A stretch of DNA of 64,000 nucleotides, taken from IMG/VR virus record IMGVR_UViG_3300036834_000211, positions 1 through 64,000 of that record. One strand, 5' to 3'. The DNA comes from a virus. Below, one piece after another: positions 1 to 64,000 of this stretch. Below the pieces are notes generated by a model. The model made no database searches and was not told where the DNA came from. It saw nothing but the letters and a program-made list of their open reading frames with translations. Each line of letters starts with the position of its first letter. Position 1 is the first letter of the stretch. Both the position numbers and the translations under genes were made by a program.

Positions 1-1
1 C

Positions 2-2584
2 AACCTGTTCGTCCCCCAGTGGAACGGCCCCACCGGACTGCTGCTGGGCGCCGGTCTACCGGTCAGCTCGACTGGGGCGGCCTCCTCGATCGTCGAGTCC
101 ACGGCGAGCGGCACCATACCCAACTCGCTGATCGCCTTACTCCCCAACGCGAACCTGGCCAACTCGACGATCGGTCTGGTAGTCCCCAGCTGGCTCCAGG
201 TCGGCGGGAGCCCTGCCGCGCTGGGCGGTACGATGACGATCTCCGGGACTAGCCAGACGGCGAATCAGTTCGTCGCTACTCCGAACGGCTCCGCCGGAGC
301 CGTCGCGCTCCGCACCATAGCGCCCGCCGACCTGCCGCTCGGGTCCAGTTCCCAGTTCGGGGCCTTGGAGTGCGGGTCTGGGACGACGTGCACATCGGGC
401 GTGATAACCGTCTCCGGGAGCGGACTGCCGACGGTCAGCAATCAGCAGTTCCTCGGCTACGGGGCGGGATCCGGTAGCGGTACCGCGCAGGCCGTGTCGC
501 TCGCCGCCGGTACCGGCATAACGATCACCTGCTCGGCCCAGACTTGCACCGTCGGTGCGTCGGGCAGCGGGGGCGTATCGGGGCCTGGCTCGTCGGTCAA
601 CAACGACGTCGTGGCGTGGAGCGGCACGGCCGGAGCGGCGCTCAAGGACACCGGCATCCTCTACACGAACCTGGCCACGCTCGCCGGCCCGAACGTGTTT
701 ACCGGGGTCAACACGCTCTCGTCAGGCAACGAGCGAATCCTCGGGACCTCGACCGGCTACACGGCGCTCGCCTCGGCGAATACGACCGCGTCCAACTTCA
801 CGATTACGTTCCCCGCCGCGACGGACACAGTAGACCTGATAGCCGCGGCCCAGGCGCTCAGCAACAAGACGATTAATGGCCTGTCGATCACGGCCAACGG
901 CTCCAATACGCTCAACATCGCCGCCGGCAAGACCCTGACCGACACCTCCGGTGCTGGCCCCGTCCTGCTCCTCGGCGCCACCGGCGGCGGGTTCGCGGGC
1001 TACGCCGGGGCGTCGTGCACGAGCCAGGTCCTCACCGCCATCAGCGCGGCCGGACTCGGCTCGTGCGGGAACGTGGGAACGTCCATGCTCGCGGCCGCGG
1101 CCGTCACCTACGCCAAGATCCAGAACGAGGCCGCGAATACGGTCCTCGGGAATCCGACCGGTACGGCGGCGTCCCCGTCGGAGATCGCGCTCGGGACGAC
1201 CGGCAACTCGACGGTCGTCCTGACCGACAGCAGCGGCAACATGAAGGCTCCGGTCAATACGACGACCGGAGCCTTCAGCGGACCGATCACGTCGACTGCT
1301 GCGACCGGTACTCCTCCCTTCGTCATCGCTAGTACTACGAACGTCCCGAACCTCAACGCCAGCAGCCTCGGGGGGGCCACCTTCGCGTCTCCAGGGCCCA
1401 TCGGCAGTACTGCGTCGAGTACCGGTGCGTTTACCGTGCTGACCGGTACCTCGGGTAGTCTCACGGGGATCACCGCTCTCGGCCTCCGTGATACCTCCGC
1501 GGCGTTCGATGTGACCTTCACCCCGACGTCGTCCGTGGCGCTGACCGCTGCGCGTACTCTGACCTACGATCTGGCTAACGGATCTCGCACGTTCAAGCTC
1601 GGCGCGAACCTCACGGTAGTCACGGACCCCGGAGCAGTAACCGGGGCGCTCAGGAGTAACGGCTCCGGTACGTTCTCCCAGGCCGGCTGCGCCGATCTCT
1701 CCGGCGGCTGCGCCGCGGTGACTACGTCCGACGGGACCCACAGCGTCCCCAACACCACGTCGCTCGCCTTCGGCAACGGCTTCGTCGTCGGGGGCTCGGC
1801 CGGAGCGGCAACAGTCAACGCGACGGTGCCGGACAGCACGAAGACGGCGAGCTACACGGCGACGTCCGCCGACATGAACGGCGCGCTCAACCTGGCGGGG
1901 ACCTCCGGCACGCCGGCCCTGACCCTCCCCGCGCACAGCACTGCGATCCTCGCTCCCGGCATGTCCCTGTCCATCTCCGTCACTGGTACGGTGCCGTGGA
2001 CGATCACGAACTCCAGCGGCCTGACGATGACCGGGCTCAACTCGACGACGCTGCCGCCCGGAACCAACGGATCGCTCGTCGCCAACTCCAACGGCACCGG
2101 TCTGGACTTCTTCGCCGGGGCCCAGCCGCCCACGACGACTGTGATCGGCTCCGTCATGGCGAAGGACTGCTCGACCGGCGGGCAGTTACTCCAGAAGATC
2201 AACACAGACGGGACCGAGACCTGCGCTACCCCCGGCGCCGGCGTCGACTCGGTGGCTACTGGGATCGCCTCGGCGGGTACGACGCAGGCCTCGGCGACGG
2301 TGCTGGCCTCGCAGACGAATCAGGTGACGACGGCAGCCGGGGCCTGCCCGAGCGGCGGACCCTACGCGGCGTGCAACGGCGTGGTCCTCGGCAGTGCGGT
2401 CGCCGTCGGGGACCACCAGGTCGTCTGCAACGACGGGGCCTCGAACGGATTCCTGGCCTATCCGTCTGGAACGGGGACGATCTTCAACGGCGCCGCCGCG
2501 GCCGCGGTCCGCGTCGAGGTTAACTCCTGCAACACGTTTCGAAGGATCACCTCCGGTGCGAATGGGCATTGGGTCGTCTCTTAG
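2..2584 (+). CDS. Tail fibre-like protein, 5'-truncated
   Basis: The frame of ORF 233..2584 is open back to base 2 (NLFVPQWNG...). G/S/T/A-rich with fibre motifs (VTYAKIQN, TITFPAATDT, KTASYT..D...TLP) and 14 Cys in local pairs. Confidence 0.8.
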   Translation, partial: NLFVPQWNGPTGLLLGAGLPVSSTGAASSIVESTASGTIPNSLIALLPNANLANSTIGLVVPSWLQVGGSPAALGGTMTISGTSQTANQFVATPNGSAGAVALRTIAPADLPLGSSSQFGALECGSGTTCTSGVITVSGSGLPTVSNQQFLGYGAGSGSGTAQAVSLAAGTGITITCSAQTCTVGASGSGGVSGPGSSVNNDVVAWSGTAGAALKDTGILYTNLATLAGPNVFTGVNTLSSGNERILGTSTGYTALASANTTASNFTITFPAATDTVDLIAAAQALSNKTINGLSITANGSNTLNIAAGKTLTDTSGAGPVLLLGATGGGFAGYAGASCTSQVLTAISAAGLGSCGNVGTSMLAAAAVTYAKIQNEAANTVLGNPTGTAASPSEIALGTTGNSTVVLTDSSGNMKAPVNTTTGAFSGPITSTAATGTPPFVIASTTNVPNLNASSLGGATFASPGPIGSTASSTGAFTVLTGTSGSLTGITALGLRDTSAAFDVTFTPTSSVALTAARTLTYDLANGSRTFKLGANLTVVTDPGAVTGALRSNGSGTFSQAGCADLSGGCAAVTTSDGTHSVPNTTSLAFGNGFVVGGSAGAATVNATVPDSTKTASYTATSADMNGALNLAGTSGTPALTLPAHSTAILAPGMSLSISVTGTVPWTITNSSGLTMTGLNSTTLPPGTNGSLVANSNGTGLDFFAGAQPPTTTVIGSVMAKDCSTGGQLLQKINTDGTETCATPGAGVDSVATGIASAGTTQASATVLASQTNQVTTAAGACPSGGPYAACNGVVLGSAVAVGDHQVVCNDGASNGFLAYPSGTGTIFNGAAAAAVRVEVNSCNTFRRITSGANGHWVVS

Positions 2585-3623
2585 TTGCCTCGTCCTGGCG
2601 CTCCTCCTCGCCGCCCTCTGCGGTAGTGCGGCTGCGCAGACCGAGGCCCCGCACCCGTTCGTGCCAGGCCACTCGCTGTGCATGGTCAACGGGATCGCGG
2701 ATACGTGCGCGCCGATCTACACCCCGCCGCTCACCTCCAACGCCTACTCGGTCCTGTACACCGGATCCAACTCGAATGGGTTGGGGACCGGCACGGACGA
2801 CTTCCACATCCTGTCGTGCTTCGGGGCCGGCGCCCCGGCGACGTACACGCTCCCGCAGAGCACCTCGACGGTGTTCCCACCGGGCCACGGAGTGGGGATT
2901 AAGAACGCCTGCAACTATCCCCTCACGGTGACGTCGGCCTCGTTCATCTACGGGGCACCGGGAGTGGTAAACGGCAACCCAGCCAGTCTCGGTGGGCAGT
3001 TCGTGCTGTTCCCCGGAGGGGAGGCGTGGCTCCAGGCCGACCCATCTAACCACTACTTGGTGACCGGGTTCGTCCCGGGGACGTGGTACCAGTTCGCCAA
3101 CAACGTACCCCTACTGCGGTGGACCGGCCTCGGCGGGTACCCGGAGTATCGACTCATCTGCTCCGGGCTGATACTCGCGACCTCGGGCGACCACTTCAGT
3201 CTGCAACTCGCCTACGGCGGCACGTTCCAGACGACTGGATACCAGTACGTGAAGACGAGCATACTTCAGACCATAAGTACCGCGGCGGTCTACACTAGTA
3301 GTGGTACCCAGGGGCCGACTGGTACGGGGGATACTGCGATCGTGCTCACGGACTCCATAGACAGCACGACCGCCGCTGCCGACGGCACTACGCTCAACCT
3401 ATTGATTACGACGGCCAACGGTACGGGGGCCGGAAATAAGGTCGTAGTCACCGGCATAGGGAGTTGGAACGCCTCCGGCGGGCCGGCGTACGAGGGTGGT
3501 ACCACACTTAACGCCAGCGGACCGTACTCGACGAGCGCGAACCTGACCGGGATACAGATCATCGACTGGAACAACAGTAGTGCAAACTTTACCGGTATGT
3601 GCCGTCTGGAGCCAGTGACGTGA
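2562..3623 (+). CDS. Signal-peptide-bearing tail fibre-like protein
   Basis: ATG 2562 overlaps the end of the previous gene. MGIGSSLSCLVLALLLAALCGSAAA|Q, a TYTLP beta-sandwich domain and a C-terminal fibre-tip-like domain. Confidence 0.7.
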   Translation: MGIGSSLSCLVLALLLAALCGSAAAQTEAPHPFVPGHSLCMVNGIADTCAPIYTPPLTSNAYSVLYTGSNSNGLGTGTDDFHILSCFGAGAPATYTLPQSTSTVFPPGHGVGIKNACNYPLTVTSASFIYGAPGVVNGNPASLGGQFVLFPGGEAWLQADPSNHYLVTGFVPGTWYQFANNVPLLRWTGLGGYPEYRLICSGLILATSGDHFSLQLAYGGTFQTTGYQYVKTSILQTISTAAVYTSSGTQGPTGTGDTAIVLTDSIDSTTAAADGTTLNLLITTANGTGAGNKVVVTGIGSWNASGGPAYEGGTTLNASGPYSTSANLTGIQIIDWNNSSANFTGMCRLEPVT

Positions 3624-4162
3624 TGCGATTTCTGCTGGCCCTTGCGGCGTGCTTCCTCGCGGGCTCCGCCGCCGAGGCGACGCCCGTCTGCGTCGTCCTG
3701 ACCCCCGACGCGACCGCGGTCAGGGGCGTGGCGACGTGCGACGCAGCGAACGCGGTCTCGATCGATACCTCCGATTCCAGATGGGCCTTGTGGGTCGCAC
3801 AGAACGCCGCACAGAATGCCCAGCAACTCTATCAGAGGAATTATCAGGCGCAGATCACCAAGGGAGTAACGCTGACCTCGACTGGTGCACCAGCCCTCAA
3901 CGCCGTCTACGCTTGCGACCCGGCCACCCAGCAGCAGATCATCGCAGAGGTGACGTCGATCCTGCTGAACGGTACATTCACGGACGGTTCGGCGGCACTC
4001 GACTGGCCTGATGCGGGGTACGCTCTGCACACGTTCTCGGTGGCACAGTTCAAGTCGTTCGCCACTGCAGTCGCATCGTACATCACCACTTTGTCTCCAC
4101 AAATCGTCGGTCCTCCTGGTAATCAGGGCTGGCCGGCTAATCCGGCGATCACCATCCCGTGA
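3623..4162 (+). CDS. DUF4376-like tail fibre chaperone/assembly protein with signal peptide
   Basis: TGATG coupling. MRFLLALAACFLAGSAAEA|T, then YACDPATQQQI..WPD...HTFSVAQFKSFATAVASY. Lies directly after the fibre genes. Confidence 0.6.
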   Translation: MRFLLALAACFLAGSAAEATPVCVVLTPDATAVRGVATCDAANAVSIDTSDSRWALWVAQNAAQNAQQLYQRNYQAQITKGVTLTSTGAPALNAVYACDPATQQQIIAEVTSILLNGTFTDGSAALDWPDAGYALHTFSVAQFKSFATAVASYITTLSPQIVGPPGNQGWPANPAITIP

Positions 4163-4166
4163 GTTA

Positions 4167-4643
4167 ATGATGGTCCCCTCGATGATTAGATGGATGCTTC
4201 CATTCCCCCTCTGCCTGCTGCTTGTCTCGGCCTCTCTGGCTCAGACTACGCGGACGACCCACTGGCAACTGGGGCCTGTGACGACGGACATCATCGGCGA
4301 GTCCGCGAAGTTCGCCAACCCGGTCGCCAATACGGACGGCACGATGAGCTTCGACGTCGTCATCACGACGATGCCTCTGCCACCTCCACCATCGGGGTGC
4401 AGCCCCGACGGCACGGTCATCCGCTATCCCACCGCCGCGACCGTCAAGACCAACGTCGGGAAGGACGTCTGGGGCTGGGGAACTGGCAGCAACGCCGTGC
4501 TGCTGAACGGCAGTCAGGCCCGCGGCGGGTTCGCGACGCTCCTGGAGGTCGCCGACGGCTGCAAGTTGTTTTCGCAGAACGCCGGCGTGTGGTACACGTG
4601 GTCGGACACCACCAGCTCGTGGTTCAGCTCGACCGGGCCGTGA
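4167..4643 (+). CDS. Secreted hypothetical protein
   Basis: LCLLLVSASLA|Q signal, a poly-Pro linker and a Trp-rich C-terminal domain. Confidence 0.65.
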   Translation: MMVPSMIRWMLPFPLCLLLVSASLAQTTRTTHWQLGPVTTDIIGESAKFANPVANTDGTMSFDVVITTMPLPPPPSGCSPDGTVIRYPTAATVKTNVGKDVWGWGTGSNAVLLNGSQARGGFATLLEVADGCKLFSQNAGVWYTWSDTTSSWFSSTGP

Positions 4644-6052
4644 GATCACTCCCCGCCATCGTCCTTCTTCTGCTCCTCAGCTTCGCTGCGGAGGCCCGCT
4701 TCTTCGTCCAGATGCAGGGTACCCAGGGGTCTATCCCTCCGGCGACCTTCACCGGTCTGACGATGTCGAATCTATCTTTCACGTCTGGTAGCACCAATCC
4801 GGTAGGCACCGCGAGCGCCGTCGTCAGTAGTGGTTCCAATACCCCGAGCTGGAACTTTAAGACCTCAGGGACTGACTCGGCCACCGGTCTCATCAACTGC
4901 CACGACTATACGGCGTACTTCGCGATCGGCGGTGCTACTGGTGTGGTCACGCCGTCCTCCGGCGCCCCGGTGCAGAGCTATCCTGGTACCTGCGTTCAAG
5001 ATACTCAGGCCGGAGTGAACGGCTCACCCTACTCCGCGGCGTTCACGCTCGTCGGGCAGAGTGGTGTAGCTTATGAACCGGCTGGCTGCGTGCCCGGGAA
5101 CCACGGCCTCGTCCGCGGACGGCCGAGTATTAAGACCATCAACGGCTCTCCCGTGCTCGTCGCGGACGACGGTTGTTTGATCGTTGCGTACGGCGGCTTC
5201 GCCAGCGGATCCGGCTATGAGGGAAGTACCTATTGCAACCCGTGCGAGTACAACCCAGGCGATAGCCTATTCGGTCTTAACGTGCACTGGGCGCAGCAGG
5301 TCCGAGACCTGGGTCACTTCAACGGAATAGGTGTCGGTCAATTCACTATAAACCCGAACGAGGCCCCGTCGACGTGCCAGTTTGGGTTTCCTTACGGGCA
5401 GACACTTGCCCAGAGTGTGACGACCAACCAGGCGCTGCTGAACATCGTGAACCAGACGGGTATGTACCTGATCATCTCGCCGGCCATCTGCAGCGACTGG
5501 CACGGCGGGTCCATTGATCTGGGCTTCATGTCCACGTACTGGCAGACGATGGCGCAGGATTTTGGCGCCTACACCAACGTAATATTTCAGGAGTTCTCCG
5601 AGCCCCAGGGCATGTCCAACTACTCGTGCTCGCTGGACGGCCAAATGAACGACCAGGACTACCAGGTGGTGCGGCAGTACGCATCCAACTCGATGTTCCT
5701 GGCATGGGGCGACTTTAGCTTTGGTAACTTCACTACGTCGTGTGGTACTTGGCCCCAGCTGACGGCCAACGCTACGAGCATAAACTACTCCAACGCGGGG
5801 AGTGCGTTCTCGTCCATCCACACCGAGGGTTCACAGGTGGTCAGCGCCTTCATCCAGCCGGCAGCCTCGATCGGTCAGGCGATGTGGTCGCTTGAGGGGC
5901 CGGAGAGCCCCACCAACTGTGCGTTCCAGGGGGCGGACACCAACCTTCTGGGATACATACAGACACTGATGAACAATAATGTGGGGTGGCAGTGTGACGA
6001 CGGGTGGCCTAACCCATACGGCGCGGTAGTTCCATTCTGGCCCGCGGATTGA
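4640..6052 (+). CDS. Secreted protein: cadherin/Ig-like N-domain plus degenerate GH5-like TIM barrel
   Basis: GTGA overlap. MRSLPAIVLLLLLSFAAEA|RFF signal. YWQTMAQDFGAYTNVIFQEFSEP resembles the GH5 NEP region. Confidence 0.55.
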   Translation: MRSLPAIVLLLLLSFAAEARFFVQMQGTQGSIPPATFTGLTMSNLSFTSGSTNPVGTASAVVSSGSNTPSWNFKTSGTDSATGLINCHDYTAYFAIGGATGVVTPSSGAPVQSYPGTCVQDTQAGVNGSPYSAAFTLVGQSGVAYEPAGCVPGNHGLVRGRPSIKTINGSPVLVADDGCLIVAYGGFASGSGYEGSTYCNPCEYNPGDSLFGLNVHWAQQVRDLGHFNGIGVGQFTINPNEAPSTCQFGFPYGQTLAQSVTTNQALLNIVNQTGMYLIISPAICSDWHGGSIDLGFMSTYWQTMAQDFGAYTNVIFQEFSEPQGMSNYSCSLDGQMNDQDYQVVRQYASNSMFLAWGDFSFGNFTTSCGTWPQLTANATSINYSNAGSAFSSIHTEGSQVVSAFIQPAASIGQAMWSLEGPESPTNCAFQGADTNLLGYIQTLMNNNVGWQCDDGWPNPYGAVVPFWPAD

Positions 6053-6056
6053 TCTT

Positions 6057-7553
6057 ATGAGACGATCCATCCTCATCGCTGTTCTATTCCTTCTACTTAG
6101 CTCCGTTGCGAGTGCCCGCTTCTTCGTCCAGATGCAGGGTACCCAGGGAGTGATCCCGCCTCCTCAGTTCACTGCCATCAATTCATCCTGCGGGTCGAGC
6201 TGCACGTTTACCCCAGGTACAGCGGGGTCGATCGGTATCGCAACCGCCGTGGTTAGCAGTGGGCAGTCGAACCCGACCTGGACTCTCGCGTTCGCCGGTT
6301 CCGACGTCAACGGCGTCATCTGCGACACACATTCGACCTACTGGAGCATCAACGGCAGCACGGGACTGTTCAGCAGCACCGCGAGCGCCGTTGCCGGGAC
6401 CTACAACCTATGTAGAACGGCGACACAGGCGGGGGTGGGGGGCTCGCCGTACACGGTGGCCGTGCCGGTCTCCGGGTCTATCCAGGGCATTGCTTGCGCC
6501 ATCGGCCCGAACTACATGGGACCCATCCCCAACCCAGCCGCGGCGATGGGCTACACGACGTGCCTCAACTTCGACTTCACATACACTGGGACGTTCAGCA
6601 ATCGCGTCGCCTTCACGAACGCTAATAACGTAAACGTTCCGGCGAACCAAACATATCAGTGGTCGAATATAGGCTCGTGGCTGAACAATGCTAATACGGG
6701 CATCACCAATGCACTATTGGCTGGCGCCAACGCTACTAACGGTACCGCATTTAGCTCTAGTGCGTACCAGATTGTTCAAGACAATGGGACGCAGGTGCTG
6801 TTGAGTCAGTACATACAGGGTGACGGTGCTCCGCAAATAAATACGCCTCTCTTTCCGCTTACTAATATGTTTCTCGAGGAGGAGGCTAGAGTAGATCCGC
6901 TCGCGTATGCGAACGTGACGTCTGAACTCAACACTGAGATCATTGACGACTTTGGGTTCTTTCGCAATAAGCCGGGCGGTACCGCAGGGGCGGAAATTGA
7001 TGCTGGGTTCAACTGCGGGGTTTCGTCACCATCAGGCTGGGCGAATGCCGGGCAGAGCCAAGCGTGTGGTGGAAACGGTTCGTTTTACTTGACCCCTGCT
7101 GGAGCCTACGTCGGCCAGCCGACCTATCCACCACCTTCTCCCATACTTCTATCGGACGGCAACTACCACACAATGGCCATGCTGTCTGTCGCCAGCCGTA
7201 CTAACAATAGGCAAGCAACTTGCGGTTACTACGATCACCAGTGGGCCGATGGGAGGGGTTTCGGTCCGTGTTGGGCTATGGGTGACGATGTTGGCGGGCA
7301 AGGAACTGCCTGCACGCACACAACAAACAGCGCGATCTGCTGGGAGACGGGGAATGTGTCCATAGGGACTTATGTGACTGGGGCGACGGCAACGACAGGA
7401 AAGCAGTGGATCAGGAGGATAACGATATGGACTTGTGCCGGTTGGAACACGCCGGCTCCGTCCGGCAATGGATACACAGCCGATAATAATTGCGACCCCG
7501 GAAACTTGGTCTTCAATGCCACCGGCGGGAACCAAAGTGGGCCATCATACTGA
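6057..7553 (+). CDS. Secreted protein paralogous at the N-terminus to 4640..6052; C-terminal ConA/GH16-like domain (tentative)
   Basis: Signal peptide followed by the identical RFFVQMQGTQG.IPP motif. EID, YHTMAML and WIRRITIWT segments. Confidence 0.5.
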   Translation: MRRSILIAVLFLLLSSVASARFFVQMQGTQGVIPPPQFTAINSSCGSSCTFTPGTAGSIGIATAVVSSGQSNPTWTLAFAGSDVNGVICDTHSTYWSINGSTGLFSSTASAVAGTYNLCRTATQAGVGGSPYTVAVPVSGSIQGIACAIGPNYMGPIPNPAAAMGYTTCLNFDFTYTGTFSNRVAFTNANNVNVPANQTYQWSNIGSWLNNANTGITNALLAGANATNGTAFSSSAYQIVQDNGTQVLLSQYIQGDGAPQINTPLFPLTNMFLEEEARVDPLAYANVTSELNTEIIDDFGFFRNKPGGTAGAEIDAGFNCGVSSPSGWANAGQSQACGGNGSFYLTPAGAYVGQPTYPPPSPILLSDGNYHTMAMLSVASRTNNRQATCGYYDHQWADGRGFGPCWAMGDDVGGQGTACTHTTNSAICWETGNVSIGTYVTGATATTGKQWIRRITIWTCAGWNTPAPSGNGYTADNNCDPGNLVFNATGGNQSGPSY

Positions 7554-7655
7554 TGTGGATACGTGGACCATGACTGACTGGTATGTGTTCACTTGTGGTG
7601 CATTGTGTGGTGCTGGGCTAATGGGCCTCATCTGGTTTGCTATGGCGCTGGGTTG

Positions 7656-8792
7656 ATGTGGATACGCAACCCTTGGTGGGACGGATGCTGGTTTCTCAGC
7701 GGTTTCCCGCTCGCGTTGGCGCTCGTTCTGGTAGCGGCGTGGAGCGGGCTGCGTTTGCAGAACGTTTTTGCCTTCTTCGCGGTCGTGATGACCTTGGACA
7801 CGATCCACCGGCTCGCGCCGATGTGGACTGCGTGGAGTCACCCCGGTTTCCGGCAGGTCATGGTTCGTAGGCCGATGAAGTACGTCGTGCTTCCGGTCGC
7901 GATCCTCGTGGCTGGTGCCGCGGCCGGTTTCGCGTCTCGGGCATATTGGCCTGCGGATGTGTTCGTGCTCAGCGGACAAACCTACTGGCCTGCCGATCGG
8001 TACATGGCGAGCGGCGGCGTAACGTATGTGCCAAGGACGCTGAGTCTCAACCCGCTCGTCTGGTTGATGGTTCTGCATTACGTGTGGAACATCTGGCATT
8101 TCGCCATGCAGAACTTCGGCGTGATGCAGATCTATCGGAGACTGAGTGAGAGGAAAAGCAATGGACTTTTACGTGAAGCGACTGAGGTACGACCAGGTGT
8201 TCATGGAAAAAACGCCACGCGCGAACGCGCCATCGACAGGGGATTGTTCCTGGGTATCCAAATTGCTATCGGCATTCAGGTGTTGTTTTCGCTGCCGTCA
8301 ACGAACTGGCTGACTAGATACCCTCCGGCAGTGGAGACAAACCACGTCGTCTATGTGCTGCTCGGCATCGCCGCGCTGGCCGCCGTTGTGCGGGAGGCTG
8401 CGGTATCGGGACACTGGTGCAGCCCGCGCATCTTGTTCGCCGCCTCGCAGATGGTAATCATGTTCACGGCTTCGGGTCTGTGGGTGGTGGTGATCTCGAG
8501 CTTCAACCATTGGCTGGTTGCCATAGGTCTGACGGGCCACATCGACGCTAATCGGCGAGGGGGATCTCCGCTGCCAGCCGTCTGCATCGTGGCCGTGCTC
8601 GGAGCGGGGCTGACCGTCCTATTGTTCTTCACGCCCTATCTGCGCGCCAATTTCTTCGCCGCATTGCTTGGGTTTAGCGCTGCGTTGGGGATCGTGCATT
8701 TTCTTTATGACCGCTGGCTCTACAACCTGAGCAATCCCGCAGTGCGCGCCACCATCGGAACGGACCTCTTCGGAGAGGCGCGGAAGACATGA
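7656..8792 (+). CDS. Polytopic membrane protein with conserved His motifs
   Basis: Several hydrophobic helices. DTIHR, HYVWNIWHFAMQNFG, NHWL, HFLYDRWLY. Confidence 0.7.
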   Translation: MWIRNPWWDGCWFLSGFPLALALVLVAAWSGLRLQNVFAFFAVVMTLDTIHRLAPMWTAWSHPGFRQVMVRRPMKYVVLPVAILVAGAAAGFASRAYWPADVFVLSGQTYWPADRYMASGGVTYVPRTLSLNPLVWLMVLHYVWNIWHFAMQNFGVMQIYRRLSERKSNGLLREATEVRPGVHGKNATRERAIDRGLFLGIQIAIGIQVLFSLPSTNWLTRYPPAVETNHVVYVLLGIAALAAVVREAAVSGHWCSPRILFAASQMVIMFTASGLWVVVISSFNHWLVAIGLTGHIDANRRGGSPLPAVCIVAVLGAGLTVLLFFTPYLRANFFAALLGFSAALGIVHFLYDRWLYNLSNPAVRATIGTDLFGEARKT

Positions 8793-8805
8793 CTGAATCG
8801 GCCCA

Positions 8806-8898
8806 CCGGCAGGGGCCTCCGCACTCCTCGCTGGGTCGACCCGCTTCGCCGGGTTGCCCACTTGGGCGGGTCCCTGCCGGACCGCACCCAGCGAGGAG
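8806..8898 (+). promoter_or_regulatory. Candidate structured RNA leader (two interleaved stems) covering the RBS of the glycosyltransferase gene
   Basis: 8806-8817 pairs with 8869-8880 (12 bp, 1 GU). 8824-8836 pairs with 8886-8898 (13 bp perfect, includes GAGGAG). Confidence 0.5.
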
Positions 8899-8905
8899 AT
8901 GAGTC

Positions 8906-10306
8906 GTGCTAATAGCCTTCGTCACTACGTGCAAGAACCGTACCTATCACCTGCGCCAGACCCTGCCGAGGAACCTGGACGACAACCCCGACGCCATCTT
9001 CGTGGTACTGGACTACGGCAGCCCCGACGGCCTCCGCGACTACGTCCGATCCGAGCTGGCCGGGTACGTCGAGCGCGGCACGCTGGTCGTCTACAGCCAC
9101 CGGGACGCGCCGATATTTCACATGGCGCACGCCAAAAACATGGCCGCCCGCTGCGCCATGCGCGAGGGAGCGGACGTGCTCGTCACGCTCGACGCCGACA
9201 ACTACGCCGGTTACCGCGCCGACGCCTACCTGGCCCACAAGTTTGGCGTGATCCCAAACCTGTCCTTCCTGTGCCCGGACGTCAGGGCCATTCCCCCGGT
9301 CGGGCAGCGCTACAACGGCGGGAATCCCACGTGGCTCGGCCGAGGGTTCATGGGACGGCTCGCCATGAGGACCAACGACTTCGTCAAGCTCGGCGGGTAC
9401 AACGAGACCTACGACACCTGGAGGGGGGAGGACATCGACTTGCTCGCCCGCGCCCGCCGCCTGGGCCTCGTGGAGGACTCGATCGACAGCGCGTACCTCA
9501 ACGCCATCTCCCACGACTCCGCGGTGCGCTTCAGCGAGTACCCGCACGCCCAGCAGTACGAGAACGACGACGTGTACTCGCGCGTCCGGCTCTCCTACGA
9601 CACGGTCGTGAACTATGGCAACTTCGGCTGCGGGACCGTCTACCGGAACTTCGTCGAGGAGCCGATCCGTCTCGCTCCGATCCCGACGAGGGTGTTTGGC
9701 GTCGGCATGCAGCGGACCGGGACGTCGTCCCTTTGCGAGGCGCTCCGGATCCTCGGGCACGACAGCGCCCACTGGGAGTCCGGAGAGTGGGCGCGCGCAG
9801 TGTGGCAGGAGATGAACATGTGGGGCAGGTCGAGGACCCTGGAGCGGTTCTACGCTGCCTGCGACAATCCCATCCCACTCGTCTACCGGTGGCTCGACGA
9901 GGCGTATCCCAACTCGAAGTTCGTGCTGACCGTACGCGACGAGGGTGACTGGGTCCGGAGCGTCGAGCGGCTCTGGTCGCACGAGACCAACCCGCGCCGC
10001 TGGACCTGGGACTCAGACGGATTCTCGCACAGGGTCCACTCGATGATCTACGGTCAGCCGACGTTCGACCGCGACGCGTTCCTCGAGCGCTACCGCCAGC
10101 ACAACGCGGAGGTGATGTCGTACTTCCGGGGAAGGCCGCGCGACCTGCTGGTCATGGACATGACCAGCCATCTCCGCAGCCGCTGGCCCGAGCTGTGCGG
10201 TCTCCTCGGGGTTGACCGGATACCGGATGTCCCGTATCCCAGCGAGAACGGGACGGACGCGACTAGCGGCAAGCTGCCTGCGTATAATGCTCTGGGATTG
10301 ACCTAA
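8906..10306 (+). CDS. GT-A glycosyltransferase (GT2/GT7-C-like) fused to a sulfotransferase-family domain
   Basis: TTCKNR, VVLDYGS, LDADN, GGYNE..WRGEDIDL; then GVGMQRTGTSSL, YPNSKFVLTVRD, HNAEV...WPELCGLLG. Confidence 0.85.
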   Translation: MLIAFVTTCKNRTYHLRQTLPRNLDDNPDAIFVVLDYGSPDGLRDYVRSELAGYVERGTLVVYSHRDAPIFHMAHAKNMAARCAMREGADVLVTLDADNYAGYRADAYLAHKFGVIPNLSFLCPDVRAIPPVGQRYNGGNPTWLGRGFMGRLAMRTNDFVKLGGYNETYDTWRGEDIDLLARARRLGLVEDSIDSAYLNAISHDSAVRFSEYPHAQQYENDDVYSRVRLSYDTVVNYGNFGCGTVYRNFVEEPIRLAPIPTRVFGVGMQRTGTSSLCEALRILGHDSAHWESGEWARAVWQEMNMWGRSRTLERFYAACDNPIPLVYRWLDEAYPNSKFVLTVRDEGDWVRSVERLWSHETNPRRWTWDSDGFSHRVHSMIYGQPTFDRDAFLERYRQHNAEVMSYFRGRPRDLLVMDMTSHLRSRWPELCGLLGVDRIPDVPYPSENGTDATSGKLPAYNALGLT

Positions 10307-10331
10307 CAAGACCGGACAAAAAAGATCACAC

Positions 10332-11390
10332 ATGAATCCACACCGCAGCTACATCAAGTTTCCTCGGTTCTTGGCTTCCGCCTCTCCGTGGACCGTGCCT
10401 GATATCGCCCCCGAGTACGGCTTCCCGCTCGGTACCATGCCGGGCGGCGGGATCATAGCTATCGGCTCGCTCGGTGGTGGGTACCAGCCTACCGATCTGA
10501 GGCAGAACTTCGCGGCCCTCGGCCTCCCCGCTCCTACCGTCGTCGACGTGTCGGTAAGGGGGGCCACTAACTCGCCGGGCAATGCCGCCGACGTCGAGAA
10601 CATGCTGGACCTGGTAATGGCCGGGTCCGCGTACGCCGTCCTGACCGGCCAATCTGCGTTGATACGCTTCTACTCGGCCCCGAACGACGGAACCGCCATC
10701 CAGGACGTCACCAGGCAGGCGGCGATGGACGGAGTGGACGTGCTCTCGTGGTCCTGGGGCCAACCCGAGGTGGGCTGGGGTAAGCAGGCCCTCGACGACA
10801 TGGAGCTAGCTGCCGTTGTGGCTACGCTTGCTGGTACTGTAGTTACCGCCGCCGCCGGCGACAACGACTCCGGCGACGGCGCCTCCGGCTCCAACGTCGA
10901 CGCCCCGGCCAGCTGCCCCCACGTAGTTGGGTGCGGCGGCACCATGCGGCCCCACGGGACTACGAGTCACGCGCAGGAGATCGTCTGGAACGACAACCCC
11001 GGTCAGTCCAACGGCGAGGGTACGGGTGGCGGTTGGTCTAATCACTTCCCCGAGCAGCCCTGGCAGCTCGGTGCACCTCACGGTTCGGGTCGCATGGTCC
11101 CAGACCTCGCGGCTAACGCCGATCCGAATACTGGTTGGAAGCTGTACGTCCAGGGCCGGTGGATAGTGGTTGGCGGGACCTCCGCAGTGGCTCCGCTCAC
11201 GGCTGGCGAGTTCGCCTCATTCGGCAGGAAGCTGGGCTGGGTTCTCCCAAAACTGTGGACGTTCCACATGGCGTTCTGGGACGTCACCAGGGGCAACAAC
11301 GGCATGAACCGAGCGCTGGTCGGTCCCGACGCCTGCTCGGGCCTCGGCGTCCCGCGTGTCGGCCGCCTGGCTACCCACTTTCGCAAATGA
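10332..11390 (+). CDS. S53 (sedolisin/kumamolisin-like) serine-carboxyl peptidase, catalytic domain only
   Basis: ENMLD (ExxxD), SWSWG, AAAGDNDS, PAS.PHVVGCGGT, RMVPDLAANADP, GGTSAVAP. Confidence 0.9.
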   Translation: MNPHRSYIKFPRFLASASPWTVPDIAPEYGFPLGTMPGGGIIAIGSLGGGYQPTDLRQNFAALGLPAPTVVDVSVRGATNSPGNAADVENMLDLVMAGSAYAVLTGQSALIRFYSAPNDGTAIQDVTRQAAMDGVDVLSWSWGQPEVGWGKQALDDMELAAVVATLAGTVVTAAAGDNDSGDGASGSNVDAPASCPHVVGCGGTMRPHGTTSHAQEIVWNDNPGQSNGEGTGGGWSNHFPEQPWQLGAPHGSGRMVPDLAANADPNTGWKLYVQGRWIVVGGTSAVAPLTAGEFASFGRKLGWVLPKLWTFHMAFWDVTRGNNGMNRALVGPDACSGLGVPRVGRLATHFRK

Positions 11391-11974
11391 TCGACGCGAT
11401 CGTCGACCTCTCCCACTGGCAGACCCCGGTCGACTTCGTCGCGCTGAGGAACTCCGGCATCCTCGCGGTGATCCTCAAGGCGACTCAAGGTAGCTCGTGG
11501 GTCGATGCGACGTTTATTCAGAAGCTCCTCGCGGCCCACTCGGCTGGCCTCCTCCTGGGGGCCTACCACTTCGCCGACGCTACTCCGCCGGTGGCTCAGG
11601 TGGACAACTTCCTCACACATGCTAGCGGCATTCAGTTTCTTGCCACTGACTTCGAGGCCAACGGTATGGGTGGTACGGTCTCGACGGCGCAGGCCGCGGA
11701 GATCGTGGCTCGGATCCACTCCGCCCGCGGGCGGACGCCGACGGTGTACATCAATAAGTACGGTCCGAGCGGCAACGACGCCGGGCTGCCGAATTCGATA
11801 CTCAGCCGGTGCGACCTGTGGGTAGCGAAGTACACCACGTCGGCCGTACTACGTCCCACGGACCTGCCGCCCGGCTGGACCAACTGGCGTCTGTGGCAGC
11901 ACGTCGACGCCCCCCTCGACCGCTCTCGGTTCAACGGGACCGCGGACGAGCTGAAGACTTACTGGGATAGTTAG
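11387..11974 (+). CDS. Endolysin, GH25 muramidase
   Basis: ATGA overlap. DLSHWQ, KATQG, GAYHF, DFE, LWVAKY, WRLWQH. Confidence 0.92.
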   Translation: MIDAIVDLSHWQTPVDFVALRNSGILAVILKATQGSSWVDATFIQKLLAAHSAGLLLGAYHFADATPPVAQVDNFLTHASGIQFLATDFEANGMGGTVSTAQAAEIVARIHSARGRTPTVYINKYGPSGNDAGLPNSILSRCDLWVAKYTTSAVLRPTDLPPGWTNWRLWQHVDAPLDRSRFNGTADELKTYWDS

Positions 11975-11979
11975 AGAAA

Positions 11980-12177
11980 GTGACTGCTCGCGCTGCCGAC
12001 GACTACGATGCGATCCGTGCTCGCATCCACGAGCTGAGGAACGACTGTGCTGATGATCCAGCGCCCAAGACCGATGGGCGCGTGTGCTTCTGCAGTCGAC
12101 TTCTGGCATACTGCCTAGGTGAAGAATGCGCGCGCCTGCCCGGCCGGCGCAAACCGGGAGAGAATCCCACATCATGA
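11980..12177 (+). CDS. Hypothetical protein
   Basis: Short ORF filling the gap between the lysin and holin candidates. Confidence 0.5.
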   Translation: MTARAADDYDAIRARIHELRNDCADDPAPKTDGRVCFCSRLLAYCLGEECARLPGRRKPGENPTS

Positions 12178-12197
12178 GAATGAGAGACGGCACTTAG

Positions 12198-12389
12198 ATG
12201 AAGGACAGCGTCTACTTCAAGGTCGTCGTGACGGTGTTGATAAGCGCCGTCATCCCGATCGCCACCGCCGTGATGTCGGTGCCCGCCGATCAGCCGTTCA
12301 CGACCCGCAGTATCATCGTCATCTGCGCGGGTGGCGTACTCGCTGCGTGCCACACCGTCCAGAAGATGCTGGAGACACCTCCGTCGTGA
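12198..12389 (+). CDS. Putative holin
   Basis: 63 aa with two hydrophobic segments, near the endolysin. Confidence 0.55.
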   Translation: MKDSVYFKVVVTVLISAVIPIATAVMSVPADQPFTTRSIIVICAGGVLAACHTVQKMLETPPS

Positions 12390-13204
12390 TAGAGTTCTAT
12401 TACTGCGCAACATGCAACAAAACCACTCGGCACGACCATCCCCACGATGCAGCCCACGGCATCGAGGGCACGCACATGGCCAACACGGAGCGCTTCGTCT
12501 GCTCGGAGTGCGAGAGGGTCACGTACGCCTCGTCCGGAGCCGAGTCTGGCTTCAGGTTTCTCCTGGACAAGGTGTGCCCGGTGCTGCTCCCACTACTCAC
12601 CGTCCTGGCTCTCTCCGCTTGCGCCGGCCAGCAGCTGACTCCTCCCCCGCAGCCCACTGCCGCGTACGTCGAGGCCGCGCTGACCGACCTCGCTCAGATA
12701 CAGGGAACTCCCCTCCAGGTGTGGCGCGCCGGCAACGGCGCGGTCCGTGCGGCCTGCTATGCCTACTTGAACCAAGCTGCTTCACGCAACGCGAGCATCA
12801 GCTTCGGCAGTTCCGCTGCGGGGGTTCTGGGTGCCGGTCTGTCGGTCGTCAACCCACTGGCCGGCGTCGCCTCGTCGCTGGTGCAGACGCTCCTAACTGC
12901 CTTCCAGTCGAGTGGAGCCATTCCATACACGACCGAGACGTCGACGATCATCGTCAACGCGATGAACGCGGAGGAGGACGCCGTCGAGGCGTCGCCTCCG
13001 GCCGATGCGGCGCAGGCACTGAGTTACGTCAACGATCAGTGGTTTAACTGCTCCGCCGGCGGATACCAGATCTTGGTGACTAAGAGCATCGCCACCGCGC
13101 AGATCGGGGTCGCGACAACCAGGGTCGCCCCGCTCCAGTCTCGCGCGGCCGGAGGAGGTATAATGGGCGTGGGCCGACCGGTAATAACGGTTAACGGACG
13201 GTGA
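12386..13204 (+). CDS. Zn-ribbon-like N-domain followed in frame by a putative lipoprotein
   Basis: GTGA overlap with GGAG upstream. CATC...CSEC, then LLPLLTVLALSA|C lipobox and a Gly-zipper-like segment. Confidence 0.6.
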   Translation: MIEFYYCATCNKTTRHDHPHDAAHGIEGTHMANTERFVCSECERVTYASSGAESGFRFLLDKVCPVLLPLLTVLALSACAGQQLTPPPQPTAAYVEAALTDLAQIQGTPLQVWRAGNGAVRAACYAYLNQAASRNASISFGSSAAGVLGAGLSVVNPLAGVASSLVQTLLTAFQSSGAIPYTTETSTIIVNAMNAEEDAVEASPPADAAQALSYVNDQWFNCSAGGYQILVTKSIATAQIGVATTRVAPLQSRAAGGGIMGVGRPVITVNGR

Positions 13205-13216
13205 CTGAGGAGAACA

Positions 13217-13405
13217 ATGATGACACACAGCGCGGAGGTCATCAACCTGGCGAGTGTCAAGGCCAAGCGAGAGCGAATCAGGCGGCAGACCCCGGAGGGT
13301 CTCGTGGTGTCTGGGTGGCTGCTCGCCTCCATGGGGCTCGGAGTGATCGTGTGGGTCGGTGCGTGGATGATCGCGATGGGGATGTGGGGTATGGTGTCGG
13401 ATTGA
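13217..13405 (+). CDS. Small membrane protein
   Basis: Basic N-terminus and hydrophobic C-terminal half. Confidence 0.5.
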   Translation: MMTHSAEVINLASVKAKRERIRRQTPEGLVVSGWLLASMGLGVIVWVGAWMIAMGMWGMVSD

Positions 13406-14301
13406 TCGAGTCTCAAATCGACCTACTGCTGTACTGGGTGCGCGAGCGCGAGAAGATCCGCGTTCTCAAGGAATCCGGCCTGCCCCCACCCTGGACGTCC
13501 GATCTGATCTTCCGAGAGTGGAAGTTCTGCAACGTTCGGCGTGAGGACGACCGCGTTACCCGCTGGATCAAGTCGGAGATCCGCGATCGGTTCGCCGGCC
13601 ACGAGCATCTCTGGTTCATGCTCTGCGCGGCGCGGATGATCAATTGGCCCGACACCCTCGACGTGCTGATGGGTAGCTCGCTGGCAAAGAGGTATCCCAA
13701 CGCGTGGCCGGACTCCCCGGACTTCGTACCAGCGCGCATGGGTGACGCCCTCGAGGACCTTAAGTTGCTAAACCTGAAGGTCTTCACCGGGGCCTACATC
13801 GTTCCCGCCCCGACCATGTCAGGTCAGACCAAGGGCAGGTACGTCGCGGAGCAGGTGCTGGGCAACCTGTGGTGCAGTGAGCCGCTGAGGAAGTGGTTTG
13901 CCTCTCCGGTGGGCAGGACCCTGGAGCGCACGCACCTCATGCTGACCTCCTATCGGGGCTGGGGTCCCTTCCTCGCCTACCAGGCGGTGGTGGACATGCG
14001 CTTCACATCGCTGCTGTCCTCCGCGCCCGACGTCGGGACGTGGTGCGCCTGCGGACCGGGGACGATCAGGGGGCTCAATAGGCTTGCCGGACGTCCACTG
14101 GCTGCCCAACCCAATCGAGACCAGCTCTTGCGAGAGGTCCTCGAGCTCTACCCGATCGTCGTACGTGCGACCCGAGTGTCGATGGACCTGAGCGACGTGC
14201 CGAACGTCCTCTGCGAGTTCGACAAGTACTCGCGCGTGAAGCTGTGCCAGGGGACGCCCCGCGCTAGGTACTCGGCGGTAGCAGTCCACGCGCTGTTCTG
14301 A
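13402..14301 (+). CDS. aGPT-Pplase1-family amino acid/amine:DNA transferase (thymidine hypermodification)
   Basis: EREKIR..K..G.PPPWT.D.IFR.WKFCNVRREDDRVT, FTGAY, G.GPFLAYQ..VD, GPGT.RGL, LCEFDKY. TTGA overlap start. Confidence 0.8.
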   Translation: MIESQIDLLLYWVREREKIRVLKESGLPPPWTSDLIFREWKFCNVRREDDRVTRWIKSEIRDRFAGHEHLWFMLCAARMINWPDTLDVLMGSSLAKRYPNAWPDSPDFVPARMGDALEDLKLLNLKVFTGAYIVPAPTMSGQTKGRYVAEQVLGNLWCSEPLRKWFASPVGRTLERTHLMLTSYRGWGPFLAYQAVVDMRFTSLLSSAPDVGTWCACGPGTIRGLNRLAGRPLAAQPNRDQLLREVLELYPIVVRATRVSMDLSDVPNVLCEFDKYSRVKLCQGTPRARYSAVAVHALF

Positions 14302-14315
14302 GGGGGGTTTCCCAC

Positions 14316-14630
14316 ATGCCGATGTCTCCCGCCGACGTCCAGAAGTACGACCGATTCCGCGGGGGCGCTCGAGCCCGCGGTTACGATGCTGACTGGGACC
14401 GAGCTAGGAGGGCCCACGCCGCGGTTGAGCCCCTGTGCCGGCGTTGTGCCCAGCGCGGCTTGGACGTGCCCATGAGCGTGGTCGACCATATCGTCCCTAT
14501 CCCCGTGGCCCCCGAGCTCCGCCTCGAGGACGGCAACTTGCAGAGCCTATGCCACACTTGTCACTCTGCCAAGTCTCGGGAGGATCGCAGGCGATGGCCG
14601 CTGCTGGTTGGACGAGCGTGGGCGCTGTGA
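14316..14630 (+). CDS. Terminase-associated HNH endonuclease
   Basis: RGYDADW, LCRRC, VDHIVP, NLQSLCHTCHSAK; upstream of the terminase genes. Confidence 0.9.
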   Translation: MPMSPADVQKYDRFRGGARARGYDADWDRARRAHAAVEPLCRRCAQRGLDVPMSVVDHIVPIPVAPELRLEDGNLQSLCHTCHSAKSREDRRRWPLLVGRAWAL

Positions 14631-14866
14631 CGGACTGTCAGCTCGTCAGGCGCGCTCTCTGCGATGCGATCAACTGGCAGGAGAGTCTGGCCAGTGCGTA
14701 CTTCAAGGGAGCACCCGAGCACACCGAGGCGACGGACCTAGCTAGGTCCTACCGCAGGTTGATGAAGAAGCGATATGGTGAGTCTCGCCTGCCGATGGAG
14801 ATCGCCACCGAGGGGATGGAGTCCATCAGCATCCAGGAGCTGTCACGGCGCCGGTCCGGCTCATGA
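14627..14866 (+). CDS. Hypothetical protein
   Basis: GTGA and ATGA overlaps on both sides. Confidence 0.55.
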   Translation: MTDCQLVRRALCDAINWQESLASAYFKGAPEHTEATDLARSYRRLMKKRYGESRLPMEIATEGMESISIQELSRRRSGS

Positions 14867-15846
14867 GGAGGACGCCCAGGTTCCGCCGGCGTACTCCCTT
14901 ACCCCCACCGGGTCAGCAGGTCAGGACCACCGGCTTGATCAAGGTGGGAGGCGAGTGGCTGCCACCCAGGGACGCCGGATTCCTGACTGAATATCTAAAG
15001 CATTTCAATGGGATGCGGGCTGCTCAATCCCTCGGAATAGTGCCGGGGACGTCTGGCTTCGCAGCGACGGAGTTTCTGAGGAAGCCTAAGGTTAGACTCG
15101 CTCTGAGGGGAGCGCTCGAGGAGAGGCGGATCAGGGCTGATGTCCAGGTCGACGAGGTTGCCAGATACTGGTACGACATCGCCACAGCAGACCCCAGGGA
15201 GCTGTCGCAGATCGTCTACGTCCCATGCAGATACTGCTGGGGCATTGATCACCAGTACCAGTTCACGGACGGCGAGATGCGGACCGCCGGACAGGCTCAC
15301 CTGTCTCAGCAGTTGAGGATCCCCATCGGCGATCGTATTCCGTTCGACGAGCTGGGTGGAGCGGGCTACACGATCAATCGGTATCCGATGCGCGGACCGG
15401 ACTGGGCGTCCAGGATCGAGCGGATATACGCCGCCATGGGCGTCCCCATATCGGAGGGCCTGGAGGCGAATTCAGATCACTCCTGCCCGGAGTGTCACGG
15501 CGATGGGGAGCACAGAGTCTGGATTGCCGACACGCGCCACCTGTCTAAGGCGGCTGCCCGCCTGTACTCCGGCGTCCGCGTCACCCGGGAGTCGGTCGAG
15601 GTCAAGACACTCGATCGGATCGCTGCCATGGACAAGTTCGAGCAGCTGACCGGGATGATCAAGCCGAGGCGGATGAAGTTTGGATTCAACCTGGATGAGC
15701 TCAACGCCGAGGAGCTGGACGCGCTGCTCGACGAGGCTCGGAGCCGGGGGCTGCTCAGCGACGACGAGATCACCCGCGGACAACTCATCGACGCGACGCC
15801 GTCTCAGTCCGGGGGCCAGCGTACACCAGTTGAGGAGGAGGAATGA
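14863..15846 (+). CDS. terS: Terminase small subunit with Cys-rich insertion
   Basis: EYLKHFNG.RAA, IATADPREL, CRYCWG..HQYQFT, CPECHGDG. Confidence 0.8.
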   Translation: MRRTPRFRRRTPLPPPGQQVRTTGLIKVGGEWLPPRDAGFLTEYLKHFNGMRAAQSLGIVPGTSGFAATEFLRKPKVRLALRGALEERRIRADVQVDEVARYWYDIATADPRELSQIVYVPCRYCWGIDHQYQFTDGEMRTAGQAHLSQQLRIPIGDRIPFDELGGAGYTINRYPMRGPDWASRIERIYAAMGVPISEGLEANSDHSCPECHGDGEHRVWIADTRHLSKAAARLYSGVRVTRESVEVKTLDRIAAMDKFEQLTGMIKPRRMKFGFNLDELNAEELDALLDEARSRGLLSDDEITRGQLIDATPSQSGGQRTPVEEEE

Positions 15847-16190
15847 AACTAGACCGCAACATACCGGGTAACGGTGGGCGCGGGAAGTACGCGCTGTTGC
15901 TCATCCGACGGCTCACCGAGATACGATCAGGTAATCTGGCCCTCGGGGTACCCATCGGTGCAGTCGAGGAGGCCGTCCGGCTCCTCGACAGCGTCGGCGC
16001 GATCGACTGGGGCGAGGTCGGCTCCGACGGCGAGTTCTTCCTGATTCGGCTCAAGGACGCCCACGCCGGGGTCGCGCTGTCGGCCTACGCGATGCACGCG
16101 ACGGCGAGTGACCTGGAGTACGCGCGAGACGTGTTGGAACTCGCTCAGCGCGCCGGGAAGAACCACCCCGGCTGCAAGATGCCGGATTGA
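15843..16190 (+). CDS. Hypothetical phage protein
   Basis: ATGA overlap with RBS, between terS and terL. Confidence 0.65.
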   Translation: MKLDRNIPGNGGRGKYALLLIRRLTEIRSGNLALGVPIGAVEEAVRLLDSVGAIDWGEVGSDGEFFLIRLKDAHAGVALSAYAMHATASDLEYARDVLELAQRAGKNHPGCKMPD

Positions 16191-17834
16191 GTGACCGACC
16201 TCGGAACCATAGACCGCCGCGACAAGCTGGCGCTCCTGGCGGGAGCGGCAAGCCGCAAGCGCCTGGGCGTCCTGTCGCCGGCCAACGCTCGGGCGAGGGC
16301 CGAGCGCGATGCCTGGATAGAGCAGTGCCGGACCGACCTCCACAGCATGTCAGTCGAGGCGCTCCGTCACCTGCCTCCCCCTCCGAGACTGAGGGAGGTG
16401 ACGATACTGCCCGCTCGTCACCATCGGCTGGTGATCTCCGAGTTGGAGGGAGTGCTAAGCGGACACACCCTGCGCCTGATCCTCGAGGCCCCGCCGGGTA
16501 GTGCCAAGTCCACGTACGCCAGTCTGATCACCCCTCTCGCCGCGTTCCAGCGCAGGCGCAACACGCGGATCATCGGAGCCAGCCACACGTCCGACCTGGC
16601 GCTGGACTTCAGCGGGAAACTCCAGGGCTTGATCACCGACATGGACGCGGCTGGCGTTCTGTCGTACCGACTGAGGTCCGAGAACAAGCAGAGGTGGTAC
16701 ACGACCAACGGTGGGGCCTACCTGGCCGCGGGCGTGGGTCAGGCGATCCCCGGATTCCGCGCCGACCTGGGTATCATCGACGATCCGATCAAGAGTCGTC
16801 AGGCTGCGGACAGCGAGACCGAGCGCAGGCGGGTGTGGGAGTGGTACAACGGCTCCTTCGAGCGCCGCCTGACTCCAGGTGCACCAATCATCATCATCCT
16901 GACGCGCTGGCATGAGGACGACGTCGTCGGTCGCCTGCTCGAGACTCAGTCCGAGCAGTGGCGCGTCGTCAGGCTGCCCGCCGAGGCGGAGGTGCCGTGT
17001 GATCCAGATTGCTCGCTGGAGCACGACCACCTGGATCAAGATCCCCTCGATCGCGAGCCGGGCGAATGGTTGTGGGACGACGACGACTACGGCTACGGAG
17101 CCGAGCTGTCCCTGATCAAGGACAACCTGATCGCCTCAGGCGAGATCCGAGAGTGGGAGAGCCAGTACCAGCAGCACCCGCGCCCGCGGGAGGGCTCGGT
17201 ATTCAAGATCGGGATGATTGGTGTACTACCGACTGCCCCGGCCGGGGGCAAGACGGTCCGTGCGTACGACCTCGCCGCGACGAAGGACACGGGTACGCGA
17301 GATCAGGCGTGGACCCGAGGTGTCAAGCTGACCCTTCACCCCAGTCGGCGTTTGGTAGTCGAGGACGTGTGCAGCGTCCGGGGCGGGCCCGACGACGTGG
17401 ATCGGTTGATGATCAACACGGCCGGCCAGGACGGGCACAAGGTCAAGATCGGAATCCCCCAGGATCCGGGACAAGCCGGGAAGTCCCAGGTCCTGTACTA
17501 CGCTAAGCAGCTCCACGGCTTCGTCGTCGAGTCCTCGCCGGAGACTGGTGACAAGGAGGAGCGCGCTCGGCCGATCGCCAGTCAGATCAACGTCGGTAAC
17601 CTTGACGTCGTGGCTGGTCCGTGGAACCGGGCATTCCTCCACGAGCTGGGGGCGTTCCCGGCCGGTGGGACGAAGGATCAGGTGGACGCCCTGTCGCGCG
17701 CCTACAGTATGTTACTGGAGACTGGGAAGCCGCTAATCCTGTCTGCCCAGGCTCGGCAGAGGCTCGCGGACGTCCCAGCTAGGAGCAGGTTTGCGGGAAC
17801 TCCGACGCGGAGCAGATTTGCCAGGTCCCGATGA
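16191..17834 (+). CDS. terL: Terminase large subunit
   Basis: APPGSAKST Walker A, IIDDPIK Walker B, TRWHEDD, YQQHP, YDLAAT, KDQVDALS. Confidence 0.95.
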   Translation: MTDLGTIDRRDKLALLAGAASRKRLGVLSPANARARAERDAWIEQCRTDLHSMSVEALRHLPPPPRLREVTILPARHHRLVISELEGVLSGHTLRLILEAPPGSAKSTYASLITPLAAFQRRRNTRIIGASHTSDLALDFSGKLQGLITDMDAAGVLSYRLRSENKQRWYTTNGGAYLAAGVGQAIPGFRADLGIIDDPIKSRQAADSETERRRVWEWYNGSFERRLTPGAPIIIILTRWHEDDVVGRLLETQSEQWRVVRLPAEAEVPCDPDCSLEHDHLDQDPLDREPGEWLWDDDDYGYGAELSLIKDNLIASGEIREWESQYQQHPRPREGSVFKIGMIGVLPTAPAGGKTVRAYDLAATKDTGTRDQAWTRGVKLTLHPSRRLVVEDVCSVRGGPDDVDRLMINTAGQDGHKVKIGIPQDPGQAGKSQVLYYAKQLHGFVVESSPETGDKEERARPIASQINVGNLDVVAGPWNRAFLHELGAFPAGGTKDQVDALSRAYSMLLETGKPLILSAQARQRLADVPARSRFAGTPTRSRFARSR

Positions 17835-18202
17835 TGGGGAGTTTGAATGAGATGCCCTTCCGACGAGATGAGTTAGCATCCAGGCCGTACACTGATGATG
17901 AGGATGCCTACCTACGCGCCCACCCTTCCCGGGAGGAGCGCGAGGAGGTGGCTCGTCACCTGGGCCGCTCCGCCGGGGCCGTAACCCAGCAGCTCTCGAA
18001 GCTGGGAGTGATCGGGCGCCCGGGTCTCTACGGCAGGCCGCCGACGTGGTCGACAGGTACTGGTCCGAAGCCGCGTCCCGAGGCACGAAACAACCAGCCT
18101 CCGCCGAATCCCTTGGATCGGGTGGGCAGGCCGGCGTGGTTCGCGCTCGAGGGTGGCGAGAGCTCGGTCGAGTTCGCCCGGCGCCTCACGCGCGGCAGGT
18201 AG
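17831..18202 (+). CDS. Putative small HTH DNA-binding protein
   Basis: YTDDEDAYL...EVARHLGRSAGAVTQQLSKLG. Confidence 0.55.
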   Translation: MMGSLNEMPFRRDELASRPYTDDEDAYLRAHPSREEREEVARHLGRSAGAVTQQLSKLGVIGRPGLYGRPPTWSTGTGPKPRPEARNNQPPPNPLDRVGRPAWFALEGGESSVEFARRLTRGR

Positions 18203-18306
18203 CCTGCCAGCGACTGCGCGTGCCGCCCAGCTTGACAAAAGGAGAGGCCGCTACCTGCATAGCGGCCACGGCACCGATCGGGCTGGACGAGCCTTAGGGA
18301 CGATTT
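18199..18306 (+). repeat. Dispersed ~105-nt hairpin repeat, copy 1
   Basis: GTAGCCTGCCAGCGACTGCGCGTGC..CCAGCTTGA..GGCCGCTA/TAGCGGCC..GGCTGGACGAGCCTTAGGGACGATTT. Confidence 0.85.
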
Positions 18307-18590
18307 TAAAGTTCCTCCGGGTTCCGGCCGTAGCCTACGAAGTTACCGTCCTTGTCGCAAGCCACGACCGCGGCCATCTCCATCACGGTCCGGCTTCGGT
18401 CGCCGCTCTTGCGTACTGGCATGATGCTGTAGCGGTAGCCGGCGGGGTAGAGGTCCGGATGGCACTCGATCGCGCGCTCGGCGGCCTCGCAGCAGTCGAA
18501 CAGCTTGCCGGGCTGGGAGACGAATGGAGTTGCCCTAGCATCCTTGTGGACGGGCAGGCCGGCTTCGCAGAGTGGGCAGTGCTTCTTCAT
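18306..18590 (-). CDS. Hypothetical Cys-rich protein
   Basis: Strong AAGGGGAG RBS; CPLC motif. Confidence 0.65.
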   Translation of the reverse strand: MKKHCPLCEAGLPVHKDARATPFVSQPGKLFDCCEAAERAIECHPDLYPAGYRYSIMPVRKSGDRSRTVMEMAAVVACDKDGNFVGYGRNPEEL

Positions 18591-18689
18591 CGTGGTTCTC
18601 CCCTTATTGAAGTGTGGCTAGGAAGTACCCCTCGGCCACTCCCAGGCCGAGGGAGATTGCAATTGTGATCAGTACGACGACGAACGCGT

Positions 18690-19241
18690 TCACGCTACTG
18701 TCCTCCACAACCAGACGTGATCGTCGCCGCTCTCGACCAGCTTGTACTTGCCGCCCTTCACCCGGAACTTTGCGTGCGCCCGGACGATGCGGATTGGCTT
18801 GCCCGCTGCCTCGGCGATGTCGTCCCAGGTACCACCGGCCATCAGTGCGAGGTCCATCTTCTGGGCGTCCGACCCCTCATAGCGCCGGCGCTTCGGTGGG
18901 GCGTCGATCTCCTCGACCACGACTGGGAAGAGGTCTGGAGAGCATTCGATCTCAGTTGGCTCCACGTGATTGTCTAGCTGTTCCTGGATCTCGTCCTGCG
19001 TCGGAGTTGGATCGACGTAGGTCGTATTGGTTACGTGCACGTGCTGGCGCTGGAACGCTGCGAGGATCCTGTTGTACCGCTTGGAGCCTATCTGGAAGTA
19101 GTGGTTGTAATTCTGATGCGACCCGCGGGAAATTATGCGACTGATCGACGGTTGGGTCCGACCGACCGGATCCCAGATCCGGTACGAGCGGCCTTGGTGC
19201 TCGAATTCGACGTGTGGGACTACTGCGACGCTGTCCGCCAT
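18690..19241 (-). CDS. Hypothetical protein with possible C-terminal HTH
   Basis: AGGAG RBS before ATG 19241 (MADSV..). GGTWDDIAEAAGKPIRIVRAH. Confidence 0.65.
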   Translation of the reverse strand: MADSVAVVPHVEFEHQGRSYRIWDPVGRTQPSISRIISRGSHQNYNHYFQIGSKRYNRILAAFQRQHVHVTNTTYVDPTPTQDEIQEQLDNHVEPTEIECSPDLFPVVVEEIDAPPKRRRYEGSDAQKMDLALMAGGTWDDIAEAAGKPIRIVRAHAKFRVKGGKYKLVESGDDHVWLWRTVA

Positions 19242-19283
19242 CTCGCTCTCCTGTGGGGTTTCAATGCTCTTCTTCGCTCTGCT

Positions 19284-19313
19284 AAGATAAGCGAGCTTGC
19301 GGAAAACTGCAAG
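19284..19313 (-). promoter_or_regulatory. Sigma70-type promoter with CTTGC-N8-GCAAG palindrome
   Basis: Minus strand TTGCAG-17nt-TATCTT; near-copy at 52527-52556. Confidence 0.65.
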
Positions 19314-19345
19314 CACAAAGTGCTTCAATCTGGAACTTTTTTCTG

Positions 19346-21328
19346 ATGGCACGTTCTGCCTCGCCGCCCAAGCCCAAGTCCAGCGTCGTCCCGCTGCCCG
19401 AGCGCAAGAGGCACCCGAATCTTTGGCACTGGTTGCTGGCCGCAGCCCGCGACCTGCCGCACCGCGCCCTCGGAGGCAGGTCCCAGCCTGCCCCGCGCCC
19501 CAACCCGTTCACCCCGGCCACGCCGTTGCCGGGCGTGGTCGGCGAGGGTGGCAGCACCAAGCCCCCGAAGATCGCCATGGATGCGGCCAAGATGTGGGAG
19601 GGAGCTTGGGACGACGGTGGCATCGACCCGGGTTGGGTCGGCGGTTACGGCAGCTCGTACTTTGCCAGCTCCTACGAGGAGGGCCAGCAGTGGCTCGGCT
19701 ACGCGGTCCTGGCGCTCCTGTCGCAGCGCCCGGAGTACCGGGTGATGACCGACACCTACGCGACCGAGATGACGCGCGAGTGGATCGAGTTCAAGAGCAA
19801 GTCCGAGAGGGAGACTCTGAAGAAGTGGCGCGAGCGGAGGAAGGAGAAGAAGGATGACGATCACCCCGAGCGAGAGATGTACCGGAACGAAGCACGGATC
19901 GACGAGCTGAACACTAGACTGACCGAGCTCAGACTGAAGCAAACCACCAAGAGCGCGATCGAGGGAGACGGATTCCAGGGCCGCGGTCAGATCTACATCG
20001 ACACCGGCGACGAGGACGACCGGGACGAGCTGAGGACCCCGATTGGCGACGGTGGCAAGGCCAGTCAGGCCAAGTTCGGGCGCGACGGCCTGGCCCACGA
20101 CTTCGAGCCCAGGTCCTTTCGGGAGCCCGATCCGGACCAGCCCAAGCGCAAGAAGATCGAGCGCCTGGCTGCGATCGAGCCGATGTGGTGCTACCCAGCC
20201 GTGTACAACGCCAGCGACCCACTCCGGACCGATTGGTACCGCCCGGAGACGTGGTGGGTCATGGGCAAGGAGGTCCACCGCTCGCGCCTGCTGATGATCA
20301 TCTCGAACCCCGTTCCGGACATGCTCAAGCCGGCGTACTCGTTCGGCGGGCTGAGCCGGACCCAGATGTCCAAGCCCTACGTTGACTTCTGGTTGCGCAA
20401 CCGCACCAGCGCCTCGGACCTGCTGAACAACTTCTCGCTGTGGGTCCTGGCCACCGAGCTGGACGTGTCCACGATGGACGAGGGGTCCGAGCTGTTCCAG
20501 CGCATCGCCACGGCCAACGTGATGCGCGACAACCAGGGTATGATGCTGATCAACAAGGGCAGCGAGGAGGTCGACATCAAGTCGTCCCAGCTGGCCGGGG
20601 TCAAGGACCTGGTGGGTCAGAGCGCCGAGCACATGACGGTTCCCAATCAGATCCCCATCGTCAAGTTCTTCGGGAACCAGCCGAGCGGCCTGAATGCCGA
20701 CTCGGAGGGGGTCATCCGGTTGTGGTACGACCGCGTCCACGCCCTCCAGGAGAGCCTCATCCGGGAGCCGATCCAGACCATCGTCAACCTGGTGATGGTC
20801 GAGCTGTGGGGCGAGGTCGACGACGACATCGAGTTCGAGTTCGTGAAGCTGTGGCAGCTCGACGAGGCCGGCAAGTCGGCGATCCAGAAGACCAAGGCGG
20901 ACCAGCGCGCCGTGGACATCGAGGCGGGGATCATCATCCCCGAGGAGGGTCGCCAGGCCGCCGCCCGGGACCCGGACAGCCAGTACGCCGGCCTCGACCT
21001 CCACGAGCCACTACCGGAGCCCGACCCGATGGAGATGATGATGGGCCCGGGGGGCGAGGGAGAGCAGCCCGAGGGACCCGGTGGCGAGCAGGGGCAGGCG
21101 CGCAGCATGAAGCCCAATCGACGCGACCTGGCCGGACTGACCTCGCAGGCCGCCCGGTTCGGCGGGGCCACCAGCGGCGGGTTGTCCGCGAAGGACGTGG
21201 TCCTCGACGAGTTCCACCGTGTTGTTAATCAGGCGCTTGATAAGGCGCTAAGTCGTCTCGGCCCAGCTGAGGATGTCCCAGAACTGACAGCCTCGGACTT
21301 CGACTATCAGCCGGTGGAGCGGACATGA
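19346..21328 (+). CDS. Portal protein (DUF1073 family)
   Basis: WLGYAVLALLSQRPEYR, YNASDPL..DWYRP, VHRSRLL, PDMLKPAYSFGGLS, P.GLNADSEG. Confidence 0.92.
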   Translation: MARSASPPKPKSSVVPLPERKRHPNLWHWLLAAARDLPHRALGGRSQPAPRPNPFTPATPLPGVVGEGGSTKPPKIAMDAAKMWEGAWDDGGIDPGWVGGYGSSYFASSYEEGQQWLGYAVLALLSQRPEYRVMTDTYATEMTREWIEFKSKSERETLKKWRERRKEKKDDDHPEREMYRNEARIDELNTRLTELRLKQTTKSAIEGDGFQGRGQIYIDTGDEDDRDELRTPIGDGGKASQAKFGRDGLAHDFEPRSFREPDPDQPKRKKIERLAAIEPMWCYPAVYNASDPLRTDWYRPETWWVMGKEVHRSRLLMIISNPVPDMLKPAYSFGGLSRTQMSKPYVDFWLRNRTSASDLLNNFSLWVLATELDVSTMDEGSELFQRIATANVMRDNQGMMLINKGSEEVDIKSSQLAGVKDLVGQSAEHMTVPNQIPIVKFFGNQPSGLNADSEGVIRLWYDRVHALQESLIREPIQTIVNLVMVELWGEVDDDIEFEFVKLWQLDEAGKSAIQKTKADQRAVDIEAGIIIPEEGRQAAARDPDSQYAGLDLHEPLPEPDPMEMMMGPGGEGEQPEGPGGEQGQARSMKPNRRDLAGLTSQAARFGGATSGGLSAKDVVLDEFHRVVNQALDKALSRLGPAEDVPELTASDFDYQPVERT

Positions 21329-23898
21329 AGAGCAAGAAGTATCCCAGTCTGACCTCCGCTCAGCGGACTGAGGCGGCCATCAAGCGGATGGCTGCGAAGA
21401 CTCCCGAGCAGCGGGCTGCTTCGATGCGCAAGGGGTGGCAGACCAGGAGGCGCAACCTGGGCACACTCGCGGTCTCAATTCTGATCCTGTGTGCCCACGC
21501 CGCCCTCGCCCAGTGCCCAACCTCGGCCAACAGCACGCCGAACTTCCCGACCGGTGGTAACCTGTTCGGCAGGTCGGGTCCTCAGGTTAACGCATACTTC
21601 GGTGCCAAGGCCGATTCCAACAACGGCGTGCTGTGCGGACCGTCCATTCAGAACCTGCCCAACCCGGTCAACCCCGGGGATGCGGCGAGCAGGCAGTACG
21701 TCGACAACAAGGCGACCCCGATCGTCCTCAAGAACCCGGTCTCCGTGGTGACCAACGGGTCGGCGACGTTCACCGGGTCGATCTCCGGTACCGCGCTGAC
21801 TGTTTCGGTCGTCTCGTCCGGTAAGATCGGTCCCAATCAGTTCCTCACCGGCACCGGGGTCACAGCGGGGACCCAGATAGTGTCCGGTAGCGGGACGTCG
21901 TGGGTCGTATCACCCTCCCAGACCGTCTCCTCCGCGGCGATGACGTCGTCGGGAGCGCTCCCGCCCAACGCCTACTCCAATGGGACCAACGGCATCGGAG
22001 CATCGCTGACCGGGCTGTCCAATGGGGCGCTGTCGATCGACGGCGTCGCGGTCACGGCGGGGATGAGGGTGGGTGTCAAGGACGAGATCAGCCCCACCAA
22101 CAACGGCATGTACGTCGTCACCGCGCCGGGTGACTCTAGTCATCCCTACGTGCTGACTCGCGCCCCGGGACCCCCCATTCAGGCTGAGTACGACTCCAGC
22201 TTGAGCATCACCCCAAACAGCTACTTCCTGGCGACCGGCGGGCAGATCAACACGTCGACCGGCTGGCTGATGACGACCCAGGGGATCATCACGGTCGGCG
22301 TGTCGCCCATCAGCTTCGTGCAGTTCACCCAGGCTACCCCGGGACTCGGCTACACGCCGCTCAACCCGGTGAATAACCTGGCGGACGTAGCTAGCGCCGC
22401 GACCGCTCGGAACAACCTCATCCCCAGCGGGACCATCTTATTATCCCAACTTGCTTCGAGCGTCGCCGGGCAGATCGCGAGCTGCCCGAACGTCATGGCC
22501 TACGGCGCCGACCCGACTGGCGCGGCGGACAACGCGGCGGCGTGGGGTGCCATCCTCGCTGCGCAAGCGACTAATCCATGTGTGTACTTCCCAAGAGGAA
22601 AGTACAAGTTCCTCTCTGCGCTGACGTACACCTTCCCCGCCGACAGGCAAGCCATCGTTATCAAGGGCGACGCACCAGACGTTACTGAGCTGACGTGGCC
22701 CAACGCCGTTGGCACGGGACTTCTCATCAACCTGCCCGGTCTGACCGACCACGTTCACGTCCGAGACCTGACCTTCAGTACCGGAACGAACAACGCGGAC
22801 ACTGGCATCAAGCTCGTTCAGCAAACTGCTGCCGGCACTCCGACGGCTTCCGGGGAGATCCAGAGCGACTTCACAAACCTGATCTTCCGGTCGTCCGAAG
22901 GTGTATGGGGAGAAACAGGAGCAGCGACAACGCACGTGTGGCAGAATGGCATCATCACGCAGGATGTCTCATTTGTCCTGTTTAATAACGTCGAGGCGTG
23001 GGGACCATCAACACAGTTAACAATAACCGGCTACGCTAGTCTTACTAATTCCGGTGCTGGAATTACGGTTGTCGGCACCCATCCAACAGGACCACTTCCT
23101 GTTGTCTTTAATTTTACCAATTGCAATTTTCAGTGGTTGAGTAATGGTATTCTCATTGGAAACTTAGTTCAGGGCATCACTATTAGTCAGAGCAACTTCA
23201 CGGGTAATTATACTGGTATCGGCGTGCCCCCAGGCGAGACGGGCCTCGACGAGTTGACCGTCGCGAACGGTAACCAGCTTAACAACATTTATAATCTCAA
23301 TATTCTATCTACCGTTCCTAACCTTATTGTGTCGGGAAACGGCCCCTTCATTCAAGAAGGAGCGGTAAGTGCCGTTGGCATCTACTATCCCGTCCCATCA
23401 TACCTTACAACCATCACTGGGAATACATTCAACGCGGGTGTCTCACCTGTTGGAACGAAAGGTATAGTACTGAATGGGAGTGGATCTGCTGACGTAGCCC
23501 CCGCAACTATCATCGGTAATGCTTTCGTTAATCAAGCCACAGCGATAACGCTCGGCGCGGGTTCTTCTGGTACTGTTGTTAGTGATAATATCTATCCAAA
23601 CACTTCAATAAAGGTCGTGAACAACGGTTCGCCCCTGAACGTCGTGAAGGGCCTCGGCAACGCCTTCGCGGTCGTCGGCGCGGTCACGAACAATGGCTCC
23701 GGCCTGACGCGGCTGACGGTCAGTTCGACGGCACAGTTCGTCACGGGCGAGCAGGTAAGCATCAGCGGGTCCAGCTACCCCTCCGCCAACGTGGTGACGT
23801 TCATCACCGTGGTAGATGGTACCCACTTTGACCTTCCTGCGGTACTCTTCACTGGTGGACCCTATAGTGGCGGCGGTATCGTCAGCTCGATGCCGTAA
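21325..23898 (+). CDS. Tailspike/depolymerase-like beta-helix protein with signal peptide
   Basis: Basic leader then LAVSILILCAHAALA|Q. DAASRQYVD, NNLADV, NVMAYGADPTGAADN..VYFPRGKY (Pectate_lyase_3-like). Confidence 0.75.
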   Translation: MKSKKYPSLTSAQRTEAAIKRMAAKTPEQRAASMRKGWQTRRRNLGTLAVSILILCAHAALAQCPTSANSTPNFPTGGNLFGRSGPQVNAYFGAKADSNNGVLCGPSIQNLPNPVNPGDAASRQYVDNKATPIVLKNPVSVVTNGSATFTGSISGTALTVSVVSSGKIGPNQFLTGTGVTAGTQIVSGSGTSWVVSPSQTVSSAAMTSSGALPPNAYSNGTNGIGASLTGLSNGALSIDGVAVTAGMRVGVKDEISPTNNGMYVVTAPGDSSHPYVLTRAPGPPIQAEYDSSLSITPNSYFLATGGQINTSTGWLMTTQGIITVGVSPISFVQFTQATPGLGYTPLNPVNNLADVASAATARNNLIPSGTILLSQLASSVAGQIASCPNVMAYGADPTGAADNAAAWGAILAAQATNPCVYFPRGKYKFLSALTYTFPADRQAIVIKGDAPDVTELTWPNAVGTGLLINLPGLTDHVHVRDLTFSTGTNNADTGIKLVQQTAAGTPTASGEIQSDFTNLIFRSSEGVWGETGAATTHVWQNGIITQDVSFVLFNNVEAWGPSTQLTITGYASLTNSGAGITVVGTHPTGPLPVVFNFTNCNFQWLSNGILIGNLVQGITISQSNFTGNYTGIGVPPGETGLDELTVANGNQLNNIYNLNILSTVPNLIVSGNGPFIQEGAVSAVGIYYPVPSYLTTITGNTFNAGVSPVGTKGIVLNGSGSADVAPATIIGNAFVNQATAITLGAGSSGTVVSDNIYPNTSIKVVNNGSPLNVVKGLGNAFAVVGAVTNNGSGLTRLTVSSTAQFVTGEQVSISGSSYPSANVVTFITVVDGTHFDLPAVLFTGGPYSGGGIVSSMP

Positions 23899-23905
23899 AA
23901 AGGAG

Positions 23906-24154
23906 ATGAACGTGAGCCTTATTTATCGTGCGCTAGTACTCGTGGTCCTGGCGACCGTCCCGGCTGGTGCCCAGACAGGCGTGCCGCCGTCATACGGACG
24001 CGCCGCGAGGATGCCCCCGCGTCCCCTCACCGCCGAGGAGCTTCGGGCTGCTGCCAAGCTGTGCGAGGGCGACGCCGGGAAGGCGTACCCGGACGCCTGC
24101 GCCGACGTGACTAGGCGGATCGAGGAGGGGTCGAGATCAGAGCCGACGAGGTGA
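23906..24154 (+). CDS. Small secreted protein
   Basis: AGGAG RBS. LVLVVLATVPAGA|Q and a Cys pair. Confidence 0.6.
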   Translation: MNVSLIYRALVLVVLATVPAGAQTGVPPSYGRAARMPPRPLTAEELRAAAKLCEGDAGKAYPDACADVTRRIEEGSRSEPTR

Positions 24155-26058
24155 TCGGTCGCGTCCTCGATCCCTTCCAGCGCCCCTTCGGCGCTCCCGC
24201 CGTCCTGGCAGCGGACGCCGCGCCCCGCCGTCCCAGGCGAACGGCGGACGGCAGGCCGATCGGGGCCGCGATCCGGCCCAGCGCCGGCATCCAGGCCAAC
24301 TACGACGCGCGCCTGCGCCGCCTCCTCGACGAGATGTGCGTCTCCGTGCTGTACTGGGTCAAGGCCGCGTACCGGAGGGAGGACGAGCGGATCGGGGTAC
24401 TCGCCGCGGATTCGTGGATCGACTCTAGTCCTGATCCGTCCTCATTCGCATTGGACGCCCGCCCGAGTACCGCGCTGCGGGAGGTCATCCGGCGCCTGCG
24501 GCGCCGCTGGCTGGGCCGGTTCGACGAGGCCTCGCAGGACCTGGCGCGCTACTTCGCGACCGCGGTCTGGCGTCGCAATGCCGACGAGCTGCGAAAGATC
24601 CTGAGGAGGGGCGGCCTCTCGGTCGAGTTCAGGCCCGGCCGCGCCGCGCGAGACGCGCTGGCCGCGATCGTCGAGGAGAACGTCGCGCTGATCCGGAGCA
24701 TCCCCCAGCAGTACCTGACCCAGGTCGAGGGGTCCGTGATGCGCAGCGTGGTGGCCGGGCGCGACCTGGCCGCGCTGACCTCCGATCTCCAGCACCAGCA
24801 CGGGGTGACCAGGCGACGTGCCGAGCTGATCTCGCTCCACCAGAACAACATGGCGACCGGCGCGATTCAGCGCGTCCAGTACCTCGACCTGGGGATCGAG
24901 CGGGCGATCTGGAGGCATAGCCACGCCGGCAAGTGCAAGCGCCCGTCCCACGTTGCCAACGACGGCGAGGAGTACGACGTCCGGACCGGGTGGTACGACC
25001 CGCACGAGAGGCGGTATATTAGACCAGGAGAATTGATTCACTGCTTTCCTGGATCAACTCAGATCGAGCTCCGGCGTAGTATCTCTATCGAGAGGCTTTG
25101 GCGTTCGTTTTTCAACGGACCAGTGATCAACCTCGTGGTGGGAACCGATTTGCTCCAGTCGACACCTAATCACCCAATACTGACCCGAGATGGTTGGAAG
25201 TCTGCTAATGCGATTGAGGTAGGAGACGAGATAATTTGCGTGCTCAGTGAGGATGCGAGCGTTGTTGCAAACCAGGAATACAAATTTGTAACCAGCTTCG
25301 CCGATCTTTTTGAAACGTGCCTCATTATTTTTGGAAATGTGCGCCGAAGTCGAGCTAGTTTTGACTTCTATGGCGACGTTCCCGATAGTGATGTCGATGA
25401 GGTAGCTGTCGATCACGGTCTGCTGCTCGAATACTATTCCCTTACTTTCGAGCAGTGTGGCGAGTTCCGCCTCGCCGAATCCGATGGATGGGTTAAATAT
25501 TCCGTTTTGGACGTTCTCGATCGCGTTCTGCATTCGTCGGCTGCGTGCGGACTCGGTATATTGTCTTCGCTGTTCGATGGTACGATTAGAAGCCATAAGT
25601 CGGTTTGCGTCTCCCACCGATCTGCGAGGGATGGCCCTCTCTTCGAGGATGCGCTCAACGTTGCTTCTACTGATGCCGAGCTTGCGTCCAATGTTCGGCG
25701 ATCCATCTCCACTCAAGTACATTGTGACGACTTGCGCCTTCGTTTCGGCAGAGATGGAGTCGAGCTTGGTGGGAGGTCGACCCCAAGGACGTCCGGGTCG
25801 ATGTCCTATCGGGATCTTGAAGCCGCGGCCACGCAGCGCAGTACTTACTTGGTCGGCGGTAAAGCCGACGGCTTCGGCAGCTTCCTTGAGTCGCGCGCCC
25901 GCTCGTATCAGATCCGCTGCATTAGCGAGAAGTTTATCGGGGATTTTTCTGGACATGTATATACCATGCAAACTAACCTAGGGTATTATACTGTCGGTGC
26001 GGTAAATGTCCTAGCGAAAAATTGCCGCTGCTTCAGCCAGCCAATACTGCCGAGGTGA
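24151..26058 (+). CDS. MuF/SPP1 gp7-like head morphogenesis protein, intein-containing
   Basis: ENVALIRSIPQQYL, RRRAELI..Q, WRHSHAGK..RPSH. The conserved PGELI(H)-CRC motif is split by the insertion. Confidence 0.9.
   Translation: MIGRVLDPFQRPFGAPAVLAADAAPRRPRRTADGRPIGAAIRPSAGIQANYDARLRRLLDEMCVSVLYWVKAAYRREDERIGVLAADSWIDSSPDPSSFALDARPSTALREVIRRLRRRWLGRFDEASQDLARYFATAVWRRNADELRKILRRGGLSVEFRPGRAARDALAAIVEENVALIRSIPQQYLTQVEGSVMRSVVAGRDLAALTSDLQHQHGVTRRRAELISLHQNNMATGAIQRVQYLDLGIERAIWRHSHAGKCKRPSHVANDGEEYDVRTGWYDPHERRYIRPGELIHCFPGSTQIELRRSISIERLWRSFFNGPVINLVVGTDLLQSTPNHPILTRDGWKSANAIEVGDEIICVLSEDASVVANQEYKFVTSFADLFETCLIIFGNVRRSRASFDFYGDVPDSDVDEVAVDHGLLLEYYSLTFEQCGEFRLAESDGWVKYSVLDVLDRVLHSSAACGLGILSSLFDGTIRSHKSVCVSHRSARDGPLFEDALNVASTDAELASNVRRSISTQVHCDDLRLRFGRDGVELGGRSTPRTSGSMSYRDLEAAATQRSTYLVGGKADGFGSFLESRARSYQIRCISEKFIGDFSGHVYTMQTNLGYYTVGAVNVLAKNCRCFSQPILPR
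25054..25956 (-). CDS. HTH plus Vsr/DUF559-like endonuclease encoded antisense within the intein
   Basis: HTH-like segments (LKEAAEAVG; VVTMYLSG..SPNIGRKLGISRSNVERIL), then EAELATLLESKGIVFEQQTVIDSYLIDITIGNVAIEV. Confidence 0.8.
   Translation of the reverse strand: MSRKIPDKLLANAADLIRAGARLKEAAEAVGFTADQVSTALRGRGFKIPIGHRPGRPWGRPPTKLDSISAETKAQVVTMYLSGDGSPNIGRKLGISRSNVERILEERAIPRRSVGDANRLMASNRTIEQRRQYTESARSRRMQNAIENVQNGIFNPSIGFGEAELATLLESKGIVFEQQTVIDSYLIDITIGNVAIEVKTSSTSAHISKNNEARFKKIGEAGYKFVFLVCNNARILTEHANYLVSYLNRISRLPTISGQYWVIRCRLEQIGSHHEVDHWSVEKRTPKPLDRDTTPELDLS
25985..26012 (-). promoter_or_regulatory. Candidate promoter for the antisense endonuclease
   Basis: Minus strand AGGACA-16nt-TATAAT, ending 29 nt before ATG 25956. 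Confidence 0.55.
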
Positions 26059-26123
26059 GAATTGACTAAGGTCGCAGCGTTCACTTCTCTTGGTCTCGCG
26101 CATTCTATCCGTACCACGTTCTA

Positions 26124-26261
26124 ATGGAAGCCCTGCATCGAATCCTCTCTGGGCAGGCGCTGACGACCCGACAGCTGACGCTCGCGGGCATCTTCGTGAG
26201 CGTGTGGTTCCTAATGGACCTGATCCAGTTCGTCGACTGGGTCGCCGGTAAATTTTTCTAG
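26124..26261 (+). CDS. Small membrane protein (45 aa)
   Basis: Translated by hand: MEALHRILSGQALTTRQLTLAGIFVSVWFLMDLIQFVDWVAGKFF. Confidence 0.45.
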   Translation: MEALHRILSGQALTTRQLTLAGIFVSVWFLMDLIQFVDWVAGKFF

Positions 26262-26275
26262 GTGGGAGGGGAAGA

Positions 26276-26497
26276 ATGTCGATCGCAGTGAACGGTTTGG
26301 AGTGGCACAAGCAGGCACTGGTCAATATGCGCCTCTCCCTGGCCGCGAGGCAGAGGGCATTCGAACAGTCGCTGGTTGAGTTGACCGATCTGAGGACGCG
26401 GGTGGCCTTCTACGGTATACAGATCGACGAGGCGGAAAGGATGGGTAAGAAGGCGTTCGACGCCGACCACTTCATGAGATCTCGGGAACGAATCTAA
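26276..26497 (+). CDS. Hypothetical coiled-coil protein
   Basis: GGAGG RBS. Confidence 0.6.
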   Translation: MSIAVNGLEWHKQALVNMRLSLAARQRAFEQSLVELTDLRTRVAFYGIQIDEAERMGKKAFDADHFMRSRERI

Positions 26498-26519
26498 TCT
26501 CAAACGAGGAGAACTGACT

Positions 26520-27035
26520 ATGAGCGAGCAGGAGACTACCCGCGAGGAATTGCTGAGGCGCGTCCGCGAGGCCGCGCAGCGGGAGCCCAGGCAGGTCGTC
26601 TACCAAGACAAGAGCCGCGTTGTGCCGGTCGACCACGCCGCGAACCTGAAGGAGCATCTGGGGACGGCCTTCGGCTTCCCTCCCCACCTTAACGACGCGC
26701 TCCGCTCGTGGGTTGACAGCGTGGAGCAGCGCTGGAACCGAAGCGCTGCTCCACAGTCCGGGGAGCCTGGTACTCGCGTCGATACTCTCCACCTCGACTT
26801 TGACTCTACCGAGCTGAAGGACGTGCTCGACGAGCTGCGCGGTGTAGTAGGCCGCGTCGCCGCAGTCGAGACTGCAGTTGCCGACCTCAAAGCCGCCCTC
26901 AGCGACAAGCCGGCACCAGCCGGCGTTCAGAAGGCGGTCGCCGATGTGGAGGTGCCGCAACCCAATCCTCCCGAAGAAGATACCCCTGTGGAGGAAGCCC
27001 CTGCACCCATACGCCGCGGGCGAGAAACCTGCTAG
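26520..27035 (+). CDS. Hypothetical protein
   Basis: GAGGAG RBS; coiled-coil segment. Confidence 0.65.
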   Translation: MSEQETTREELLRRVREAAQREPRQVVYQDKSRVVPVDHAANLKEHLGTAFGFPPHLNDALRSWVDSVEQRWNRSAAPQSGEPGTRVDTLHLDFDSTELKDVLDELRGVVGRVAAVETAVADLKAALSDKPAPAGVQKAVADVEVPQPNPPEEDTPVEEAPAPIRRGRETC

Positions 27036-27052
27036 GTCACGATTTTAGGGTA

Positions 27053-27081
27053 TTGCATTGCGTCCAATTATCGCTTATTAA
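27053..27081 (+). promoter_or_regulatory. Candidate promoter
   Basis: TTGCAT-17nt(ending CGCT)-TATTAA, the same pattern as the 19284 and 52527 elements. Confidence 0.45.
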
Positions 27082-27141
27082 GGTCAGTTGCGCTGTCGAC
27101 GCCTTCGAAGGGCCTTTGCGGTAGCTACCGAGAAATTACGA

Positions 27142-27399
27142 ATGTCGCTCACAAAACTCCCAGATGGCAGCTTCCTCGACGTGGAGTGCAATCCGGTCGG
27201 GGCAATCTTCAAGCAGGCTCGACCCGCCAGTGAGGACTGGGTCGTCGTTGTGATGACGAAGATGGCTCAGTTCATCGTCCCTTGTGCGGACGAGGCCGAG
27301 GCCGACGCGCAGCTTGGTGCACTAGCTGCTCGATTGGGCTATAGTGCTGTCCGGGAGGCGAAGGACGCCTTCGAAGAGATGCGCGCACGAACTCAGTAG
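27142..27399 (+). CDS. Hypothetical protein
   Basis: ORF abutting the next gene. Confidence 0.55.
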   Translation: MSLTKLPDGSFLDVECNPVGAIFKQARPASEDWVVVVMTKMAQFIVPCADEAEADAQLGALAARLGYSAVREAKDAFEEMRARTQ

Positions 27400-27945
27400 A
27401 TGGTAGAGTTCGACCTCTCTGAAGCCCACCCGGACTACAAGCGGGACATTCCGGCAATACTCGAGCTATTGATGGGTCTCTACCCCGCGGCGGAGCTCCG
27501 ATCCGTTAAGCTGTATCAACCTAAGTCCGGCGACACTTCGATGGGTGCGACGTACCCCGGCGGCGAGATACGGTTGAATTCGTACTGGTTCACCAGTGAG
27601 CCCACCCAGCTCAGCGAGTCAGCCCTGCACCACACCATCGTCGACGTCGGCGGGGTGCAGATGGGATGGCACGGTCCCATGGTATGGGAGCCCAGGCAGC
27701 TTCTGACTCACGAGTTTGGGCACGTCATCTGGCAGGCCTTGCCGAAGCGTCAGGTCGAGGAGTGGGCCGGCGATAGGTGGCGGGAGGCGACTCGCAACCC
27801 ACGCCTGGCCCCGAGCGCCTACGCGCTTGCCGGCAACCCACCGGCTGAGGAGTTCTTCGGCGAGATGTTCGCACTGGTCCACCTCGGATTTGCAACCGAC
27901 GCCCAGGTTGCCGACATGGACGACTTGATCGGTAGACTGAGATGA
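27400..27945 (+). CDS. Zincin-like metallopeptidase domain protein
   Basis: THEFGH and PSAYA....EEFFGEMFA. Confidence 0.7.
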   Translation: MVEFDLSEAHPDYKRDIPAILELLMGLYPAAELRSVKLYQPKSGDTSMGATYPGGEIRLNSYWFTSEPTQLSESALHHTIVDVGGVQMGWHGPMVWEPRQLLTHEFGHVIWQALPKRQVEEWAGDRWREATRNPRLAPSAYALAGNPPAEEFFGEMFALVHLGFATDAQVADMDDLIGRLR

Positions 27946-28250
27946 CTATTCGAAGTCTGATCATGATCTACGCCGTCACTTTGCTAGTGACGGTAATACT
28001 GCTGGCTCTGCAGTCTGCTCACGCCCAATCTTCCTTCTCCAGGAGCTGCCAGAACATACAGCACCACATCGGCGACGACAGGCTGTCGGCGGAGTGCCGA
28101 ACGATGGATGGGCGGTGGGTCCACACCGAGCTCGACAACGTCGGATGGTGCATCGGGGACATAGGTAATCAGGACGGTCAGCTTGTGTGCAATCGACGTC
28201 GCGACATGATTCATCGGGAAGAGCACAATTGGGGAGAGCACTACCGATGA
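27942..28250 (+). CDS. Secreted cyanovirin-N-like (CVNH) protein
   Basis: Signal ..QSAHA|Q, then SFSRSCQNI....LSAECRTMDG....TELD...CIGDIGNQDGQLVC. Confidence 0.75.
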   Translation: MTIRSLIMIYAVTLLVTVILLALQSAHAQSSFSRSCQNIQHHIGDDRLSAECRTMDGRWVHTELDNVGWCIGDIGNQDGQLVCNRRRDMIHREEHNWGEHYR

Positions 28251-28465
28251 GAAGTGTGATCCTAGCCGTATCGGTACTAGTGGGACTGGTGTCGATCTCT
28301 CCCGCCCGAGCCGTACCCGTGCGCTCGTTCGTCGTTATCGACGCCGAGCACAGGGCGCAGGAGGAGGAGAGGGAGCGCCACCGCTGGTACCGAGAGCGAT
28401 GGCACGAGCATCGTCCCGACCGGTGGCACGAGCACCATCACGAGTACTACCGCGAGTACCGGTGA
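28247..28465 (+). CDS. Small secreted His/Arg/Glu-rich protein
   Basis: MRSVILAVSVLVGLVSISPARA|V; RWHEH repeats. Confidence 0.6.
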   Translation: MRSVILAVSVLVGLVSISPARAVPVRSFVVIDAEHRAQEEERERHRWYRERWHEHRPDRWHEHHHEYYREYR

Positions 28466-28713
28466 TGGCATCCTGTCATCCGATCTACGTGACCGGCATA
28501 TCGCAGGATGAGTGGGATCGGCTGCGCGCGGCCGCCACACTGCGCGCTCAGTTCGTCCTGAACGGCACTTCCGGCACCTACGACGGTCACGGATTCCGCG
28601 TCGATTGGTCGTACTCGGCCGCGTCGGAGACAATCACGGTAACGCCGCAGGACATCCCGATTGCGTGCCTCCTCTTCGAGAGCTTGCTGCGCCACGGCAT
28701 CGCGACTGTCTGA
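28465..28713 (+). CDS. Hypothetical protein
   Basis: TGATG coupling. Confidence 0.55.
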   Translation: MASCHPIYVTGISQDEWDRLRAAATLRAQFVLNGTSGTYDGHGFRVDWSYSAASETITVTPQDIPIACLLFESLLRHGIATV

Positions 28714-28763
28714 GAAAACCCGCGGCGTCGTCCCCCCGAAAAACAGCGATGGAGTGCTAGAGC

Positions 28764-29210
28764 TTGTCCGGCCTCCCTCCCGCTCCTGCGACGACGATCA
28801 AGACAGTCTTCTCCCAGGTTGACCAGATCGCTGCCCGACTCCAGATTCTTTCGGCTCAGGCCCCCACCTACGCGCAGTTCAACGTTACTCTGGGGCACCT
28901 GTCGAACCAGATCTCGCAGCTCCAGCAGCAGTTCGTCGCGTTCCAGGATCAGATAGTCGCCATACTGGAGCTCCTCCAGGCAATCCTGGAGCTGGCGCCG
29001 ACCTTCGGGACACTCCTTAATCAGGAGCTGATCCTCCAGAGCTTGGTACGCATCGAGCAGGCGCTCGGGAGCGTTCCGAAGACCCCGACGCAGATCGGGG
29101 TGGACTTTAAGAACGTTGAGACTGAGCCCCAGAAGCCGGCGAAGATCGGCGTGAGGACCGACGAGGTCACAACGGAACCTCAGAAGACCCCAGTGAGACG
29201 TGGACCCTAA
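28764..29210 (+). CDS. Hypothetical coiled-coil protein
   Basis: GGAG RBS; C-terminal IGV....V.TEPQK duplication. Confidence 0.55.
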   Translation: MSGLPPAPATTIKTVFSQVDQIAARLQILSAQAPTYAQFNVTLGHLSNQISQLQQQFVAFQDQIVAILELLQAILELAPTFGTLLNQELILQSLVRIEQALGSVPKTPTQIGVDFKNVETEPQKPAKIGVRTDEVTTEPQKTPVRRGP

Positions 29211-29228
29211 CCCCAAGGAGATTGCGAC

Positions 29229-29666
29229 ATGGCTACCCTGCCCGTACTCCCCAACGGCCACTTTGGCCTCCAGAACAACATGGTCTACTACTTCCCCCTC
29301 CAAGACGAGGACGTCAACAACAACATTGTACCGGCTCCAACTGGCGACGTCGTGACCCCTGTCGCCACCGGAGCTCACGCCGCCTCCCTGGCGTTCGCTG
29401 TCGGAGCAATGCCCGCCGGTAGCCCCAACCCCGGCGCCCCGGCGATCGTCGGTACTCCCATGGTCGTCCAGTCGGACGCTGGCAACGGCGGAGGCGGTAT
29501 CGGCCTGACTCTGACCGACACCGCGGGTCTGGCCGAGAACACGGTGACGTCGTCTGCACTGTTCGACATCACCGTGCCACCCCCGGGTCCGGCGACCGCG
29601 GAGGGCGTGGACTTCCCCGGCGTGTTCGTGGTGGCCCAGCCAACCCCGGCTGCTCCAGGGCCGTAA
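29229..29666 (+). CDS. Hypothetical Ig-like structural protein
   Basis: AAGGAG RBS; beta-rich, Pro-rich. Confidence 0.6.
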   Translation: MATLPVLPNGHFGLQNNMVYYFPLQDEDVNNNIVPAPTGDVVTPVATGAHAASLAFAVGAMPAGSPNPGAPAIVGTPMVVQSDAGNGGGGIGLTLTDTAGLAENTVTSSALFDITVPPPGPATAEGVDFPGVFVVAQPTPAAPGP

Positions 29667-29776
29667 TCGAGCCTGCAACGACGAATTACTGCGATTCCAG
29701 CTTGATAAGAGCTGTGGCCGCTCCCCTTATTGCGGCCACAGCTTAATCAAGGCTGGACGAGCCTTAGAGACGATTT
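29664..29776 (+). repeat. Dispersed hairpin repeat, copy 2
   Basis: CCAGCTTGAT..AGCTGTGGCCGC/GCGGCCACAGCT..ATCAAGGCTGGACGAGCCTTAGAGACGATTT. Confidence 0.85.
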
Positions 29777-29782
29777 CCCGAG

Positions 29783-29938
29783 ATGCTCGGAACGATTTTA
29801 CTCATCGTCCTGATCCTGCTGCTGGTCGGCGCGCTGCCCACCTGGCCGCACAGCGCCGGTTGGGGATATTATCCGACTGGCGGCCTGGGTCTCATCCTGA
29901 TCATCCTGATCGTGCTGCTGTTGCTCGGACGCTTGTAG
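29783..29938 (+). CDS. DUF3309-family small membrane protein
   Basis: Translated by hand: MLGTILLIVLILLLVGALPTWPHSAGWGYYPTGGLGLILIILIVLLLLGRL. Confidence 0.85.
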   Translation: MLGTILLIVLILLLVGALPTWPHSAGWGYYPTGGLGLILIILIVLLLLGRL

Positions 29939-29939
29939 T

Positions 29940-32915
29940 GTGTCGTCCTGTTCATTATTGCCTCTGTGCTTCGACTGCTCTCGCCTGCGCGGCGTCGTAC
30001 CGGATGTGGGCTGGACCTGCGAGGCGTTCCCTAGTGGTATCCCGACCGACATCCTGGCATCAGTCCACGACCACCGCGAGCCGTACGAGGGCGACGGCGG
30101 TCTGACGTTCGAGTCCAAGGTGACGGCTCAGGATTGGTGGGGTGATGTCGAGTGGAATGAGGGAGAGCACCCGCGCGGTCAGCCCGAAAACAAAGGTCAG
30201 TTTGCCAAGACTTCGAGTGTTGACCCGAAGGTTCATTCAGGTCTCGAGAAGAAAGGTTTTTCGCACGCAGGTGGCGAGGAGGCTCGTTATACTCACGCTT
30301 CGGGGCATGGGATCAGTTTTGAGCCACCGGCAAGGGAGGGTAGCTACGCCTACCAGTGGCAGCATCACGATCCTCAGGGAAATCTCGTCAAGAGAGACTT
30401 TGGCACCAGCACCCTAACAACCCATACGAACAAGATAGTTCGTGAAGCGCAAAGGGCTCCTACTGCTGAAATACCCGAGACACCCGATTGGAAGACGCCT
30501 GAAGAGGCTGCTAAAGGATTCCGCGAGCGGCATGGAAGCGCCATCATATTTGACAATTCGATATCATCCGCTGCTCAAGTATCGAAAACAAAGCAGCTTG
30601 ATCACTCATTAAGCGAGATCAAAGCCAATTTTCCTGGTTTAGGTGCTCTTGTTAGTGTATCCCAATTCGAAATCGCCAGTGGGCGCAGTGTCCCAATGGA
30701 GGACAGTGCGGGTGCGATGGGTGGATATTATCCACAGACTAGGAGACTTGTACTAGCTTCCAGTCTCAGAACAGAGGATGGGGTTCTTCACCGCGGACAG
30801 CATCTGGTTGGTGGACATACTCTACCTAACGTCCTACGACATGAGTTGGGGCACGCTATCGAGCGCAAGGTTCGTGAGGCCTCACCTGGAGGTTGGTCTA
30901 GTACGTGGTGGCAGGAGGTAAAGAAAACTGCTGGTAAAGACATCAGCAAGTATGCCGCGACCAACTTTGCCGAGTACTTCGCCGAATCCGTAGCAGCATA
31001 TTTGCATCCAGACTTTGCAACCAGTGGGGTTAAGATTGCTCCACGCATTCTAGAAGCTTTTGACAGTTTGCTGAGAAAGTCTCCACCCGAGGGCAAATCT
31101 TTAGATCAACACATTGAAGATTCGATGCCCGAACTGACTACAGACCCCCCCGAGTCCGAGGCCCAACGCCGCGCCATGTTCGCGGCTGCGGCCGGCCACT
31201 CGAACCTGGGCATCTCCCCGAGCGTGGGCAAGGAGTTCGCCGAGTCCGACCCGGGCGGCAAGCTGCCCGAGAAGGTCGGCAAGGACCTGGCCCCCCGCAA
31301 GTGGAAGATCCTCAAGCGCCTGTTCGGCGAGTGGCTGGACGAGGAGGAGGCCGAGCCGGAGCACCAGACCGTCGACGGGTGGGATGAGTGGTCTCCAGAG
31401 GCTCGAGAGGCGGCGGCCAAGGCAAGACAAAAGAAGACCCCTTTTGAGCGTGCGATGGAGCGAACCAATAAGGGTATTGCTAAGACCGAGCGCGAAAAAG
31501 CGAAGTATGGCGGCTTGACTGCGCCTCCTAAAGGAAAGAAAATTCAAGGCCCTAGCGAGTATGACCCAAATAATCCTGCAGGTCACAAGAGATTTGATTC
31601 GGCTGACGACAACTGGACACGCCGGGGCCGAGCGGCCAGCGTAGCGCTCACCACCGGGGACGGCCACGTCCTGCTCCTGCGACGGGCACGAGACGAGACG
31701 AACTGGCCCGATACCTGGTCGTTCCCCGGTGGGAAGGCAGAGGATGACGAGGATGACGAATCCGCCGCCAGGCGGGAGTTGGGCGAGGAGACTGGTTACG
31801 ACGGCGCCCTCGACGGCATGGCCGAGCTGGAGCGCACCCGCACCCCGAACGACTTCGAGCACGTCACCTACGTCGTCCCAGTCAGGGAGAAGTTCGAGCC
31901 CAAGCTTAGCCGGGAGCACAGCGGCTTTATGTGGGCTCCGGTGACCCGACTGCCCGAGAATACCCACCCCGGCGTCCGAGCCGCGATCGACCGGGTGATC
32001 GGGAAGGTGGCCGACGACGACGGTGCTCGAGACAAGAAGCTCGTCGTAGACCTGGACGACGACGAGAACCAACTCACCAAGCTGCTGACCCACATCAAGG
32101 AGACGGCCTCCGTCGGTCACTCGTTCGAGGTCGTGGTCGACCCGGAGGACCCGGAGCATCGGGCCAAGTTCTTCATCGACGGCGACGGCGCGTTCCGCAT
32201 CAAGAAGGTGGAGCAGGCCGCCGACGAGCTGGCGATGGACTGGACCGGGACCGCGATCCTCAGTCACTCGCCGCCCTGCGAGCTGGGGCTCTTCGACCCG
32301 AATGGACCAGTTCCACCTGTCTTCGACTTCGCCTACGACCGCGAGTCGGCCCGGCAGTACGATGCGGACGGTCACCTCCACGTCAGGGACGTGAACATCG
32401 CCAAGGCGAGCGTCAACGAGTATCTCGGCGAGGAGATCCCGGACTGGGAGAAGCTGGGGCTGGACCCGAAGAGGAAGTACCGCCTGTGGCGACACCCGGA
32501 CGAGCTGAAGAAGGCCGTTCCGACGGCCAACGGGAAGCCGATCCTGGACGACCACGCGCCGATCAACGCGGACACGCACGATCGAAAGATGGTCGTCGGA
32601 TCGGTTGGCACCGACGCGAGGTGGGAGCCCCCGTTTGTGAAGTCCACCCTGTCGTTCTGGCCGGCTAAGGCCAGCCGGGAGATTGAGAGCAACCGGCGCC
32701 GCGCCCTGAGCCCGGCTTACCGATACCGACCTGACATGACCCCGGGTCGTACTCCCGACGGCGAGCCTTACGACGGTGTGATGCGCGACATCTCCTTCTC
32801 GCACCTGGCCCAGATCCCGGAGGGTCGCCAGGGACCGGACATCGTCGTCACGGACGAATTGTTCACGTGGTCGACAATCGAGCGGGCCCTGCAGGAGATG
32901 ATGGTCTCGGGATGA
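29940..32915 (+). CDS. Multidomain protein: Cys-motif domain, zincin, NUDIX hydrolase, C-terminal DUF2213 (putative prohead protease)
   Basis: CEAFPSGIP; HELGH..SKYA..EYFAE; GGKAEDDEDDESAARRELGEETG; DADGHLHV..NIAKASVNEYLGEEI..YRYRPDMTPG..HLAQIPEGRQGPD. Confidence 0.85.
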   Translation: MSSCSLLPLCFDCSRLRGVVPDVGWTCEAFPSGIPTDILASVHDHREPYEGDGGLTFESKVTAQDWWGDVEWNEGEHPRGQPENKGQFAKTSSVDPKVHSGLEKKGFSHAGGEEARYTHASGHGISFEPPAREGSYAYQWQHHDPQGNLVKRDFGTSTLTTHTNKIVREAQRAPTAEIPETPDWKTPEEAAKGFRERHGSAIIFDNSISSAAQVSKTKQLDHSLSEIKANFPGLGALVSVSQFEIASGRSVPMEDSAGAMGGYYPQTRRLVLASSLRTEDGVLHRGQHLVGGHTLPNVLRHELGHAIERKVREASPGGWSSTWWQEVKKTAGKDISKYAATNFAEYFAESVAAYLHPDFATSGVKIAPRILEAFDSLLRKSPPEGKSLDQHIEDSMPELTTDPPESEAQRRAMFAAAAGHSNLGISPSVGKEFAESDPGGKLPEKVGKDLAPRKWKILKRLFGEWLDEEEAEPEHQTVDGWDEWSPEAREAAAKARQKKTPFERAMERTNKGIAKTEREKAKYGGLTAPPKGKKIQGPSEYDPNNPAGHKRFDSADDNWTRRGRAASVALTTGDGHVLLLRRARDETNWPDTWSFPGGKAEDDEDDESAARRELGEETGYDGALDGMAELERTRTPNDFEHVTYVVPVREKFEPKLSREHSGFMWAPVTRLPENTHPGVRAAIDRVIGKVADDDGARDKKLVVDLDDDENQLTKLLTHIKETASVGHSFEVVVDPEDPEHRAKFFIDGDGAFRIKKVEQAADELAMDWTGTAILSHSPPCELGLFDPNGPVPPVFDFAYDRESARQYDADGHLHVRDVNIAKASVNEYLGEEIPDWEKLGLDPKRKYRLWRHPDELKKAVPTANGKPILDDHAPINADTHDRKMVVGSVGTDARWEPPFVKSTLSFWPAKASREIESNRRRALSPAYRYRPDMTPGRTPDGEPYDGVMRDISFSHLAQIPEGRQGPDIVVTDELFTWSTIERALQEMMVSG

Positions 32916-34369
32916 GCAGATTAGTTGACGCGTTACGTCGAAAGTACAAGACGCCGCAGGAGGCCGTGGAGGCACTGGGTCTCGATGCCGCGCTGCTGAG
33001 AGGTGATACCGCACTGGTCGGTGATGAGGAGAATAGCATGAGAACTCAGTTGACTCCGAAGGCAGCCCTCGCCGCAGGCGCGGTCCTGGGTTGGTACAAC
33101 GCCAACAAGTCGAAGAGTACCGGCATGGCGATGGACGCTGCCGCCGATCTGATCAATCCGATCTTCGCCGGCGTCACGTCCAAGAACTACGCCGCCCAGA
33201 TACCCGTCGTCTCAGCTGCCGTCCTCGCTGCCGTCAACGGCAAGTTGGCTAACGACGTCTCCATCGAGGACGTCACCACACTAATCTCGGCGCTCCAGGG
33301 GACGGAGGCGGGTGCCGACACTGGCACCGAGGCCAACGTCGGTATGCCGGCCCACATGATGGAGGATCCGGAGGATGCCGACGACGAGAGCGAGGAGGAG
33401 CGCAAGGAGGACGAGGGCTGGGACAAGCGTGCCCGGGACGCCCGCGACCGGCTCGGTCGAGACGAGAGTGAGGAGGAGGCGGAGCGCCGCGAGGAGGAGG
33501 AAGCGGACGACGAGATGAATCCGCTAACCGGTCACGTATCAGACCGCAAGGCCGCCCGCGACAAGAGGCGGGCCGACGACGCTCGCAGGCGCCTGGGTCA
33601 CGACGAGAGCGAGGAGGAGCGCGAGAAGCGTGAGGAGCGGGAATCAGCAGAGGATCGAGTCCGCGCCCGCGACCGTCGGCGCATGGGTCGCGACTACCGC
33701 AAGGCCAGGGACGCCCACATAGCCGCCCGCGATGCCCACCGGAGGGCTACGAACGACTGGCGTGCGGCCAAGGACGCGCACCAGAGGGCGATGGACGGAC
33801 GCAGTGCGGACGACGCCGTCGCCGCCGACCGCGCTATGAAGAAGGCTGACGACGAGGCCCGCAGGGCCCACGACGCCCTGGTCAAGGCCAGGGACGCCCG
33901 TCACAAGGCCCGCGACGCTCGCAGGGCCCACGACAAGCGGTTCGGGCGGGACGAGCCCCCGCCGTTCGAGGGACGGCCGAAGAACGGAGGAACAGTGGAC
34001 AAGGCAGCGATGGACGAGGCCATCAGAGTGAGCGTCGCCGACGCCTTGCGCGAGAACGACCGCCGACACGCTGCGATCGCCGAGGCTCTCCGCGTCGTCC
34101 GACCCAGGGTCGGCGAGCTGGCGATGGACAGTTCAATCTACGCAGCCTCGGACGTCTACGATCGCGCCCTAACCGTGCTGGGCGTCGACCACGCGGGGAT
34201 CCGCGATGCGACAGCCTTGAAGCGCCTGTTCGAGGTGGCGGCGACTGCCCGTCCTAGTGCCGATCGACCGGGCGACGGGTTTGCGCACGACTCCGCCGGA
34301 CCGACCGCCGACGCAGCGAGGAGCTTCGACTCGCTCTACCCCGGGGTGCGGAACCGCTATCAGAACTGA
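32912..34369 (+). CDS. Putative head scaffold protein
   Basis: Between the protease and decoration/capsid genes; highly charged helical repeats; VRPRVGELAMD. Confidence 0.7.
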   Translation: MSRLVDALRRKYKTPQEAVEALGLDAALLRGDTALVGDEENSMRTQLTPKAALAAGAVLGWYNANKSKSTGMAMDAAADLINPIFAGVTSKNYAAQIPVVSAAVLAAVNGKLANDVSIEDVTTLISALQGTEAGADTGTEANVGMPAHMMEDPEDADDESEEERKEDEGWDKRARDARDRLGRDESEEEAERREEEEADDEMNPLTGHVSDRKAARDKRRADDARRRLGHDESEEEREKREERESAEDRVRARDRRRMGRDYRKARDAHIAARDAHRRATNDWRAAKDAHQRAMDGRSADDAVAADRAMKKADDEARRAHDALVKARDARHKARDARRAHDKRFGRDEPPPFEGRPKNGGTVDKAAMDEAIRVSVADALRENDRRHAAIAEALRVVRPRVGELAMDSSIYAASDVYDRALTVLGVDHAGIRDATALKRLFEVAATARPSADRPGDGFAHDSAGPTADAARSFDSLYPGVRNRYQN

Positions 34370-34419
34370 GTTAGAACCCGGGACGTACTTCCGAGCAAAA
34401 GTGAGAGAGGATTAGTCAG

Positions 34420-35385
34420 ATGCCCTCAAGACAGCAGCAGGCCCTAGTCGTCCCGGGGATCGGGGTCGAGGGCGACTTCGCGGATATGAACCCGCGCTAC
34501 AGCGTCCTCGCCGGACCCGGGGCGCTAGTCTCCGGATCGGCCGGGGTCTTCGTCGGTAGGTTTGCCTGGCTGAGCCAGGCGGCCCTGGATCCGGACTACG
34601 CCGCTGCGATCGTCAACAACTTTGGTGTCGGCGTCCCGGATGGCTTCGTACCGCGCAGCGGCCAGCAGTCGCTGATAACCCAGTACCTCGCCGACAGCAC
34701 CCTGCTAATCCAGCAAGGTGCGCCGCTGTGGTTGGCGGCTGGGGGTGGCTTCTTGGTGCGCAATAGCGGCTCCAACCAGGCGCTCGTCTGGCCTGTGGCG
34801 ATGAAGGCATATGCCAACCTGGCCAACGGCCTGGCTACCTTCGCCGCGACCGGCTCCCCGACCACGGCCTCCCTGACGACCTCGTCGATCGCGGCGAATA
34901 CGACGGTCGCCGCGATCAGTATGACCGGGTCGATTACCAACAACGTGCTGACGGTCACGGCCGTCTCCACCGGCACGCTGTACCCCGGTACGATCCTCAC
35001 GGGTCCGTCCGGCGTTGCCACCGGCACGCAGGTCGTCGCGCAGCTCACCAGCACGGCCACCGGCGGCGCTCTCGGCGGCCTCGGTACCTACGCACTGTCG
35101 ATCGGCGAGCAGACCGTCGCGTCCGGTACCGTGGTCGGCACCTACGGCATCTTGACCGTCGGCGGTGGCGGCCCGCCCGTTTCCGGCAGCGTGCTATCGG
35201 GCACCGGAGTCACGACCGGGACGATCGTGTGGGGACAGCTTACCGCCTCCACCTGGGTCGTGTCACCGTCCCAGACGGCGGCGAGTACTACGATCACCGC
35301 GACCCTGAACGTCGAGACCAAGTGGGCCGCGCGCTCCAGCGGCGGTGCCGGCGAGCTGATCAAGATCAGCGAGATCGCGCAGTAG
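34420..35385 (+). CDS. Head decoration/minor capsid protein with inserted modules
   Basis: GVEGDFA.MNPR.SVLAGPGALV..VGRFAW; VETKW...GELIKIS. Confidence 0.8.
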   Translation: MPSRQQQALVVPGIGVEGDFADMNPRYSVLAGPGALVSGSAGVFVGRFAWLSQAALDPDYAAAIVNNFGVGVPDGFVPRSGQQSLITQYLADSTLLIQQGAPLWLAAGGGFLVRNSGSNQALVWPVAMKAYANLANGLATFAATGSPTTASLTTSSIAANTTVAAISMTGSITNNVLTVTAVSTGTLYPGTILTGPSGVATGTQVVAQLTSTATGGALGGLGTYALSIGEQTVASGTVVGTYGILTVGGGGPPVSGSVLSGTGVTTGTIVWGQLTASTWVVSPSQTAASTTITATLNVETKWAARSSGGAGELIKISEIAQ

Positions 35386-35386
35386 G

Positions 35387-35599
35387 ATGGCCGGCTTCGC
35401 CTTCTCGAGGGTCTACAACCCGCTGGTCGACGACTACGAAATGATCGTCGCCGCCGCCCACCACCACGCCCTGGTCGGCGTGACGGTCTTCTCGCCGACC
35501 GCGGTTCGCCTGGACTTCGCCCCGTCCGACCTACCGGGCGCTCCGGCACCCGCGAAGGTGGTACTGCCCCCGTACATCGCCCCGCCGAAGCACCGCTGA
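35387..35599 (+). CDS. Hypothetical protein
   Basis: Short ORF in the operon. Confidence 0.45.
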   Translation: MAGFAFSRVYNPLVDDYEMIVAAAHHHALVGVTVFSPTAVRLDFAPSDLPGAPAPAKVVLPPYIAPPKHR

Positions 35600-35653
35600 A
35601 GACCTAGACATTTCCGGCCAGGAACCGGATTTAACTGAGGAGTTTACTTAATC

Positions 35654-36769
35654 ATGACACCACAAGAAGCGAGGGCCGAGTTCCTGGCGCACCGTCCCAT
35701 CCTCGTCGAGAGGGGGATCTCGTGGTACCCCGGTACGGAGCCGCGCTCTTACTGGCCGTCCGACTTCGCCCGAGTGGCGATGGACGCCGGGCTCACCATG
35801 GATGCCGTCCCAGCCATCGGCAGCAACGCGAATGCTGGCATCCCAGCGCTGTTCACCACGTACGTCGATCCGAAGGTCTACAAGTGGATCTTTGCCGCGC
35901 TGGCCATTGCCGACATCATCGGCGAGGAGCGGCGCGTCGCCGACTGGGCCGAGCAGACGGCGATGTTCCCAGTGTCGGAGCCGACCGGCGAGACGACCGC
36001 ATACAGCGACTACGCGGACGGCGGCCGTCCCTCCGACTACAACGCTAACTGGGCGCAGTTCCAGCAGTTCCTGTTCCAGGGCGTCATCGACTACGGCGAC
36101 CTCGAGGTGGAGAGGTTCTCCCGCGCGAAGATCAATGTGATCAGCGAGAAGCAGGAGTCCAGGGCGCGCAACCTGAACACGTTCTTGAACTTCATCTACG
36201 CCTTCGGCGTGGCCGGCCTGGCGAACTACGGGTTGCTCAACGATCCGCTGCTCTCCGCGGCACTGACGCCCGGTCCGAAGGCGTACGGCGGTACGGCGTG
36301 GCAGGTCGGGACGGTCACCCGGGCGACTCCGAACGAGATCTTCACCGACATCCAGTCGCTGATCACGCTCGGCGTCCAGCAGACCCTGGGCCGCGCCAAC
36401 ATGAAGAGCCGCATGACCTTGGCCCTCGGGCCGGTCAGCCACATGGCAATCACCGCGACCAATTCCTTCAACGTCAACACGACCGACCTACTGAAGAAGA
36501 ACTTCCCGAACCTGGAGATCAACGGCGAGGCCGTCCAGTACACGGCCCAGTCTTCGATCAACCCGCAGGGGATCGTCGGTGGCAACCTCATGCAGCTCGT
36601 GATCCACGAGATCGAGGGACAGCAGACCGGCTTCGCCGCGTACGGCGAGAAGCTGCGCACCTTCCCCGTCGTCCGTCAGCTGTCGTCCTTCCGCCAGAAG
36701 GCAGTGTCGGGAGGCTGGGGCTCCATAATCCGGATGCCGATGGCGATCGTGTCGATGTTCGGCATCTGA
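35654..36769 (+). CDS. Major capsid protein (DUF2184-like)
   Basis: NAGIPALFTTYVDP, GETTAYSDY, YGLLNDP, EKLR....SSFRQK..GGWG.IIR.P.AIVSM.GI. Confidence 0.92.
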   Translation: MTPQEARAEFLAHRPILVERGISWYPGTEPRSYWPSDFARVAMDAGLTMDAVPAIGSNANAGIPALFTTYVDPKVYKWIFAALAIADIIGEERRVADWAEQTAMFPVSEPTGETTAYSDYADGGRPSDYNANWAQFQQFLFQGVIDYGDLEVERFSRAKINVISEKQESRARNLNTFLNFIYAFGVAGLANYGLLNDPLLSAALTPGPKAYGGTAWQVGTVTRATPNEIFTDIQSLITLGVQQTLGRANMKSRMTLALGPVSHMAITATNSFNVNTTDLLKKNFPNLEINGEAVQYTAQSSINPQGIVGGNLMQLVIHEIEGQQTGFAAYGEKLRTFPVVRQLSSFRQKAVSGGWGSIIRMPMAIVSMFGI

Positions 36770-36783
36770 ATAGAGGAGAAGAG

Positions 36784-37392
36784 ATGTCAGAAGAGACCAC
36801 TCAGGTACTTAGGCGGCAATCGAGCCCGGCTCGGGTCGGGGGCTCCCCGCCGGCGGCCGGCACCGACACCGTCACCGTCGCGTGCAAGCTCCCGATGGGT
36901 GTACACATGGTGCTGTACGACGTCATCGTCGAGAAGCTCCGCGACCTCGGTGGCAACGAGCAGGAGTCGTTCAGGTCGTACCCCCGAACCGGCGCACCGA
37001 CCTTCATCCTCAACGGCTGCTCCGTCGACATTGAGAAGATGCGCAAGGGTGAGCTCCCGGATTATACGATCGTCCAAGGCTCCCTGCCCGGCACCGGATT
37101 CGGCCTGACCTCGGGCATCCCGCGGGACTTCTGGGAGGAGTGGACCAGGGCGCCGGAGTTCGCAGACGGCAAGGTGGTCACGCACCCCGGTCCGGGCTAC
37201 GACTTAGTCAAGACGGGCCAGGTGTTCGCCGCCGCAAACGACCAGCGCGCCGCGGCCGAGGCCAAGGAGAAGCGGGATGTCAGGTCCGGCCTGGAGCCGC
37301 TCAACCCGGCTGACCCGGGTCCTCGCGCCGGCCTGCCCACCGGATCAATACGTCAGAGCACGAAGGGTGCCGCGCAGACCCCGGACATCTGA
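36784..37392 (+). CDS. Conserved hypothetical protein downstream of the capsid gene
   Basis: VTVACKLP.G, FGLT.GI..DFWEEW, SGLEPLNP. Confidence 0.7.
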   Translation: MSEETTQVLRRQSSPARVGGSPPAAGTDTVTVACKLPMGVHMVLYDVIVEKLRDLGGNEQESFRSYPRTGAPTFILNGCSVDIEKMRKGELPDYTIVQGSLPGTGFGLTSGIPRDFWEEWTRAPEFADGKVVTHPGPGYDLVKTGQVFAAANDQRAAAEAKEKRDVRSGLEPLNPADPGPRAGLPTGSIRQSTKGAAQTPDI

Positions 37393-37404
37393 TCTTCACC
37401 CAGA

Positions 37405-38148
37405 ATGGCCGACGACAGCAACGGGAGGGTTGATGCGGCGACGCTCCAGCGTCTCGAGAGCGACGTCACCGCATTTCAGAGGTCCCTCCAGCTGCTGCGC
37501 GAGGAGCAGATCACCCAGATCGGCGAACTCACGAGCCTGAAGGCCTCCGTCCAGACCGGCGAGGCCGAGACCAGCGCGGCCATAAAGACCATCAACGGCA
37601 AGCTCGGACCAAACTACACAGCCCTGGCTCTGTACGCCGCCCTGGTGATCGCCGTCGTGCCGGTGGTGTGGCTGATCGTCACCATGTACACTGGAGCGGC
37701 AGTCGACAAGGCGAGCAGCGATCTGACAAACAAGATCACCCCCGCGATCTCGGCGACGCAGGTCAACGGGGAGGCCATCAGGCGCCTGAGCGACGCCGTG
37801 TCGACACTGCAGCAGGTCTCTTCCGGCAGTACCGTCGCAGACGCTGCGTCGAGGGGAGACCGGGCTCAGATCAACGATCGGCTGGGGAAGGTGGAGTCAG
37901 GCCTCGCGAGCGAGGTGGCCGAGCGCCGGGAGTTCGCCGCCTCCGTCAGGGTTGCCGAGGCCGAGATCGAGACCCAGTTCTGTAACGCGGACGCGATACG
38001 CAACCTGATGCACAAGATGGACGCAACTGACATCTCGATAGTGTGGAGGAAGGTCCTTCCCGACTCGCCCATGCCAACTGACAACATGTACTATCCGGTG
38101 CTGTGCCACCGCGGTACCAATCCGACGCAGGCGTCAGATGCGCGATGA
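37405..38148 (+). CDS. Single-pass membrane coiled-coil protein
   Basis: Central TM helix and a C-terminal Cys pair. Confidence 0.65.
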   Translation: MADDSNGRVDAATLQRLESDVTAFQRSLQLLREEQITQIGELTSLKASVQTGEAETSAAIKTINGKLGPNYTALALYAALVIAVVPVVWLIVTMYTGAAVDKASSDLTNKITPAISATQVNGEAIRRLSDAVSTLQQVSSGSTVADAASRGDRAQINDRLGKVESGLASEVAERREFAASVRVAEAEIETQFCNADAIRNLMHKMDATDISIVWRKVLPDSPMPTDNMYYPVLCHRGTNPTQASDAR

Positions 38149-38639
38149 GCCTCCTCTGGAAGGCCATCCTGGGACGGGTCAACAGGCGCGCATTCGACTT
38201 CCCCGGCGCGGCCTACATCGCGATGATCTCGTGGATGCACGTCTCTCAGGCAATCTTCGTGCACCTGGATTCCCGGGCTGCGGACTTCCAGCACCTGCAC
38301 GGTGCGACGGACCTGATCGCCATCTTCTTGGCCTTCCACTACTTCGGCTGGGACATCGATGCCACGTTCCTGCAGGCGTTGATATGCTGCGCGTCCTCGC
38401 TGGCCGTCGTCGGGGTGGTATTCTCGGTCGGGTGGGTTCGCCTGGCCACGTTCGTGCCGCAGCACTTGGTACTCGGCGCGATGGGGTGGGGCGGGGTGCT
38501 GGCGGCCTGGCAAGGTCACTACCTCGACGGTACCCCCATGTCGTGGGGGCACATCGGTGCCGACCAGATCGGCTACATAACTCTATTCATCATCCACTCG
38601 TACGCCATCTGGCGTCGCTGCCGCTGGCAGGACGAGTGA
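38145..38639 (+). CDS. Multi-pass membrane protein
   Basis: ATGA overlap; 4-5 hydrophobic segments. Confidence 0.65.
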   Translation: MSLLWKAILGRVNRRAFDFPGAAYIAMISWMHVSQAIFVHLDSRAADFQHLHGATDLIAIFLAFHYFGWDIDATFLQALICCASSLAVVGVVFSVGWVRLATFVPQHLVLGAMGWGGVLAAWQGHYLDGTPMSWGHIGADQIGYITLFIIHSYAIWRRCRWQDE

Positions 38640-38939
38640 ATGCCGGGCGGGGGCCTGATAGTAGCACTAGTCGGAGCAGGTACGGGTCTGCTGATCTTGT
38701 TCCTGATACTGGGAAGACGAAATTCCACCGCAGTCAGCACCAACGGGTGGCGGGCGACGGTTGCGCAGCAGCACAGGATCGAGGAGCTCACGCGCGAGAA
38801 CTCCAGGTTGAGGAGAGACCTCGTTACCGCGCAGGAGGACGTCATGACCATCAGGAGTGACCTCGCCAGGTCGCAGCAGGATGTGATTCGTTGGCGCCGT
38901 CGGTACGAGCAGGAAGTGAGACGAGGCAGTCCCGGATGA
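38640..38939 (+). CDS. N-anchored coiled-coil membrane protein
   Basis: N-terminal TM helix followed by heptads. Confidence 0.6.
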   Translation: MPGGGLIVALVGAGTGLLILFLILGRRNSTAVSTNGWRATVAQQHRIEELTRENSRLRRDLVTAQEDVMTIRSDLARSQQDVIRWRRRYEQEVRRGSPG

Positions 38940-38952
38940 CGAGGTATGTGAG

Positions 38953-39354
38953 GTGATCGCGCCGACAAACACGTTCGACGTCCTCGGCGACCTGGTCTCC
39001 AGGGTGCGGTGCAAGCCGGGGTGGGACTTCAAGCTGGTCGACGAGGACGGGGCGATGCGCCTGGTGATCACCGTGCGCGGTCGAGACTCGTACGACGAGG
39101 ACCTGCCGATGAACGTGCGACACTTCCTGCCGGTCCCGACGACGACGTACAACGAGAGGAGCTGGCGGCGGTGGGTGTTCGAGCAGTGCAGGCGCGTTGA
39201 GAATCACGAGCTGGGCGAGTGGTTCAGGATCGGCGACGAGCGCCCGTTCGCCCCGCTGCATGGTCCCGGCGAGGATCCGTACACCGTCCACGAGTTCCGC
39301 GACGAGGCGGACGCGCTGACTACCCAGGACGGGTCGATGCGGTCGAGGTCCTAG
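38953..39354 (+). CDS. Hypothetical phage protein
   Basis: GAGG RBS; VENHELGEWF..RPFAPLHGPG. Confidence 0.65.
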   Translation: MIAPTNTFDVLGDLVSRVRCKPGWDFKLVDEDGAMRLVITVRGRDSYDEDLPMNVRHFLPVPTTTYNERSWRRWVFEQCRRVENHELGEWFRIGDERPFAPLHGPGEDPYTVHEFRDEADALTTQDGSMRSRS

Positions 39355-39359
39355 TTTAA

Positions 39360-39866
39360 GTGGGTGCGACCCCGATCACGTTCGACTACGCCAGGTGGAC
39401 CGCGCAGTTCCCGGAGCTGTCAGGCATCTCGTCGTCGGTCATCTACGGCGTTGACGCCTCCGGCCTCCCGTTCGGCTACTGGTCCGACGCGACGATGTTC
39501 GTGAGGAACGACGGCATCGGTCCGGTTGACGACCCGATCATGCTGGCCAACCTACTCTACCTGACCACTGCCCACATCGCCTTCATGTCGTCGCCGCGGA
39601 CCAACGGCGTGCCCACTACCGGTGGGCTCGAGCCACCCCCGCCCATCGTCGGTCGCATCGCCAGCGCCGCGGAGGGGAGCGTCAACGTTGCCACCGAGAT
39701 GCCGGACCAGCTCCCAGCCGCGGCGTGGTGGAACCAGACGCCGTACGGGGCGACGGCGTGGGCCATGCTGAAGCCGTTCCGGACGTTCCGCTACTTCCCC
39801 AGCCGGCGGCGTCGGACCTACAACCCGCCCCGCCGGTACCTGGGCGGCAACTTCGGCTACTGGTGA
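39360..39866 (+). CDS. Head-tail adaptor (DUF4054)
   Basis: FDY..W..QFPEL, LLYL.TAHI, VGRIASAAEGSV, WWNQTPYG. Confidence 0.88.
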   Translation: MGATPITFDYARWTAQFPELSGISSSVIYGVDASGLPFGYWSDATMFVRNDGIGPVDDPIMLANLLYLTTAHIAFMSSPRTNGVPTTGGLEPPPPIVGRIASAAEGSVNVATEMPDQLPAAAWWNQTPYGATAWAMLKPFRTFRYFPSRRRRTYNPPRRYLGGNFGYW

Positions 39867-39882
39867 GGGAGAGATTTGAATT

Positions 39883-40095
39883 ATGCCTATGAATATGTTC
39901 GTACCGTCCCTCGGAGACGTGGTGCTGGGAGTTATCTTTCCCAGGGCTGGCGTACCTAGCACAACGACACTCCTCGGCATCGCCGGGGTGGGCGATATGT
40001 ACGTTAACACGACGGCCGGTCCACCAGCGACACTCTACCTCTGTACCGCTGCGACGCCCACCGCACTGACGTGGGCGTCGGTCAGCGTCCCGTAG
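39883..40095 (+). CDS. Small fibre-tip-like protein
   Basis: AGVP....GVGDMYVNT....LYLC. Confidence 0.55.
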   Translation: MPMNMFVPSLGDVVLGVIFPRAGVPSTTTLLGIAGVGDMYVNTTAGPPATLYLCTAATPTALTWASVSVP

Positions 40096-40109
40096 GACTC
40101 CCCAGTGCC

Positions 40110-40214
40110 TAATCGAGCCTGCGCCAGCCTGCGCGTGTCGTCCAGCTTGACAAAAGGCTTGGTAGCTACCGCTATAGCCTCCGGTACCCCACCGCGCGCA
40201 GCGCACGCGCAGGC
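40110..40214 (+). repeat. Dispersed hairpin repeat, copy 3 (5' half only)
   Basis: TAATCGAGCCTGC, CTGCGCGTG and CCAGCTTGACAAAAGG are shared with other copies. 40127-40137 pairs with 40204-40214. Confidence 0.7.
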
Positions 40215-40223
40215 ACCTGCAAC

Positions 40224-40493
40224 GTGACCGTAGTCTTCAGCAACATCTCCGCGACGACGAGCCCGTTCGTCCTGCCTCCCGGCCAGTACGACATCGACGT
40301 TCACGCGACGTCCTACGGAACGGCGGTGACGTTGCAGAAGCTGGCGGCGGATGGGTCCACGTGGATGACCGCCCTGACAAACTTCGCGGCCGACGGCGTC
40401 ACGCCTGGGGTCTACTTATCTGGCACCTACCGAGTACTCGTCACCGGGGCTAGTGGTATCTATCTCAACATCGCGACGTTGGTTCAGTACTGA
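40224..40493 (+). CDS. Small beta-rich structural protein
   Basis: VTLQKLAADGSTW..., SGTYRV. Confidence 0.6.
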   Translation: MTVVFSNISATTSPFVLPPGQYDIDVHATSYGTAVTLQKLAADGSTWMTALTNFAADGVTPGVYLSGTYRVLVTGASGIYLNIATLVQY

Positions 40494-40506
40494 GGAGATA
40501 GAGAGC

Positions 40507-40731
40507 ATGAAACTGGAAGAGATCGCCGAGATCGTCGGACGCGTCTGCCGGTGTGATCCCGACCGCGCGACCAATGCGGCAGCCGAGATCTTCGAGAAGG
40601 TGACCGCGGCGAGATGCGTCCTCACCGAGACCGTAGGTGAGGCGTCCGTGACGTTCTCCGCCCCCACCGTTGAGGAGCTGTACGGAGTCGCTGACGAGTA
40701 TCGCAGGCGCTATGTCGACCCGGGTACTTGA
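40507..40731 (+). CDS. Hypothetical protein
   Basis: RBS and operon position. Confidence 0.5.
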   Translation: MKLEEIAEIVGRVCRCDPDRATNAAAEIFEKVTAARCVLTETVGEASVTFSAPTVEELYGVADEYRRRYVDPGT

Positions 40732-41167
40732 GGGAGGCGAGAACCTCCGCCGCGCCCTGGCCTCGATCTCCATGGGGATACGACGCGGCGGCTCGCTGAA
40801 GGTCGGCTTCCTGAAAGGCTCCACGTACCCGGACGGCACACCCGTCGCCATGGTTGCCGCTGTCCACAACTACGGTGCCCCCAGCCGCGGCATCCCGCCG
40901 CGCCCGCACGGTAGTAACATGGTGGCGCGATACAGCCCCGAGTGGCCCGATGAGATCAGAGCGCAGCTTAAGGCAACCAACTACGACGCGCGGCTGACCA
41001 TGAACCGGATGGGCGCTCTCATCCGGGGGCAGTGGCAGCAGAGCATCCGCGACGGGCCCTTCGTCCCACTGAAGCCTGCGACGATCCGCGCCAAGGGATT
41101 CGATCAGCCTCTGATCGACAAGGCGCACATGATCAATTCGGTGGCGTTCGAGTACGAGGAGAGGTAA
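40712..41167 (+). CDS. Virion morphogenesis/tail completion protein
   Basis: KVGFL.G.TYPDGTPVAMVAA..NYG..IPPRP; PL.PATI..KGFD.PLID..M.NSV. Confidence 0.85.
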   Translation: MSTRVLEGGENLRRALASISMGIRRGGSLKVGFLKGSTYPDGTPVAMVAAVHNYGAPSRGIPPRPHGSNMVARYSPEWPDEIRAQLKATNYDARLTMNRMGALIRGQWQQSIRDGPFVPLKPATIRAKGFDQPLIDKAHMINSVAFEYEER

Positions 41168-41196
41168 AATAGGACGCTTTCAGTAGGGAGGTCTCG

Positions 41197-41388
41197 ATGT
41201 CGTCGATCGTATATGATTTCCGCAACATGGAAGACTTCGCGGTGAAGAAGCCGGTCTACCTGTCTGACTTCGTCTCGATCCGACACAAGATCAACGAGCT
41301 GCTCAAGACCAGACTCGTCCCGGACGCCGCCGCGTCGCTGCACCCCGGCCTCGACCTCATCCTGCCCGGGACGTCGTCCGAGACGTGA
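41197..41388 (+). CDS. Hypothetical protein
   Basis: GGAGG RBS. Confidence 0.5.
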   Translation: MSSIVYDFRNMEDFAVKKPVYLSDFVSIRHKINELLKTRLVPDAAASLHPGLDLILPGTSSET

Positions 41389-41447
41389 GGCCTACCGCCT
41401 TCGCCGAGGCCCTCGCCTCGGTCCTCTCCCCCGCCGATGGGACGGAC

Positions 41448-42209
41448 GTGAACCTGCACAGCATCGTCGCGCCCGTCGTCGGGGCCGTCAACGAGAATCA
41501 GATCGTCACGCTGATGCAGAATGTGAGATTCGTGACGAACGTCGACTTCTCGCGCTCTCCCGTCTACTCGACGTTCCGGATGAGGGCGCAGGTGCAGGGT
41601 CTGCAGTCCGACGACATCCGGGTCCTCAACGGCCTGGGCATCCAGGGAGAGCGCCGGAAGGTCTACCTGTGGGGGGCGTGGACCGGCATGGTCCGCAGCC
41701 TGCAGAAGGGCAACGACCTGATGATCCGCCCCGACGGCAGCCTGTGGAAGGTGGCCCACGTGTTCGAGGACTACGGGCACAACCTCGTCGGCACGGGTGG
41801 GTGGTGCAGCGTCGCTGCCGTACTGCAGAACCCGACGAGCGAGGACTACTACGTACCGAGACCACCAGGGCCAGATGACGTGACAACCATAAGCCTGACT
41901 TCCAGCTACAACGTGGCGTTCGCGGACAGCGGGACGTACTTCGACAACGACGCGGTCTCCGTACCGATCACCGCGACGCTCCCGCCGCCGTCGCCGGGTC
42001 TGAACTACCACTTCACCGTCACTAGCGCGCAGCTCTTCCAGATTAAGGCGTCGGCCGGGGTCTCGATAGCGATCGGTACGGTGGAGAGCGTGCCGGGCGG
42101 CAGCCTGAGCTCCAATTTTCTGTACTCGTCGGTCTACATCTACGCGCCGTCGGGAGTGAGTAACCAGTGGGTCGCCGAGAGCGAGACAGGAGGATGGGAT
42201 GTTAACTAG
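41448..42209 (+). CDS. Head closure protein with extra C-terminal fibre-type domain
   Basis: MNLHSIV..VGAVN, AQVQGL..DD..LNGLGIQG, VR..QKGNDL; extension SYNV..ADSG..TLP. Confidence 0.75.
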   Translation: MNLHSIVAPVVGAVNENQIVTLMQNVRFVTNVDFSRSPVYSTFRMRAQVQGLQSDDIRVLNGLGIQGERRKVYLWGAWTGMVRSLQKGNDLMIRPDGSLWKVAHVFEDYGHNLVGTGGWCSVAAVLQNPTSEDYYVPRPPGPDDVTTISLTSSYNVAFADSGTYFDNDAVSVPITATLPPPSPGLNYHFTVTSAQLFQIKASAGVSIAIGTVESVPGGSLSSNFLYSSVYIYAPSGVSNQWVAESETGGWDVN

Positions 42210-43008
42210 CAAGATGAGGGTACTGCGGGCCGCGGGCGCGGTACTCGCGCTGGTACTGGCCCCCCTGGGGGCAGACGCGGCCACGTCGCTCGTGGGTCCG
42301 ATCCAGACCTACTCCTGCACGAATCAGGTGGCGACGGCGCTCGCCTCGGGCACCGCCGCGACGACCTGCTCGAACGTTACGGCAGCCATGTTCGGCTCGG
42401 CCATCGGTGCGGGCACGCTCTTCGGGAATCCGACGGGCTCAGCCGGGGCTCCGAGCTTCACGGCCGCGCCGGTCCTCGGCGTTGCCTCGACCACCGCCGG
42501 CACCCTGGGCCTCGCCAGCTCGACGCAGTCCGGGATCGTGCAGTTGGAGAACACGGGTGCCACCGCGTCCTGGCACCTGGACTTCCCGGCTACCGCCGGC
42601 TCCTCCAACGGCCAGGTGATGACGTGGCAGGGCGTCGACACCCCAATGACGTGGCAGAGCGTCGCGCTCGCCGCGGTGCCTATCCTCGTCGAGACGACGG
42701 GACCGGTGACGCTGACCAGCGCCCTCGACCGGACGGTATTCTACACGACTACCGCCGCCGTGACGTTTAACCTGACCGGCTCGGTAGTAGCCGGCGACAA
42801 CTGGTGCTTCGTCCAGACCTCCTCCAACGCCTGGACCCTCGCGGCCAACAGCGTTACCGGCATGACGATCACGGTGGCCAACTCTCCCGGTACCGCCACG
42901 ACGGGTACGCTGGTGTCGGGGGCGGCTGGCAGCCTGGTCTGCATCGACATGATCACGGCGACCAACGCCCAGGCGTACACGAGCAACGGCGCTGTGACGA
43001 ATAACTGA
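42199..43008 (+). CDS. Signal-peptide-bearing fibre-like protein
   Basis: RVLRAAGAVLALVLAPLGADA|A; segments similar to the 2..2584 protein. Confidence 0.7.
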   Translation: MLTSKMRVLRAAGAVLALVLAPLGADAATSLVGPIQTYSCTNQVATALASGTAATTCSNVTAAMFGSAIGAGTLFGNPTGSAGAPSFTAAPVLGVASTTAGTLGLASSTQSGIVQLENTGATASWHLDFPATAGSSNGQVMTWQGVDTPMTWQSVALAAVPILVETTGPVTLTSALDRTVFYTTTAAVTFNLTGSVVAGDNWCFVQTSSNAWTLAANSVTGMTITVANSPGTATTGTLVSGAAGSLVCIDMITATNAQAYTSNGAVTNN

Positions 43009-43520
43009 TGCGATACTCCCTATCCTACTGCCTGCTGGTCCTAGTCATCGTGTGGGGCGTAGGCGCGCACGCGCAGCAGCAGCCCCCGGGACAGGACATG
43101 TGCGCCGGACCCCTCCCGTACCAGGCCGACGCCCTCGTCGACCAGCGATTTCGGCTCCAGTGCTCCATCCAGAAGCTCATCGCCGAGCGAGCCGACGCCG
43201 AGAACCGCGCGACCGCCGCGGAGGTTCAGACCTCGGTCGAGGCGGCACACGCCAAGGCCCAGACGGACGCGCTCGACGCGGCGAATAAGAAATCCGCCGA
43301 GACGAGCGAGTACTGGAAGTTATACGTCGAGGGAGCCGACGCGCAGATAGTCGAGGACAACGAGAAGATCAAGGAGCTGTCCACCGAACTCTCCGAGGCC
43401 AGGAAGCGAGTTGAGATGTATACTCCGAGATTGACGTCGGCCGTCGACGCGTCGTGCTCCTGGCGCGGAGCGCTCAACGAGCCCACCGCGAGGATGTGTA
43501 GACTGTGGCAGAAGAGATGA
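43008..43520 (+). CDS. Secreted coiled-coil protein (spanin-like architecture, uncertain)
   Basis: LLVLVIVWGVGAHA|Q, long heptad region, Cys pairs. Confidence 0.6.
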   Translation: MRYSLSYCLLVLVIVWGVGAHAQQQPPGQDMCAGPLPYQADALVDQRFRLQCSIQKLIAERADAENRATAAEVQTSVEAAHAKAQTDALDAANKKSAETSEYWKLYVEGADAQIVEDNEKIKELSTELSEARKRVEMYTPRLTSAVDASCSWRGALNEPTARMCRLWQKR

Positions 43521-44404
43521 GTTCAAGATTGCGCGGCGCGCTCGCCCTCCTCTGCTCCCTCCTCTGCTCCCTCCTCTGCTCCCTCGCGTGGTCGATCGCG
43601 TGGTCGATCGCGTCGGCCAGCGCCGGGACGTTCGTGTCCGGCCCCGCCGTCCTCGGCATCCAGAACACTCTGTCGGCGTGGAGCAGCGCTACGACGGTCA
43701 ACTCGACGCAGACCATCTTCTCGTCAGCCGGAGCTGCCGTCGCCGTTGTCCAGACCGACACTACATCTACGGTGACCGGGGGCGCGATTAGCTTCCAGGT
43801 GTCCTACGACGGCACGAACTGGGTTACCGTCGCTGCGGATCAGGTCCTCGACCCGGCTTCTGCTAACCTCGCGCAGATCTCGCTCCCCTACACGCTAGTT
43901 GCGAGCACGAACAAGACGTTCCTGATCCTGCCGCACGGCGCGCAGGGATTGCGGATCATCCTGACGACCGCGATCACCGGCACCGCCACGCTGACGCCGT
44001 ACTACGCGCTCTCCGGCACGCCCGGAGTCTACGAGGTAATCGATCCGGCCAACACCGCGGCCAACCCCGACTACGTCGCCCCGGGGACCGGGCAGACCTT
44101 CCCGATCGGCCCGCCGCCAGCCGCCGCCCGCAACACGCCGGGCTGCACGGTAGGCACGTCCTCGGCCCAGTGCCTCGCGGCGTCCACCGCCGTCTCCTTC
44201 CTGCAACTCCAGAACACTTCCGCGTCTGCTAACATCGCCTGTAACATCGTCGGCGGCACCGCCGTGCTCAACAGCAGTACCTCCGTCCAGCTCGGGGCCG
44301 GTCAGTCGGCGAGCTGGGGCGAGGGTACCGGGGGAGTTCCGTCCGGTGCGATCAACTGCATAGCTAGCGCCGCGTCCACGCCGCTCTACGTGGAGTGGAA
44401 GTGA
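43517..44404 (+). CDS. Signal-peptide-bearing beta-rich structural-like protein
   Basis: ..ASASA|G; FQVSYDGTNW; LQLQNTS...GAINCIA. Confidence 0.7.
   Translation: MSSRLRGALALLCSLLCSLLCSLAWSIAWSIASASAGTFVSGPAVLGIQNTLSAWSSATTVNSTQTIFSSAGAAVAVVQTDTTSTVTGGAISFQVSYDGTNWVTVAADQVLDPASANLAQISLPYTLVASTNKTFLILPHGAQGLRIILTTAITGTATLTPYYALSGTPGVYEVIDPANTAANPDYVAPGTGQTFPIGPPPAAARNTPGCTVGTSSAQCLAASTAVSFLQLQNTSASANIACNIVGGTAVLNSSTSVQLGAGQSASWGEGTGGVPSGAINCIASAASTPLYVEWK
43547..43613 (+). repeat. In-frame 12-bp tandem repeats in a signal peptide
   Basis: CTCCTCTGCTCC x3, then GCGTGGTCGATC x2. Confidence 0.9.
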
Positions 44405-45363
44405 TGCCGCGCTCGATCGTCCTTGCCGTCCTCCTCTGCTCAGTGGCGGCGAGCGCTCTTGCCCAGATCGGACCGCCCCCCGGTGGGGGAGGCAGTGGCA
44501 TCTCGGGCCTGACGAACAACGTCGTGCCGAAGTCGAACTCCGCGGGGACTAACATCGTCAACGGGGCGGCTACCGACACGGGCAATACGTTCCAGGTCGC
44601 CGAGGGAGCCCTCGAGACCCCGGTCGCCCTCACCGACGGCTCGACGGTCGCGGTCAACTGCTACCTGTCGAACAACTTCACACTACAGCTCACGGCTAGC
44701 GGACACACGATCTCGAATCCGACCAACTGCACGGCCGGACAGCGACTCGACTTTCTGGTGCAGCAGCCGGCGTCCGGCGGACCCTACACGGTGTCGTGGG
44801 GCGCGGCCTACGTGTGGGTCGCCAGCGCCCCGGTGCTCAACACCGGCGCGAGCGCCTACACCGAAGCGGTGTGTAAGATCACTGCCACGACCCCGACAAT
44901 GATCTGCTACGCCCATGTCAACGGGGCCACCGGTGCGGCGTCAGTCGCGGCCCCTGCCGCGCCCGCGAGCACGTCTGCGTACCAGGCCCAGGGACTGTCG
45001 AGCGGTACCACGATCATCACACCTGTGACGACTGGCAACGTGGCGGTCACGATCTCGGGCACCTGCGAGACGACGGTGACGACGGTGACGGACGGCGCCC
45101 AGTTCTACATCATGCACGGGACCGGCAACGGAAACGCGAACGGCTCGACGACCCTCGGGACGCAGGACGGATCGGTCGAGCCGTGCCAGCCTGGTACGAC
45201 CCTGACGGCTGCGGCGGACTGGAAGTCACCCTGGTCGAAGACCTGGGTGGTGACGGGGCTGACGGTCGGGACCGCGTACTACTTCGACCTCGCCGGAGAG
45301 GCGATAGGGGCGTCGGCGGTCAAGCTCGTCAATGTGGACGTCGCCGCTTACGAGATCCAATGA
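44404..45363 (+). CDS. Signal-peptide-bearing tail fibre-like protein
   Basis: MPRSIVLAVLLCSVAASALA|Q; LTDGSTVAVN..NNFTL.L...TISNPTN..AGQ...QQ fibre domain. Confidence 0.75.
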   Translation: MPRSIVLAVLLCSVAASALAQIGPPPGGGGSGISGLTNNVVPKSNSAGTNIVNGAATDTGNTFQVAEGALETPVALTDGSTVAVNCYLSNNFTLQLTASGHTISNPTNCTAGQRLDFLVQQPASGGPYTVSWGAAYVWVASAPVLNTGASAYTEAVCKITATTPTMICYAHVNGATGAASVAAPAAPASTSAYQAQGLSSGTTIITPVTTGNVAVTISGTCETTVTTVTDGAQFYIMHGTGNGNANGSTTLGTQDGSVEPCQPGTTLTAAADWKSPWSKTWVVTGLTVGTAYYFDLAGEAIGASAVKLVNVDVAAYEIQ

Positions 45364-47132
45364 AGAAGCTATTTTTCTGTCTCTTGATGCTCTTCGTCGC
45401 GACCTTCGTCGTGGCCTTAGTCGACGTCGCGACCATGCCGGGATCTCGCGCCATCCTGATCGCCGGCGGTGGGGGAAGCGGTGGAGGAACAAGTACCATA
45501 ACTGGATTGTCCCTGTCGAGTACGACTTACACGTCAAGTACAGCGGGGACCAATGTAGGAACTCTTACTCTCGCAGGAACGAACAATGGTACGGCAACCT
45601 ACACGCTGAGCGGTCCGGACGCGGCGAGGTTTCAACTCAGCTCGTCCTGCACAGGGGCGTCGTGCAGCCTTCAGGCCAGCGGTAGCGAGCCAGACGGATT
45701 CCACGATGGTCGTTTTCTGGTGTTCGTTACGCCGACACTCGCCGGCGCAAGAGGAAGCGGCGTCGTTTATCCTTTTACTGTCAACGAGACAGTCACTTGT
45801 AATCAAACGGTTACGACAGGCTTCGCCGCATCGAACATCACGAGCGCCATAGCCGCCGCGAGCGCCGGACAGAACATCTGCATTCAGGGCAGCGGGACTG
45901 TAGCTAGTAACGTGGCGGTCAACAAGGGCGTTCGAATCACGGGAGTCAACAGTACCTCTAACCCATCGATCACGGTATCGGGGCAGATAGTCGCGTTCAA
46001 CGTCACCGCCAATGCGGCTCAGATCGACCATTTGACGGCGTCCGGAACGATACCAGGGTCGCCAGCGACGAACGTTTGCAATAGCACGCTGTCTGGCTTC
46101 GTCAGCACAGGCACAGGCATCAGCGGCTTCACCGCCACGTACAACAAGACCAGCTCCTTCATGTGCGACTACGTGTACGGCGACACGACGACTGGATTGA
46201 GTGGTTTGGTGCACAAGTACAACTACAGCTCTGGCAGCGGGTACGTCGGGGTGGCGTGTGACATCTGCGTGGGAGGCAGCAACGTCGTCAACAACAATAC
46301 TTGGAAAGATGGCGCCCCCGCCACTGGCGAGGTCAATCTATATCCATTCGCCATAAGTGGAGACGCAATATCGGTGGGGGTGTCGTTTACGAATAACATC
46401 GTGATCAATAATACTCTCTGGGAGTGCTACGACGCACACGGTGGTACGGACATCTACTGGACCAGCAACTATGCGTTGGCGTGCAATGCTCACGGCAACA
46501 GCTCGGCCTTGGCCGTGGGTCCAATCTCAGGGCGGAATGCGACTCGCGATCGGGTCAACAGCAATTACATCGACGCGGGAACAGCCGGCAGCTGTTGCGA
46601 CGCGATCGTTGATGAGGCCGTCTCGGGAACCTCGCTGATCTGCACTGGTGGAGACGGACAAGGCTGCCAAGTCGAGAACAACACCGCTTTGGTCAGTGGC
46701 GCGTCCTGCTCCGGCTGGATCTTGACGGGAGCCGCCGGCGGCACGTTGACGGGCACGCAGACCGTGAGCGGAAATGTCTGTACTGGCGCTCCGGCGACGA
46801 TGGCCGCTCCGGTACTGACGACCGATCAGCCGTCGAACGGGTTTGTGGCCGGCCAAGCGAATGGAGTCATCGGCAAGATCACGGTGGCGATGACGCCGGC
46901 ATTTCCTGCGTGGGTAGGTAGCTGGCCATACGCCAGTGGCTGGCCAGGGACATTCTCAGTCGGCGGCACAAATTCCGGGGGTTTCGTGATTTGCGTCGAT
47001 GGCCAGCACCTTTGTCAGAGTGCCACCGGAACGCCGGCAGGAACCTATAATGATTTTACGATCACCGGCACCTTGACTGGGCTCAGCAACTCGCCGCAGA
47101 CATCCGGTACACAGACCGTGACGGGCACTTAA
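45360..47132 (+). CDS. Exported cadherin-like plus beta-helix protein
   Basis: MKKLFFCLLMLFVATFVVA; TYTLSGPDAARFQL; ITSAIAAASAGQNIC and Asn-ladder repeats. Confidence 0.7.
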   Translation: MKKLFFCLLMLFVATFVVALVDVATMPGSRAILIAGGGGSGGGTSTITGLSLSSTTYTSSTAGTNVGTLTLAGTNNGTATYTLSGPDAARFQLSSSCTGASCSLQASGSEPDGFHDGRFLVFVTPTLAGARGSGVVYPFTVNETVTCNQTVTTGFAASNITSAIAAASAGQNICIQGSGTVASNVAVNKGVRITGVNSTSNPSITVSGQIVAFNVTANAAQIDHLTASGTIPGSPATNVCNSTLSGFVSTGTGISGFTATYNKTSSFMCDYVYGDTTTGLSGLVHKYNYSSGSGYVGVACDICVGGSNVVNNNTWKDGAPATGEVNLYPFAISGDAISVGVSFTNNIVINNTLWECYDAHGGTDIYWTSNYALACNAHGNSSALAVGPISGRNATRDRVNSNYIDAGTAGSCCDAIVDEAVSGTSLICTGGDGQGCQVENNTALVSGASCSGWILTGAAGGTLTGTQTVSGNVCTGAPATMAAPVLTTDQPSNGFVAGQANGVIGKITVAMTPAFPAWVGSWPYASGWPGTFSVGGTNSGGFVICVDGQHLCQSATGTPAGTYNDFTITGTLTGLSNSPQTSGTQTVTGT

Positions 47133-47953
47133 TGGCGATTACGCACGTTAATGGCGTAATTGGCGCTGATGGTTCAGCCACCGGAGCGACCAGCGGCACT
47201 GCGCCGTCTTTCACTGCCTCGGCCGGCAATCTCGTCTGTGGCGGAGTGACGTTTAGTAACGCCACCAATGTCTTGACATCGGTCAAGATTGGCTCACTTA
47301 TAGCGACGCTTGGAACAGCAATAAACAATACCAACAATGCGACATTTTTAGTACCATATCATTTTCCTGGCTCAATTCTTACGGGGGGTGCCGCAGTAAT
47401 CACCGCGGCATTCTCCGCGGCCGTCACCTACATAAGGATCATAGGCGACGAATTTGCGGGCGTTCAGGTAAGCTCGCCGCTCGATCAAGCGACTGGCCAG
47501 TATCAGCCGGCGCCATCTGGGGGTCCCTCGTCCGGCAACGTCACGCCGCTGCACAATGGAGAACTGATCTACGGCATCGTCGACGACGGCTCGCAGGGCG
47601 GCGGAACGTGGACGGCGGGCAGTGGCTTCACGCTGCTCGAACAGAATGCCAGCGGCAATGCCGTTACGATGGCGAGTGAGTGGCGGGTGCAAGCCACCGC
47701 TGCCGCGATAGCCGCAACGTTCACCGAGAGCTTCGGCAATACTACGGACAGTTTCGAAACCGCGATCATGACATTCCAGGCGGCGGCCTCTAGCGCTTCT
47801 AGTAGAGGTTGCATCAAGGGGTCAATCTTGCTATTCGGTTGCGGCATCTGGGCGGCAAAGAAGATCGAGAAGAATGAGATCGTCACTAGGCGGTCTCTCA
47901 TCTTGCCAGGTCGCCGAGGTCTGATCGACCACAACGGCGGTCCCTCCCGATGA
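47132..47953 (+). CDS. Beta-rich structural-like protein
   Basis: AGNLV, EFAGV, WTAGSGFTL; no signal peptide; hydrophobic/basic C-terminus. Confidence 0.6.
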   Translation: MAITHVNGVIGADGSATGATSGTAPSFTASAGNLVCGGVTFSNATNVLTSVKIGSLIATLGTAINNTNNATFLVPYHFPGSILTGGAAVITAAFSAAVTYIRIIGDEFAGVQVSSPLDQATGQYQPAPSGGPSSGNVTPLHNGELIYGIVDDGSQGGGTWTAGSGFTLLEQNASGNAVTMASEWRVQATAAAIAATFTESFGNTTDSFETAIMTFQAAASSASSRGCIKGSILLFGCGIWAAKKIEKNEIVTRRSLILPGRRGLIDHNGGPSR

Positions 47954-48735
47954 GTAGCGGTCCTCCCGGTATCACGATCTCGCTGACCGAGGCCCAGGGC
48001 TTCCAGGCGCTCGGTCAGTTCCTCCAGGCGGTCTGCTCACCCTCCCCGATTACGGTGGTGCGCGGGCTCGGCTCCACAGCACCGGGCAGCAACGTACGCG
48101 TGCCGGAGCCGGTCGCGGGCGACTTCGTGGTGATGTCCAGCCTGCGCATCGCGCGTCTGGAGACCAACGAGATGACGTTCAGCGACAACGTCTGCGTGGG
48201 GTCGATATCCGGTACGACGCTGACGGTGACGGTCGCGACGCGGGGAGCGCTGGCTCCGGGCAACCTGCTGATCGACTACAACTACCCCGGCGGACTCATC
48301 CTACCCAACACGACGATCGTGAGGCAGCTGACTGGAGCGATCACCGGCGGTCCGGGTACCTACCAGGTCGGCGTCAGTCAGACACTCTCGAGCGAGACCC
48401 TGTACGCTGGTACGAGGTCGGACCAGGTAGGCACCGAGTGGACCGTACAGCTCGACGTGCACGGTCCCAACAGCCTCAACAACGTCAACGTGATCGAGAC
48501 CCTGTTCCGCAGCGATTACGGCGTCGACTTCCTCGCTGCCACGGGGTTCTGGATCGCACCCCTCCACATCGACACGGCCGGCCAGATGCCGTTCGAGAAC
48601 GCCGAGGGAGAGGTTGAGTATCGGTGGGTTATGGAGGCCCACCTGGAGATCGTCCCGATCGTAACGACGCCGCAGCAGTTCGCCGACCATGTCCAGGTTG
48701 AGACCGTCGAGGCTGGAGTCATCTACGTGCCGTAG
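47950..48735 (+). CDS. Neck/tail terminator protein with inserted module
   Basis: RVPEP..DFVVM..RLETN; VQLDVHGP; TLFRS.Y; QMPF.NAE.E.E.RW; PQQFAD. Confidence 0.8.
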   Translation: MSSGPPGITISLTEAQGFQALGQFLQAVCSPSPITVVRGLGSTAPGSNVRVPEPVAGDFVVMSSLRIARLETNEMTFSDNVCVGSISGTTLTVTVATRGALAPGNLLIDYNYPGGLILPNTTIVRQLTGAITGGPGTYQVGVSQTLSSETLYAGTRSDQVGTEWTVQLDVHGPNSLNNVNVIETLFRSDYGVDFLAATGFWIAPLHIDTAGQMPFENAEGEVEYRWVMEAHLEIVPIVTTPQQFADHVQVETVEAGVIYVP

Positions 48736-48741
48736 ATAGGT

Positions 48742-48912
48742 TCACCTGGACAGGATCGGCAGTGCGCGTTTGAGAAGTCCCTGCCACTCGTCATCCTCGA
48801 TCATCAATATGATGACCCTGAGCCATGTCCAGTGGAGCATCTCGACGGGGTTAATCAGCTTGTTCTTATGGTCATCTATCAACTTTAGGGCGTCGTCCTT
48901 CGTCATCTGCAT
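48742..48912 (-). CDS. Small hypothetical protein
   Basis: AGGAG RBS; TAATG coupling to the upstream gene. Confidence 0.55.
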   Translation of the reverse strand: MQMTKDDALKLIDDHKNKLINPVEMLHWTWLRVIILMIEDDEWQGLLKRALPILSR

Positions 48913-49106
48913 TATCTCCTGCTTGCGAGGTCGCGGATCCATCGATCCAAGGCAGCCTCGTACTTCCTGCGGTAGTGGCGCGTGTTGCGCCTGGGATTGG
49001 TCTCGTGGAGAGCCGCTGCCACAGCTATGAGACACAAGCACTCGACCTCCACGTCGGTGATGTTTGGCTCGGGGATGAGCGAGGGCGTTACCCAGACGAG
49101 ATCCAT
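48912..49106 (-). CDS. Small hypothetical protein
   Basis: Fills the gap before the sheath gene. Confidence 0.45.
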   Translation of the reverse strand: MDLVWVTPSLIPEPNITDVEVECLCLIAVAAALHETNPRRNTRHYRRKYEAALDRWIRDLASRR

Positions 49107-49129
49107 GGTCTAATATACGGGAATAGCCG

Positions 49130-51172
49130 ATGCCGACAAATGTGATACCAGCAATTCCCGCTAGTCAACTCGTCGACGTCGTCCCGAGCGTACTGGCAGC
49201 TGGCGGCAACCCGCTGCAATTCTGGGGTCTACTCGTCGACTCCAACATCGGCGCCAACGGCTACCCACTGATGCCGATGGGCGAGGTCCTGCTCTTCTCC
49301 GGCTCGACGGACGTGAGCAGCTACTTCGGGGCGGTGAGTCAGGAGGCCGGTCTCGGCAACGTCTACTTTACCGGCCCCACCAACTCCACCCGGTCGCCGA
49401 GCGGCCTGCTGGCGGTGCAGTACGCGCTGAATGCCGTCCCCGGATACCTGCGAGGCGGCAACGCCTCCGGCATGACGCTCGGCCAGCTGCAGACGGTCAA
49501 CGCCCCGCTGACGGTGTCGATCGACGGCGCGGCGCCGATCACGGCGACGGTCAACCTGGCCGCCGCCACTAGCTTCTCGAACGCCGCCCAGCTGATCGGC
49601 GCGGCGCTGGGCATCAGGGGCATCCAGAAGGGCACCTTTCAGGCCTCGCTCTCCGGCAACGCGATGACGGTGTCCGCGTTCGCGACGGCGAGCGCCAACG
49701 GACCGCTCCAGGCCACCTTCACGGCGAGCCTGTCCGGCACTCAGATGGTGGTGACCTCCGTCGCCGGCGGCTACCTGCAGCTCGGCCAGGTCCTCGTCGG
49801 AACGGGCATCGCGCTCGGCACGACGGTCGCCTCGTACTCGGGCGGAGGGCAGCCCGGCGGCGTCGGTACGTACGTGCTGAGTCAAGCGGCGACGACCGAG
49901 CCGGCCGAGACGATCAGCGCCTACGCGCCGCTGCCGACGATCCTCCTCGGCGACGTGGTCGTGGGCACCGGCATCCCGGCCAACACGTACGTCGCGAGCC
50001 AGTCTGGCGGCACGATCGGCGGGGCCGGCACCTACGTACTGAATCAGAGCGTCACCACCGAGTCCGCGGAGGCGATCAGCCAGTACGCCGCCGGCTGCTC
50101 GTACAGCTCCATCCACGGGGCCTTCGACATCCACTCTGGGACGACGGGGGTAAATTCCAGCGTCTCGTTTTGCACGGGGGCGGCGGCTGCTCCTCTGTTC
50201 CTGACGCAGGGCCTGGGTGCCGTACAGTCCCCCGGAGCTGCCGCGTCGTCCCCCACGGCATTCATGAACGGCGTCATCGCACAGACCCAGAATTGGGTCA
50301 GTTTCATGACGACCTGGGAGCCGACTGACGCCGACAAGGCGACCAATACTGCGTCGAGCTTCGCGGGATGGAACAACGCTCAGGGCAACTCCTACCGCTA
50401 CTGCATGTGGGAGACTAACGCCGTTGACACGGCGATCGGTGGACCGTCGGCCGCCGCGACGCAGATCAACAACGCTGACCTGAGCGGCACCGTGATGATC
50501 TACACCAACCCAGCGATCACCACGCTGCCCGGGGAGAAGGCGGCGTTCTCCATGGGCTGGGCCGCGGCGCTCGACTTCCCCAGGCTGAACGGCCGACAGA
50601 CGGCGGCGTTCAAGTCCTACGTCGGGGGCCTGCCGGACGTCACCAACGGCACGATCGCGCAGGTCCTCGCGGGCTCGCCGCAGAGCGGAACTTTCGGATA
50701 CGGCATCAACTTCTACGGAGACTACACGACTCGCAGTCAGGGGTTCCCCGAGTACCAGCGCGGCCTGGTCTCGGGCCCGTTCGTCTGGGACGACAGCTAC
50801 ACCAACCAGATACAGCTGAACAACGCCCTGCAGAATGCGATAATGATCGGACTGTCGGCCGCCAACTCGGTCCCCTACGCCAATCCGGGCTACGCCCAGA
50901 TCGAGTCCTGGTGCCTCGATCCGATCCTCGCGGCGCTGAACTTCGGATCCATCGTGCCGGGAGTGCAGCTCAGCCAGGCGCAGACGCAGTCGGTCAACCA
51001 GTCCGCCGGCATCGACATCGCGACCACACTGTTCCAACGGGGCTGGTACTTACAGATCAGCCCGGCATCTGCCGCGACGCGCTCCATCCGAGCGAGCCCG
51101 CCGTGCACGCTGTGGTACGCGGACGGGGGGAGCGTCCAGGCGATCACGCTGGCGTCGATCACCGTTCAATAG
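49130..51172 (+). CDS. Tail sheath protein (DUF3383)
   Basis: IPASQLV.V.PSVL.AGG; TQNWVSFMT; NGR...AFK; NFYGDY; SG.F.W.DSY; WYADGGSVQ.I.LAS. Confidence 0.92.
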   Translation: MPTNVIPAIPASQLVDVVPSVLAAGGNPLQFWGLLVDSNIGANGYPLMPMGEVLLFSGSTDVSSYFGAVSQEAGLGNVYFTGPTNSTRSPSGLLAVQYALNAVPGYLRGGNASGMTLGQLQTVNAPLTVSIDGAAPITATVNLAAATSFSNAAQLIGAALGIRGIQKGTFQASLSGNAMTVSAFATASANGPLQATFTASLSGTQMVVTSVAGGYLQLGQVLVGTGIALGTTVASYSGGGQPGGVGTYVLSQAATTEPAETISAYAPLPTILLGDVVVGTGIPANTYVASQSGGTIGGAGTYVLNQSVTTESAEAISQYAAGCSYSSIHGAFDIHSGTTGVNSSVSFCTGAAAAPLFLTQGLGAVQSPGAAASSPTAFMNGVIAQTQNWVSFMTTWEPTDADKATNTASSFAGWNNAQGNSYRYCMWETNAVDTAIGGPSAAATQINNADLSGTVMIYTNPAITTLPGEKAAFSMGWAAALDFPRLNGRQTAAFKSYVGGLPDVTNGTIAQVLAGSPQSGTFGYGINFYGDYTTRSQGFPEYQRGLVSGPFVWDDSYTNQIQLNNALQNAIMIGLSAANSVPYANPGYAQIESWCLDPILAALNFGSIVPGVQLSQAQTQSVNQSAGIDIATTLFQRGWYLQISPASAATRSIRASPPCTLWYADGGSVQAITLASITVQ

Positions 51173-51386
51173 GGATGGTGAAGATCTCCCAGCTGTCAAC
51201 TGGGACGGCTTCTCCACTTAGAATCTTGAACCAAAACGCCATCCTCAGCTCGATGATTGCGGTCTGTCCAGTGCTCGGGTGTTGAAGCGTCATGCGCAGC
51301 TTGCCACCTTGCTGAAGTGCCTTGATCGATCCATTGTTCGCACTGATGACCTGCTTCTCGTCTACGTCCAGATCGGATATTTTCAC
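51159..51386 (-). CDS. Small hypothetical protein
   Basis: GTGA overlap with the upstream minus-strand gene. Confidence 0.5.
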   Translation of the reverse strand: MKISDLDVDEKQVISANNGSIKALQQGGKLRMTLQHPSTGQTAIIELRMAFWFKILSGEAVPVDSWEIFTIPIER

Positions 51387-51772
51387 GTCTGATCTCCATT
51401 GGGGAACTCCGGCTCTGTGAGGTCGACCCAGCCGCGTGGTGCGAGCGGGGTCTCGAACTCCGAGTGAGCCTCGAACCACCAGTCTGGAATGACTGTCCAT
51501 GGACCCCAGCCCTCACCGCTCTCGTCCTCGTACACTCCGCCTCCCCAGACGGCTACGAAGTAGCCCTTGTCCTTCGTGTATCCCAGGCCCTCGCAGTGGG
51601 CACCGTAGATGGTCAGGATGGTTCTTTCTGGCGGGGATCTGAGATCCTCCGTCTCTATGTCCACATAGATACCGTCGTCGGGACGGGATTCGTAGTACGG
51701 GTCGCTGTCGTGGTCGTGCCAGACTAGGATCGGCCGGTCCGTCGGGGCATCCTTCATCGGTCTCAGCTTCAT
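51383..51772 (-). CDS. DUF551-like hypothetical protein
   Basis: RPMKDAPTDRPILVW...PRGWVDL.EP; GGGAG RBS. Confidence 0.6.
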   Translation of the reverse strand: MKLRPMKDAPTDRPILVWHDHDSDPYYESRPDDGIYVDIETEDLRSPPERTILTIYGAHCEGLGYTKDKGYFVAVWGGGVYEDESGEGWGPWTVIPDWWFEAHSEFETPLAPRGWVDLTEPEFPNGDQT

Positions 51773-51807
51773 TCGGATCTCCCTATCAGGTCAGGAATAA
51801 ATATACC

Positions 51808-52266
51808 ATGGCGTTCAACACGATCACGTCGGCCTCCGCGACGTTCTACCTGACCATCGCCCAGGTCTACCCGCAGGGCGTCAACCTGATCGGATTCGGC
51901 GTGGACGACGCGTTCGTCGCCGAGACGGTAGACGCTGCGGAGACCCGGGTGGGCGTCGACGCGTACGGCGTGATGGGTTACAGACCGCGCGAGGTCCCGA
52001 TGTCGATCCGCTTCCTCGCGGCGTCTCCGTCCATAGTTGTGTTCGAGAACTGGTTAGCGGCCGAGGATCAGCTCAACGACAAGTTGCCGGCAACCGCTAT
52101 AATCACGCAGCCCGCGGTCAACCGCAAGTACGCGTGTGCCTTCGGCGCGCTGATGCGCGTCTCGACCCTGGCTGAGGCACGTCGCGTCTTGCAGGACCGG
52201 GAGTGGCGTATCACGTGGCTGCCCCAGGGGCCCGGCCGGCCGGCGGTCAGCGCGGCGCCGATGTAG
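51808..52266 (+). CDS. Tail tube protein
   Basis: TITSA.A...VYP.GV.L.GF..DDAF..AET..GVD; A.SPS..FENW; follows the sheath. Confidence 0.85.
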   Translation: MAFNTITSASATFYLTIAQVYPQGVNLIGFGVDDAFVAETVDAAETRVGVDAYGVMGYRPREVPMSIRFLAASPSIVVFENWLAAEDQLNDKLPATAIITQPAVNRKYACAFGALMRVSTLAEARRVLQDREWRITWLPQGPGRPAVSAAPM

Positions 52267-52269
52267 CGT

Positions 52270-52497
52270 CTAGCGAGCCAGGTTCCAGGCCGGGACACTT
52301 CTCGACATGCACGCGTAGTACGGCAAGGCCGCGCCGGGTTCGACTGTCCCACCATTCGCATCGTTCATCTCCATGGCCTTCGCCTTGCAGGTACTCGCGG
52401 AGGGATGATTGGAAGTCGTCTCGTCCCACGGTATGACGCCCGTGCACGGCTGGTTGATGCCGTACCAGCATAGGAAGATCGCGTAGATCGTATTCAT
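52270..52497 (-). CDS. Small Cys-rich protein
   Basis: Has its own promoter at 52527-52556; 4 Cys. Confidence 0.55.
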   Translation of the reverse strand: MNTIYAIFLCWYGINQPCTGVIPWDETTSNHPSASTCKAKAMEMNDANGGTVEPGAALPYYACMSRSVPAWNLAR

Positions 52498-52526
52498 TTT
52501 ATCAGATCCTATCACTTCTCATCCGT

Positions 52527-52556
52527 GATGTAAGCGCGCTTGCGAAAATTTGCAAG
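52527..52556 (-). promoter_or_regulatory. Sigma70-type promoter with CTTGC-N8-GCAAG palindrome
   Basis: Minus strand TTGCAA-17nt-TACATC; near-copy of 19284-19313. Confidence 0.6.
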
Positions 52557-52578
52557 ACTCCACTGAGAGAAATGTTCA

Positions 52579-52794
52579 ATGCCACGTCGAATCTGTCCTA
52601 CCTGCCACGGGCTGCGTTCCGTCCGCTACGGTGCGGGAATCTATAGGTGTCCCACGTGTCTCGGATCGGGAGGTGTTCCGCTCGGATTGGCTCCCCTAGA
52701 CATCTCGCCAGTGGAGCGTCAGAGCGGTCTCAGTCGAGCCGACACCCACGTCTCCAGGGGCCGCCCCCCGCCCATACCGGGACCTCCCAGGTAG
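52579..52794 (+). CDS. Small DnaJ-type Zn-finger protein
   Basis: CPTCHG...CPTCLGSG. Confidence 0.5.
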   Translation: MPRRICPTCHGLRSVRYGAGIYRCPTCLGSGGVPLGLAPLDISPVERQSGLSRADTHVSRGRPPPIPGPPR

Positions 52795-52806
52795 TGGAGG
52801 AGCCTA

Positions 52807-53379
52807 GTGCTCAGTTCAGATTGGACCCGCCAGTATGGCAGTCGGAAGGTCAAGATCGTGACGATCCCCGGCGTCCGGTCCGAGCAGCCCGGACAGAGGG
52901 ACAACGGCAAGAGCTTCCTGCTGGTGGAGATGGCCGCGCGTCCAGCGGAGAAGTGGGCGAACCGCGCCTTCCTCGCACTGGCCCACTCCCGGGCCGACAT
53001 CCCACCCGGCATCGCCGAGAGGTACGCGAGGGTCCGAGGGGACATGCGTCAGATCGAGGCCATCGCCGGCCTGCTGGGACACATGCACTTTCCCGAGATC
53101 GAGCCCCTCATGGACGAGTTGATGGGTTGCGTCAGCTTCGTCATCAATTCCGGACCCCCTCCCGTCACCAGATTGCTGAACGATTCCGGCAGCGTGGACG
53201 ACGACGTCGAAGAGATCTCCACTCGCCAGCACCTGCGCGCGGAGGTCATCGATCTCCACGTGGGTTTTTCCGTGCCCGCCGCGGTCATCCTCTTGATCTC
53301 GGTGGGCTCGACGATGACGGAGATTTCGGAGCCGACCTCGTCGAGTACCCGAACGTCCCGCCGACGATCGCGGCGATAA
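52807..53379 (+). CDS. Tail assembly chaperone
   Basis: RD.GK.F.LVEM.A..AEKWA.RA; PLMDELMGCV; DVEEIST..LR.EV..LHVGF; lies between tube and tape measure. Confidence 0.85.
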   Translation: MLSSDWTRQYGSRKVKIVTIPGVRSEQPGQRDNGKSFLLVEMAARPAEKWANRAFLALAHSRADIPPGIAERYARVRGDMRQIEAIAGLLGHMHFPEIEPLMDELMGCVSFVINSGPPPVTRLLNDSGSVDDDVEEISTRQHLRAEVIDLHVGFSVPAAVILLISVGSTMTEISEPTSSSTRTSRRRSRR

Positions 53380-53528
53380 TCTCGTCGTCCTCTGGCAGGG
53401 CAATGGCGACCTTGCACGAATTGGATACGGTATACGGGGTCGAGGATCTCTACGACATGCTGGAGGTCCTGGAGGTGGATGCTCACAATAAGCGCATCGC
53501 GCAGGCTGCTCTGAACAAGAGAGACTAG
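53262..53528 (+). other. Programmed -1 frameshift site and extended chaperone C-terminus
   Basis: Slippery G GGT TTT at 53262-53268. The -1 frame continues to ATLHELDTVYGVEDLYDMLEV and stops at 53528. Confidence 0.8.
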
Positions 53529-53529
53529 G

Positions 53530-55257
53530 GTGGCTACGGTTATAGATGAACTCGTGGTCCGCCTAGGCCTCGACCCGACCGACTTCGACGAGGGCGAGGC
53601 CAGGCTCATCGCATCCCTGCGCAGGATGGAGGCCGCGGCCCAGCGCGGTGGTCGCCAGGTGACCGACACGGTCGGCAGGGACACGATCGCCTTCTTCCGC
53701 GCAGTCGAGAACCCGATCTCCGGGCTGCGACGGACCTTCGAGGGCATGGTACTCCAGACCGAGCGCACCCGCGAGAGCCTGCGGAAGACCGGCGAGGAGG
53801 GCGAGGCGTCCGGCGAACGCGTGGCCCGCGGTACGTCTGCCGCGACCGCGGCGATGCGCGGCCTCGGCGTCGCCGGCCTTGCCGCCTTCGCTGCGTACGA
53901 GGCGCTGAGCAAGACGCTCGGTGCAGTCACCGACGTCGCCGGGCGAGTGTTCGCCACCGGGATAGGTGCCGGTGCTGCCGGCATGGGTATCACCCAGTTC
54001 GGTGCGATCAGCCAGGCGCTGTTCGCTGGTGGCAACGTACCCCAGGCCGAGACTCAGAACTGGCTGGCCCAGTACTCCGAAATGCAAGGGCAGGCTGCCA
54101 GGGGTATCAGCCCCGGCATTGGCTTCATAACCAACCTGAACAAGCTCCTCAACCAGGAGACCTTCACTGGCATCGACCCATTCCGAGACTCGCCCGAGCA
54201 GATAATAACCAAGCTGGCCGCCCAGCTCTCCGCCATGCCGGAGGCCCGGGCGTACAGCGCCGGCAATGCCCTCGGGCTGAGCCGGCAGATGGTCTCGGGC
54301 CTGCGCGCGGAGGGTGAGCGACTCCCGGCCGACATCGCGGAGCAGCGACGCAGGGCCCCGACCGGCGAGGATCTGAGGGCCGCGCAGCGCCTGATTCTGG
54401 CCGAGGACAAACTGGCCACGGCGTGGGAGAAGCTCGAGCGCGACCTACTACTCAGCGGTATTGCCGAGGGCCTGACCAGGTTGGCGTCGTGGCTCGATAC
54501 GCTGATAGCCCCCGGATCCAACGACCCCCGCGGGTTCCTGGGGCGCTTCTTCGGCGGATCTCGCCCGGAGTACGGAGAGGGGGCAGTGGTCAGCGGAGGC
54601 TCCGGGGGACAACTGTCGCAGGTCGTCGCCGGCGGCCAGGCCGACCAGTTGGTCGACTACATCATCAAGCACGAGGGTCACTCCCCCACCGGCGTCGTGA
54701 ACAACCCGGGCAACATCAAGTTCACCGGCGCCGAGGGGCAGACCGACTCCGGCGTCCGCGCCACCGACGGCGGCACCTTCGCGTCCTACCCGACGCCGGA
54801 GGCTGGCCGCGCCGCCATCGCCGCTCAGATCAATAGGGCCGCGAGCGGACTGTCCACTGCGTACGGTCCCAATCCTACCGTCAGCAGTTTCTTGAGCAAG
54901 TACAGCGGCGGGGGATACAGCGGCTCGGATCTGGCCATCGCACCACCGCCACCGACGACTCCTCCTCCCGCTGGCAAGCCCAGTACGGTGCACGTACCCG
55001 ACCCGCTGGACTGGATACTGGGGCCGGTCGACCCGGTGGCGAAGGCTCCCATTCCCGCCAAGCAGGCTGCCCTTCGCTCCATCCAGATGGCAAACGCGAC
55101 GAATAACACGTCGACGACGCACAACTACGGTGACCAGCACGTCGACATCACCGTCAACGCCCCGACGAGAGAGGCCACCGCAATTGCCAACTCGGTCAGC
55201 GACCAGGTGAGGCAGCTTCCGCCCATGGCCGGACCGGCCAACACGGGTCTGGCGTGA
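53530..55257 (+). CDS. Tape measure protein with C-terminal lysozyme-like domain
   Basis: MATVIDELVVRLGLD; Ala/Gly-rich helical; NNPGNIK...FASYPTPEAG. Confidence 0.85.
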   Translation: MATVIDELVVRLGLDPTDFDEGEARLIASLRRMEAAAQRGGRQVTDTVGRDTIAFFRAVENPISGLRRTFEGMVLQTERTRESLRKTGEEGEASGERVARGTSAATAAMRGLGVAGLAAFAAYEALSKTLGAVTDVAGRVFATGIGAGAAGMGITQFGAISQALFAGGNVPQAETQNWLAQYSEMQGQAARGISPGIGFITNLNKLLNQETFTGIDPFRDSPEQIITKLAAQLSAMPEARAYSAGNALGLSRQMVSGLRAEGERLPADIAEQRRRAPTGEDLRAAQRLILAEDKLATAWEKLERDLLLSGIAEGLTRLASWLDTLIAPGSNDPRGFLGRFFGGSRPEYGEGAVVSGGSGGQLSQVVAGGQADQLVDYIIKHEGHSPTGVVNNPGNIKFTGAEGQTDSGVRATDGGTFASYPTPEAGRAAIAAQINRAASGLSTAYGPNPTVSSFLSKYSGGGYSGSDLAIAPPPPTTPPPAGKPSTVHVPDPLDWILGPVDPVAKAPIPAKQAALRSIQMANATNNTSTTHNYGDQHVDITVNAPTREATAIANSVSDQVRQLPPMAGPANTGLA

Positions 55258-55934
55258 GCGGATTACCTCCCCTGCTCCTGCTGACCCAGGATGATCTCAG
55301 CATACTGTCGGAGTTCGGTCCACCGCAGTGGGGCATCTTCGACGAGGGCGGGCAGCCCGTACTAATCTCGGAGTCTGTCGGAGAACTCGGGTACCACCGT
55401 GGGTACGACGTCTCAAACTATCCCCAGGAGATGGGGGCGTTCGCCAGCTACAACAAGGTTCAGATCCCCTACGACGCGAGGGTGACGCTGCTGTCCAGCC
55501 AGACGCGGGGACAGCTCCTCTCGATACTCGAGCCGGTTGCGGCGTCGCTCCAGTTGGTGGCGGTCGTGATGCCGGAGTACGGATACCCCAGCGCCAACGT
55601 GGTGGACTACGAATTCCGGCGCACGGTCAGGAGCGGCGTTACACTAATTGCGGTGGAGGTGAGGCTCAAGGAGATCCGGACCCCGACTACCTCCACACTC
55701 TCCAGTTCTCAAGGTAACTCCACCTCGCCCGCCGGAGCCGGAGCCGGAACCTCGAGGCCCGTCGGACAGGTGAGCAACCAGGCGCTGGGAGGTGGACTCA
55801 CCTCCAGCCTGTTCCCGTCGGCGACCAGCACCAGCTCGACGAATGCCGCTTTCCCGACTCAGAGCGGACCGGTCCAGCCGACGGATCGGTCGTCCCTCAC
55901 GTCGCCCTGGGTCGCCATCCAACCCCCGACCTGA
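55254..55934 (+). CDS. Baseplate tube-initiator/Dit-like protein
   Basis: QWGIFD, YPQE.GAFASYNKV..P. Confidence 0.75.
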   Translation: MSGLPPLLLLTQDDLSILSEFGPPQWGIFDEGGQPVLISESVGELGYHRGYDVSNYPQEMGAFASYNKVQIPYDARVTLLSSQTRGQLLSILEPVAASLQLVAVVMPEYGYPSANVVDYEFRRTVRSGVTLIAVEVRLKEIRTPTTSTLSSSQGNSTSPAGAGAGTSRPVGQVSNQALGGGLTSSLFPSATSTSSTNAAFPTQSGPVQPTDRSSLTSPWVAIQPPT

Positions 55935-55945
55935 GTGTAAAGTCG

Positions 55946-57190
55946 ATGCGCAGCCGACTCGGTCTCCTCCTCACGATCCTCCTCGTGCTCTCGCCCGCCG
56001 CGGCGAGGGCCCAGACCGCGTGCACGGTTCTCCCCCAGTCGTCCCTGCTCAATCTGTTCTCCGACGCCGCGCCGGTGGCCTCGATCGTCCCTGCCTACGT
56101 GCGCAACGCGATCTGTAGCTCTCTCAATCCGACGAATAATCTCTCGGACGTGGCGTCGCAGCAAACGTCGATAAATAATCTATTCGGACCTAATACTTAT
56201 TTGAAGATCCTGGGTAGTGGGGCATTATCCGTTCCGTCATATACATCATTGTCCACGCAGGGGACTCTGTCGGGAACGCCTGCGGGATCTTCGATTGATG
56301 TCAATTATGGGTCTACGACGCCACTCTCGACCATAGCAGTAATCAGCGATACTGCGACGAATCAGCTGTTGGGAGGAGTAATACCAGCTCTCAGCATAGC
56401 TCACACGTTTGGCGGTACTGGAGCCGGTCCAGGCGCTCGACAGGGGATTTTTGTTGATCTTGTCCAAAATGGAAATGTCGGTTCCGGTACGGGAGCCTTT
56501 CAAACTGGGATCTTTTCGAATGTGTGGGCCAGGAGCGGAACCGGCGGCGGCCAATTCTACGCCTATGCAGGACAAGTAATCGACGACCTAAACGTCTCTC
56601 ACTATGGTACGGTCGGTGGCGAGATCGACTTGGCATTGCACCAGCCTGGGGCTGGGATCAAAGAAGGATGGGCGGTTGCGTCCACCCCGTTGGGGAGCGG
56701 GAACGACACACAGCAAGGTACCAACTATTCGGCCGGCTATGGGCTGTGGGCCGGCGGCTCGTGCGGGAATGGTGCACTCGCCGGGGGGAGCGCCTGCGCC
56801 GGCTTCAACACAGGCATTTCGTTCGGCCGCTCCGATAGTTACTGGCCCATTTCCAACGCCGGTACGGTGATCGCCGCAACGCAAGGGGTCGGCACGATTG
56901 GTAATATGAAGGCGGCGCAGGGCATCGACATGCACAACGTCACCTTCAGCACTTACGCGCTGAATTTCCCTGGATTCCAAGTCACTGGCGACGGCAGCCT
57001 ATTTGCCGGCGGCGCATCGGGTCTCGGCGTGGCTAAGCAGTCGAGTGGTCCGGGTGCTGGACCGGGCGCCGCGGTCGTCAGGATAATTGCATTGCCGGGC
57101 ACAACGGGAGGCACCTGCAAACTGGTGGCCTATGCCGGCACGAGCACCACGGGTGTGCTCTTGGCTGATAACATTGGTAGCGGGTGCTGA
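55946..57190 (+). CDS. Signal-peptide-bearing fibre/spike-like protein
   Basis: MRSRLGLLLTILLVLSPAAARA|Q; LNPTNNLSDVAS fibre motif. Confidence 0.7.
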   Translation: MRSRLGLLLTILLVLSPAAARAQTACTVLPQSSLLNLFSDAAPVASIVPAYVRNAICSSLNPTNNLSDVASQQTSINNLFGPNTYLKILGSGALSVPSYTSLSTQGTLSGTPAGSSIDVNYGSTTPLSTIAVISDTATNQLLGGVIPALSIAHTFGGTGAGPGARQGIFVDLVQNGNVGSGTGAFQTGIFSNVWARSGTGGGQFYAYAGQVIDDLNVSHYGTVGGEIDLALHQPGAGIKEGWAVASTPLGSGNDTQQGTNYSAGYGLWAGGSCGNGALAGGSACAGFNTGISFGRSDSYWPISNAGTVIAATQGVGTIGNMKAAQGIDMHNVTFSTYALNFPGFQVTGDGSLFAGGASGLGVAKQSSGPGAGPGAAVVRIIALPGTTGGTCKLVAYAGTSTTGVLLADNIGSGC

Positions 57191-57194
57191 GTAG

Positions 57195-57845
57195 ATGAGC
57201 GGCAGCCCGTGGGGGAGTCAATTTGGTCCCCAGTTCGGGATCGGCATCCGTCCCGGTCCCTCGACGCTGCCGGTGCCTGGTGGGATCCCATACATACCGC
57301 CGCCGGCCGCGCCAAACCTCTCGACCGCCTACTCGATCGTCCCGACGAGCGAGGCGCCGGCCCAGCAGATCACGATAACGCTCGCCGGGCAGGCGTGCCT
57401 GATCAGACTGTACACGAAGAGCACCAACGTGCCGACGATCGACCCGGGGGAGATCCCGACCGACCCCGAGCCGCGCTACGAGAACATCAACCCATGCTTC
57501 GTCGACGTGTATACCGGCAGCGGGGCTAACTTGATCGTGGGCGGGGTCTACGTCCGGCAGGGGACGCTGATCGTGCGCGACGTCTACCTGGGATTCGTCG
57601 GCGACCTCGTGGTCGTCGACACGACAGGCGCGGCCGAGGACCCGCGCGGGGTGCCGGCGAGGCTGCCGCCGACCTACCTGAGGAATCAGACCCAGCTCGC
57701 CGAGTACCCACTGGCCGACGGCGACATGGCCCCACCGGCGGTGGCCGGCCGCATCCCCGGTATGGGGACTCGTTGGATACTGACGTACTGGCCGGTTGGT
57801 TCGTACGTGCCCGGATACTCCTTGCCGCGCTCGGTGGCAGCGTGA
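57195..57845 (+). CDS. Baseplate plug-like protein with extensions
   Basis: VP....P.Q...ITLAGQ.C.I.LY; YLGFVGDL..VDT.G..DP; G.GTRW.L.Y. Confidence 0.7.
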   Translation: MSGSPWGSQFGPQFGIGIRPGPSTLPVPGGIPYIPPPAAPNLSTAYSIVPTSEAPAQQITITLAGQACLIRLYTKSTNVPTIDPGEIPTDPEPRYENINPCFVDVYTGSGANLIVGGVYVRQGTLIVRDVYLGFVGDLVVVDTTGAAEDPRGVPARLPPTYLRNQTQLAEYPLADGDMAPPAVAGRIPGMGTRWILTYWPVGSYVPGYSLPRSVAA

Positions 57846-58792
57846 GCAACGGCACCACTACCCTGCCGGACGTCTCGGTCACCGCCCAGGCTCCCTCGCC
57901 GGTCGTCACGACGCTCCAGGCACCCTACGCGGTCCGGAAGATCGACCTCACGTTCCAGATCGGCACGGGGGACTTCGGTGTGTCCGGAGCGGACCAGCTC
58001 ACCCTCACCGGCCTGCGCGTTTATGCCCACCTAGAGGCCGTCGTGTCTCCCCACATGGCCTCGGTCGCGTTGTTGCGCGTTTATGGTATGTCTCTCGACC
58101 ACATGAACGCCGTCTCGGTGGCTGGATTGCTGTACCAGAGTCGGAAGAACCTGGTCCAGGTCAGGGCAGGAGACGACGCGTCCGGCATGACGACCGTGTT
58201 CGACGGTCTTATCACCGAGGCCTACCCGAAACTCGACGGTGGCGCTGACGATCGTCACTTCTACGTCTACGCGACGCCGGCCACTGCCATCCAGCTCAAG
58301 CCGGTCTCGCCGTCGAGCTACCCCGGCTCGGTGCCAGCGTCCCAGGTCCTCAAGACCCTGGCTCAGTCCGTCGGCTACACCCTCCAGGACAACGGCGTCA
58401 CCGCCGTGCTACAGACTCCCTACCTGCCCGGCACGGTGTGGCAACAGATCCAGGCCGTCGTCGCAGCGGCGGACTGCTTCGCGTTCCTCGACAGCGTCAA
58501 CAAGGTGCTGATCACCTGGTCGAAGAATAGCAAGACGACACCTCCAGTGACGGTGATTGTGGGACCTCAGACCGGCATGATCAATTATCCGATGTTCCAG
58601 AATAAGCAGATCATCGTTCGCACGCTGTTCAGCCCGTCCATGGCCATCTCTCCGGGCACTACCGTGCTCGTGCAGAGTGAACTGAAGGCTGCCAACAATG
58701 CTAAGCTGACCCTCAACATGGTTACCCACGAGCTGGAGTCTCAAGAGCCAGGTGGTCCCTGGGAGACTATCCTGATTGGGTCGCCGCCGTGA
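57842..58792 (+). CDS. Baseplate hub protein
   Basis: RKID.TF, LTGLRV, VYGMSL..MN, AGD...VF.G.I, YLPGT..QQI, TGMI.YP, HELES..PGGPW. Confidence 0.8.
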   Translation: MSNGTTTLPDVSVTAQAPSPVVTTLQAPYAVRKIDLTFQIGTGDFGVSGADQLTLTGLRVYAHLEAVVSPHMASVALLRVYGMSLDHMNAVSVAGLLYQSRKNLVQVRAGDDASGMTTVFDGLITEAYPKLDGGADDRHFYVYATPATAIQLKPVSPSSYPGSVPASQVLKTLAQSVGYTLQDNGVTAVLQTPYLPGTVWQQIQAVVAAADCFAFLDSVNKVLITWSKNSKTTPPVTVIVGPQTGMINYPMFQNKQIIVRTLFSPSMAISPGTTVLVQSELKAANNAKLTLNMVTHELESQEPGGPWETILIGSPP

Positions 58793-59532
58793 GCGACGCC
58801 GACACCTACGCCTATGTGGGGGCCCAGGATGCCGGCACCACCGTACATCCATTCAATACTACGGACTTCCACATCGACCAGGCCATCGCCGACGTCCGTA
58901 CGGCTCAGTACGCGAAGGTGATTCGGGGCGCCTACGACGCTAACGGAAACGACATCCCGCCAGGTACCATAGGACCGATAGGCTTCGTCGACGTCCAGCC
59001 GCTGGTCAACCAGGTGGACGGCAACAACGGGAACTCCACACCACACGGGACGATCTATAAGATCCCATACTTCCGGTACCAGTCCGCGCTCGGCGCGATC
59101 ATCTCGAACCCGAAGAAGGACGACATCGGGGAGATCATCATGCACGATCGGGACACCAGCGTCGTTCGGGCTACGGGAGCCCAGGGAAACCCGGGGTCGA
59201 GAAGACGGCACGACTTTGCTGATGCCGTATTTCACGGCTCGCACATTGACACCGGGACACCAACCCAGGGAGTAGCCTTCTCAGATACTGGCGTAAAGAT
59301 ATTCGACAAGAACCACAATACGGTCACGCTGGCCAACAACCTGATCACGATCAAGGTCGGAAATGCAACCTACACGTTCGATCAGAACGGGCTCTTTACA
59401 GCTAGTGGGAATGTTATTGCGGGCCAGGGCGGGTCGGATCAAGTGACGTTACAAGGACATCAGCATACTCAACCTAATGATAGTCATGGAGATACAGAAC
59501 AACCTACGAATGCTCCTACCGCAGGTACTTAG
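58789..59532 (+). CDS. Baseplate central spike (gp138-like)
   Basis: VDVQPLVNQVDG, PYFRYQ, DRD.S, PGSRRRHD.AD, C-terminal HQH. Confidence 0.85.
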   Translation: MSDADTYAYVGAQDAGTTVHPFNTTDFHIDQAIADVRTAQYAKVIRGAYDANGNDIPPGTIGPIGFVDVQPLVNQVDGNNGNSTPHGTIYKIPYFRYQSALGAIISNPKKDDIGEIIMHDRDTSVVRATGAQGNPGSRRRHDFADAVFHGSHIDTGTPTQGVAFSDTGVKIFDKNHNTVTLANNLITIKVGNATYTFDQNGLFTASGNVIAGQGGSDQVTLQGHQHTQPNDSHGDTEQPTNAPTAGT

Positions 59533-59534
59533 GC

Positions 59535-59642
59535 GTAGCCTGCCAGCGACTGCGCGTGCACTCCAGCTTGAAGAAAAGGGCGGCCGCTATGCGAGTAGCG
59601 GTCAGTGGTACCATCAGGCTGGACGAGCCTTAGAGACGATTT
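59535..59642 (+). repeat. Dispersed hairpin repeat, copy 4
   Basis: First 25 nt identical to copy 1; last 26 nt identical to copy 2. Confidence 0.85.
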
Positions 59643-59655
59643 CTGAGACATACAC

Positions 59656-60225
59656 ATGAACACCCTCGCCCTTTCCACCCCCGACCAGGACGGCACCGGC
59701 TGGGACCTGGTCGTCGAGAACGGCACCCTCAAGGTGAACTCCGGTGGTATCGCACTCGCACAGGATGTGGCAAGCGCCGTCCGCACGTTCCGAGGTGAGT
59801 GCTGGTACGACTCGACGCTCGGCGTGCCGTACTTCCAGAACATCCTCGGCCTCCGCGTTAGCCTGCAGTTTCTGAAGCAGGCGCTTGTGACGGCTGGGCT
59901 GGTCGTCCCCGACGTGGCCTCGATCAAGTGCTTCCTGACCGGGCCGGGCTCGGGCCGAGAGATCGGTGGTCAGCTCCAGATCACCAGCTCGAGTGGGCAG
60001 GTCTCGGTGGTCGAGACCGGAAACCTGCTCGGCGTCGCGCCGTGGTGGGTGAGTGCGGTCTCGGGAGACATTGCCGCAACTCCTCCGATGGCCGGTGGAA
60101 GCGACTTCGGACCGCCGGACTTCGGACCGCCGGACTTCGTCCAAGGTGATGCTACTGCAACTCAGACTGTACTCACCGGAGGCGGGGTCCCACTTACGGG
60201 AGGGGGTAAGGTATTGACACAATGA
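59656..60225 (+). CDS. Baseplate wedge/sheath initiator (gp25-like) with C-terminal extension
   Basis: WDLV, AQDVASAVRTFRGECWYD..GVPYF; DFGPP repeats. Confidence 0.8.
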   Translation: MNTLALSTPDQDGTGWDLVVENGTLKVNSGGIALAQDVASAVRTFRGECWYDSTLGVPYFQNILGLRVSLQFLKQALVTAGLVVPDVASIKCFLTGPGSGREIGGQLQITSSSGQVSVVETGNLLGVAPWWVSAVSGDIAATPPMAGGSDFGPPDFGPPDFVQGDATATQTVLTGGGVPLTGGGKVLTQ

Positions 60226-61937
60226 GGATCATCCTGCGCATCCTCGCCGCGTTCCTGGGTGCCGTCGCGGCTAGTCACTTGGCCCACTCGCAGCAGCAGG
60301 AGATAGAGGCGTACGTGTACGGCCAGTCCCAGGCGACTCAGCCGTACTCATCGGGTCTACTCATCCCGGCAATCCCCAACCCCAATCGATTCTCCCTGCT
60401 CAGCATTCCGGCGAATGCCTTCCTGTACACCAGTGGCGTGCCCAACGCTCCCTTCCTGAGCGGATCTGGTGGCGGCTTCCAGGGATTAACGGGATCTGCG
60501 GCGACGGCCCTACTCTCCCCCTGTACCTCGACGGTCCAAGGGGTCGTCCCCACCCCGCCGAACGATGCCACCAAGTTCCTAAATGGGAAGTGCTCGTTCG
60601 CTTCCTCCGGCTCCGTAAGTCCGGACGTCATGGGCGCCCCGCACAACGGGACGTCCGACGACTCGTCAGGCTTCAGCGCAGCGCTGGCGACCGGTATTCC
60701 GGTTCAGATGGTGTGCAACGGTACTCCCTACAAGCTGACGAGTAACGTCATCATAGCCACCCCGGCGCACCTGATGGGCTGCGGGACGATCCTGGGGTCC
60801 CCGATCAATCTATCCGGTGCGTCCGCGGGAATAACCATAACGTCGAGCGGAGTGATCGTCGAGAACGTCCACGAGGTCGGCGATCGCACTACTGGGCAAG
60901 TCGGCATAAAACTGACCGGCGGCAGCCGAGACCTCGTCCGCAATGTCCAAGTCGAGTTGGCCGACATCTGCTTCCAGCAGGGCGTGGGGGCCGGAGTAAT
61001 CAACAACTGGGAGCACATCTATGGCAGGAACTGCAAGAGCATCTTCGCGACCTTCCAGGACGGTATAGGACCGATCATCGACGAGGCACTTTACGACACC
61101 GACGTGGGCTCATACGCGGATCCCCAGGGTATAGTAGTCGAGACGGAGGGTGTATTCATGACCAGGGCCGACATCCTGGACACCACGTACCCGCTCATAA
61201 TACAGTGCAACGGGGCTCACCACGCGAACGGTCCGATATGGGGGGAGTACGGGCTCAACTTCTTCGACATCTCACAGCAAGGGGTCTTGATCACCAACCA
61301 GTCCGGTGGGGGATGTTCCGTGAGGGGAGAGCACTTCCACGGGACGTGGTTTGCCACCTCCACGAACAATGGTCTGACTGTCACTACCGACTCGCTGAGC
61401 AGCATCCAGACCGTGCTGTGCGACGGGTGCCAGATTCACAATAATGGGGCCCATGGCGTCAGTCTATCGGGTAACTCCAACGACATCATCTTCAACGGCT
61501 CCATAATCTCCGGGAACGGGAGCGCGAGCGGCAGCGCCTACGACAACGTCAAGATAGCCACCACCGCCCCGCTGGACACCATCGTGTTCAACGGTGGTAT
61601 AATTGGTAGGGCGGAGGGCGAGACCGCGCTTCCCAAGTACAACTTGGAGATAACGACTCCGTCGTACGTCCGGATAACCGGGACGTACTTCGATGTGGGT
61701 GGGGTGACAACCGCGAACATCGTGAACCCCGGAGGTGCCAACATACAGACGGACGGTCTCTCCGGATTCGAGACTACGGCATCGACGCTCGGTCCCTGCA
61801 CAACTGGCAACGCCGGGAACAGGACGTCGATATCCGACGCGACGTCGGGGACGTTCGGAGCCCCCGTGGGAAGTGGGGGCTCCCACCACGTACTGGCATA
61901 CTGCGACGTATCGGTATCTGGTTGGGTAGTCCATTAG
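60222..61937 (+). CDS. Signal-peptide-bearing tailspike-like beta-helix protein
   Basis: MRIILRILAAFLGAVAASHLAHS|Q; GAPHNGTSDDS..F.AAL; beta-helix repeats. Confidence 0.72.
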   Translation: MRIILRILAAFLGAVAASHLAHSQQQEIEAYVYGQSQATQPYSSGLLIPAIPNPNRFSLLSIPANAFLYTSGVPNAPFLSGSGGGFQGLTGSAATALLSPCTSTVQGVVPTPPNDATKFLNGKCSFASSGSVSPDVMGAPHNGTSDDSSGFSAALATGIPVQMVCNGTPYKLTSNVIIATPAHLMGCGTILGSPINLSGASAGITITSSGVIVENVHEVGDRTTGQVGIKLTGGSRDLVRNVQVELADICFQQGVGAGVINNWEHIYGRNCKSIFATFQDGIGPIIDEALYDTDVGSYADPQGIVVETEGVFMTRADILDTTYPLIIQCNGAHHANGPIWGEYGLNFFDISQQGVLITNQSGGGCSVRGEHFHGTWFATSTNNGLTVTTDSLSSIQTVLCDGCQIHNNGAHGVSLSGNSNDIIFNGSIISGNGSASGSAYDNVKIATTAPLDTIVFNGGIIGRAEGETALPKYNLEITTPSYVRITGTYFDVGGVTTANIVNPGGANIQTDGLSGFETTASTLGPCTTGNAGNRTSISDATSGTFGAPVGSGGSHHVLAYCDVSVSGWVVH

Positions 61938-61948
61938 TCGTGGCTTTC

Positions 61949-63229
61949 ATGGTTAGACTCCTCAAGTACTTCTGCACCATTGTCGTACTCGCCACTGCCA
62001 CACAGGTGCAGGCTCAGACTATTAAGACGCAGTCGGCGCTGATAACCGAGTGGCAGCCCTGCTCTGTGCTCGGTCAGCCAAGCGCGTGCCACGGCAGCTC
62101 GACGCAGATTCAGGACATCATTCAGTCGGTGGCTCCCTGGGCGTGGACGCTCAGTCCGAGCGGGCCGATCCCGTCGGCTCTGCTCTCCCCCTGCACTACG
62201 ACGGTCCAGGGGGCCGTACCAGCGCCGCCGAACGATGCCACCAAGTACCTCAACGGACAGTGTCAGTGGTCGGGGTTGGCGATTGAAGCTCCTAACTACA
62301 CGAATCCGTCTGGAGGATTGAATGGAGGATTTCGGGTTGAAAATATCGCTACTCTAGCACCGAGTAACCCTGGGGTAAACAATGCGATTAGCATCTCGGC
62401 GTTCATCGATAATCTGAATGGCCGTGGGTCGGGGGGTACATTGGCAAACCCTCAGCTCATCGAAGCGATAAATCCGCTCTGCAATCAGTTCGCTGTCGCC
62501 CAAGGAGGGTCGGTATCGGACGTACAGTGCGTCGAGAGTGATGTACTTCAGAGCTTCGCGCCAACTAATGTCGATGAGCCGTTCAATGCGAACTCTCCGA
62601 CAGTTTTTGCCTACTCGGCGACCGCCGAACGCAATACTACAGGAGCGACGCCACAGCGGCCAAATGGCGCCTACATGGTGGTATCGGCCAACACTGCGAA
62701 CACCAACGATTGGTTTGCTTATGGACTTGTCCTCAGCCGAGTACAATATGAAGGGATTAGGATCGAGGATTTCCCACTCGACACGCTCCACGGCTTCACT
62801 CATGCAGCCATCTCCGATTATAGCAACTCTGCGCGAGTGCTGAATATTAAGGGCACGCACGCGACTGCCATTGTCGACATGAGTGGGGAGGTTGGCATAC
62901 CAAATTTCATCCTAGGACCCTCTAGCGTAAGTGCGAATTTCGTGGTGGCGAATAGCGCAAATTTTAACACCGAGTGGAGTGTGGACTCCGGTGGTACCGC
63001 CGCGGAGTTCTCAATAATGGGATGGCGCGACCGCGGCGCAGAAGAGTATCAAATACTGAAGAACGCGTCCAACAACTTGCAATTTGTCGACTTTGTCCAC
63101 ACTGTGACGTTTATGAATTATGTACAATCGACGCAAGTATTGGAGATATCCCACATCCCCACCTCGTGCTCCGGACACCCGTCTGGGACTGAGTGGAATA
63201 ATGCTGGAGTGGTGAATATCTGTCCATGA
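61949..63229 (+). CDS. Signal-peptide-bearing fibre/spike-like protein
   Basis: MVRLLKYFCTIVVLATATQVQA|Q; segment shared with the 60222 protein; C-terminal PTSCSG..SGT.WNNAGV. Confidence 0.7.
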   Translation: MVRLLKYFCTIVVLATATQVQAQTIKTQSALITEWQPCSVLGQPSACHGSSTQIQDIIQSVAPWAWTLSPSGPIPSALLSPCTTTVQGAVPAPPNDATKYLNGQCQWSGLAIEAPNYTNPSGGLNGGFRVENIATLAPSNPGVNNAISISAFIDNLNGRGSGGTLANPQLIEAINPLCNQFAVAQGGSVSDVQCVESDVLQSFAPTNVDEPFNANSPTVFAYSATAERNTTGATPQRPNGAYMVVSANTANTNDWFAYGLVLSRVQYEGIRIEDFPLDTLHGFTHAAISDYSNSARVLNIKGTHATAIVDMSGEVGIPNFILGPSSVSANFVVANSANFNTEWSVDSGGTAAEFSIMGWRDRGAEEYQILKNASNNLQFVDFVHTVTFMNYVQSTQVLEISHIPTSCSGHPSGTEWNNAGVVNICP

Positions 63230-64000
63230 GCGACGGCTTCGTCACCGCCGTCCCCCAGCCGACCTTCGGTCCGAGGGGGGTCGTCCTCCCGACCGAAGAC
63301 GCGGCGCTCGCCGGCGTCCAGGTCGACATCAATGCTGCACTCGGCGGGGGCATCAACCCGCAGCTGACGAATCCGACGGGACAGATTGCGGTCACCGAGA
63401 CCGCGGTCATCGGCGACAGCTGGGCGCAGCTTGCGTGGTTCTTCTCTCAGATAGATCCGGCGCTCAACTCCGGTCGCGGTCAGGACGCGATCGGCCGCAT
63501 CTACTTCCAGGACCGGATCTCGGCGCAGCCGACCGTCCAGCCGTGCACCTGCGTCGGCCTTAACACCACGCCGATCGGCGTCGGCTCCCAGGCGCGGGAT
63601 CCCAACACGGGCCTGATCTGGCTCTGTACGCAGGCCGGCGAGATCGGGGTGTCCGGATCGGTCACGCTGGAGTTCTCCTGCGGGACGAGCGGCCCGATCG
63701 CCGCCCCGGCGAGCTTGAACATCTACCAGCAGATCTACGGGTGGGAGAGCGTCACACCGAGTGGACCGGCAGTGCTCGGGAACCTCGTCGAAACCCCCAC
63801 CCAGTACGAGCTCAGGCGGCAGCTCTCGGTCGCAGCCAACGCCATTCAGATACTTGACGCGATTCAGGGGACGGTGCTCGCGCTCCCCGGCGTCCTCGAC
63901 TGCTACTGCCTCGAGAACAATCTGCCCACGGTTGCGGTCGTCGGGGGTGTCACGATCGGACCAAACTCGATCTACGTCGCCGTCCTGGGTGGGAGTCAGA
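63226..64000 (+). CDS. Baseplate J-like protein, 3'-truncated
   Basis: Translated by hand: MSDGFVTAVPQPTFGPRG..GVQVDINAALGGGINP..PTGQIA..IDP..SGR.QDAIGRIYF. Confidence 0.85.
   Translation, partial: MSDGFVTAVPQPTFGPRGVVLPTEDAALAGVQVDINAALGGGINPQLTNPTGQIAVTETAVIGDSWAQLAWFFSQIDPALNSGRGQDAIGRIYFQDRISAQPTVQPCTCVGLNTTPIGVGSQARDPNTGLIWLCTQAGEIGVSGSVTLEFSCGTSGPIAAPASLNIYQQIYGWESVTPSGPAVLGNLVETPTQYELRRQLSVAANAIQILDAIQGTVLALPGVLDCYCLENNLPTVAVVGGVTIGPNSIYVAVLGGSQ

Follow-up and report, generated by a model that had tools for sequence, protein, structure and literature searches.

Gene content and organization of the locus

The virus record IMGVR_UViG_3300036834_000211 is a 114-kb contig of an uncultured phage from a soil metagenome, and the window analyzed here, its first 64,000 nucleotides, is the structural half of this soil myovirus. 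Inside its particle-building operons lie genes for fiber-, spike-, lectin- and enzyme-like products that begin with a secretory-type leader (signal genes, designated below by their first coordinate). They make up 17 of the 64 genes in the window, and at least 18 in total when one gene split across the contig ends is counted. The remaining 50 kb of the genome contains the signal peptide start of the split gene at 113722 and a few weak matches to our signal rule. The canonical tail fiber is leaderless (65885 to 66586; phrog_12796, E = 6.6e-28; PF21882) and is directly followed by a leaderless DUF4376 protein (66589 to 67125), the presumed fiber chaperone. With this fiber included, the virion gene set of the phage is complete and leaderless.

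The signal genes, all on the plus strand in the window, occupy six sites, five of which are insertions into the core. At the contig start (predicted cleavage sites are marked by a slash) lies the 3' part of the split gene, which is long and fiber-like (2 to 2584, with 14 Cys in this part); its 5' part (113722 to 114541) is the last open reading frame (ORF) of the contig, begins with a signal peptide ending in PMAHS/DP, and has a repeat in common with the first ORF (67% identity over 159 amino acids [aa]). Next come 2562 to 3623 (353 aa, AAA/Q, 6 mature Cys), which gave no family match, and 3623 to 4162 (179 aa), which carries a DUF4376 domain (PF14301, E = 1.7e-5) and is a paralogue of the leaderless protein at 66589 to 67125 (45% identity over 95 aa, E = 3e-25). 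They are followed by 4167 to 4643 (158 aa, SLA/Q or VSA/S, 2 Cys), 4640 to 6052 (470 aa, 12 Cys) and 6057 to 7553 (498 aa, 14 Cys). The likeness of 4640 to GH5 cellulases is borderline (PF00150 at 24.0 bits against a cutoff of 23.5, over part of the domain only), and its N-terminal 120 aa are paralogous to the N terminus of 6057 (44% identity over 123 aa).

Inserted between the portal and MuF genes is the pectate-lyase-like beta-helix protein 21325 to 23898 (857 aa; PF12708, E = 4e-10, 40.2 bits against 27), followed by a small protein (23906 to 24154, 82 aa, AGA/Q, 2 Cys) whose stop codon overlaps the MuF start. Farther on are a CVNH (cyanovirin-type lectin) domain protein (27942 to 28250, 102 aa, AHA/Q, 4 Cys; PF08881, E = 1.2e-6, 29.7 bits against 24.5) and another small one (28247 to 28465, 72 aa, ARA/V) with abundant His, Arg and Glu and no Cys in its mature part. 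A 5.7-kb insertion between neck gene 41385 and gene 47950 is headed by 42199 to 43008 (269 aa, ADA/A, 4 Cys) and continues with the coiled-coil-like 43008 to 43520 (170 aa, AHA/Q, 4 Cys), 43517 to 44404 (295 aa, 4 Cys, with small tandem repeats within the signal core), the fiber-like 44404 to 45363 (319 aa, ALA/Q, 6 Cys) and 45360 to 47132 (590 aa, 18 Cys), a signal peptide or signal anchor protein. The nearest Atlas clusters of 44404 were all viral, with Mtd_N and a phage fiber C-terminal domain as leads; the lead for 45360 was a right-handed beta-helix with an Ig-like domain, all its Atlas feature and structure neighbors lying below 0.9 or below a TM score of 0.5.

In the baseplate region, 55946 to 57190 (414 aa, ARA/Q, 6 Cys) is inserted between the conserved genes 55254 and 57195, and two further genes are inserted between the wedge genes 59656 and 63226, namely, 60222 to 61937 (571 aa, beta-helix-like repeats, AHS/Q, 12 Cys), for which the search gave no homologue, and 61949 to 63229 (426 aa, VQA/Q, 8 Cys), whose stop overlaps the start of 63226. 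These two share a 38-aa N-proximal module with 66% identity.

N-terminal signals

A preliminary description of this DNA had listed 17 genes with signal-peptidase-I-like N termini, mostly with A-x-A sites, against a core of capsid, sheath, tube and baseplate proteins without signals. By their sequence features, all 17 coordinates are ORF starts with N termini of the Sec/signal peptidase I type, each with a short basic n-region, an uncharged hydrophobic core of 10 to 18 residues (mostly 10 to 15) and small residues at -3/-1; A-x-A follows in 12 or 13 of them and Gln occupies position +1 in 9 or 10. The N termini of the core capsid, sheath, tube and baseplate proteins were leaderless, and the original observation of signal genes is confirmed. 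Neither an L-x-[GAS]-C lipobox at the cleavage site nor an RR-x-F-L Tat motif was seen by eye in the 17 N termini.

Signals were called with a simple von Heijne-type rule of our own (a basic n-region, an uncharged hydrophobic core of about 7 to 18 residues and small side chains at -3/-1, all by about residue 40), so that export and cleavage are predictions from sequence. The rule flagged 16 of the 17 genes at their listed starts. The exception was 21325, whose signal lies at aa 45 to 62 behind a basic extension when read from the listed start; from the ATG at 21424, where homology to the signal protein of a relative begins, the signal is canonical and is flagged as well. For the gene at 2562, a GTG at 2556 (giving MRMG..., with AAGGA at -14) is the likelier start. 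The number of signal genes is far above chance: the 17 of 64 genes compare with 108 of 1,598 ORFs in 82 related loci, counted with a permissive choice of starts (Fisher P = 2e-6), and over conserved core genes of relatives the rule gave about 1% false positives (6 of 530 ORFs).

Cysteine content and conservation of the signals

The mature signal proteins contain 2.04% Cys compared to 0.85% in the other proteins (Mann-Whitney P = 5e-5), and the Cys count of the mature part is even in 15 of the 17 (binomial P = 0.001) compared to 13 of 30 others. The same parity is found among signal-flagged homologues of 55946 (73 of 76) and 44404 (11 of 11). Because secretion signals and paired cysteines coincide, these proteins very probably fold outside the cytoplasm, and we consider it highly probable from these sequence features that they are exported and become disulfide folded in the periplasm.

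Signals were retained in the homologues of all four families in which their conservation was checked. In the 55946 family, 76 of 115 matches of at least 150 aa were signal flagged and about 8 more had miscalled starts; signal peptides were present in 11 of 14 homologues of 44404 and in both homologues of the 43517 C-terminal domain (aa 201 to 293), which two relatives encode as 169-aa proteins at the corresponding neck site; and aa 31 to 110 of 21325 match a signal peptide protein of a 100-kb relative. The export inference made in the preliminary description is thus well supported in silico by canonical signals, by Cys enrichment and parity, by conservation in four families and by the leader-bearing DUF4376 paralogue.

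These data also bear on another reading, namely, that the N termini are uncleaved inner membrane anchors, for example of assembly platforms, or products of wrong start choice. In its favor, the hydrophobic cores of 45360 and 43517 are long and their cleavage sites ambiguous, the signal of 21325 is internal at the start listed originally, and starts were chosen by eye, several without a clear Shine-Dalgarno sequence. However, the cores are mostly short and followed by A-x-A, the false-positive rate of the rule is low, and independently called homologues begin with the same type of signal. The enrichment and parity of Cys, here and in the homologues, are hard to explain without an oxidizing compartment, and we consider this reading very unlikely.

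Genomic placement and expression

Across the 82 related loci, as in the 100-kb relative, the core genes are syntenic. The signal genes of this phage are lacking there, with the core flanks adjacent at portal/MuF, 41385/47950, 55254/57195 and 59656/63226, and no homologue of any signal gene was found at the same junction in the 82 loci or the 100-kb relative. The neck site recurrently holds signal peptide genes in relatives, too; some of these are Cys rich and 937 to 1,035 aa long. Translational coupling, another feature noted at the outset, is indeed tight: the distance to the upstream stop is -23 to +11 nucleotides for all 17 genes, and the downstream core genes MuF and 63226 are in turn coupled to signal genes. 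Such gaps leave no room for promoters, so that promoters of their own are unlikely. GC3 differed little between signal and core genes (0.767 versus 0.790, P = 0.11) and thus showed no clear moron-like deviation. The genes hardly resemble classical autonomous morons; they are absent from relatives at the site, but there is no room for promoters or terminators and GC3 is near that of the core.

Placement by portal, neck and baseplate genes, together with the module common to 60222 and 61949, is what would be expected of docked appendages and runs counter to an accessory role, as do the coupling of MuF and 63226 to signal genes and the poor likeness to morons.

Fiber, spike and enzyme character

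The preliminary description counted about a dozen fibers or tailspikes among the signal genes. This was an overstatement, and such a nature is supportable for about eight: a beta-helix group (21325, 45360 and 60222), a fiber-like group (44404, 55946, 61949 and the split end gene) and, weakly, the GH5-like 4640/6057. The best case is 55946, whose aa 95 to 414, modeled as a homotrimer, reached an ipSAE of 0.93 compared to 0.00 for the best control, with a partner pLDDT of at least 87 and at least 88% of contacts common to the runs. The mark used for ipSAE was reached by 20 of 30 solved one-chain pairs and by 1 of 23 single chains, counts that are only a rough guide for 55946 since our own alignment and three copies were used. 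The trimeric fiber fold looked for is thus predicted in silico for 55946, which models as an intertwined homotrimeric fiber.

Enzyme domains above the Pfam cutoffs were predicted only in 21325 (PF12708) and 4640 (PF00150), and scans against Pfam and NCBIfam gave no recognized catalytic domain above the family cutoff in the other signal genes. Since most of the 18 are without a known domain, any targets named for them are guesses. An all-against-all BLAST revealed pairwise modules only, and no N-terminal particle-docking domain common with the fibers of related phages was found at the signal gene junctions in the 82 related loci and the 100-kb relative.

Proposed roles: exported accessory proteins or docked appendages

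The reading that we prefer, raised in the preliminary description as an alternative, is that the signal proteins are secreted adhesins or depolymerases, and we give about an even chance to the specific form that they are late accessory proteins that bind or act on envelope glycans. Cotranscription and translational coupling with the genes for head, neck and baseplate would cause them to be made late and in quantity. The signal peptide would direct each protein through the host Sec translocon to the periplasm, where signal peptidase I would remove it, the oxidizing machinery of the host would form the disulfides, and the proteins would fold into trimeric fibers, beta-helix enzymes, a CVNH lectin and GH5-like enzymes, possibly assisted by the leader-bearing DUF4376 paralogue 3623. 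The folded proteins may then bind or cut glycans of the envelope and matrix of the infected cell and, once the cell has lysed, act on its debris and on the soil matrix nearby. The glycan-related domains (pectate-lyase-like, CVNH and GH5-like) and the beta-helix leads are consistent with such targets. Likely benefits would be a path cleared for the progeny, receptors destroyed or masked so that progeny and rival phages skip the dying cell, or cells and matrix stuck together. On this reading the proteins are accessory, built from receptor-binding modules, and not obligatory parts of the particle, off which they would presumably stay.

The preliminary description had instead favored exported fibers that join the particle. 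Assembly would then take place in two compartments, with fibers and spikes of head, neck and baseplate exported, oxidized and trimerized in the periplasm before docking onto cytoplasm-built particles at holin opening or after release. The export half of this idea is well supported in silico, as is the fiber or spike nature of eight or so genes. The signal genes adjoin those for portal, neck and baseplate, with translational coupling on either side. The 38-aa module of 60222/61949 and the 120-aa module of 4640/6057 are like those by which alternative receptor-binding proteins attach to a common docking site, the recurrent signal peptide genes at the neck site of relatives fit as well, and signal-bearing homologues of 55946 are encoded in the structural regions of unrelated contigs from short-tailed-like phages. 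The joining half is less likely: a full leaderless virion set with a canonical fiber and a chaperone-like gene is already present, no signal gene is conserved at its junction in relatives, and several of the signal proteins are small or a lectin and not fibers. Family comparisons point the same way, since leaderless relatives of the 55946 C-terminal module are Cys poor and have virion-fiber-like N termini that the leader-bearing members lack; a leaderless relative of 44404 adjoins the fiber gene of a marine T7-like phage. To our knowledge, no baseplate or neck docks as many as 18 different appendages over six sites, and overall we regard docking as unlikely.

A known parallel in gene architecture speaks for docking. 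The Cellulophaga phages phi10:1 (gp091 to gp094, KC821618.1) and phi46:3 (gp079 to gp082, KC821622.1) have proteins called structural whose signal-like N termini we confirmed; the GenBank record of the former cites "experimental MS/MS proteomics" for presence in the virion, and the latter were annotated by similarity to the proteins of a related phage. Like the genes described here, they form tightly packed runs of fiber- or pectate-lyase-type late genes with Sec-type signals beside tail genes. However, the records neither discuss the signals nor map mature N termini, the phages belong to other families and infect hosts of another phylum (Bacteroidota), with low GC and few Cys, and the likeness is one of architecture with no homology seen. 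Their leader genes also occupy the canonical fiber position; the soil phage retains a leaderless fiber and has its leader genes scattered over six sites.

A special case of the preferred accessory reading is receptor interference, in which exported receptor-binding modules are turned inward and bind or cut the phage's own or its competitors' receptors in the infected cell's envelope; superinfection exclusion would result, and progeny would not be wasted on debris. Receptor blocking is known for T5 Llp and lambdoid Cor, and receptor interference for retroviral Env. The modules common to leaderless virion fibers, the late and abundant coexpression with virion genes and the lectin and glycanase domains would all suit this role. 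Exclusion genes, however, are usually early or lysogenic, few and small, whereas here there are 18, late and many of them large, and we consider this special case quite improbable.

Comparison with known systems

Our literature search found no publication that accounts for leader-bearing fiber-type phage genes. Lambda Lom and Bor and T5 Llp are signal-bearing phage proteins of the envelope whose genes lie within or next to tail gene regions and are absent from close relatives. These are isolated small genes, frequently under a promoter of their own and active early or in the prophage, in contrast to the 18 genes here, many large, fiber-like and coupled to late genes. Soil phages with glycan-degrading enzymes are also comparable, and in one study SignalP assigned signal peptides to 5% of the prophage CAZymes (PMC13507307). 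Those enzymes were classed as metabolic and lie outside the structural modules, structural ones having been excluded, whereas here a quarter of the late-operon genes have signals and mostly no recognizable CAZyme.

Phages of Porphyromonas gingivalis have Sec signal genes that expose Gln at +1, which were interpreted as adapted to host secretion and discussed as possible envelope modifiers (Matrishin et al. 2023, PMC10367356). Here Gln stands at +1 in 9 or 10 of the 17 genes; theirs are five small genes of unknown function in temperate phages, and fibers or spikes are not mentioned. No T9SS C-terminal domain was found in the signal proteins with NCBIfam models, and the D-[ST]-[AILVMT] sequon of general O-glycosylation in Bacteroidota was not enriched, occurring 13 times against 15.7 expected, at a density equal to that in the nonsignal proteins.

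Outside phages, Bdellovibrio bacteriovorus has a family of about 21 phage-tail-fiber-like trimers, the mosaic adhesive trimer (MAT) fibers, which serve as extracytoplasmic adhesins; every member bears a signal peptide followed by a conserved domain of about 130 aa, disulfides occur in some, and an S74 chaperone-protease is present in many (Caulton et al. 2024, PMC10769870). Pfam scans found neither Peptidase_S74 nor a common postsignal domain in the signal proteins here, and the MAT fibers are encoded by chromosomal genes of a predator, as opposed to phage late genes. They nevertheless show that the folding of Sec-exported, trimeric phage-fiber-like proteins outside the cytoplasm is feasible.

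Structural genes and relatives

The window covers the initial 64 kb of one virus record, which is 114,541 bp long (about 63% G+C) and comes from a soil-metagenome assembly. Every real gene of the window lies on the + strand. The structural module of a contractile-tailed phage was identified in it with PHROG and Pfam and comprises the small terminase (14863-15846), the large terminase (16191-17834), the portal (19346-21328), a MuF-like head morphogenesis protein (24151-26058), a NUDIX-prohead protease fusion (29940-32915), a DUF2184-type major capsid protein (35654-36769), a Neck1/tail completion protein (40670-41167), the sheath (49130-51172), a tube-like protein (51808-52266), a lytic tail/tape-measure-like protein (53530-55257), the baseplate hub (57773-58792), and wedge subunits (59656-60225 and 63226-64662). 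A canonical tail fiber without a leader is kept 3' of the baseplate genes at 65885-66586 (phrog_12796, E = 6.6e-28; Gp53-like C-terminal domain) and lines up, in an alignment by eye, with the fiber of a related contig of 100,397 bp, here called the 100-kb relative.

The phage is distant from those in GenBank, with capsid identities of at most 45% and no megablast match to GenBank phages for a 20-kb query. Metagenomic capsid homologues number 1291 at E ≤ 1e-30, the best being 91 to 69% identical, and the nearest full relative compared here has 69% identity in the major capsid protein. Two related contigs carry MAG labels, Elusimicrobia and Acidobacteriota, but these are bins of phage contigs and were set aside as evidence on the host.

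Predicted signal peptides in the window

Seventeen genes, named here by their start coordinates, had been described as beginning with signal peptides, and in all 17 ORFs there is indeed a hydrophobic, uncharged core, with positions -3 and -1 occupied by small residues. The n-region is short and usually basic, the cleavage site is A-x-A in 12 to 13 of the 17, and Gln is the next residue in 9 to 10. Signals were called with our own von Heijne-style rule, which flags 16 of the 17 at the starts originally assigned. In 21325, the signal lies at residues 45 to 62 behind a basic extension and would come to lie at the N-terminus with ATG 21424 as the start, the codon at which the similarity to a signal protein of the 100-kb relative begins; for gene 2562, GTG 2556 is the likelier start. 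The signal peptide of 43517 (43517-43630) is built in part from small tandem repeats, three of LLCS followed by two of AWSI, so that by its sequence the hydrophobic core looks as if it had been enlarged by slippage.

An 18th signal gene begins at 113722 and is the last ORF of the contig. It shares a repeat with the first ORF (2-2584), which is open at its 5' end, and the two therefore represent one long fiber-like gene cut by the contig ends. These ends (1-2584 and 113722-114541) are 67% identical over 159 residues with no exact overlap; the genome is probably circularly permuted or terminally redundant, with the assembly broken inside the repeat.

When the same rule was applied across gene sets with a permissive search of any start, 17 of the 64 genes in the window were flagged, compared with 108 of 1598 among all ORFs of 82 related IMG/VR loci (Fisher P = 2e-6) and 6 of 530 among ORFs over the conserved core genes of relatives. 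The other 50 kb of the genome holds only the start at 113722 of the split gene and a few weak flags. None of the capsid, sheath, tube, or baseplate proteins gave a convincing flag, in agreement with the preliminary description.

Placement of the signal genes

The genome was compared by local tblastn with the 82 related loci, whose capsids are 45 to 58% identical, and with the 100-kb relative, which was binned in an Elusimicrobia MAG and has 69% identity in the capsid, 59% in the sheath, and 59% in the terminase. These relatives have conserved, syntenic core genes and lack the signal genes of this phage. Here, the signal genes form a block of six 5' of the terminase region, including the split gene, and otherwise occupy five insertion sites: two genes between portal and MuF, two 3' of 27400, five together with a leaderless gene between the neck and 47950, one between 55254 and 57195, and two between the wedge genes. 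In the relatives, portal and MuF are adjacent, as are 41385, 47950, and the sheath, 55254 and 57195, and the wedge genes 59656 and 63226.

The tight coupling to neighboring genes noted earlier extends to every signal gene, with gaps of -23 to +11 nucleotides, and several downstream core genes overlap the stops of signal genes. From this arrangement, the signal genes must be co-transcribed late. The signal genes do not resemble autonomous morons, and their GC3 is only slightly below that of the core genes, a difference that is not significant.

Other, unrelated signal genes occupy the neck site in at least 16 of the related loci, some of them encoding Cys-rich proteins of 937 to 1035 residues. 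Nine loci (L010, L035, L047, L054, L058, L067, L069, L072, and L075) have a signal protein of 170 to 370 residues between the Neck1 and 41385 homologues, about 2 to 4 kb 3' of the capsid gene, and a second neck-site signal protein of 110 to 135 residues lies in relatives 3' of the 41385 homologue. BLAST found no homology between the relatives' neck-site signal proteins and the genes of the window. An identity as spanins, considered by analogy with the position of the P2 lysis cassette, was ruled out for the Cys-rich proteins of 937 to 1035 residues. The head-tail junction is a conserved hot spot for predicted exported proteins. In addition, the 100-kb relative has two signal genes 3' of its fiber, and unrelated phage contigs encode signal-bearing relatives of 55946 within their structural regions. 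Together with the neck sites, this shows that carrying signal genes is a habit of a wide group of phages and extends beyond this genome.

Identity of the signal proteins

About a dozen of these genes had been described as fibers or tailspikes; around eight such assignments are defensible, and a dozen is too many. Matches above the family cutoffs are a pectate-lyase-like beta-helix in 21325, a CVNH lectin domain in 27942, and a DUF4376 domain in 3623, and a GH5 match in 4640 is borderline. As leads only, 45360 has a right-handed beta-helix and an Ig-like domain, and the structural neighbors of 44404 are Mtd_N and phage-fiber C-terminal domains; the nearest Atlas clusters of 44404 are exclusively viral, and a leaderless relative adjoins the fiber gene of a marine T7-like phage. 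A 38-residue N-proximal module is common to 60222 and 61949, as are about 120 N-terminal residues to 4640 and 6057. For 60222, a search over 5.8 billion proteins returned no homologue within the limits of that search, and the remaining signal genes are small or without a match. One of the small ones, 28247-28465 (72 residues), encodes after its signal a peptide of 50 residues with a high content of His, Arg, Glu, and Trp and with HRW- and HEH-type repeats, which is perhaps metal binding.

The product of 3623 is a paralogue (45% identity over 95 residues, E = 3e-25) of a leaderless DUF4376 protein encoded 3' of the canonical fiber, which from its position is a presumed fiber assembly factor. 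A single genome thus holds a leaderless fiber and DUF4376 pair beside leader-bearing fiber-like genes and a leader-bearing DUF4376 paralogue, and it seems that one copy would serve the cytoplasm and the other the periplasm.

For 55946, the AF2 model of the monomer was mediocre (pLDDT of 66), and Foldseek gave no significant match in the PDB; the top rows were streptococcal phage hyaluronidase fibers (E of about 1.4), a lead only. Three copies of residues 95 to 414 were predicted to form a heavily intertwined trimer, consistent with a fiber nature of this protein, with an ipSAE of 0.93 against 0.00 for the best control. In the calibration of ipSAE, 20 of 30 solved pairs of one chain and 1 of 23 single chains attained the mark; these counts apply only roughly to 55946, which was modeled from an alignment of our own and in three copies. 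The predicted trimer has a partner pLDDT of 87 or more, and the runs agree on at least 88% of the contacts. The C-terminus of 55946 (57025-57190) is a module of about 55 residues ending in G-S-G-C that is also found at the extreme C-terminal end of over 100 metagenomic proteins (53 to 750 residues), both leader-bearing and leaderless, that otherwise differ; in the model, it forms part of the trimer interface.

Evidence for export

Cysteine makes up 2.04% of the mature signal proteins and 0.85% of the other proteins of the window (Mann-Whitney P = 5e-5), and the cysteine count is even in 15 of 17 signal proteins (P = 0.001) versus 13 of 30 others. Cysteine is absent altogether from the capsid protein, the tape-measure protein, and several of the neck proteins.

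Signals are also kept in homologues. An exhaustive HMMER search gave 154 relatives of 55946, and 76 of the 115 with at least 150 residues were flagged, with about eight more having a signal behind a miscalled start; cysteine counts were even in 73 of the 76. In the 44404 family, 11 of 14 relatives have signals, all with even cysteine counts. The C-terminal domain of 43517 occurs in two relatives as a 169-residue signal protein with eight cysteines at the same neck position, and the N-terminus of 21325 resembles a signal protein of the 100-kb relative. Within families, leaderless, Cys-poor forms coexist with leader-bearing forms that have even cysteine counts. A search for the 55946 family in 401 sampled Acidobacteriota genomes gave no match, an empty answer that is uninformative for such a search, and NCBIfam gave no match on ten signal proteins and hence no T9SS or other sorting domain.

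The signals, the enrichment and parity of cysteine, the signals of homologues, and the leader-bearing DUF4376 paralogue all agree with the earlier claim that these proteins are exported, and we infer that they very probably pass through Sec, are cleaved by signal peptidase I, and acquire disulfides in the periplasm. That the hydrophobic N-termini are instead uncleaved anchors or artifacts of start assignment is very unlikely because of the cysteine evidence.

Possible functions of the predicted exported proteins

In the textbook view, the parts of tailed phages are all built in the cytoplasm, and the exported proteins of phages amount to a handful of factors for lysis or exclusion. Exported proteins such as lambda Lom and Bor and T5 Llp are small and single. 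In the present phage, one in four late-operon genes appears to be addressed to Sec, with modules of receptor-binding fibers or spikes and the cysteine signature of an oxidizing compartment.

With moderate confidence, we favor the reading that these are late accessory proteins derived from receptor-binding modules. Once exported by Sec, processed by signal peptidase I, and disulfide bonded in the periplasm, they would act on glycans of the envelope and matrix, by binding or cutting them, and would be released at lysis; receptor interference would be a special case of this. The complete leaderless virion set argues for such a role, as do the lack of conservation of the signal genes at their junctions, the large and scattered nature of the set, which includes a lectin and small proteins, and the virion-fiber-like starts that leaderless family members have and leader-bearing ones do not.

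The preliminary description proposed that the exported proteins join the particle. The positions and coupling of the genes and the shared N-proximal modules favor this idea, as do proteins of the Cellulophaga phage phi10:1, gp091 to gp094, which all have signal-like N-termini and are listed in GenBank as "structural protein, experimental MS/MS proteomics." Cellulophaga phage phi46:3 gp079 to gp083 have similar N-termini, with the structural labels of that record assigned by similarity. For the present phage, joining of the particle is the less likely reading, and we consider it doubtful. Its specific form, also rather improbable, is that at least 55946, 60222, 61949, and the 42199-47132 cluster are particle appendages that would be exported, disulfide bonded and trimerized in the periplasm with the aid of an exported DUF4376 chaperone, and docked at lysis onto particles built in the cytoplasm. 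If this is true, tailed phages that infect soil and marine bacteria would use a so far undescribed assembly route with two compartments, in which some of the host-recognition apparatus is put together outside the cytoplasm, and the leader proteins listed by MS/MS in Cellulophaga phages would be the same phenomenon.

No account of Sec-exported fibers of tailed phages was found in the literature searched, an absence that is not proof. The Bdellovibrio MAT fibers are signal-bearing, phage-fiber-like trimers that can work outside the cytoplasm (PMC10769870), but they have a common post-signal domain and S74 domains, neither of which was found in the signal proteins here. For phages of Porphyromonas, Matrishin et al. 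described Gln-exposing signal genes and proposed that the products modify the envelope (PMC10367356). As in those phages, Gln at +1 is common here, but the Bacteroidota O-glycosylation sequon is not enriched in the signal proteins. In a survey of soil prophage CAZymes, 5% of the enzymes had signals (PMC13507307).

Either reading would be new biology and is testable in cultured Cellulophaga phages. If the proteins are accessory, soil phages would release a large, unrecognized set of stable, disulfide-bonded proteins that bind or cut glycans, with a bearing on matrix turnover, host range, and receptor masking. Such genes are now annotated as "tail fiber" or "hypothetical," and where host-range predictions treat their products as parts of the particle, they may err.

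Other genes

The NUDIX-prohead protease fusion (29940-32915) is a 991-residue protein with the NUDIX hydrolase domain at residues 565 to 686 and the prohead protease at residues 796 to 978, an arrangement that recurs, in pieces, in relatives. Between the capsid and neck genes, 38640-38939, which was absent from the original list, encodes 99 residues, in which a single membrane helix at the N-terminus precedes RR and a tail resembling a coiled coil; the product could be a holin or a membrane anchor. Just past the window, 3' of the fiber and the DUF4376 gene, 67071-68033 encodes a leaderless beta-helix protein of 320 residues (start uncertain) with seven cysteines and weak tail-spike and Beta_helix matches.

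Adjoining the signal-gene block, 8906-10306 encodes 466 residues in which a glycosyltransferase-like N-terminal half (GT2/GT7C, weak) is fused to a Sulfotransfer_4 domain (E = 4.7e-32). It is preceded by 7593-8792, encoding 399 residues with about seven hydrophobic segments, and followed by 10332-11390, encoding an S8 subtilase-like protein (E = 6e-9); the genes in 7593-11390 may be a set for glycan or protein modification. Further 3', 13201-14301 encodes a 5-hmdU DNA kinase helical domain (PF18723, E = 2e-41), which marks hypermodification of thymidine.

Follow-up and report, generated by a model that had tools for sequence, protein, structure and literature searches.

The MuF head-morphogenesis gene of the window (i.e., the whole 64,000-nt stretch analysed, positions 1 to 64,000 of IMG/VR record IMGVR_UViG_3300036834_000211) very probably carries a composite mobile element, in which a class-1 intein on the sense strand and an HTH/Vsr-like homing endonuclease on the antisense strand are encoded by the same triplets. 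The case draws on the anatomy of the locus, the predicted folds of both proteins and strand-specific selection; relatives add an allele lacking the intein, a homing-like footprint and a conserved ribosome-binding site. In such an element, the Hint lobes (intein residues ~1-125 and 287-327) would excise the insert and join ...PGELIH to CRC..., restoring MuF, and the ~160 residues between the lobes would be a disordered spacer. An independent 300-aa gene on the opposite strand, with two HTH modules followed by a Vsr/DUF559-like nuclease, would supply the homing endonuclease. MuF alleles lacking the intein in a co-infecting phage would be its targets, and once cut they would be repaired from the copy with the intein, so that the whole unit spreads along with some flanking extein. 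Both frames would be kept open through avoidance of TTA, CTA and TCA codons in each gene. Selection favours the sense reading at the Hint lobes and the antisense reading in the middle, and both readings are constrained at three short islands.

The MuF ORF spans 24151-26058 on the plus strand (635 aa; Table 1), and its N-extein matched phrog_324 (head morphogenesis, E 3e-56), with Pfam Phage_Mu_F below its cut-off. Intein borders fall at ...PGELIH|CFPGSTQ... (residue 298) and ...VLAKN|CRC (residues 624/625). The minus-strand ORF at 25054-25971 is 305 aa long from its TTG and lies wholly within the intein; homologues begin at the ATG at 25956, which gives 300 aa and leaves the TTG at 25971 in frame upstream. 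Its TGA stop faces sense Ser302, and the ORF overlaps block B (TPNHPILT, 25162-25185). Since 25969 minus 24151 is a multiple of 3, both ORFs are in exact codon register and sense codon position 1 is therefore antisense position 3. G+C content is 0.47-0.60 over 25000-26050 vs. 0.68-0.74 over 23950-25000. These data bear out a sequence-only reading of the stretch, which had described a MuF intein with intact splicing blocks (Cys1, block B, Asn327 and the +1 Cys are all present), a 300-aa opposite-strand protein in exact register, wholly inside the intein and overlapping block B, and an insert richer in AT than its flank.

Table 1. Features of the intein-bearing MuF gene and its antisense gene, in window positions.
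Feature	Position	Strand	Remarks
N-extein of MuF / head-morphogenesis protein, residues 1-297	24151..25041	+	GTG start uncertain
Class-1 intein, 327 residues	25042..26022	+	Cys1, block B T41-x-x-H44, block F F302-S-G-H305-V-Y, terminal Asn327, then +1 Cys
C-extein CRCFSQPILPR and stop codon	26023..26058	+	Matches C-terminus CRCTWEAVIPG... of intein-less allele
Antisense homing-endonuclease gene, 300 aa	25054..25956	-	ATG 25954-25956; stop TGA 25054-25056
Two three-helix HTH DNA-binding modules, antisense residues 7-43 and 70-106	25639..25938	-	Pfam, PDB profile, AF2 helices
Vsr / DUF559-like nuclease domain, antisense residues 155-285	25102..25494	-	VIA-align, profile matches
Dual-coding island 1: sense T-P-N-H-P-I (block B) = antisense Y-W-V-I-R-C	25162..25179	both	Synonymous sites frozen in both frames
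Dual-coding island 2: sense F109-Y110-G111-D112 = antisense V194-A195-I196-E197	25366..25377	both	E197 and A195 codons frozen
Sigma-70-like promoter match, AGGACA-16 nt-TATAAT	25985..26012	-	Consensus scan; pattern match only

The AF2 model of the intein (alignment A3) has a Hint fold, aligning with the Mtu RecA mini-intein 2in0 at Z 12.5 and rmsd 1.6 over 108 residues; 58 chains reached a Z of at least 8, those listed being inteins, BIL or Hedgehog Hint domains. Both lobes were modelled with confidence (pLDDT >82 over residues 287-327 and, apart from a dip near 71-80, over most of 1-125), whereas residues 127-284 stayed at <50, i.e., a middle predicted to be disordered. A Pfam search of the sense protein matched only Phage_Mu_F; it found no intein or Hint family at E<=1, the Hint fold being evident from structure instead, and neither LAGLIDADG nor HNH, whose apparent lack from the middle had been remarked on from the letters. 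With no family match and low pLDDT, the middle does not fold as a nuclease in the model, which supports its assignment as a predicted disordered spacer. Across the family, intein residues C1, T41, H44, P45 and Y316 are invariant, N327 occurs in 71/72 sequences and the +1 Cys is kept in nearly all related loci. The penultimate residue in the window is Lys, not the His that is missing in some active inteins too. The Hint lobes are under purifying selection (sense pN/pS 0.27-0.41), which, together with the open sense frame in relatives, suggests that the intein would indeed splice. Residues 81-125 were modelled at pLDDT 82-94; the RecA alignment length, which equals that of residues 1-67 plus 287-327, and the position of block B tell against, though not decisively, their reading as the end of a canonical Hint N-lobe.

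The antisense protein was modelled at a mean pLDDT of 90.6 (pTM 0.71). Pfam placed HTH_23 and HTH_28 above their cut-offs (E 1e-5), with HTH_31 (26.0 bits; cut-off 27) and DUF559 (E 0.076) below, and the HTH region matched the PDB profile of 2lvs, a tandem HTH, at E 3.6e-6. Foldseek with the whole three-domain model gave no match at E<=1e-3, but VIA-align gave clear domain matches: the nuclease domain (model residues 155-285) aligned with Vsr 1cw0_A at Z 10.1 over 113 residues, and with the I-Bth0305I catalytic domain 3r3p (Z 9.5), 1vsr (Z 9.0) and DUF559 3hrl (Z 8.7). Residue-aligned profile matches were to 3hrl (7e-5) and 3r3p (3e-4). Between them, the HMM and structure searches of both translations return a Hint fold from the sense strand and, from the antisense strand, the HTH segments and Vsr/DUF559 motif that the sequence-only reading had picked out.

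Within the nuclease domain, D188 and E197 are present in 83/83 sequences, E162 in 82/83 and K199 in 47/83 (57%). The window ORF is intact and keeps all of the invariant residues (G159, G161, E162, Q179, Y185, D188, A195 and E197) as well as K199. E162 aligns with the first Glu of 3r3p and D188 with its D196A position. In the columns that align with H213 of I-Bth0305I, a His that is the general base there and in Vsr, and its neighbouring Asp (antisense ~204-206), no residue is conserved, the commonest being Gly, Ala, Arg and Ser. Since this His and Asp are unconserved and an invariant E197 plus K199 stand instead, we classed the protein as a Vsr-fold relative, not as a strict member of the EDxHD group, and since, in addition, the Lys of E-x-K occurs in only 57% of members, its catalytic mechanism is uncertain.

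Homologues of the antisense protein comprised 866 cluster representatives at E<=1e-3, most of which start at the Met encoded at 25956. The family is present in phages of Aggregatibacter, Salmonella (Jersey-like), Vibrio, Pseudomonas, Klebsiella and Cronobacter, and Gordonia phage Malisha was among the matches. A search of viral contigs with the single antisense protein as query found no related loci; an alignment query found them. Among 85 related loci, all in exact register, both frames were open across the whole overlap in 84, the exception (L079) having a sense frame that spans it only in part, and the two other opposite-strand frames were closed. In 46 non-redundant related loci, TTA, CTA and TCA are wholly absent from the nuclease gene (median per-locus chance 3e-5). 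The two open strands are thus more than chance; the earlier reading had likewise set GC bias aside as their explanation.

To compare selection on the two strands, we counted differences at sense codon positions 1/2/3 in 11 independent close pairs. Counts were 325/218/790 in the N-extein and 29/12/51 in the Hint C-lobe, vs. 386/143/285 in the intein middle (P = 1e-4; 48/6/18 in recent pairs only). Thus, between sense residues ~358 and ~598, it is the antisense wobble position that takes most substitutions. Per strand, pN/pS in the middle was 0.39 for the antisense and 0.70 for the sense frame, in favour of the antisense frame, and antisense omega was ~0.1 in 4/6 of the most recent pairs; since overlapping genes confound each other's frame, these dN/dS figures are comparative only. 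These results support the antisense ORF as a real gene under selection for an HTH plus Vsr/DUF559-like nuclease. The contrary reading, that the ORF is a by-product, either mirroring the conservation of a functional sense insert or a frame open by chance, is strongly disfavoured and seems to us scarcely credible. Exact register does partly mirror one strand's conservation onto the other, and in the window alone the chance of an open frame is ~0.02 for the antisense and ~0.07 for the sense strand. However, it is the sense middle that lacks a confident fold and a family match and the antisense product that folds into known HTH and nuclease structures, the wobble pattern favours the antisense frame and a Shine-Dalgarno (SD) motif precedes the antisense ATG in relatives. 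Furthermore, conserved antisense residues with a free wobble position scramble the sense residue opposite, e.g., G159 lies opposite sense A, S, P or T.

At three places both frames are constrained. In island 1, the sense codons are frozen as ACA (69/78), AAT (69/78), CAC (69/78) and CCA (73/78), although Gly and Arg residues conserved elsewhere in the sense frame switch freely between their codons, and the antisense YWVIRC forms a strand of the nuclease fold. In island 2, E197 is GAA in 75/77 loci and A195 is GCC in 74/77, whereas E162 and E164 use GAA and GAG about equally. The sense residues here, FYGD in the window and F-H-G-D in the family consensus (F-[HY]-G-D), lie opposite the putative catalytic Glu, E197; the F-H-G-D...D segment (intein 84-127) is probably outside the canonical Hint core yet predicted to be folded. 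Block F is the third such region. The earlier suggestion that the sense strand only has to stay open thus holds for approximately intein residues 128-300 and fails at block B, F-[HY]-G-D and block F. Conceivably, the two genes have adapted to each other and are not simply superimposed, with block B (TPNHP[IV]) and YWVIRC on the same 18 nt, the codon of the catalytic Glu opposite a selected sense Phe and the ribosome-binding site in block F codons, a proposal that we advance only tentatively. If so, this would be an unusually deep and ancient case of bidirectional dual coding, in which losing or shifting either gene breaks the other; the antisense layout would time the nuclease independently of late MuF, and antisense-RNA control of MuF might also result.

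An SD-like 4-mer was found at -13/-12 of the antisense ATG in 40/59 non-identical loci, against a background of 6.6%, so most relatives have a translation signal of their own for the antisense gene. Its expression may also be timed separately from MuF. Most relatives carry GGAGG, GAGG or AAGG at this place; in the window and its clade (L004 and L006-L008) CATGG replaces these, so the ribosome-binding site of this clade is weak. The promoter-like site (10/12 consensus matches) lies 29 nt upstream of the antisense ATG, within sense codons near block G, and TATAAT or a one-mismatch variant occurs at the same offset in many relatives. TATAAT (-34) was considered as a selected promoter and rejected, Y316 being TAT in 42/59 loci vs. 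49% NAT in exteins, too weak a bias.

The MuF of Klebsiella phage RCIP0114 is intein-less. The N-extein of the window aligns with it up to ...PGELPN|CRC, and its ...YIMPGELPN|CRCTWEAV aligns with the spliced junction of the window, indicating precise in-frame insertion. Between two relatives, L070 and L021, identity is 62-68% upstream and 30-45% downstream, but it rises to 83-93% in the final 240 nt of the N-extein and to 92-100% across almost the entire intein. This pattern resembles a homing footprint with co-conversion. Together with intein presence and absence, it indirectly supports a homing-endonuclease function, and the unit appears to behave as the mobile, selfish element that had been proposed.

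Two other readings bear on this point. The antisense protein might be expressed for another role, as a transcription regulator, an antisense-RNA brake on late MuF or a nuclease against competitor phages; its two HTH modules, the missing Vsr-type catalytic His and the full complementarity of the antisense mRNA to part of the MuF mRNA would suit such roles. We consider this improbable given the invariant D188 and E197 in a complete nuclease fold, the L070/L021 co-conversion footprint and the location of the gene: in all phage records listed (70 of the 92 matching), the gene above it is annotated as head morphogenesis or minor capsid, or bears no annotation. A somewhat less remote, though still unlikely, reading is that the nuclease gene is real in the family and the window copy is an immobile, vertically inherited relic, whose intein splices and whose endonuclease is no longer expressed or active. 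The CATGG motif of the window clade, the lack of a homing footprint for the window copy, whose nearest relative found is ~45% identical in the nuclease, and the apparent vertical inheritance of several inteins with VSR-like endonucleases, as described in a preprint (Gosselin et al., bioRxiv 10.1101/2025.01.02.630785), fit a relic. Against it, the window ORF is intact with every invariant residue plus K199, its promoter-like site matches at 10/12 positions and its G+C content, far from that of the host gene, points to recent arrival.

The layout itself is not new, contrary to what the sequence-only reading had implied: the preprint of Gosselin, Arsenault and Gogarten (2025) already describes antisense VSR-like endonuclease genes in actinobacteriophage inteins, including those of minor-capsid genes. 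As in the window, these are contiguous inteins with an opposite-strand nuclease gene between the splicing blocks, with MuF (IPR006528) among the hosts and an HHpred link to 3R3P; in contrast, the window belongs to a 114.5-kb, high-G+C uncultivated virus record and is no actinophage. In the sections consulted, it makes no mention of exact register, a strand switch of selection, dual-coding islands or an embedded SD. An antisense LAGLIDADG endonuclease opposite a contiguous intein, that of Ssp DnaX (Gorbalenya, 1998; Gogarten et al., 2002; both as cited in the preprint), differs in nuclease family and host gene, and it comes from a cellular genome, not from a phage.

The EDxHD / Vsr-like homing endonucleases, namely I-Bth0305I (Taylor et al., 2011, PMC3239194) and those of "fractured genes" (Dassa et al., 2009, PMC2677866), share with the window protein N-terminal tandem HTH/NUMOD-like modules, a C-terminal Vsr-fold nuclease, an association with phage introns and inteins and the aligned Glu and Asp (D196 of I-Bth0305I being D188 here). 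However, they are encoded by same-strand genes, in a group I intron or free-standing between split-intein halves, whereas the window gene is antisense inside a contiguous intein; the family also differs from I-Bth0305I in its unconserved H213 and in E-x-K, found in 57% of members. In the canonical bifunctional inteins PI-SceI, PI-PfuI and TliVMA, the Hint domain is interrupted at the same topological site by a mobility function, but their endonuclease is in frame in the same polypeptide, where the in-frame insert of the window is a predicted disordered spacer.

The family offers a large natural example of two opposite-strand proteins on the same triplets, and its strand switch of selection with frozen synonymous sites makes it well suited to asking how far antisense dual coding can go. 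It also bears on how inteins gain endonucleases, possibly by invasion of a free-standing nuclease gene (Dassa et al., 2009; Gosselin et al., 2025), and its Vsr-fold nuclease, which lacks the catalytic His and has modular HTH reading heads, may attract interest as a scaffold for nucleases. None of the phage records whose annotation was inspected marks an intein or a nuclease; the stretch usually appears there as one long protein called head morphogenesis, minor capsid or hypothetical. The gap extends to much-studied phages, Aaphi23 and the Jersey-like Salmonella phages among them. In some Salmonella phages, the stretch is labelled "NAD+--asparagine ADP-ribosyltransferase".

The intein that the sequence-only reading had placed in the MuF gene, with a nuclease ORF on its opposite strand, was confirmed. 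Residues 1 to ~297 of the MuF ORF matched phrog_324 (head morphogenesis; E = 3e-56) and, with a score under the cut-off, Pfam Phage_Mu_F. The gene lies in a head module (small and large terminase, portal, an 857-aa protein, MuF and, later, a prohead-protease polyprotein) of a parent IMG/VR virus record of 114.5 kb and 94% estimated completeness. Since the intein (block B, TPNHPILT) starts at residue 298 and ends at residues 624/625, its boundaries agree with those first proposed. The antisense ORF falls entirely within it and, since 25969-24151 is a multiple of three, both frames share the same triplets, in the exact register claimed; the first base of a sense codon is opposite the third base of an antisense codon. 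The insert was also, as had been noticed, more AT-rich than its flanks (G+C of 0.47-0.60 vs. 0.68-0.74 in the N-extein).

Features of the MuF intein locus and its surroundings (window positions)
Feature	Position	Strand	Description
MuF precursor ORF	24151-26058	+	635 aa
Intein	25042-26022	+	From ...PGELIH/CFPGSTQ... to ...VLAKN/CRC
Antisense ORF	25054-25971	-	Nuclease frame
Sense segment	25294-25422		Intein residues 85-127
Region upstream of the antisense ATG	25957-25975		CATGG (weak SD) and in-frame TTG (25971)
Promoter-like site	26012-25985	-	AGGACA-16 nt-TATAAT, predicted
Low-G+C segment	22750-23650		C-terminal third of the 857-aa ORF
NUDIX/protease ORF	29940-32915		991 aa

The antisense ORF encodes a genuine protein. 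HMMER searches of 1.84 billion cluster representatives returned 866 homologues at E<=1e-3 (226 of them at E<=1e-10), the majority of which start at the sixth residue of the query; the start was therefore assigned to ATG 25956, giving 300 aa. Pfam HTH_23 and HTH_28 matched over their cut-offs (E = 1e-5), HTH_31 slightly under its cut-off and DUF559 weakly, while profile searches matched the tandem-HTH protein 2lvs (3.6e-6), the DUF559 protein 3hrl (7e-5) and 3r3p, the catalytic domain of I-Bth0305I (3e-4). An AF2 model built from an alignment of 83 sequences (mean pLDDT 90.6, pTM 0.71) showed two HTH modules of three helices each, along with a long helix, an alpha/beta core and, at the C-terminus, a beta-hairpin. 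In VIA-align, residues 155-285 superposed on E. coli Vsr (1cw0_A; Z 10.1, rmsd 3.2, 113 aligned), and the model matched 3r3p (Z 9.5) and 3hrl (Z 8.7), bearing out the HTH-like segments, the Vsr/DUF559-type motif and the nuclease fold. D188 and E197 occurred in 83/83 sequences, and E162, Q179, Y185 and A195 were near-invariant. Because D188 aligns to D196 of I-Bth0305I, characterised by Taylor et al. (2011; PMC3239194), but the column of its catalytic His213 showed no conservation among the 83 sequences, the protein has a Vsr fold and EDxHD-type architecture, yet is not a strict EDxHD member; a Lys two positions beyond E197 was present in 57%.

The sense insert, by comparison, is not a nuclease. 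When the 327-residue intein was modelled with AF2 from 53 aligned sequences, pLDDT exceeded 82 over residues 287-327 and across most of 1-125, where it dipped near 71-80; over residues 127-284 it fell below 50. The confident part was a Hint domain, matching the Mtu RecA mini-intein (2in0; Z 12.5, rmsd 1.6, 108 aligned), and the remaining structure matches listed were inteins, BIL or Hedgehog Hint domains. As claimed for the middle of the intein, Pfam found no LAGLIDADG or HNH family in the sense protein.

Differences between 11 phylogenetically independent close locus pairs were tallied at sense codon positions 1/2/3. Counts were 325/218/790 in the N-extein, where wobble follows the sense frame, and 386/143/285 in the intein middle (sense residues 373-590; binomial p = 1e-4), where it follows the antisense frame. 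The six most recent pairs gave 48/6/18 in the middle; the Hint N- and C-lobes gave 96/39/107 and 29/12/51, respectively. In 20-codon windows, the change-over mapped to around sense residues 358 and 598. Ratios by the Nei-Gojobori method, which the overlap confounds and which are thus of comparative use only, likewise favoured the antisense frame in the middle (0.39 vs. 0.70 for sense). Four pairs among the six most recent had antisense values of ~0.1 vs. 0.46-1.13 for sense.

The sequence-only reading had also held that all the sense strand needs is to remain open. This clause does not stand, since codon tables over 78 loci revealed islands in which synonymous variation is frozen in both frames, namely block B, F-[HY]-G-D and F302. 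Block B (T-P-N-H-P-[IV]) uses ACA in 69/78 loci, AAT in 69, CAC in 69, CCA in 73, and ATA/GTA; its codons read Y-W-V-I-R-C antisense, a strand within the Vsr-aligned part of the model. In the nuclease core (V194-A195-V196-E197), Glu is GAA in 75/77 loci and Ala is GCC in 74/77, a codon choice that fixes the sense F-[HY]-G-D motif. Antisense K216 (sense F90), I187 (D119) and K4 (F302, block F) are similarly frozen. In contrast, wobble is free at conserved sense G4, R21, G26 and G51 and at conserved antisense E162, E164, G159, G161, G192 and A137. Sense residues ~84-127 lie past the point where the Hint N-lobe canonically ends, have pLDDT 82-94, show sense-specific constraint at F90, F109, [HY]110, G111, D112 and D119, and are encoded directly across from the catalytic core of the nuclease.

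The layout is conserved across the family. With an alignment as query, 80 viral and 4 genome loci were retrieved, and in 84 of 85 loci the nuclease frame and the exact-register opposite strand across it were both open; in the other (L079), the sense frame covers the overlap in part only. The two remaining opposite frames were closed in all. In exact register, a stop in one frame is TTA, CTA or TCA in the other. These codons were absent from the nuclease gene, with its ~20 Leu and ~20 Ser codons, in 46 non-redundant loci; the chance of this, computed from each locus's own extein codon usage, was a median 3e-5 per locus (0.07 for the window alone). By tblastn, the antisense protein matched 90-92 of 50,697 phage records, including Aaphi23, Aggregatibacter S1249, 59 Jersey-like Salmonella, 15 Pseudomonas, and Vibrio, Gordonia, Mycobacterium and Cronobacter phages. 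Among all matches listed, the overlying gene was head-morphogenesis, minor-capsid or unannotated, and the match lay opposite to it in the records checked.

In the 59 Jersey-like records (e.g., NC_031925.1, 3357-3974), the match spans only query residues ~67-268, and thus the first HTH module is absent. Their host gene carries various labels (head morphogenesis, structural protein or "NAD+--asparagine ADP-ribosyltransferase"), and the records inspected held no intein or nuclease annotation. The unit also occurs, presumably in prophages, in bacterial contigs of four phyla: Mycolicibacterium houstonense (NZ_JACKVJ010000010.1; L085) and Francisellaceae (L084), Zixibacteria (L086) and Chloroflexi (L087) MAGs.

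Klebsiella phage RCIP0054 carries the intein, and the MuF of Klebsiella phage RCIP0114 is intein-less, its end (...YIMPGELPN/CRCTWEAV) aligning with the window's predicted spliced junction (...YIRPGELIH/CRCFSQPI). IMG/VR contigs 2690315907_000003 (L070) and 3300045988_165952 (L021) share 62-68% identity in the upstream extein, 83-93% in the 240 nt just upstream of the intein, 92-100% across nearly the whole intein and 30-45% downstream of the gene. This profile is what homing with co-conversion should leave, and is a clean footprint for the element family; in four further pairs, extein dS far exceeds intein dS. The one sign of mobility in the window's own copy is its G+C contrast. We infer that the intein splices and that the nuclease cleaves.

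In 40/59 non-identical loci, the antisense ATG is preceded by an SD-like 4-mer (GGAG, GAGG or AAGG) whose first base is at -13/-12; the background for that strand of these genes is 6.6%. The 4-mer is encoded by sense block F codons N-L-[EQ]. In the window and the rest of its clade (L004, L006, L007 and L008), Met in place of Leu in block F turns the antisense SD (GGAGG, GAGG or AAGG), conserved elsewhere, into CATGG, a weak site; in the window, an in-frame TTG (25971) after AGGT could be an alternative start. TATAAT-like hexamers occur in relatives at the same offset as in the window's promoter-like site, with underlying codon bias too weak for a claim of selection. The antisense nuclease may be expressed independently.

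Apart from the clause on the open sense strand and the implied novelty, the first interpretation was supported. The kind of element was already described in actinophages by Gosselin et al. (2025; bioRxiv 10.1101/2025.01.02.630785), who name minor capsid among the host proteins of inteins with an antisense VSR-like endonuclease, link that endonuclease to 3R3P by HHpred and cite antisense LAGLIDADG cases known since 1998. Vsr-like endonuclease genes also occur between split-intein halves (Dassa et al., 2009; PMC2677866). The points added here for the MuF intein family are that it has spread far beyond actinophages, that exact register is universal in it, that selection switches between the strands, that some islands are dual-coding, that an SD is embedded and that the catalytic His is missing.

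Two other features were observed in the window. The low-G+C segment between portal and MuF (0.46-0.50 vs. 0.60-0.65 in the rest of its gene) is a second compositionally foreign segment near the intein, and the 991-aa ORF, with a NUDIX hydrolase domain (residues 565-685) and a C-terminal prohead maturation protease (796-978), looks like a cargo-protease polyprotein.
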